A stretch of 26,340 nucleotides of DNA from a virus (taxonomy: Duplodnaviria; Caudoviricetes). The position numbers and the translations under genes are program-made. How positions within the stretch are numbered: the first letter of the stretch is position 1; every line of letters begins with the position of its first letter. The DNA is taken from positions 1-26,340 of the IMG/VR virus record IMGVR_UViG_3300032247_000046. One strand, given 5' to 3'. The notes under the pieces were generated by a model that was given only the letters and a program-made list of their open reading frames with translations, made no database searches and was not told where the DNA came from. Positions 1 through 26,340 of this stretch are shown piece by piece.

Positions 1-38
1 CCCATTTCTTCACAAATGGGTTTGGGAAAAGGGGGGTG

Positions 39-52
39 TAGGGAATTCCCTA
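39..52. promoter_or_regulatory. Perfect 14-bp palindrome TAGGGAATTCCCTA upstream of terS (possible operator or packaging-related site)
   Basis: Exact inverted symmetry; follows a G6 run (31-36) and precedes a -10-like TAGTAT (57-62). Function is inferred. Confidence 0.4.
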
Positions 53-71
53 AATGTAGTATCATAGAACT

Positions 72-542
72 ATGAATAAAAAACCCTATGAACTTCATTT
101 GATTGATGGGACTAAAAGCGAAGTGCCAAACTTGGCAGTTTTGCCAGACACCATTAAAAAAAGAATCCCTGTAGCAGAGTGGATTGATAATCCTGATATT
201 TGGGACAAGAAAACTTTTATCAAAGAAACTGCAGAATTTTTACATGAAGTTTATGGAATTGGAAGCGACCAAGACAAAACAACTCTGGCTATGTTGGCAG
301 ACCAATTAGACACTTACATTCAATCTTACAAACTATTAGCCACAGATAATTTAGTGGTGGAAACAAACAATGGAAAGACACTAGCACCAAATCCATTAAT
401 AAGCATTAAGAACAATGCCTTAAAACTTTCTATTCAATTAATGAATGAGTTAGGATTAACTCCTAAAAGCAGATTAGCATCAAACAAGACAGAAGATAAT
501 TCTCCAGTTGCTCAATTTCTGAAAGGTGCTTTTGCACAATGA
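72..542 (+). CDS. terS: Terminase small subunit (P27-like family)
   Basis: 156 aa; C-terminal 'NPLISIKNNALKLSIQLMNELGLTPKSR' matches the P27-family NP...ELGLTP.SR motif; ATGA overlap with terL. Confidence 0.9.
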   Translation: MNKKPYELHLIDGTKSEVPNLAVLPDTIKKRIPVAEWIDNPDIWDKKTFIKETAEFLHEVYGIGSDQDKTTLAMLADQLDTYIQSYKLLATDNLVVETNNGKTLAPNPLISIKNNALKLSIQLMNELGLTPKSRLASNKTEDNSPVAQFLKGAFAQ

Positions 543-2203
543 AATGGGAAGATGGGATTATTTATGCCCAACAAGTTTGTAAGGGTGAAATAAATGTTTG
601 TCGTAATGTTACCTTGGCTTGTCAAAGATTTATCAATCAATTAGAAAATCAAGAATGGGAATGGCAATTTGACCATAGAGTACCTCAGCATATTTTAAGT
701 TTTGCATCTGCTTTAAAACATACCAAGGGTATGCAAGCAGGACAACCCATAGTATTAGAACCTTTCCAAATATTTTTCTTATGTGCTATTTATGGCTTTA
801 GACATAAGAAAGATAAGACCAAAAGAATGGTTACAGATGTAATACTTTATATTCCTAGAAAAGCAGGTAAATCTACACTTACTGCAATTATTGCTTTGTA
901 TGAATTACTTTGTGGAGAAGCAGGAGCAGAAGTATTTACTTTGGCTACTAATAGAGAACAGGCTACTATTGTATTTGATGCCAGTAAAGGATTTATAGAA
1001 TCCATGCCACAAGAGTTGGCTCAGTTGTTTCATGTAAGCAAATATCATATTGGCAAAGTTGGAGATAGCCAGACAATGTTTAAAGCATTGTCCAGAGATA
1101 CTAAAAAAACAGGTGATGGTAAAAATCCTTCATGTGTGATTATTGATGAAGCAAGCCAGATTATTGATAGAAATTCTATAGAGGTCTTACATTCTGGAAT
1201 GGTAGCCAGAAAGAATCCATTAAGAATTTATATTACTACTGCATCATTTTCTAAAGATACAAAATATTATGAAGATATGAGTATGCTTGAAAATATGCTT
1301 ACTGGTGAAGCAACTGATAATCCTAAATGGTTTGGTCTATTATATGGACTTGACCCACAAGATGATTGGAGAAATCCAGAGGTCTGGGCAAAGGCTAATC
1401 CCATGCATGGCATATCAGTATTTCAGGATGCTATTGCTCAAAGAGCAGAAGAAGCCAAACATAAACCTGCAACTCTTAATGAATTTCTTTGCAAGACCCT
1501 TAATATATTTGTTTCTAGTAATAGTGCTTGGATTGATAGAGAACCTTGGGATAAATCTATCATAGTAGAAAATAATAGAGAACCTGAATCTGTTTATATA
1601 GGTTTTGATTTGGCTTCAACAAGGGATTTAAATGCAGTATGTACTTTAAAAAGATTTGATGAAGATGATTATGAAGTTGAGTTTAAATTTTTCTTGCCAG
1701 AAGCAGGTTATGAATTAATTCCTAAACATTATCAAGATATATTTAGAAATGCTATTAATTCTGGTATTTTAAAATTAACTGAAGGTAATGTGATGGATGA
1801 TAGAGAAATATCACAATATATATTTCAACAATGGGAAAAATATCCTAATATAAAAGAAGTTGGATATGATGCATATAATGCCAGTAGTCTAGTAGCCAGA
1901 TTGCATGATGGTGGTTTACCTGTAAAAAAAGTAGGGCAAGGTATGGCAATATTATCTAATCCATCTAAATATGTAGAAAAATTAATACTTAATCAACAGA
2001 TTAAACATGATGGAAATCCATTCTTGGGATGGCAATTAGGTAATTGTGAATGTTATGAAGATGTCAATGGCAATATTAAAATTAGAAAGAATGAAGCAGA
2101 TAAATCTGCAAAAGTTGATGGAATTATATCTATGATAATAGCCATGCATTGCAGTTTAGATAATCCATCTATATCAAATAGTTTTGGTTTTAGAAGTTTT
2201 TGA
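539..2203 (+). CDS. terL: Terminase large subunit (Terminase_1 type)
   Basis: 554 aa; LEPFQ adenine-binding motif, Walker A IPRKAGKST, Walker B VIIDE, ITTA motif III, nuclease GFDLASTRDL and KVDG. Confidence 0.97.
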   Translation: MKWEDGIIYAQQVCKGEINVCRNVTLACQRFINQLENQEWEWQFDHRVPQHILSFASALKHTKGMQAGQPIVLEPFQIFFLCAIYGFRHKKDKTKRMVTDVILYIPRKAGKSTLTAIIALYELLCGEAGAEVFTLATNREQATIVFDASKGFIESMPQELAQLFHVSKYHIGKVGDSQTMFKALSRDTKKTGDGKNPSCVIIDEASQIIDRNSIEVLHSGMVARKNPLRIYITTASFSKDTKYYEDMSMLENMLTGEATDNPKWFGLLYGLDPQDDWRNPEVWAKANPMHGISVFQDAIAQRAEEAKHKPATLNEFLCKTLNIFVSSNSAWIDREPWDKSIIVENNREPESVYIGFDLASTRDLNAVCTLKRFDEDDYEVEFKFFLPEAGYELIPKHYQDIFRNAINSGILKLTEGNVMDDREISQYIFQQWEKYPNIKEVGYDAYNASSLVARLHDGGLPVKKVGQGMAILSNPSKYVEKLILNQQIKHDGNPFLGWQLGNCECYEDVNGNIKIRKNEADKSAKVDGIISMIIAMHCSLDNPSISNSFGFRSF

Positions 2204-2234
2204 TGTAAAATTAATTAACTTCTAGGAGAAAATC

Positions 2235-3632
2235 ATGGGAATATTAGACATTTTCAGTAAGAATAAAACAACAAAAAATGAATCTAATTCTTTATTTGGT
2301 CAGCAACAATTAGGAAACCAAGTTGCACTTCAAGGTAATAAAGGTTCTTTTGTTGGCAATAATCAACTTTTATATGTAACTACTGCAAGTGAAACACAAG
2401 CAGGTAGAACAGTTAATGTATCTGTACTATCACAAAACTCTACAGTTATGACCTGTGTAGCAATTAAAGCCAGAGCATTAGCACAATGTAGTGTAAATGT
2501 TATGTATAAAACAGAGGATGGAACTTTTGTTGATGCTTTAAAATCTGATAAAGCAGGAATGAGAGATAAAAATAAAGCCAGACAAGTTTTATCTTTATTG
2601 CAAAATCCAAATAATTTTCAAAGCCAATATGAATTTTTTTATCAGTTATCACAATGGTTAGATTTAACTGGTGAAACTTATACATTGCTTTGGAGAAAAG
2701 ACCAGACTAATCCTAGTTTGACACCAATAGAAGCATACAATTTAGATAGCACTTTAATCACTTCTCAATTAACTCCATTAAGATACCCTTCCTATAGACT
2801 AAGTACCAGTAGTTATGGCTTTAATGAAAATCAACCATTAGAACCATTTCAAGTAATTCATTTAATGGATATGTCATGGCAAGGTTCTGCAGGTTTTAAC
2901 AAAGGTATATTGGCTACAGAATTAGTAGCATTAGACCAAGATATAGATTTATATGCCAACTTTGTTATGCAAAATGGTGCTAAACCATCTGGATTATTTA
3001 GAACAGACCAAGTAATTCCTGATGCTAAATATAAAGAAGTAGCAGGAAGGTTAAAAGAAGCATGGGCAAATATGACTAATAGCAGACCTTCTGATTTGTC
3101 TAAAGCAGGTCAAGGTATGTTATTAGACCAAGGTATGACTTATGAAACAGTACCTATTTTAAATCTACAAGATGCTGATTGTGCCAAATTAAAAGAACAA
3201 ACAATTAATAGAATTTGTGCTTTATTTGGTGTGCCACCACAAATGTTAGGATTAACTGCAGGAAAATTTAATAATACTCAAACATTATTAGATGAATTTT
3301 ATAAAACAACTATGTATCCTACTATTATAAATATTGAACAAAAACTTAATATGAGTTTATTAAAGGGCTATCCTAATTTATGTATTCGATTTGATACAAA
3401 AGATTTTTTAAAAGGTGCTTCTTTAGACCAAATGAATTTTGTAGTAGCAGGTATTAATGCAGGAATTATGACACCTAATGAAGCAAGAGTTTATTTAAAT
3501 ATACCTAAAATAGAAGGTGGTGATGAATTAGGTGGTAAGTTGGCAGATTCACAAGCAGTAGGGGGAACTAGTCCACAAGATACTGGTGGTGGTGGTGGAA
3601 ATCAAACTAGGAAAATGAATATTGGAAAATAG
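2235..3632 (+). CDS. Portal protein, HK97 family
   Basis: 465 aa; LLQNPNNFQS, NGAKPSG, ICALFGVPPQMLG, GIMTPNEAR motifs; RBS AGGAG ~2224; follows terL. Confidence 0.95.
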   Translation: MGILDIFSKNKTTKNESNSLFGQQQLGNQVALQGNKGSFVGNNQLLYVTTASETQAGRTVNVSVLSQNSTVMTCVAIKARALAQCSVNVMYKTEDGTFVDALKSDKAGMRDKNKARQVLSLLQNPNNFQSQYEFFYQLSQWLDLTGETYTLLWRKDQTNPSLTPIEAYNLDSTLITSQLTPLRYPSYRLSTSSYGFNENQPLEPFQVIHLMDMSWQGSAGFNKGILATELVALDQDIDLYANFVMQNGAKPSGLFRTDQVIPDAKYKEVAGRLKEAWANMTNSRPSDLSKAGQGMLLDQGMTYETVPILNLQDADCAKLKEQTINRICALFGVPPQMLGLTAGKFNNTQTLLDEFYKTTMYPTIINIEQKLNMSLLKGYPNLCIRFDTKDFLKGASLDQMNFVVAGINAGIMTPNEARVYLNIPKIEGGDELGGKLADSQAVGGTSPQDTGGGGGNQTRKMNIGK

Positions 3633-3789
3633 TTTATTAAAAAAAATAAATGATGTATTATTTAACCAAATAAAAAAAGTTAGTGTTAAACTACCTTTGA
3701 AAGAAGAAAATACCCCTATAATACAAGATAACAATCAAGCGATTAATAATGGGGTTATAAATGAAACAAAACCTAAATCTAATTTGTGA
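3622..3789 (+). CDS. Possible 55-aa hypothetical ORF spanning the portal-protease gap (TTG start)
   Basis: Open frame LENSLLKKINDVLFNQIKKVSVKLPLKEENTPIIQDNNQAINNGVINETKPKSNL* read manually; overlaps both neighbours; no obvious RBS. Confidence 0.3.
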   Translation: MENSLLKKINDVLFNQIKKVSVKLPLKEENTPIIQDNNQAINNGVINETKPKSNL

Positions 3790-4555
3790 AGCAGAAATTA
3801 CCCTTGGCAAAATGATGGATGAAAATCAATCTCCATCTGGATTAATAGAAGCCAAAGTAACAACTTTTGGAAAAAGAATTGGTGCAGATGGTCGCAAATT
3901 CTTTTACAAGCCAGAAGGTTTTGCTCAATGGGCAGATGAATTTTCTACATCTGGAAAACCCTTACCAATGTTTCTAAATCATAATGATATGGGGATGCCA
4001 GTTGGTCAATGGGATGAATTTATGATGGAAAATGATGGAATGAGTGCCAAAGGTAGGATTTACATGAATACTGTAGGTGGCTCTGATTTATATTCAATTC
4101 TAAAAGAATCTCCAAAAATGTTTGGTGGAGTTTCTGTAGGTGCTTATGCAGATGAAGCGTGTATGGTAGATGAAAATGGTATGCCTACAGATGATGAAGA
4201 AGAAGGTTATTTTCAAATTACTAAAGGTGGATTGCGTGAAGTATCTGTAGTTATGTATCCAAATAATCCTAATGCTGAAATTCAAAAACTAGAATATTTT
4301 GATGAGGATGGCAAAGCCAATCCTAGAATAATTGAGAGAACTTTGCGTGATGCAGGGCTATCAAAAAAAGATGCAACCACAGCATCTTCAATTCTTAAAA
4401 AAGTTTTGGAATTGCGTGATGTAAAACCAGAATTAATTAAGAAAGACCCAGAACATTGTGAAAATGATGCTGTGGTAAAAACTGAAGCCCAAGATATTCT
4501 TAAAGCCCTAGAGGAAAGAGAATTATTAAAGGCATTATCTAAACGCATCAAATAA
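3761..4555 (+). CDS. Prohead maturation protease (HK97 gp4 / peptidase S78-like)
   Basis: 264 aa; PMFLNHN (catalytic His), GVSVG (catalytic Ser), LREVSVVMYPNNPNA; C-terminal 'ERTLRDAGLSKKDA' extension. Confidence 0.93.
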   Translation: MKQNLNLICEAEITLGKMMDENQSPSGLIEAKVTTFGKRIGADGRKFFYKPEGFAQWADEFSTSGKPLPMFLNHNDMGMPVGQWDEFMMENDGMSAKGRIYMNTVGGSDLYSILKESPKMFGGVSVGAYADEACMVDENGMPTDDEEEGYFQITKGGLREVSVVMYPNNPNAEIQKLEYFDEDGKANPRIIERTLRDAGLSKKDATTASSILKKVLELRDVKPELIKKDPEHCENDAVVKTEAQDILKALEERELLKALSKRIK

Positions 4556-4567
4556 GGAGTATTAAAA

Positions 4568-5917
4568 ATGAAAGAAGTTATTGAAAAATTAGATACGATT
4601 GAAGCCCAACAAGTTGCTAAAATCGAAGAAATGAAAGCAGAAGTTGCTATTACTGTGGAATCTGTTAAAGCAGAATTTGCAGAAAAAGTAGAAGCATTAG
4701 AAGCAAAATTAGCATCTGTTCAAGCACCTGCAACTATTAAAACTTATAAATCTTTATCACAAGAAGTTAATCGTAATGTTAAAGAACAGTTGAAAAACTT
4801 TTATAAGTCTGATGCTCGTACAGAAAAAGAAATTAAATTGTTTGAATCTGATGACCAATATTCAGCATATATGCAAGAAACTGGTTCACAGTTGGGTAAT
4901 CCTGCAGGTTATGGTTCTGGTTACAATGTTGGTGGTCGTACAGGATATGACCCTGTATTTGTAGCATTGCGTCAAACTAATCCTTTGCGTGGTGTTTCTC
5001 GTACAGTTTCTACAGATGGTTCTGCATATCAACTAAGACAAAAAGTTGGAAATGCAGGTGCTCAATGGTGTTATGCAATTCAAAATAATGGTGCTCCAAC
5101 AACTCAAGACACTTTAATTTGGCAGTTAATTTTGCGTGATTTAAATTGTGCTTTTCCTGTTAGAACTGCAACATTAGATGATATTGATGGTTTGGAAAGC
5201 AACATTGTTCAAGATATGATGGCAGAATTTTCACAAGTTGAAGGTTTAGCCATGATTCGCAACAATGACCAAAGCAACTCTGCTCCTTATGATGCTACTG
5301 GTGGTACTAATGGTATTCGTGGATTAAATCAATATGGTTATGCAAGCACTTATGCAGGTGGTACTGTTCATCCAGTAGTATATGGTTCAACTGGTGTAGC
5401 AACTACTGATGGTCTTTCACAAATTGCAACTTATGACCAAATTACTACTAATGGTAATGATACTGCAGTAAATAATGTAACTTATCAAGATATTATTAAT
5501 TTGATTTATAGTTTGCCTACACAATACTGGAATCCATCAACTGCTTTCTTAGTAAGTCCAATTCAACTTCAAGCAATTCGAGGTTTAAGAGATGACCAAC
5601 AAAGACCTATTTATGTTGATGGTTTGGCTAGACCTGATGGTATTATTGGACAATTATTAGGATTTGATGTAGTTGTTAATCAATTCTGTGATACACCTAA
5701 TTATGCAGGTCAAAATAAAGCAAACTTATATCCAATGTATTTTGGTGATTGGAATAGGGGTCATGTGATTATTGATAGGTTAAATATGATTTTGCGTAGA
5801 TATGAACAAACACAAGTTGGTTTTATAACTTTCTATGGTGAAAAGCGTCTAGCATCATCTATCCATGATGCAAATGCTATTGTTGCATATCGTAGTACAC
5901 ATACTGCTAATACCTAA
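4568..5917 (+). CDS. Major capsid protein, HK97 fold, with N-terminal coiled-coil scaffold (delta) domain
   Basis: 449 aa; ~100-aa E/K/A-rich N-terminus; 'IRGLRDDQQRPIY', 'GQLLGFDVVVN', 'FGDW', 'VGFITFYGEKR' motifs; strong RBS AAGGAG at 4554. Confidence 0.93.
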   Translation: MKEVIEKLDTIEAQQVAKIEEMKAEVAITVESVKAEFAEKVEALEAKLASVQAPATIKTYKSLSQEVNRNVKEQLKNFYKSDARTEKEIKLFESDDQYSAYMQETGSQLGNPAGYGSGYNVGGRTGYDPVFVALRQTNPLRGVSRTVSTDGSAYQLRQKVGNAGAQWCYAIQNNGAPTTQDTLIWQLILRDLNCAFPVRTATLDDIDGLESNIVQDMMAEFSQVEGLAMIRNNDQSNSAPYDATGGTNGIRGLNQYGYASTYAGGTVHPVVYGSTGVATTDGLSQIATYDQITTNGNDTAVNNVTYQDIINLIYSLPTQYWNPSTAFLVSPIQLQAIRGLRDDQQRPIYVDGLARPDGIIGQLLGFDVVVNQFCDTPNYAGQNKANLYPMYFGDWNRGHVIIDRLNMILRRYEQTQVGFITFYGEKRLASSIHDANAIVAYRSTHTANT

Positions 5918-5950
5918 AAGGGATGGGAGAGAAATCTCCCACCTTTTTTT
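5918..5950 (+). terminator. Rho-independent terminator between the two capsid genes
   Basis: Stem TGGGAGA-GAAA-TCTCCCA (5924-5941), extendable by GG/CC, followed by T7. Confidence 0.85.
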
Positions 5951-5973
5951 AAACTTATTTGGAATAAATATAT

Positions 5974-7215
5974 ATGGCAAACTTAATTCTTGAAGCAGTA
6001 AAACAAGCCATTAAAGATGGCGAAGCAACAGTAAATTTAAAAGAAGCAAGTGCCCTTACTGGCTCTGGTTCTGGAATAGGTGGTCGTATAATTTATGATG
6101 ATGCTTTTGCATCATTAAGGATGCTTAATCCTATTCGTGCTTTATCAAGACAAATTACTACTATAGGTTCAGATGAAGCCTTTGTAGCAAAAACAGGTAA
6201 CATTACTAATATTCAAAATGGTGCAGTTGTAACTGGTTCTATTACAGGTACAACTTTAACTGTAACTGCAGTAACAAGTGGAACTTTACGAGTTGGACAA
6301 ACTTTATCTGGAACAGGAATTAATGCAGGTACTTATATTAGTGCATTAGGTACTGGAACAGGTGGTACTGGTAACTATACAGTTGTAGGTGATACATCTG
6401 CATCATCTACTACTATTACTGCTAGTGGAAACCCATGGGAATATTATCCAATTAATAATAATAATGCAAATATTGGATACAATACTGCATTTTGGCAATT
6501 ACCTGTTAGAGCAATGCAAGCAGGTGTGCCCATTAGAACTGCAGTTTTATCTGATATAAATAATTTAGAACAATCTATTGTTAATGACATTGCAATGGAA
6601 TTTGCTCAACAAGAAGCATTATCTATGATGTTTAATAATGACCAAGCAGGTTCTACTACAGGTTATTATGGTGCAACTTTAGGATTGCGTGGATTAAATA
6701 GTTATCCTAATTCTACTTCTAGTGCTTCTTTTGGTTCAAGTGGTAATGCAATTACTAATGGATTACATACAGTTTTAGCAGTACAAGCAGAATCTTCTTC
6801 AGCAATTTCTTATAATGATATTGCTAATCTTGCAGGTGCTTTACCTGCTCAATATTGGTGTACTCCTACTACTGCATGGATGATGCATCCAACAACTATT
6901 AAAAATCTTAGAGAATTAACTGGTGGTGCAACTGGTTTACCAGTATTTTTAGAAGTTGGTGATGTTGATGGTGGTTCTGTTACTAGAATTTTTGGATTTC
7001 CAGTAATTCCTAATCCATATATGAGTGTGGCAGGTTCAGGAAATTATCCAATATATTTGGCTTCTTGGGATAATTTTGTAACTATAGCAGATAATGAATT
7101 AATGAAAATTCAAATGTTTGAACAAACTGCAGTTGGTTATGTAACAATTTTTGCTGAAAAAAGAGTTTGCTCTACCATTCGTGATGTATTTGCAGGTGTA
7201 AGATTGGTGAACTAA
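5974..7215 (+). CDS. Second HK97-fold capsid protein (paralogue), lacking the scaffold domain, with an inserted Thr/Gly-rich domain
   Basis: 413 aa; aligns by eye with 4568-5917 (GGR..YD..F..LR..NP.R..SR; P.RTA.L.DI..LE..IV.D...EF.Q.E...M..NNDQ; G.RGLN.Y; VG..T...EKR). Confidence 0.88.
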
Positions 7216-7217
7216 TA

Positions 7218-7886
7218 ATGCCAGTTAATAATCTTGCTACAGGAACTTATCTAGGTGCAACTGGTAATCCTTGGAGTTATCAAAAAGTTGAGCAGATTGA
7301 TAGAGATATTGAAACTCAATGGCTTACTTTAGAGGAAATTACTCAGCAATTAAATTTAATTGATGATGAATCACAAGATACATATCTAAGTAGCCTTGAA
7401 TTAGCCACTAGGATGGCTATTGAAGATTATTTGGGTATGTCTATATTGCCTGTACAGTATCGTGTTTACTATGGTGCTTCTAATCAATCTATGGGGATGC
7501 AAACATCTTTAGATTTGCCAGAAGTATCACAAGATACAAATAGTACATTAGGAGTAACTATTAATACTCTAAAATATTATAATAATGACCAATTACCAAC
7601 ATTAATAACTATTGATGATACTCAATATTTTTATGACCCTACAGGAAATAAAGTAGTCATTAATACATTGCCAAATGATATTAATACAATTATGACTAGT
7701 CCAGTTGTATTAACTTATTCATTAAATTCTAATCCCATAGGTGCTTATCCTGTGATTAAACAAGCAGGATTATTACTATTAACTCATTTATACAATAATA
7801 GAAGTGATACTATTGAAGGAAGATTAAACAACATTCCTTTTGGAGTATCTCAATTACTCAGACCATATAAACCTTTGGTGATGTAA
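7218..7886 (+). CDS. Head-tail connector (HK97 gp6 / SPP1 gp15-like)
   Basis: 222 aa; 'LTLEEITQQLNL.DDE.QD.YL..L..A....IEDYLG' and 'IKQAGLLLLTHLYNNR...IPFGVSQLLRPYK'. Confidence 0.88.
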   Translation: MPVNNLATGTYLGATGNPWSYQKVEQIDRDIETQWLTLEEITQQLNLIDDESQDTYLSSLELATRMAIEDYLGMSILPVQYRVYYGASNQSMGMQTSLDLPEVSQDTNSTLGVTINTLKYYNNDQLPTLITIDDTQYFYDPTGNKVVINTLPNDINTIMTSPVVLTYSLNSNPIGAYPVIKQAGLLLLTHLYNNRSDTIEGRLNNIPFGVSQLLRPYKPLVM

Positions 7887-8231
7887 ATGTCTATTACAAG
7901 ATATGAAAATATAGATATTAATAATGTAACTAATAGCAAAAATTCTATTGGTGAACAAACAACCACTATTACAAAATGGTTTACTACTAGAGCATTAGTA
8001 AAAACCCCAAAAAATAGTTTAACTATTACTAATGGCACAAGGATATATTCAGATATTTTAGAATTAACTTTAAACTATACTGCTAATACTAAACAAATAT
8101 TTGAACAACAAAATCTATACTCAATTACTTATAAAGGTGTGAATTGGAGAATTGAGAATGTTCAAGAAACTAATGATAGGATGAAAGTGATATTTTCATG
8201 TTATCGTAATGACCCTACTGTACCTGTATGA
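7887..8231 (+). CDS. Head closure / head-tail adaptor (SPP1 gp16-like)
   Basis: 114 aa; size, synteny and 'ITYKGVNWRIENV' pattern. Confidence 0.75.
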   Translation: MSITRYENIDINNVTNSKNSIGEQTTTITKWFTTRALVKTPKNSLTITNGTRIYSDILELTLNYTANTKQIFEQQNLYSITYKGVNWRIENVQETNDRMKVIFSCYRNDPTVPV

Positions 8232-8650
8232 GTGTTCAACAAAATCCTTATCAGTATGCAGAAGCGATTGATTATCAGTTGTCTAGTATTGTAGACCCTG
8301 TACCAGTTTATGCTATGTTTAACAGGAATTGGGCTACAGAACAAAATTTTCTTACTTGGCAATTAAGAAATGTACATCAGCCTGTTTATACAGGACAAAC
8401 ACAAAATAATAAAGGTATTGATACTCCAGTATTTCAAATAAGTATTTTTACCAAAGATATGACAGATGCTTTTAATATTAGTAACACTATATTACAATCA
8501 TTGCATGGATATTCTGGAATGTTTGGTAATCCTTTAACAAGTGGATTTGTTATAGCCAAAGCAGATGTAGTATGGTTATATAATACATTTGATGATACAG
8601 TAGGTTTAAATCAAATAATCTTGGATTGCACATTATATATATCAACATAA
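8228..8650 (+). CDS. Tail completion/terminator protein (DUF3168-like)
   Basis: 140 aa; 'FQISIF', 'LHGYSG' patterns; immediately before the tail tube gene. Confidence 0.7.
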   Translation: MSVQQNPYQYAEAIDYQLSSIVDPVPVYAMFNRNWATEQNFLTWQLRNVHQPVYTGQTQNNKGIDTPVFQISIFTKDMTDAFNISNTILQSLHGYSGMFGNPLTSGFVIAKADVVWLYNTFDDTVGLNQIILDCTLYIST

Positions 8651-8689
8651 GATAATATTTATTAACTTTTATTTTAAGGAATTTTAAAA

Positions 8690-9211
8690 ATGGCACTAAT
8701 TAATAAAGTCTTAGCAGGATATACTGCAACCCTATGGATGCAAGAAGATTCAACTCCTACTCCATTAACTGTATCTCAATTATCATCATGGTTAAGTACA
8801 GAACCTATTATTGGTACATCTGCAGGTGGAACTGGTACAGGTGGTTTACAAGTGCCTGTGGAAAATATCCCTGCATTTGGTGCTGATGATGCAATGGCTT
8901 CATATTCTATTGCAGGTCAAAGAACTGGTGCAAAAATCACTACTCAAAATCAAGTTACTTCAATGACTGTAGTATGTCCTTGGAATCCTGCTGACCCTGC
9001 TCAGTTGCTTATTCGTGATGATGGCTACAATGGTTCTATTATCAGAACTTTTGTTGTAGCAGTTTATGATGGTGTTGATACAGTTGCTTATGCATTTAAT
9101 GCTATGGTAGGTGGTATGCAATGGGATATGGCTACTAATGCTGAAGGTAAATTTACATTTACTATTCATCCTATTGGCTCTAATTACTATGGATGGTCTA
9201 CTAATACTTAA
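8690..9211 (+). CDS. Major tail tube protein
   Basis: 173 aa, beta-rich; RBS AAGGA ~8676; synteny; WNPAD and terminal 'FTFTIHP' pattern. Confidence 0.7.
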   Translation: MALINKVLAGYTATLWMQEDSTPTPLTVSQLSSWLSTEPIIGTSAGGTGTGGLQVPVENIPAFGADDAMASYSIAGQRTGAKITTQNQVTSMTVVCPWNPADPAQLLIRDDGYNGSIIRTFVVAVYDGVDTVAYAFNAMVGGMQWDMATNAEGKFTFTIHPIGSNYYGWSTNT

Positions 9212-9215
9212 TAAT

Positions 9216-9440
9216 ATGACTACAATACAAAACAGTACAGACCTATTAGCCTTTATTATTACCCAAGCCAATTCTGGACATAAGAACTGGTTTGGGTTTC
9301 AAGAGCAAAAGATTGCAGGTATTAATACGGCTTATGAAATGGCTATTAATCATGCAGACAAAATGACACCAGATGAAATTGTGGATTATGTATTAAGATT
9401 AAATAATGCTATATTCCAAAAAATAATCAAAGGTGAATAA
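9216..9440 (+). CDS. Hypothetical protein (74 aa)
   Basis: ATG at 9216, just after the tail-tube stop, preferred over 9111 (which overlaps the upstream gene by ~100 nt). Confidence 0.7.
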   Translation: MTTIQNSTDLLAFIITQANSGHKNWFGFQEQKIAGINTAYEMAINHADKMTPDEIVDYVLRLNNAIFQKIIKGE

Positions 9441-9959
9441 ATGGCTATTGTTAAAATTGCATTTTATGGACAACCAGAATTTACTGAAGTCCTTAGACAA
9501 ATGCAAGATGATTTTGGAGAGAAAGACCAAAAGAAAATTTTAACAAGTGCTATGAGGTTAGCCATGAAACCTGTATTGGCTAAAGCCAGAAATTTAGTGC
9601 CAAAAGATACAGGAGCATTATCTGCTTCATTGCGTATAGAAGCCAGAAAGCCAACTAAAAGAGATAGAAATTCTGTTTATGTAAGTCCTACTGATACTGT
9701 TATAGGTACAGTTACAACTGCATCTGGCAAACAATTAGCCAAAAAAACTTTTAAAAATATTAGAACAGGTAAGAAACAAAAAGGAATACCAAGTGATGCT
9801 AGGGCTTATGCCAATGAATTTGGTACTCATAAAATGGCAGGTAGACCATTTTTAAGACCTGCTTTAGAAACATCATCATCTGAAATGTTAAATTCATTAA
9901 CAGATTCATTAAAAACTGCAATATTAAAATATCAAGCAAAACAACCCAAAAAAGGATAA
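9441..9959 (+). CDS. HK97 gp10-like tail/neck component
   Basis: 172 aa; 'ARNLVPKDTGALSASL' and 'EFGTHKMAGRPFLRPAL' are typical HK97-gp10 motifs. Confidence 0.88.
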   Translation: MAIVKIAFYGQPEFTEVLRQMQDDFGEKDQKKILTSAMRLAMKPVLAKARNLVPKDTGALSASLRIEARKPTKRDRNSVYVSPTDTVIGTVTTASGKQLAKKTFKNIRTGKKQKGIPSDARAYANEFGTHKMAGRPFLRPALETSSSEMLNSLTDSLKTAILKYQAKQPKKG

Positions 9960-9965
9960 TACAAC

Positions 9966-10454
9966 ATGAGTAACTTTGCAAATGCTTTAGGCAAGAATTT
10001 TGTAGAAAAAAAAGAAGAATTAAGAATAAGAAGTTTTGATATTGGCTCTCATACTTTTAAAGTTAAAGTACCTTTAACAGTTGAATATGAGATTATGCAA
10101 AAAAGAATGAATGATATTCCAGATGAATTGGTAGAAGAAGGTTATAAAGAACTAGCCAGTAAGTTTTTAGAAAACAAAGAAGAATATATTAATAATCCTG
10201 ATTATGTTTATAAAGATAATGATGTTGAAATTGAAGGTAGAAGTTTAAGAGAATCTGCTAAAAATAAAATTATTTTAGAAAAAAGAATAACAGAGATGTT
10301 TAAATTAATAGTGCCAGAAGATGCTACTTTTGACATGGAAACTATTACATATCAAGATATAGAAGAATTTATGCCATTTCCTATACAAATGGAAATGATA
10401 GAAGCCATTAGTAATGCAGTAAGTCCATCATACAAAGGCAATAAGGGAAAATAA
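9966..10454 (+). CDS. Tail assembly chaperone (lambda gpG analogue)
   Basis: 162 aa, acidic; ends in slippery G GGA AAA; upstream of the tape measure gene. Confidence 0.75.
   Translation: MSNFANALGKNFVEKKEELRIRSFDIGSHTFKVKVPLTVEYEIMQKRMNDIPDELVEEGYKELASKFLENKEEYINNPDYVYKDNDVEIEGRSLRESAKNKIILEKRITEMFKLIVPEDATFDMETITYQDIEEFMPFPIQMEMIEAISNAVSPSYKGNKGK
10445..10451 (+). other. Programmed -1 ribosomal frameshift site GGGAAAA
   Basis: X XXY YYZ heptamer directly before the stop; the -1 frame is open (GKIIGSVRRQVKAYLTAHG...) and in frame with ORF 10487-10789. Confidence 0.85.
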
Positions 10455-10789
10455 TAGGGTCTGTTCGTAGACAAGTTAAAGCCTATTTGACTGCTCATGG
10501 GACAGACCCTAATGCCATAGATGAACAAACTTTTACTGATATTTGCATTATGTTTAATGATGGAATTATTGGTAATTTAGGCATACTACAAGTATTAGGA
10601 TTATTGACTGCAGGACAATTTAATAAGGTCTTGCCAACTGGCAAGCCACCATTTAAACTACAAGATATAATTCCAAATGCTTATGATTATTTATATCCAC
10701 CATTAACAGATGAACAGAAAAAGGAGCAGGTTAATAAAAATTTATTAGCCTTTGCAATGATGAATCCAGAAAAACCCAAGGTGAAATAA
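10451..10789 (+). CDS. Tail assembly chaperone C-terminal extension (gpT analogue; ~274-aa fusion by frameshift)
   Basis: Frame open from the slippery site; the annotated TTG at 10487 has no clear RBS; stop overlaps the tape measure ATG. Confidence 0.75.
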   Translation: MIGSVRRQVKAYLTAHGTDPNAIDEQTFTDICIMFNDGIIGNLGILQVLGLLTAGQFNKVLPTGKPPFKLQDIIPNAYDYLYPPLTDEQKKEQVNKNLLAFAMMNPEKPKVK

Positions 10790-12750
10790 TGGCACAAAAT
10801 GTAGCAAGACTAGGTGTTATCTTTGGGATGGATTCTGCTGAATTCGAAACTGGATTAAAAAAAATAGGTAAAGGTCTTGATTCTATTCAAGACAAAATGA
10901 AAATTGCAGGAGCAGTAGCAGTAGCATCATTTACTGCAATGACATATAAAGCCCTAGAATACTCTGATAGAATTTCTGATGTAGCCCAAGCCAATGAAGT
11001 AGCAGTTAAAACTGTGATGGCACTTTCTGAAGGGTTAGCCCAAAATGGTGGTGATGCTGAAAATGCAGGTAAATTACTTGCTAGTTTTACTGCAAAAATA
11101 GATGAAGCATCTCAAGGCAGTAAAGATGCTCAACAAACTTTTGCTAGATTAGGAATATCTTTACAAGATTTAGGCACTAAAGATATGACATCTTTATTTG
11201 ACCAAGCAATCACAAGTTTGGCAGGAATGGATGATGCAGTATCCAGAAATGCAGTTGCTATGAGTATTTTTGGTAAATCTGCTAAAGGTGTTGATTTTGT
11301 AGGTTTAGCAGATGGTGCTATTCATGCAAGAGAAGAATTTGAAGCCTATGCAGAAGCAGTTAAAAAAGCAGGTGATTTACATGATAAGTTAGATGCTAAA
11401 GCAACCAAAACTATGGTCATGTTTACTAATGCTTTTATTCCAACTTTGAATGAAGTTTTTAATGCTCTTAATAAAACTGGTGGAGCAATGGAATCTTTCT
11501 TTAATTTTACAGGAGAAGGATTTAAAAATATTGTAGTAGGTATTGCAGGAGCAGTATCTTATGTAAAAATTTTTGGAATGTCTTTAGTAGCATTAAATAA
11601 ATTACTTTACGATTTTGAACAAGGTAGAGGTTTTAATTTTGAAGAAAGATGGAAAAATTTAGTTAATGATGCAAATGTAGAAATGGGTAAAACCAAAGAA
11701 TTTGCAAATAGAATTTTTTATCCAGAAGTATATGCTCCAAAAGAAGTTAAACCAGAAGAATTTAAAGGTAGACAAGTTACTCCTTATAAAGATACTCAAG
11801 CCATTAATGAAGCCAAAAAAATCAAAGAAGGTTTAGAAATGGCTAAACAGTTGTCTATTGAATACAAAAGACAATTAGATTATTCATATCAGGTTTTAGT
11901 TGCAAAAGGTCAGATGAATTATATGTCTGATAAAGAAAGAACAATAGCAGAAGCAGTTGCATCTGTTACTGATGAAACAAATAAAAAATTAACAGAAATA
12001 CAAAACAAAAAAGAAGAAGCATTAGCCCATGGAGTTGATAAAAAAGTTTTAGATGAAATGGAAAAACAAAAAGAAAAAATAATAGAACTTGGTAAAACTT
12101 ATGAAAATTTAACCAGAATAGAAATAACTTCTCAACAAGAGGCTCAAAGAACTTTTGCTTTTGGATGGAATAAAGCATTTAGACAATCTGCAGAAGATGC
12201 AGAAAATTTTGCAACATTAGGAACAAAAGCATTTGAAACAATGTCTGGAAATATTACTAGTGCTATAGATAATTTTGTAGAAACTGGCAAATTAAGTATG
12301 ACAGATTTTGCAACATCTATTATTAAAGAATTAATAAAAATAGAATTAAAAATGCAAGCAATGGCATTATTTAGAATGGGTATATCTTTTTTTAGTGGTG
12401 CTTTTGCTTCTTCTGCTCCACAAGAATTAGACCCTCAAGCCTATGCAAATCATCCTCTTTTAAATTTACCTGCTAAAGCAGGGGGTGGTGATATTTCTGC
12501 AAATCAACCTTATTTAGTTGGTGAAAAAGGTGCAGAATTAATTATTCCACAAAGAAATGGAACAGTAGTACCAAATAATAGGCTTTCTGATGTAATGGGT
12601 TCTGGTCAAACTATTAATTACAATGCTCCATATATTGCTAATATGTCAGCAATAGATACACAATCAGCAACTCAATTTTTGGCTCAGAATAAACAAACAA
12701 TCTGGGCAGTTAATCAATCAGCATCTAGGTCTATGCCTACTTCGAGGTAA
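10789..12750 (+). CDS. Tail tape measure protein (lambda gpH-like C-terminus)
   Basis: 653 aa, helical, Ala/Lys/Glu-rich; 'IDNFVETGKLSMTDFATSII' and 'AGGG...PYLVGEKGAELIIP'. Confidence 0.92.
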   Translation: MAQNVARLGVIFGMDSAEFETGLKKIGKGLDSIQDKMKIAGAVAVASFTAMTYKALEYSDRISDVAQANEVAVKTVMALSEGLAQNGGDAENAGKLLASFTAKIDEASQGSKDAQQTFARLGISLQDLGTKDMTSLFDQAITSLAGMDDAVSRNAVAMSIFGKSAKGVDFVGLADGAIHAREEFEAYAEAVKKAGDLHDKLDAKATKTMVMFTNAFIPTLNEVFNALNKTGGAMESFFNFTGEGFKNIVVGIAGAVSYVKIFGMSLVALNKLLYDFEQGRGFNFEERWKNLVNDANVEMGKTKEFANRIFYPEVYAPKEVKPEEFKGRQVTPYKDTQAINEAKKIKEGLEMAKQLSIEYKRQLDYSYQVLVAKGQMNYMSDKERTIAEAVASVTDETNKKLTEIQNKKEEALAHGVDKKVLDEMEKQKEKIIELGKTYENLTRIEITSQQEAQRTFAFGWNKAFRQSAEDAENFATLGTKAFETMSGNITSAIDNFVETGKLSMTDFATSIIKELIKIELKMQAMALFRMGISFFSGAFASSAPQELDPQAYANHPLLNLPAKAGGGDISANQPYLVGEKGAELIIPQRNGTVVPNNRLSDVMGSGQTINYNAPYIANMSAIDTQSATQFLAQNKQTIWAVNQSASRSMPTSR

Positions 12751-12752
12751 TT

Positions 12753-13442
12753 ATGAGTTTAAATCAAATATTAGCCCTTAGTGAATCAGTATTAATTAAT
12801 GACCATAGATTTGTAGGGCAAATGCTTAGTAGAAATCAAAGAATATCTACAAGTGAAATACAAACTGTAGTACCCTTTTCTTTTGAAATGAAACCAATGA
12901 ATTATTTGCTTTATAGTCAAAATAGAACATTATTAAATAGTTTGCGTATTCCAGATATGGCTTTGGAACAATATTTAAATTTTGGTACAACTGGATGGGC
13001 TAATTATATTTATTATCAAGGTGATATGATTCAAGGACAAATAGTAGCAAGTCAATGGCAAACATCATCTGCAAATAAAACTTTGGTTCTTGGTTCATTG
13101 CCTAATAATGAAGATATGCCATCTAATTTATATATTGTTAAAGCAGGAGATTTTTGTCAGGTAGGATTATATTCATATATAGCAACTGCAGATGTATTAA
13201 GAGGTACAGGAAGTACAGTTAATATACCTGTGCATAGAAACCTAATAACAACTTTAATAAGTCCTGTAAATGCAGTTTTAGGGCAATATGGGACAACTGT
13301 TAGCATGGGTGGAAATGCTTATACAGGTATTACTTTTCAAGTTATTTTAAGACAATATCCTACTTATACTTTGATGCCTTATGCTGATGATTCATATATA
13401 AATTGGAATGGTACATTTACTGCATTTGAAAGTGTATTATGA
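12753..13442 (+). CDS. Putative distal tail / minor tail protein
   Basis: 229 aa; immediately follows the tape measure; 'KAGDFCQ' motif, ends 'FTAFESVL'; assignment mostly from synteny. Confidence 0.55.
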   Translation: MSLNQILALSESVLINDHRFVGQMLSRNQRISTSEIQTVVPFSFEMKPMNYLLYSQNRTLLNSLRIPDMALEQYLNFGTTGWANYIYYQGDMIQGQIVASQWQTSSANKTLVLGSLPNNEDMPSNLYIVKAGDFCQVGLYSYIATADVLRGTGSTVNIPVHRNLITTLISPVNAVLGQYGTTVSMGGNAYTGITFQVILRQYPTYTLMPYADDSYINWNGTFTAFESVL

Positions 13443-14032
13443 ATGAAATTATACCTGTTCAAAATACTAATAATATTAGAATTGCTGATTTTATTAGAAT
13501 AATAACACCAGATGCAACTTACAGATTTGCTACTACTGCGACTGCATTAACTATTCCTGCTATTGATTCGCAACCATTTACGGCATTAAGTCAATTAGTA
13601 AAAATTGGAGATGCAGTTAGAGATATTAAATCAACTGCTAATGAAACAACTGTTACATTTGTAGGTTTAGATACTGCTTTTTTAGGATGGGTATTAGGAC
13701 AAAATATAAAAGGTTCACAGATACAAATGTGGCATGGATTTTTTAATACAGAAGGTGCATTAATTACTACTGGTGGTTCTGGTGGACTATATCAATTTTT
13801 TAATGGTTATATAAATTCTTATTCCATATCAGAACAATGGATGGAAGAAATTAGAAGTTATGTTGGTAGTGTTTCTATTTCTGCTTCATCTATTCAATTA
13901 ATATTACAAAATAGAACTGCAGGTAGATATACTAATAATAATTCATGGACATTTTTTAATCCTACAGATACCAGTATGAACAGAGTATCATTTATTACAA
14001 ACATTAATTATCAATTTGGTAAAACTGCATGA
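13439..14032 (+). CDS. Putative baseplate hub / minor tail protein
   Basis: 197 aa; synteny; 'GRYTN...FNPTDTSMNRV' C-terminus resembles siphophage hub proteins. Confidence 0.5.
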   Translation: MNEIIPVQNTNNIRIADFIRIITPDATYRFATTATALTIPAIDSQPFTALSQLVKIGDAVRDIKSTANETTVTFVGLDTAFLGWVLGQNIKGSQIQMWHGFFNTEGALITTGGSGGLYQFFNGYINSYSISEQWMEEIRSYVGSVSISASSIQLILQNRTAGRYTNNNSWTFFNPTDTSMNRVSFITNINYQFGKTA

Positions 14033-14472
14033 TAAGAGAAGCAACAAAATATGATAAAAATCAAATAATAGATTTAATTAGATTAATAAGAAATGAAAGT
14101 GAAATACAAGAATTTCAGTTTGAAAATGAAACACAATGGAATATTTTATTAGATACTATATTAGCAGGAGCAGGTGTAATTTATGTTGATGATAAAAATA
14201 AAGTTATTACTGGTTTAATTATGGGATTAATAACACCTAGTATTTGGTGCAATAATAGTTTAATACTACATGAAGTTATGTGGTTTGTTAAAAAAGAATA
14301 TAGAAATTTAACAATAGGATATAGATTATTTAATGCTTATATTAAATATGGAAAAAAGTTAAAAAATGAAAAAAGAATCAAATATTTTGTAATTGGTAAA
14401 TTGCCTACAAGTCCAAATATAAAATATGAAAAATATGGATTTAAAAAAACAGATGAAAGTTATATTCAATAA
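14029..14472 (+). CDS. GNAT-fold (acetyltransferase-like) protein in the tail operon
   Basis: 147 aa; 'MIREATKYD' start, 'WFVKKEYRNLTIGYRLF' motif-A-like, 'YEKYGFKK' motif-B-like. Confidence 0.7.
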   Translation: MIREATKYDKNQIIDLIRLIRNESEIQEFQFENETQWNILLDTILAGAGVIYVDDKNKVITGLIMGLITPSIWCNNSLILHEVMWFVKKEYRNLTIGYRLFNAYIKYGKKLKNEKRIKYFVIGKLPTSPNIKYEKYGFKKTDESYIQ

Positions 14473-17400
14473 TGCGTAAATTTTATAAATCATTGTTAAT
14501 TGCAATAATGTTATTGCCTACTATGGCTTTTGCATTTGGAACAATGATTGCAGTAGGTATTATAGGATTGACTGCAGGAAGTTTTACTGCATTAGCAGTA
14601 GGATTTGCAATTAATATGGTGGTATCTGCAGTTATATCAAAAGCCTTATTTAATCCAAGTCAGCCATCTTATGAAGGTGCAGGTTCTAGTCCAAATTTAG
14701 GCAATAGACAACAAATAGCACCTGCAACTGATAATAAACTTCCAGTAATTTATGGTTCTTCTTATGTTGGTGGACAAGTTACAGATTTAAGCATATCTGA
14801 AAATAATCAAGAATTATATTATGTACTTTCATTGTGTGAAGTAACTGGAACAGAATCAATACAAACTAGAAGCACTTTTACATTTGGAAAAATTTATTGG
14901 GGTGGAAAATTAGTAACTTTTCAAAGTAATGGATATACAGTTGCTTCTTTAACAGATGAATCTACAGGTGTAGTTGATACAACAGTTAATGGATTATTAG
15001 AATTTTATTTATATTCTAATGGTTCATATAGTCCATCAAATTCACCTTATACTGCTATTGAAGTAATGTCTAATCCTGATTTAATTTATCAATGGAATAA
15101 TACTAAATTAATGAGTGATTGTGTATTTGCTATTGTGCATCTTACATATAATCAACCTGCAAATATTACAGGATTACAACAAACTAAATTTCAAGTAAAT
15201 AATAGTTTAAAACAAACAGGTGCAGTTATTTATGATTATTTAATTAATACTAGATATGGTGGAGCAATTCCACAAAATCAAATTGATACTGTTTCATTAA
15301 ATGCTTTGACTACATATTCAGAAGAAGTTATTACTTATATACTTTATAGTGGTGGAATTTCTACACAAAAAAGATTTGAATTTAATGGTCTTATAGAAAC
15401 CAATAGAAACATAATGCAAAATTTACAAGATATGGCATCTTGTTGCGATTGTTTAATTAAATATTCAGAAATGTTTGGTTTATGGGGAGTAATTGTTCAA
15501 TCTCCAACTTATACAGTTGCATTGGCTCTAAATGATTCTAATATTATTTCTGGAATTACAACAACTCCATTAGATATAGCCAATTCATTTAATATTGCAG
15601 AGGTTAAGTTTCCAGATAATACTGCTCAAGATGCTTTTAATACTTCTATTTATGATTTGGCAGAAATAGACCCTGCTTTACTTTATCCAAATGAACCAGT
15701 AAATAAACAATCTATTTCTTTGCCATTGACTAATAATTCTGTAACGGCTCAATTATTAGCCAATAGATTTTTAAAATCAGCCAGAGAAGATTTACAAATA
15801 AGTTTAAGCATTAATTATATTGGTTTGCAATTAGATGCAGGTGATGTAGTTACTGTTACTAATACTAATTATGGATGGAATAATAAATTATTTAGATGTC
15901 AAAAAGTTACACAAACATTTTCAGATAGTGGACAAATAACTGCTAATTTATCTTTATCAGAATTTAATCCTACAGTTTATGATGATGTTTCTATAACTCA
16001 ATTTACTCCTGCTCCTAATACTGGTATTGGTAATCCTACTTTTTTTGGAGTGCCACCTGCTCCTACTATTTCTGGACAACAACCAACTATTACTAATCCA
16101 TCATTTCAAGTAAACATTACTTCAAGTCCTGCAGGTATAACTCAATATGCAGAAGTTTGGTATTCAGCATTTAATAATCCAACTGCAGACCAAAGAATAT
16201 TTGCAGGTACTACAGAAATTCAATCTAATGGAAATCCTTATTCAATTAATACTTCAATGCCACCAGTTACTTTGGCAAATATACCATCTGGTAATTGGTA
16301 TTTCTTTAGTAGAATGGTTAATAGTCTTGCATCTTCTATATTTAGTCCACCATCTGCCTTATTTCAATGGCGACCAAGTACATTCCAATATATAAATAGA
16401 TATTTAGCAGTAGCCTATGGAACATCATTAACAGGAGCAGGGTTTAGTTTTAGTCCAACAAATAAAACTTATTATGGTTTGGCTAATATAAATTCTACAT
16501 CTGCTCCTACATCTGCATCAGATTATACTTGGTATCCTGCTAATCCCAATTTTGGAACAATATCTTTTTTACTTTATTCCAATAGAACTGGTAGAAAATT
16601 TAGTTTTGCTACTGGACAAGCAAATTATGCTTCTGGTTCTGCTTCTTTTGTTCCTACTCAAATTAGCACTTATGACCCATCAATTTGGCTTGGTTTACCA
16701 AATGGTACAAATATTATAGATTTAGATGTTAGAACAGGTCAAGTTATACAGACAGGAACAACTACAGTAGGAACTGGTCAAATTGGGATTACTAATAATC
16801 CAGATGGAACTATTGTTGCAGGTTTACAAGAGTATTTAGATTTTGGTGGTGCATATATTAAAACAGTTAATTTGGCTTCTATTACCATAGATATTTATGG
16901 TCGAGTAGTTGGATTTGAACCACCTGATAATTTTTATTACACAAGACAATCTTTTATTGCAACATCAGGACAAACAGTATTTAATGTTACTAGAAGTAGT
17001 GGTTATATATCAGGACAATGTTTAGTATTTAGTAATGGTCTTATTTACAATACAGACCAATATACTGATACAGGTGGCAGTACTGGAATAGTTACTTTAA
17101 ATGTTGGTGCAGTTGCAGGAGATATTATTACAATTATTTCTGTTAAATCTGTTTCAGCAACATCTATTTTAACTACTGCTTCATCAGGTGATGGAACTAT
17201 AGCAACTTTATCATTTACACCTAAAACATTTGCACCATTTACAGTTGGTCAAAGTATTACTATTACAGATTTAAATCCTGCAGGATATAATGGTACATAT
17301 ACTGTATTAACTTGTACAACTTCTCAAGTTACTTATTTAAATTCAACTACTGGAAGTCAAATAGCATCTGGAACTATAACTTTTACAAATCCTGTATATA

Positions 17401-17837
17401 CTTCATTTACTAGAAATACTGTTAGTTTAACAAATCAATCTATTTATACTGCTTCAGGATTTACTATTAATGATGGGCATGAGTTATTATTTTTAAATGG
17501 AACTGTAGTTAATGCACAAGATTACACTTTAAATGGACAAGAAATTGTATTTATTGGTGCAACAACTGGCAATTTAGAAGTTATACAATGGGCTAATTCA
17601 AATTTAGGTTTACCAGTTGGATTGCCTGTTAATGTGGATATTTATACCAATGTTGGACAAACAACATATCCATTTCAATTTAATCCAAATGCATTTAATA
17701 TATATCAAAATGGTGTAATGTTATTACAAGGAACAGATTTTACAACAGGCACAGGTACTTATACATTAGCAAATTCACCAACAACAAATTTAAATATTTT
17801 AGTACAACAAACATTTACTAGAACAGGAGCAGTATGA
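14472..17837 (+). CDS. Tail tip / host-specificity protein (lambda gpJ-like central fibre)
   Basis: 1121 aa; 'LPVIYG', 'YDYLINTRYGGAI', 'GLQLDAGDVVTVT', FN3-like region, C-terminal beta repeats. Confidence 0.8.
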   Translation: MRKFYKSLLIAIMLLPTMAFAFGTMIAVGIIGLTAGSFTALAVGFAINMVVSAVISKALFNPSQPSYEGAGSSPNLGNRQQIAPATDNKLPVIYGSSYVGGQVTDLSISENNQELYYVLSLCEVTGTESIQTRSTFTFGKIYWGGKLVTFQSNGYTVASLTDESTGVVDTTVNGLLEFYLYSNGSYSPSNSPYTAIEVMSNPDLIYQWNNTKLMSDCVFAIVHLTYNQPANITGLQQTKFQVNNSLKQTGAVIYDYLINTRYGGAIPQNQIDTVSLNALTTYSEEVITYILYSGGISTQKRFEFNGLIETNRNIMQNLQDMASCCDCLIKYSEMFGLWGVIVQSPTYTVALALNDSNIISGITTTPLDIANSFNIAEVKFPDNTAQDAFNTSIYDLAEIDPALLYPNEPVNKQSISLPLTNNSVTAQLLANRFLKSAREDLQISLSINYIGLQLDAGDVVTVTNTNYGWNNKLFRCQKVTQTFSDSGQITANLSLSEFNPTVYDDVSITQFTPAPNTGIGNPTFFGVPPAPTISGQQPTITNPSFQVNITSSPAGITQYAEVWYSAFNNPTADQRIFAGTTEIQSNGNPYSINTSMPPVTLANIPSGNWYFFSRMVNSLASSIFSPPSALFQWRPSTFQYINRYLAVAYGTSLTGAGFSFSPTNKTYYGLANINSTSAPTSASDYTWYPANPNFGTISFLLYSNRTGRKFSFATGQANYASGSASFVPTQISTYDPSIWLGLPNGTNIIDLDVRTGQVIQTGTTTVGTGQIGITNNPDGTIVAGLQEYLDFGGAYIKTVNLASITIDIYGRVVGFEPPDNFYYTRQSFIATSGQTVFNVTRSSGYISGQCLVFSNGLIYNTDQYTDTGGSTGIVTLNVGAVAGDIITIISVKSVSATSILTTASSGDGTIATLSFTPKTFAPFTVGQSITITDLNPAGYNGTYTVLTCTTSQVTYLNSTTGSQIASGTITFTNPVYTSFTRNTVSLTNQSIYTASGFTINDGHELLFLNGTVVNAQDYTLNGQEIVFIGATTGNLEVIQWANSNLGLPVGLPVNVDIYTNVGQTTYPFQFNPNAFNIYQNGVMLLQGTDFTTGTGTYTLANSPTTNLNILVQQTFTRTGAV

Positions 17838-18439
17838 CACAAGCATTTAATTTATCGCAGTTTGCTAATAATGTTAATTCATCAGGGCAAGCATCTAATG
17901 GTGGATTACAAAATTCATCTGTTACTGTAACTGCAGGCACAGGAATGTCAGGGGGTGGTGCAGTAGCATTAGGCTCATCTGTAACTCTAAACAATGCAGG
18001 AGTAACTTCTGTAACTGCAGGAACAGGTATTAGTGTATCTGCATCAACTGGTGGAGTAACTATTTCTTCTACTGGAACTGGAGTAACTTCTATTACTGCA
18101 GGTAATGGTATATCAGTTAATACTAATACTGGTGCAGTTACAGTTACTAATTCATTGTATTCACCAACTGGAAATGGTGTAGGAACTTATGTACTTGGTC
18201 AATTTAATAGACAAGGCAATACTTATATACCTTCTTTTGGTAGTAATTATTCAGTTGGTTCTGGTGGAAATCAAGTTACTGTATTGACATTATATGATAT
18301 TAATGAAGGGGGTAATTATACTGCTTTGGCTAATTGGGGAGCAGGCTATTATTCTGGTAGCATATCTGGAACTTGGAAATGGTTAGGTAATGATGCAGGC
18401 ACTAATTATTCTGGTGCATTAATGGTAAGAATTGCTTAA
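17834..18439 (+). CDS. Short tail fibre / receptor-binding protein
   Basis: 201 aa; three repeats of S[VI]T(VT)AG[TN]G[MI]S...G.VT; C-terminal 'GVGTY...SGTWKWLG...MVRIA' fibre-tip-like domain. Confidence 0.65.
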   Translation: MTQAFNLSQFANNVNSSGQASNGGLQNSSVTVTAGTGMSGGGAVALGSSVTLNNAGVTSVTAGTGISVSASTGGVTISSTGTGVTSITAGNGISVNTNTGAVTVTNSLYSPTGNGVGTYVLGQFNRQGNTYIPSFGSNYSVGSGGNQVTVLTLYDINEGGNYTALANWGAGYYSGSISGTWKWLGNDAGTNYSGALMVRIA

Positions 18440-18449
18440 AAGGAAATAT

Positions 18450-18665
18450 ATGTTGACTATTGAATATGCTAAAAACCCTATTTGGAATAATGCTGACCAT
18501 AATGCTATTTTTTTAATAGTAAAATTTGTAGAAATGGCAGATGAACTTCCTTTTACTGCAACACCTTTTGATGTTGAATCTTATGGTATAGAATTATACA
18601 ATAATGCATTTGCAGGATATTATGGTGAAATAGCATCTTATGTACCACCACCACCTATAGAATAA
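18450..18665 (+). CDS. Putative tail fibre assembly protein (71 aa)
   Basis: ATG 18450 with RBS AGGA at 18441; 'NPIW...ELPFTATPFDVESYG.ELY..A..G.YGEIA' resembles fibre-associated chaperones. Confidence 0.6.
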   Translation: MLTIEYAKNPIWNNADHNAIFLIVKFVEMADELPFTATPFDVESYGIELYNNAFAGYYGEIASYVPPPPIE

Positions 18666-18666
18666 T

Positions 18667-18834
18667 ATGAAATATCGTATATATCCTAATTCAACTCCTG
18701 AATTTAAAATGATTCAAAAAGAAGATGGAACTATGCAAATGATGATTAGGTATATTAATACTTTTGTTGGCTATACTGGTAAATGGATGCCTATGCTAGT
18801 AGAAAAAGAAAATGTTGCAGAAAGTAAATACTAA
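18667..18834 (+). CDS. Small hypothetical protein (55 aa), not in the ORF track
   Basis: MKYRIYPNSTPEFKMIQKEDGTMQMMIRYINTFVGYTGKWMPMLVEKENVAESKY*; starts 1 nt after the upstream stop. Confidence 0.65.
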   Translation: MKYRIYPNSTPEFKMIQKEDGTMQMMIRYINTFVGYTGKWMPMLVEKENVAESKY

Positions 18835-18842
18835 GGTAAAAT
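18815..18842 (+). promoter_or_regulatory. Possible sigma70-like promoter TTGCAG-N16-TAAAAT
   Basis: Partial consensus match leading into one of the few intergenic gaps. Confidence 0.35.
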
Positions 18843-18860
18843 ATTTAAAATAATATAAAA

Positions 18861-18917
18861 CATGATTCGTGGGCTTGTAAGGGTATAAGCCTATTAACTA
18901 AGGACAGAGAAATCATG
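18861..18917 (+). promoter_or_regulatory. Candidate structured 5' leader RNA sequestering the start codon
   Basis: CATGATT (18861-67) pairs with AATCATG (18911-17, includes the ATG); inner hairpin GGGCTTGTA-AGGG-TATAAGCCT (18871-92). Confidence 0.5.
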
Positions 18918-19403
18918 GCTATCTTCAACAAAAATAGTCTTACTCAAGTTTCTGGGTTTGACAATCCAATTATTGCAGGGGAACTAGTATGGGAACAAAG
19001 TACATACTGGAATCTTTCAATTACTGCAAATGACAATGTAACTCCAATAAATCTTACTGATGCAACAATAGATGCTCATATTATTAGGCGAGCAATGTCC
19101 AATATTCAAGATACTAGGAATGGATTAACTTTTGATATTGCTAATTACACACCTACACCAACTCCAATAGCATTAAGTATTGTTAATAGAAATGATGCTA
19201 CAGGCTTTTTTACTTTAGTTATTAATGATTCTGCATGGGATTTGATGAATGATGACCCTGAACTAGATATTAATGCACAAGATTGCGTGGGCTTTTCAGG
19301 AAGAATAAAAATTAGTTTTGCTCCTAGTGGAGCAACTCCACAAAATGATTATATTATTTTCTTGTTATTCCTTGTTCGTTCTGATGGCATAGTGGTGGAA
19401 TAA
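18915..19403 (+). CDS. Putative fibre-anchoring / BppU-N-like structural protein
   Basis: 162 aa; 'PINLTDATIDAHI', 'DATGFFTLVI' resemble BppU N-terminal-like domains; directly upstream of the long fibre. Confidence 0.5.
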   Translation: MAIFNKNSLTQVSGFDNPIIAGELVWEQSTYWNLSITANDNVTPINLTDATIDAHIIRRAMSNIQDTRNGLTFDIANYTPTPTPIALSIVNRNDATGFFTLVINDSAWDLMNDDPELDINAQDCVGFSGRIKISFAPSGATPQNDYIIFLLFLVRSDGIVVE

Positions 19404-19405
19404 TT

Positions 19406-22400
19406 ATGGGAAATATGAATGTAACAGTTATAGACCAGAACAATGTAAAGATTGCAGTAACTCCTACACCTACTCAAACAATTAATATTGATAGAGGAAT
19501 TATTGGAGTATCAGGATTATCTGGGTATTCAGGCTATTCTGGAATTAGTGGTTTTTCTGGCTATAGTGGAGAAAGTGGATATTCTGGTTTATCAGGCTTT
19601 AGTGGAATTTCTGGATATTCTGGAGAATCTGGAATAAGTGGATTTTCTGGATATTCTGGCACATCTGGATTTTCTGGATATTCTGGGACATCTGGCATTA
19701 GTGGTGATTCAGGCATTTCTGGTTTTAGTGGTGATTCAGGTATATCTGGTTTTAGTGGATTTAGTGGAACTATTGGATTTAGTGGATATTCTGGTATAAG
19801 TGGATATTCTGGAACTTCTGGTTATAGTGGTAATTTAGGAATAAGTGGCTATTCTGGCATAAGTGGTTATTCAGGTTATTCTGGAATTAGTGGATTTAGT
19901 GGATATTCTGGTTCTGGTATTAGTGGTTATTCTGGAAGTGGTATTTCTGGATATAGTGGTTATAGTGGCATAAGTGGATTTAGTGGAATTTCTGGAATAT
20001 CTGGAACTAGTGGATATTCTGGTATATCTGGATTTTCAGGATATTCTGGAATTAGTGGTTATTCTGGAACTAGTGGTTTTTCTGGTATATCAGGATATTC
20101 TGGTTCTGGTATTTCTGGATATTCTGGTAGTGGGATTTCTGGATATTCTGGCTACTCTGGCACAAGTGGATTTAGTGGTTATAGTGGTATCTCTGGTTTC
20201 TCTGGAATAAGTGGCTTTAGTGGAATTTCTGGATTTAGTGGAGTATCTGGATTCTCAGGTGTACAAGGTTCATCATCAAGTTTATTTTTATATCAAGCAC
20301 AAACAACTGCAACAAGTGGTCAGCCTACTAATGGGCATATTATTTGGAATAATGCAACTCAAATTAATGCAACTCAAATTAATATTAGTCATTTAACTAT
20401 TGATGTTACTGATATTGATGTATTTTTAGCATTGTTGCAACCAACAGAAACTTTTATTTTACAAGATAGAAATGTAAGTGCAAATTATCAAACTTGGTTA
20501 ATAACAGGTAATACAACAAATATAAATCCAAATACTGCTAATAGTTATTGGACAATACCAGTTAGCCTTATTGCATCAGGTGGAACAGGAACTTCTAATT
20601 TTGCTAATAATCATGAATTATTTTTTGCAATAACAAAAGGTATAAGTGGTACATCTGGTTATAGTGGTTATTCTGGATTTTCAGGAATAGGAACAAGTGG
20701 TTATAGTGGTTATTCTGGTACATCTGGATTTTCTGGAATAAGTGGTTATAGTGGCACAAGTGGTTTTAGTGGAATTTCTGGTTATAGTGGTTCTGGAGTA
20801 AGTGGTTTTTCTGGATATAGTGGAAGTGGTATAAGTGGCTTTTCTGGTTATTCAGGAAGTGGAATATCAGGCTTTAGTGGCTACTCTGGAACAAATGGTA
20901 TCAATGGTACATCAGGTTTTTCTGGATATTCTGGAAGTGGAATAAGTGGATTCTCAGGCTATTCTGGATTAAATGGAGCAACTGGCACAAGTGGATTTAG
21001 TGGTTACTCTGGAACAAATGGTTCTACTGGAGTTAGTGGATTTTCTGGCTATTCTGGTGTAAATGGTTCAACTGGAACATCTGGATTTAGTGGTTATAGT
21101 GGAATCAATGGTGCAACAGGTACATCTGGTTTTTCTGGCTATTCAGGAATTGGAACATCAGGTTATTCTGGCTATTCAGGAATTGGTATTTCTGGACTAA
21201 CAAGTGGTCGAGTACCTTATGCAACTACAGGTGGATTATTAACTGATAGTGCCAACATGACGTTTAACGGCACTACGCTGACTTTAGCCAATGACGCATC
21301 TATATCAGGTCTTACTGTTGGTAAAGGTGCAGGAAGCGTTGCAAGTAATACGGCAGTGGGTGTTAGTGCTTTAGGTGTTAATACAACAGGCAATAGTAAT
21401 GACGCATTTGGTTCTTTGGCTTTGCAAGCAAATACAACAGGTATTGGAAATGATGCTTTTGGTAGAGGCACTTTATATACAAATACAACTGGAAATTATA
21501 ATGCAGGTTTTGGATATAATGCTTTATTTACAAATAATGGGACAGCCAATACGGCAGTAGGTACTTCTGCACTTCAAGCAAACACTACAGCATCTAACAA
21601 CACCGCAATAGGCTATCAAGCACTTTACTCAAACACTACTGGTGGCACTAATGTAGCCATTGGCAATCAAGCACTTTATACAGGTAATGTGGATAACACA
21701 ATTGCTATCGGAAATCAAGCGTTAAAATTACTTACTTCAGGTACAAACAACACAGCTATTGGAGTAATAGCATTAGCAAAAACAACAACTGGTACAGACA
21801 ATACAGCAACTGGGTTTTTTGCTAGTTATCAAAACATTACAGGTTCTTATAATTCTTCCTATGGGTCTGGTGCTTTACAAAATACCACAGCATCTAATAA
21901 CACCGCAGTAGGATATCAGGCTGGGTATTCTCAAGTTACCGCAAATAACAATTCTTTTGCTGGATATAAAGCTGGTTATGCTACTACTTCTAGTGACAAT
22001 GCTGCATTTGGTTCTGTTGCTTTAACTAACAACACTTCAGGAGCTAACAATGCTGCATTTGGTCGTTCAGCATTAGAAAGTAATACTACTGGTAGTTTTA
22101 ACACCGCAGTAGGTAAAGATGCACTTGTATTAAACACCACATTCTCAAATAACACAGCAGTAGGTTATCAAGCACTTTATTCCAACACTCAAAACCAAAA
22201 TTCTGCGGTTGGTTATCAGGCAATGTATTCAAATACCACAGGCTATTACAATGTGGCTATGGGTGAACAAGCTTTATATGCTAATACATCAGGCACTCAA
22301 AATACTGCGTATGGTATGAACGCATTAAGGTCAAACACCACAGCATCTAATAACACAGCCGTAGGATATCAAGCAGGGTATAGCAATACTACAGCATCGT

Positions 22401-23653
22401 ATATAACAGCAATTGGCTATCAAGCGGCAAGAGCAAATACTACAGCGGCAATTACAGCGGTTGGTTATGCGGCACTTACTACAAATACATCAGGTACAGA
22501 AAATGTGGCAGTGGGTGTACAGGCACTACAGTTAAATACTTCTGGCTCGTTTAATACCGCTATGGGTGATTATGCTCTTGTAAACAACACCACAGCCTCC
22601 AACAATACAGCGGTAGGATATCAGTCTGGTTACGCAAACACTACTGGCTATAACATGGTTGCTGTTGGGCGTGCCGCCTTGTTAAATTCTACGACTGGTA
22701 CTGATTTAACTGCGGTAGGTCAAGCGGCTTTAGCTTTAAATACTACCGGTGCAAACAATACTGCTTTAGGTTCACAAGCACTTTACTCAAACACCACAGC
22801 ATCTAACAATACAGCAGTTGGTTATCAAGCTGGATATAGTAGCGTTACAGGTCCTGGAAATGCTTTTTTTGGAACTCAGGCTGGTTATTTAAATACTGGC
22901 AGTTACAACACCATGATTGGTGGCTTTGCTGGTTACAACTCAACTGGTTCTGGAAATACGTTTGTAGGTGCAAATAGCACAACTGGTAATGCTGCTGGTT
23001 ACAACATGACCACAGGAAGCAAAAACGCTATTTTTGGTGGTTTTTCTGGCAATCAAGGAGGTTTAGACATCCGTACATCAAGTAACTACATTGTATTGTC
23101 AGATGGTGATGGTAATCCTAGAGGTATATTTGATGGTAGTGGTAATTTATTAGTTGGTACTACATCCACAGTTGGTACTTCTTCCGCAGGAAATACTCAT
23201 ATACAAGGAAGTACAAATAACAATTCTTATGGTGTTTTAGCTTTAAGAAACTCAAATACATCTGCTGGTAAATATTGGCATATTGGTCCTGTAAATGACA
23301 ATGGATTTGTTGTTTACAATCAAGGTAGTGTAGGAGTTTACATTACGGATGGTGGCACTTCTTGGACTGCAAACTCTGATGAACGGTTAAAAACAGAATT
23401 AAAGCCTTTTGAAAACGCTATTGAAAAAATATCTAGTTTGCGTTCAGGTACAGGTCGTTATTTAACTGATGCTGAGACAATTAGCCGTTCATTTTTAATT
23501 GCTCAAGATGTACAAAAAGTATTACCTGAAGCAATAGATGTTCAAAACAATGAGCAAGAAACTTTGGGTTTAAGATATACAGACCTTATTCCACTTTTAG
23601 TAGCATCTATTCAAGAACTTAAAGCAGAAATTGACCAACTTAAAGGAGCATAA
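19406..23653 (+). CDS. Long fibre protein: Gly-X-Ser repeat stalks, 14-aa beta-solenoid repeats, C-terminal peptidase S74 intramolecular chaperone
   Basis: 1415 aa; SG[YFIT] repeats; NTAVGYQALYSNTT repeats; 'SDERLK...LIAQDVQKVLPEAI...LRYTDLIPLLVASIQELKAEI' S74 signature. Confidence 0.88.
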   Translation: MGNMNVTVIDQNNVKIAVTPTPTQTINIDRGIIGVSGLSGYSGYSGISGFSGYSGESGYSGLSGFSGISGYSGESGISGFSGYSGTSGFSGYSGTSGISGDSGISGFSGDSGISGFSGFSGTIGFSGYSGISGYSGTSGYSGNLGISGYSGISGYSGYSGISGFSGYSGSGISGYSGSGISGYSGYSGISGFSGISGISGTSGYSGISGFSGYSGISGYSGTSGFSGISGYSGSGISGYSGSGISGYSGYSGTSGFSGYSGISGFSGISGFSGISGFSGVSGFSGVQGSSSSLFLYQAQTTATSGQPTNGHIIWNNATQINATQINISHLTIDVTDIDVFLALLQPTETFILQDRNVSANYQTWLITGNTTNINPNTANSYWTIPVSLIASGGTGTSNFANNHELFFAITKGISGTSGYSGYSGFSGIGTSGYSGYSGTSGFSGISGYSGTSGFSGISGYSGSGVSGFSGYSGSGISGFSGYSGSGISGFSGYSGTNGINGTSGFSGYSGSGISGFSGYSGLNGATGTSGFSGYSGTNGSTGVSGFSGYSGVNGSTGTSGFSGYSGINGATGTSGFSGYSGIGTSGYSGYSGIGISGLTSGRVPYATTGGLLTDSANMTFNGTTLTLANDASISGLTVGKGAGSVASNTAVGVSALGVNTTGNSNDAFGSLALQANTTGIGNDAFGRGTLYTNTTGNYNAGFGYNALFTNNGTANTAVGTSALQANTTASNNTAIGYQALYSNTTGGTNVAIGNQALYTGNVDNTIAIGNQALKLLTSGTNNTAIGVIALAKTTTGTDNTATGFFASYQNITGSYNSSYGSGALQNTTASNNTAVGYQAGYSQVTANNNSFAGYKAGYATTSSDNAAFGSVALTNNTSGANNAAFGRSALESNTTGSFNTAVGKDALVLNTTFSNNTAVGYQALYSNTQNQNSAVGYQAMYSNTTGYYNVAMGEQALYANTSGTQNTAYGMNALRSNTTASNNTAVGYQAGYSNTTASYITAIGYQAARANTTAAITAVGYAALTTNTSGTENVAVGVQALQLNTSGSFNTAMGDYALVNNTTASNNTAVGYQSGYANTTGYNMVAVGRAALLNSTTGTDLTAVGQAALALNTTGANNTALGSQALYSNTTASNNTAVGYQAGYSSVTGPGNAFFGTQAGYLNTGSYNTMIGGFAGYNSTGSGNTFVGANSTTGNAAGYNMTTGSKNAIFGGFSGNQGGLDIRTSSNYIVLSDGDGNPRGIFDGSGNLLVGTTSTVGTSSAGNTHIQGSTNNNSYGVLALRNSNTSAGKYWHIGPVNDNGFVVYNQGSVGVYITDGGTSWTANSDERLKTELKPFENAIEKISSLRSGTGRYLTDAETISRSFLIAQDVQKVLPEAIDVQNNEQETLGLRYTDLIPLLVASIQELKAEIDQLKGA
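19496..20269 (+). repeat. Gly-X-Ser triplet repeat block 1 (~258 aa)
   Basis: Gly every third residue, X mostly Y/F/I/T; degenerate 9-nt DNA periodicity; a few SGSG register breaks. Confidence 0.95.
20639..21196 (+). repeat. Gly-X-Ser/Thr/Asn triplet repeat block 2 (~186 aa)
   Basis: Same pattern with GxNGxTG variants and GIG/GSG breaks. Confidence 0.95.
21340..23050 (+). repeat. ~14-residue repeats (N-T-A-V-G-x-x-A-L-x-x-N-T-T), YadA-head-like beta-solenoid
   Basis: Dozens of degenerate copies in the translation; boundaries approximate. Confidence 0.9.
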
Positions 23654-23977
23654 ATGAACACATACACAACCATTATCAATAAGATGTACACGCTTAACAC
23701 ACCAGAACAAGGCTTTGTTGTCAATGTTTTATTTTGTGTATCAGGTACAGACGGCACACATACAGCATCTATAGACGGCAACATTCAGTTTACAGACCAA
23801 GTGGAATCAGATTATATTCCATACGACCAACTAACAGAAGCACAAGTCATTGGATGGATTAACGATGCAACTAACAATCAAGAAAATTACTATGCAAATA
23901 TTGATGGTCAAATTCAGTCTATGATTACACCACCAGTAAGTCCATCAGCACAACCTTTGCCTTGGACAACTAATTAA
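23654..23977 (+). CDS. Fibre-associated hypothetical protein (107 aa)
   Basis: Starts immediately after the fibre stop; 'YIPYDQLTEAQVIGWI...PLPW' pattern typical of small genes following S74 fibres. Confidence 0.75.
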   Translation: MNTYTTIINKMYTLNTPEQGFVVNVLFCVSGTDGTHTASIDGNIQFTDQVESDYIPYDQLTEAQVIGWINDATNNQENYYANIDGQIQSMITPPVSPSAQPLPWTTN

Positions 23978-23991
23978 TTTAACTGTAGTAT
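23963..23991 (+). promoter_or_regulatory. Possible sigma70-like promoter TGGACA-N17-TAGTAT upstream of the small ORF and glycosyltransferases
   Basis: 5/6 match at -35, 17-bp spacer, 4/6 match at -10. Confidence 0.4.
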
Positions 23992-24008
23992 ATTAATAAG
24001 AAAATAAT

Positions 24009-24164
24009 ATGAAAATTTTTACTTTAGAAGATAATGAAGCACAATTTATAATACAAGTATTAGGACAGTTACCAACACAATCAGGAGCATTTCCTTTGTT
24101 CCAAAAATTTGCAGAACAGTTTAATACGCAATTAGAAAAACAAAAAAATCCTTTAGAGGAATAA
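24009..24164 (+). CDS. Small hypothetical protein (51 aa), not in the ORF track
   Basis: MKIFTLEDNEAQFIIQVLGQLPTQSGAFPLFQKFAEQFNTQLEKQKNPLEE*; fills the gap on the coding strand. Confidence 0.7.
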   Translation: MKIFTLEDNEAQFIIQVLGQLPTQSGAFPLFQKFAEQFNTQLEKQKNPLEE

Positions 24165-24195
24165 AAATTTATAATATAAAAAAAAATAAAACAAT

Positions 24196-25416
24196 ATGAA
24201 ATATTCAATAGTAATACCAACATATAATAATTGTGAAAAGTATCTAAAACCTTGCATTGATTCCATTATTAAATATACTGATATGGAATTGGTAGAAATA
24301 ATAATTTCTGCAAATGGATGTGAAGATAATACAGATGCATATCTTAATTATTTAGCAACTGCAATACCTCATTTAAAAATTGTTTGGGATGAATATCCAT
24401 TAGGCTTTGCTAAAGCCATTAATGAAGGGATTAAATTATGCACCAGTCATAAAATTATTTTATTAAATAATGACACCATTTTATTAGAGCAACCTAAAAA
24501 TGATTGGCTTAATAAATTAGATAGTGGTGATATATCTGCACCATTATTTTTACATTCAGAAATAACTGAAAGACAATTTGCAGTTTTCTTTTGTGTATTA
24601 ATACAGAGAAAGGTATTTGATACTATTGGTCTGCTTCCAGAAGATTATGAAGTTGGTGGTAATGAAGATATAGAATTTTGTTTGCTTGCAGAAAGTGCAG
24701 GATTCAAATTACATAACTGTGGACACAATGGTTATTTTCCTATCTACCATAAAGCAGAAGGAACAATGAATGATAAAAATCTTGTTACTAATTGGAAGCA
24801 ACAATTTTTACTAAATCAATTACAACTGGCTAAAAAACATAATATTGAATGGTACAAATGGAGATTAACTAATAATTATGAGAGAGCAGTATTTTTAAAA
24901 GGTGATGCAGTATTTCCTAGAGAAACTGCAAGATATAAATGGGCAAGCAAACAATTAATTAATAAATCTGTATTAGAAATTGGATGCTCTACTGGCTATG
25001 GCTCACAATTCTTTAATAAAAATATTAATTACATTGGTTTAGATTATGACCCTATCATTATTGAAGTAGCCAAAGCCCAAGAATGGGGTAGCAATATTGA
25101 TTTTATGCATGGTGATGTTAATAAAACTCCATTAGGACAATATGGGACTATTATTGCATTTGAAATTATTGAGCATTTAGAAAATGGTTTAGAAGTTGTA
25201 AACTATTTAAAAAACCAATGTTTAAGATTATTAATATCTGTACCTTACAATGAACCTGTAGGATTCTGGGGTGAGCATCATAAACTGCATGGGCTAACAG
25301 AAAAAGATTTTCCTGATTTTCAATTTGAATATATTGATGAACATGGCAATTTATCTAAAGAATTAAATACTAATGCTCAATTTAACTTAATGGTTTGCAG
25401 GTGGGATAGTGCCTAA
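24196..25416 (+). CDS. Glycosyltransferase family 2 fused to a class I SAM-dependent methyltransferase
   Basis: N-term 'KYSIVIPTYN', 'GFAKAINEG', 'LLNNDT', 'EDIEFC'; C-term 'VLEIGCSTGYG', 'GLDYD', 'FEIIEHL'. Confidence 0.9.
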   Translation: MKYSIVIPTYNNCEKYLKPCIDSIIKYTDMELVEIIISANGCEDNTDAYLNYLATAIPHLKIVWDEYPLGFAKAINEGIKLCTSHKIILLNNDTILLEQPKNDWLNKLDSGDISAPLFLHSEITERQFAVFFCVLIQRKVFDTIGLLPEDYEVGGNEDIEFCLLAESAGFKLHNCGHNGYFPIYHKAEGTMNDKNLVTNWKQQFLLNQLQLAKKHNIEWYKWRLTNNYERAVFLKGDAVFPRETARYKWASKQLINKSVLEIGCSTGYGSQFFNKNINYIGLDYDPIIIEVAKAQEWGSNIDFMHGDVNKTPLGQYGTIIAFEIIEHLENGLEVVNYLKNQCLRLLISVPYNEPVGFWGEHHKLHGLTEKDFPDFQFEYIDEHGNLSKELNTNAQFNLMVCRWDSA

Positions 25417-26340
25417 AGTATTATGCTCTATAGCCACCAGAGGAAGATATTTTACTACTTTACCTTTGGTATTAAATGCCATTATGAATCAAACTAGGCT
25501 ACCAGATAAGGTAGTTATATTTGATGATAATGATGAACCTAAAGATATGAGAAATGAATTTCTTTATCAGCATTTCTTTTCTATATTAGATACCAAAAAA
25601 ATAGCATGGGAATGGCAATTTGCAGAAAAAAAAGGTCAGCATCATATTCATCAAAGAGCAAACTTAATGGGTTATGAATGGGTTTGGCGAGTGGATGATG
25701 ATGCTATTCCAGAACCTAATGTATTAGAAAACTTATTAAAGTATGCTAGTCATGGAGTTGGTGCAGTTGGTGGAGCAATATTAACTAATCCTTTACCTAA
25801 TACAAAATCATCTACTGGTTTTATACATAATATAGATAATGAACCTAATATCCAATGGAATTATATAAATGAAACAAAAGAAGTGGAACATCTACATTGT
25901 TCTTTTTTATATCGTGCTATGGTTTATGATTTTAATCTGGGCTTATCTAGGGTAGCCCATAGAGAAGAAACATTATTTACCTATGGATTGCATCAAAAAG
26001 GATTAAAAATATTAGTTGTACCTAATGCTAATACTTGGCATCTTAAAAATCCCAATGGTGGTATTAGGTCAGAAACTAAACAAGAAATGTATGAGCATGA
26101 TGAACAAATCTTTAGAAACTTTTTAAAATATAGAAACAATACTATTGTAGTTTTAAATTGTGGCATGGGCGACCATATTGTTTTTAGTCATGTATTGCCA
26201 GAGTTAAAGAATCCAGTTGTATTTACTTGTTATCCTGAAATTATAGAAGGCAAATCTATTGCAGAAGCACAAGCCTTTTTTGGTGATATAGACCAATGGA
26301 ATATCTATAAAAAAATGGATACATGGAGATGGTTAGGTAG
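25409..26340 (+). CDS. Second glycosyltransferase (GT2/GT-A fold), truncated by the window end
   Basis: GTG start overlapping the upstream stop; MPKVLCSIATRGRY...VVIFDD...WVWRVDDDAIPEP (DxD)...HREET; later 'CGMGDHIV' resembles a GT9-like start; >310 codons open. Confidence 0.85.
   Translation, partial: MPKVLCSIATRGRYFTTLPLVLNAIMNQTRLPDKVVIFDDNDEPKDMRNEFLYQHFFSILDTKKIAWEWQFAEKKGQHHIHQRANLMGYEWVWRVDDDAIPEPNVLENLLKYASHGVGAVGGAILTNPLPNTKSSTGFIHNIDNEPNIQWNYINETKEVEHLHCSFLYRAMVYDFNLGLSRVAHREETLFTYGLHQKGLKILVVPNANTWHLKNPNGGIRSETKQEMYEHDEQIFRNFLKYRNNTIVVLNCGMGDHIVFSHVLPELKNPVVFTCYPEIIEGKSIAEAQAFFGDIDQWNIYKKMDTWRWLG

Follow-up and report, generated by a model that had tools for sequence, protein, structure and literature searches.

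Loss of Ala-Ala, Pro-Gly and Gly-Pro from the backbone proteins of a P19250A-like siphophage, with evidence for avoidance of many short DNA words

Introduction

The proteins encoded by most of a 26,340-nucleotide stretch of phage DNA (the whole of the sequence analysed, here called the window) lack the dipeptides Ala-Ala (AA), Pro-Gly (PG) and Gly-Pro (GP), and about 18 short DNA words, mostly palindromes, are at zero across most of the sequenced genome. It is likely that the genome backbone was purged of these words through prolonged selection by numerous Type II restriction-modification systems spread over different strains of the host. The basic strategy of restriction-site avoidance has long been known, and this phage is likely to be an extreme case of the known escape from host restriction enzymes. 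In the survey that documents total loss of sites as a feature of non-temperate dsDNA phages, short Type II-type sites, mostly palindromes, disappear from both strands, as they do here (PMC6286503). The survey counts DNA words only (the terms 'amino acid', 'codon' and 'nonsynonymous' are absent from it) and reports that GCNGC is usually not avoided, whereas in the window some 18 words have been lost jointly and the protein is altered at conserved sites. A literature search that was thin on older and subscription papers found none describing how avoidance of sites can cost a phage its dipeptides, so that absence from print is not implied.

The phage and its gene map

Terminase similarity and a collinear structural module identify the window as the left-hand portion of the genome of a P19250A-like siphophage, and probably around 12 kb of this phage's genome is missing from the record. 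All features lie on the + strand. The purged backbone (positions 72 to 21250), which is without AA, PG, GP and Trp-Pro, encodes the terminase large subunit (539 to 2203), the portal (2235 to 3632), a protease, the major capsid protein (PHROG 10; 4568 to 5917), a second capsid-type gene (5974 to 7215), connectors, the tape measure protein (10789 to 12750), tail genes and the proximal tail fibre. In the tail fibre ORF of 1,415 aa (19406 to 23653) a purged N-terminal half of SG(Y/F) repeats runs on, in frame, into a distal half that is unpurged. The unpurged segment (21260 to 23776) takes in the distal fibre and most of the ORF at 23654-23977, and is followed by a purged right flank (23880 to 26340) with two ORFs named, by eye only, as glycosyltransferase-like (24196-25416 and 25409 to the end).

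No terminase relative above 91% identity was found in IMG/VR and no capsid relative above 64% identity in metagenomes, in collections from which the very closest records may have been left out. The cultured Methylophilaceae phage P19250A (KX815270) has a terminase 71% identical to that of the window, a collinear head-tail module and an SG(Y/F)-repeat fibre. It too lacks GGCC (0 against 35 expected) and ACGT (0 against 19) but, unlike the window, retains GCNGC (89 against 87 expected), CCWGG and GGWCC, and its proteins contain 54 AA, 21 PG and 17 GP.

Missing dipeptides and missing DNA words

AA, PG and GP each occur 0 times in the 7,837 residues of the 29 ORF segments outside 21,250-23,653, bearing out the original observation that there are none outside about 21.25-23.9 kb. 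Codon-order shuffles gave in-frame expectations of 41.6, 22.1 and 22.4 respectively, and the lowest totals among 300 shuffles were 25, 14 and 14. A comparison of all 400 dipeptides, proposed with that observation, showed these three to be the most depleted. The control pairs AG (57 observed, 43.6 expected), GA (44, 43.6), PA (18, 20.2) and AP (14, 20.2) are present. GG was observed 45 times against 84.6 expected, a figure that the SGY repeat has probably pushed up. The spaced controls A-x-A (57), P-x-G (23) and G-x-P (27) all occur, and the tape measure protein contains 81 Ala with zero AA. A fourth banned pair, Trp-Pro (0 against 3.6 expected), always contains GGCC and so cannot be encoded once GGCC is lost. 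The three absences originally listed were thus correct, but Trp-Pro and about 15 further absent words had been overlooked.

The 5-mers that underlie the three dipeptides, GCNGC, CCNGG and GGNCC, occur 8 times, once and twice in the window, always between 22,001 and 23,285. The proposed count of these motifs in the other frames gave 0 of each but has low power: in coding DNA they arise almost solely in frame, only 1.4, 3.4 and 3.2 off-frame sites were expected and some shuffles also gave 0, so that this test decides little.

Among words that are removable by silent change, and against synonymous shuffles, AGCT (0 against 64.6 expected), GATC (55.1), CCAGC (27.1), ACGT (17.5), GGCC (11.6), CCGC (11.3), GGNNCC (9.2) and CCGG (8.1) are all at zero, as are CASTG (14), CAATTG (17), CATATG (8) and CCTCC (20). 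The list of about 18 words was picked after scanning the sequence. The sites fall far below composition-aware expectation under Burge-Karlin, synonymous and codon-order nulls. Since many zero words could be removed silently, the cause acts on DNA; the zero counts of such words, the absence of the asymmetric words from both strands and the respelling seen in relatives together show an action that is at the DNA level, on both strands and independent of the protein. CCG/CGG is also nearly gone (3 in 23.7 kb). Even under a null that excludes every word on the list, CpG stands at 59 against 110 expected, so either the word list is incomplete or another force is acting.

Replacements at conserved positions

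It had been suggested that the phage accepted amino-acid changes in losing these sites, and alignment with homologues, which carry AA, PG and GP at the corresponding positions, supported this. The window keeps 0/27 family-conserved AA, PG or GP, as against 60-85% of other conserved pairs (628/1,049 and 793/928). The replacements are mostly conservative, the nearest small residue being taken (AA to AS, SA, AG or AT; PG to AG or VG). In the terminase, family AA at residues 148, 205, 359 (79/81 loci) and 448 (77/81 loci) reads AS in the window, AA at 311 reads AT, AA at 535 reads AM and GP at 64 reads GM. PG at portal residue 291 (74/76 loci) has become AG and AA at 395 has become AS. The major capsid protein has VG for PG at residue 417 (53/54 loci) and AT for AA at 201, and the second capsid-type gene VG for PG at residue 387 (40/44 loci). 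Two AA of the tape measure protein of the sister phage L001 are AS and SA in the window.

Relatives as a natural experiment

The comparison set comprised 145 related loci with graded steps of loss (146 loci counted). Lineages that lack only GCWGC keep Ala-Ala, respelled GCGGC or GCCGC, and those without any GCNGC have lost it (5/146 loci). Each of the 11 AA of L001 that could be aligned uses GCGGC or GCCGC; at these positions the window reads AS six times, SA three times, AQ and AG. In the locus L006, where GCNGC is missing and CCWGG and GGWCC are present, AA has been lost at 14/14 positions, with PG retained at 3/3 and GP at 1/1. Fibres rich in GP likewise hold to one spelling (0 GGWCC and 106 GGSCC in L119; 52 and 0 in L087). 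Across the relatives, then, dipeptides are respelled while a spelling is open and lost when all are closed.

AA and GP appear to have been lost after the split from L001, and AA to have been lost separately in L006 and in the L145 clade. The first terminase tree came from a quick search. The AU test did not reject a tree that unites the window with L001 and the L145 group (p 0.324), and the shared PG changes may therefore be inherited rather than convergent. L145 and L148, with terminases about 75% identical to that of the window, also have 15/18 words at zero.

Words open to silent removal have gone by silent changes. Where one spelling is still open (GCSGC, GGWCC or GGSCC) the relatives have kept the dipeptide in that spelling, and where all are closed it has been replaced, even at near-invariant sites of the terminase, portal and capsid.

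The unpurged tail-fibre tip

The bounds of the unpurged segment (21,260 to 23,776) were set by the first and last motif. The segment has a GC content of 0.39 and contains 8 GCNGC, 7 AGCT and 15 CCGC, with 8 AA, 1 PG and 2 GP in its proteins; it is itself poor in GCWGC, GATC and GGNNCC. This tail-fibre tip was probably acquired recently from a phage that had undergone less purging. The best match in the search for a donor was just 59% identical over the C-terminal 197 aa, the junction DNA found no exact match, and none among the contigs listed bridges the 5' junction. The persistence of several dozen sites in this one segment of the genome counts against restriction as the cause.

Candidate enzymes and hosts

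Fnu4HI and Bsp6I recognise GCNGC, and Sau96I and Eco47II recognise GGNCC. The target of LlaMI and ScrFI is CCNGG (PMC3346939). Each of these targets corresponds, in frame, to one banned dipeptide of the window, but a W-centred enzyme together with a 4-base cutter would have an identical effect: CCGC, CCGG and GGCC are also at zero, so GCWGC with CCGC, CCWGG with CCGG and GGWCC with GGCC ban the same dipeptides. The enzymes therefore cannot be named from the window; the DNA-level purge originally proposed holds, and the Fnu4HI, ScrFI and Sau96I labels attached to it are not fixed. In L145, L148, L155 and L006 all GCNGC is lost without loss of CCGC, and there the loss of GCSGC is independent of CCGC. 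The proposal that dipeptide absence could predict a host's restriction repertoire fares poorly, at most 4 pairs being bannable as against about 18 DNA words.

The host may be a streamlined Methylophilaceae or similar freshwater bacterium, judging from the one cultured relative. Assignment through GTDB was set aside: three contigs lie in MAGs labelled Holosporales, Rhodoferax and Alphaproteobacteria and are probably mis-binned phage DNA. C5 methyltransferases are present in 4/19 genomes of the candidate host genus, so a population-wide repertoire fits better than a single host. One system among these 19 genomes pairs a LlaMI-family nuclease with a neighbouring methyltransferase that has the published CCNGG target motif, on a 2.1-kb contig that could be mis-binned. 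Searches of 201 family genomes, in which no positive control matched, gave LlaMI in 1, Eco47II in 2 and Bsp6I in 0. This rarity of matching systems counts against restriction, as does the finding of no site avoidance in two candidate-host genomes (60 kb each).

Alternative explanations

Host methyltransferases might instead mark the words, with Type IIM or IV enzymes of other strains (BisI-like, GmrSD, McrBC-like) cutting the progeny. Most purged words are known m5C targets, BisI cuts methylated GCNGC, one candidate-host genome has a GmrSD domain close to a methyltransferase island, and CpG is low beyond the listed words. Against this, methyltransferases adjoin LlaMI, Bpu10I or HNH nucleases in 4/5 candidate-host clusters, and avoidance is weak for modification-dependent enzymes in the phage survey (PMC6286503). 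The two mechanisms are inseparable from sequence alone, and we regard methyl-dependent cutting as unlikely.

Rather less likely still is an unrecognised sequence-specific defence or DNA-binding system selecting against some or all words, especially CCG, CCAGC, ACAGC and CCTCC. Several asymmetric words have no enzyme assignment, CCG/CGG is almost gone, matching nucleases are scarce in candidate hosts, and avoidance of GGAGG could reflect its action as an internal ribosome-binding site; however, CCTCC is zero on the coding strand too (a count with no separate expectation for that strand), and 14/18 words have the classical Type II palindrome form. Paired C5 methyltransferases, which are typical of asymmetric sites, also occur in two candidate-host islands.

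Decay of cytosine-methylated words by C-to-T deamination, with no selection, is improbable. It would be in keeping with a CpG rho of 0.10, TpG/CpA of 1.26 and mild enrichment of some products (AGTT z 2.9, GATT z 2.2, CTGG z 3.2, GGCT z 4.5), but others are flat or depleted (ACAT z -3.1, GCGT z -3.4) and CATC, a neighbour that is not a deamination product, is more enriched (z 4.9). Just 5/27 conserved-site replacements are single C-to-T or G-to-A products, which thus do not dominate; AS, AG and VG are reached only by transversions or in more than one step, and exact zeros at conserved residues are not expected from mutation alone. Neither PF00145 nor PF01555 (C5, N6/N4 methyltransferases) was found in any of 5 relatives, of which 4 have a completeness of 90% or more. 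The replacement spectrum and uneven product enrichment largely refute this explanation.

A host ribosome or proteases that disfavour AA, PG and GP is the least credible cause since, although the absence of three 5-mers that are nearly always in frame cannot alone separate DNA from protein, many words whose removal leaves the protein unchanged are also at zero, 8 AA occur in the fibre tip of this very phage, and the respelling pattern contradicts it, relatives keeping AA at a median 0.74 of expectation by means of GCG/GCC, which account for 20% of their remaining Ala codons.

Implications

The aligned relatives show that restriction-type DNA pressure can prevail over the purifying selection that acts on core proteins of the virion, and some convergent substitutions in phage proteins may reflect DNA defence and not protein adaptation. 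The family offers a graded, testable series (respelling first, substitution when forced) that includes a cultured member with a known host, and the absent words are candidate methylome motifs for the uncultured host, including CCAGC, ACAGC and CCG, which have no assigned enzyme. More tentatively, the phage may purge the union of rare, island-borne specificities of its whole host population, and this pressure may have forced the same amino-acid changes repeatedly, in different lineages, where terminase, portal and capsid are almost invariant. If so, host DNA defence would shape the sequences of virion proteins directly and convergently, and an exchanged fibre tip would at once leave the phage vulnerable and record a recent shift in its host range.

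Loss of three dipeptides

The original prediction held that Ala-Ala (AA), Pro-Gly (PG) and Gly-Pro (GP), which cannot be encoded without GCNGC, CCNGG and GGNCC respectively, are missing outside ~21.25-23.9 kb through avoidance of restriction sites. The absence was borne out. In the 7,837 residues outside 21,250-23,653 there is no copy of any of the three, against 41.6 AA, 22.1 PG and 22.4 GP in codon-order shuffles, and near-zero was reached in 0 of 300 such shuffles. When all 400 dipeptides were compared these pairs took the first three ranks by depletion, while the control pairs AG, GA, PA and AP and the spaced A-x-A, P-x-G and G-x-P all occur. Trp-Pro, a fourth pair made unencodable by a ban on GGCC, is also absent (0 versus 3.6). 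The whole window contains 8 GCNGC, 1 CCNGG and 2 GGNCC, every copy within 22,001-23,285. A proposed count of off-frame motifs was run and was too weak to decide, because just 8 such sites were expected altogether.

Relatives of the phage

The P19250A-like relatives provide a natural experiment. The comparison covered 146 loci, the window among them, each 7 kb or longer and with no dereplication; 59 of them lack GCWGC and 5 lack GCSGC. The window, L145, L148 and L155 have no copy of any of the three 5-mers, and L006 is the one further locus without GCNGC. In the 58 GCWGC-free relatives AA stands at a median 0.74 of expectation, and 1,127 of 1,127 AA begin with GCG or GCC, which is definitional, compared with 3,245 of 15,937 other Ala codons. 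GP-rich tail fibres are likewise single-spelled, with 106 GGSCC and 0 GGWCC in L119 and 52 GGWCC and 0 GGSCC in L087. In the sister phage L001, whose terminase is 91% identical, AA occurs at 11 aligned positions, always as GCGGC or GCCGC; the window has AS at six of these, SA at three, and AQ and AG at one each. The three in-frame GP of L001 become GA, GM and GK.

A proposed check was whether homologues carry the missing pairs at aligned positions, and they do. Of 27 positions at which 50% or more of the unpurged relatives have AA, PG or GP, the window retains the pair at none (0 of 23 in a count on fewer loci), whereas other pairs are retained at 628 of 1,049 moderately conserved and 793 of 928 highly conserved sites. 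The losses include AA359 of the terminase (539..2203; present in 79 of 81 loci), PG291 of the portal (2235..3632; 74 of 76) and PG417 of the major capsid protein (4568..5917; 53 of 54). L006 has lost AA at 14 of 14 sites and retains PG and GP, in line with its CCWGG and GGWCC. At the level of sequence these comparisons show a loss acting on DNA, with respelling where possible and substitution where forced.

A quick-method tree of terminase and portal, built on the 65 rows left after dereplication of 130 and with 28 trait columns taken out, sets window plus L001, L006 and the L145 group apart from one another (SH-aLRT 96-100); grouping of the window, L001 and the L145 group was not rejected in an AU test (p 0.324). 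Independent loss of AA and GP across lineages is nevertheless likely, because L001 retains the family-consensus AA and GP and the replacements differ between lineages (AS versus SA, AS versus AG, GM versus GK). For the identical changes of PG to VG and of PG to AG, common inheritance and convergence are both possible.

A wider purge of short words

In the 23.7 kb outside an unpurged segment at 21,260-23,776, no copy was found of AGCT, GATC, GGCC, GCGC, CCGG, ACGT, CGCG, GCNGC, CCNGG, GGNCC, GGNNCC, CASTG, CAATTG, CATATG, CCGC, CCAGC, CCTCC or GTCTC, and ACAGC (2), CCG/CGG (3) and GTYRAC (1) are close to zero. TCAGC stays at 28 where ACAGC is reduced to 2 (1-21250 plus 23900-26340). Synonymous shuffles gave expectations of 65 for AGCT, 55 for GATC, 27 for CCAGC and 17.5 for ACGT, and many of the zero words could be removed without protein change. 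The list was chosen after scanning, and some words overlap or have low expectation (CGCG ~1); in an external comparison, L145 and L148 also lack 15 of the 18 words. GANTC, CATG, GTAC, TCGA and CTAG are retained. CpG rho is 0.10, and even with the listed words forbidden in the null CpG numbers 59 versus 110, around half the expected level. The purge is real and far beyond chance.

The N-centred words can be replaced by GCWGC with CCGC, CCWGG with CCGG, and GGWCC with GGCC without any change in the four forbidden dipeptides, so the enzymes cannot be named from the window. In L145, L148 and L155 GCSGC is absent, yet 34-50 CCGC are kept and CpG rho is 0.7, a pattern showing that a specificity of GCNGC or GCSGC type is at work in the P19250A-like family. 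Type II enzymes with the N-centred targets include Fnu4HI and Bsp6I (GCNGC), ScrFI and LlaMI (CCNGG), and Sau96I and Eco47II (GGNCC).

Gene content and the tail fibre

PHROG matches comprise terminase, portal, protease, two capsid-type proteins, connectors, tape measure and tail fibre. Among 2,544 matching records, terminase identity exceeds 60% for a single cultured phage, the Methylophilaceae phage P19250A (71.2%); as it is collinear with the window and 38.7 kb long, the window probably spans the left two thirds of a genome of this type. The two capsid-type genes are tandem (4568-7215) and cross-align at ~35% identity; the second (5974..7215) has an insert at aa 78-165 that matches tail-fibre-like PHROGs, and P19250A has genes at both positions as well. 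An AT-rich acetyltransferase gene lies within the tail module (14029-14472), its place being taken in L086, L087 and L096 by a different-looking 150-aa gene (GC 0.24). Two ORFs at 24196-26338, without PHROG match, are glycosyltransferase-like by eye, the first with a methyltransferase-like motif, and are conserved 3' of the fibre in many relatives.

The purged words return at 21,260-23,776, in frame within the tail fibre ORF (19406..23653, + strand) and the next small gene. Counts inside the segment nonetheless fall below expectation for GCWGC (3 versus 6.9), AGCT (7 versus 16.3), GATC (0 versus 4.4) and GGNNCC (0 versus 3.6), which points to a partly purged donor. In sequencing run X1, a possible source of the window, depth is 12.9 and 13.5 in the flanking contigs and rises to 16.4-17.1 over the segment, whose 3' end has two exits, a path at 12.6 and a variant at 5.5; this fits a segment common to the window phage and a rarer one. 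An assembly chimera is possible, because contigs break at 21,245-21,299, none of the listed contigs spans the 5' junction, another contig diverges after 21,252, and 6 bases (23,873-23,905) differ between the window and the principal right-flank contig of X1, a difference suggesting a strain mix or assembly bubble. A stretch at the segment start (21194-21330) is common to many co-occurring phages, with a summed depth of 1,470 at 21,289 in run X3, and is likely a recombination hub and assembly branch point. Sites are also concentrated in the distal fibre half of the sister phage (9, versus 1 in the other 12.5 kb of L096), and in the fibres of L099 and L087, but not in that of L095 (6 in 2.3 kb versus 26 in 9.6 kb). 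The fibre tip was probably acquired after the purge.

The proximal fibre (19406-21250) is a proline-poor SG(Y/F) repeat; the fibre genes of L112, L116 and L119 carry collagen-like GP repeats and that of L087 has both types. There may be an interplay between GGNCC avoidance and the kind of repeat, although P19250A has the SG repeat without a GGNCC purge.

Candidate hosts and the selecting agent

A RuMP marker was found in 9 of 401 genomes of the candidate-host order, two at 1.3 Mb, whose genus comprises 19 genomes of 0.8-1.4 Mb (~36% GC in two sampled) and is probably a streamlined genus of Methylophilaceae. The host would be one of these or a similar freshwater bacterium. C5 methyltransferases occur in 4 of the 19, neighboured by an LlaMI-family nuclease (one) or Bpu10I-family nucleases (two). 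Two paired sets lie near integrases, one of these sets next to an HNH nuclease; one locus also has a GmrSD domain nearby. The methyltransferase adjoining LlaMI has the motif given for CCNGG methyltransferases by PMC3346939, but it lies on a 2.1-kb contig that may be wrongly binned. Among 201 genomes of the family, LlaMI turned up in 1, Eco47II in 2 and Bsp6I in none, in searches where no positive control rang. Two candidate-host genomes showed no site avoidance over 60 kb each. These data fit systems that are rare and mobile and that select on the phage through their combined specificities, and also another host richer in restriction systems.

In the streamlined candidate genus, the defence loci L128 and L141-L144 hold paired C5 methyltransferases, Bpu10I-, LlaMI- and HNH-type nucleases, GmrSD, WYL and a PDC-S14 match, and two of them adjoin integrases. 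Phage-family contigs (L082, L083, L084) in MAGs labelled Holosporales, Rhodoferax and Alphaproteobacteria are probably mis-binned.

The selecting agent is likely to be Type II restriction spread over host strains. Methyl-dependent restriction, inseparable from it by sequence, is less probable. Decay by m5C deamination is disfavoured, as it fits just 5 of 27 replacements at conserved sites and its products are not consistently enriched. Methyltransferases of two families were not found in 5 relatives.

Restriction strength has been tied to site number (PMC8594841), and a survey reports site elimination in ~7% of phage-site pairs, the text searched giving no match for protein-level terms (PMC6286503). 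In lake microbes, GCWGC, AGCT and GATC are reported to be methylated, and a Methylopumilus bin to have motifs without methyltransferase genes (10.1101/380360). A search of largely open-access literature found no published account of dipeptide loss via site avoidance. The purge is an extreme form of an anti-restriction strategy already known, and the comparative evidence is unusually clear that it reaches conserved protein residues.
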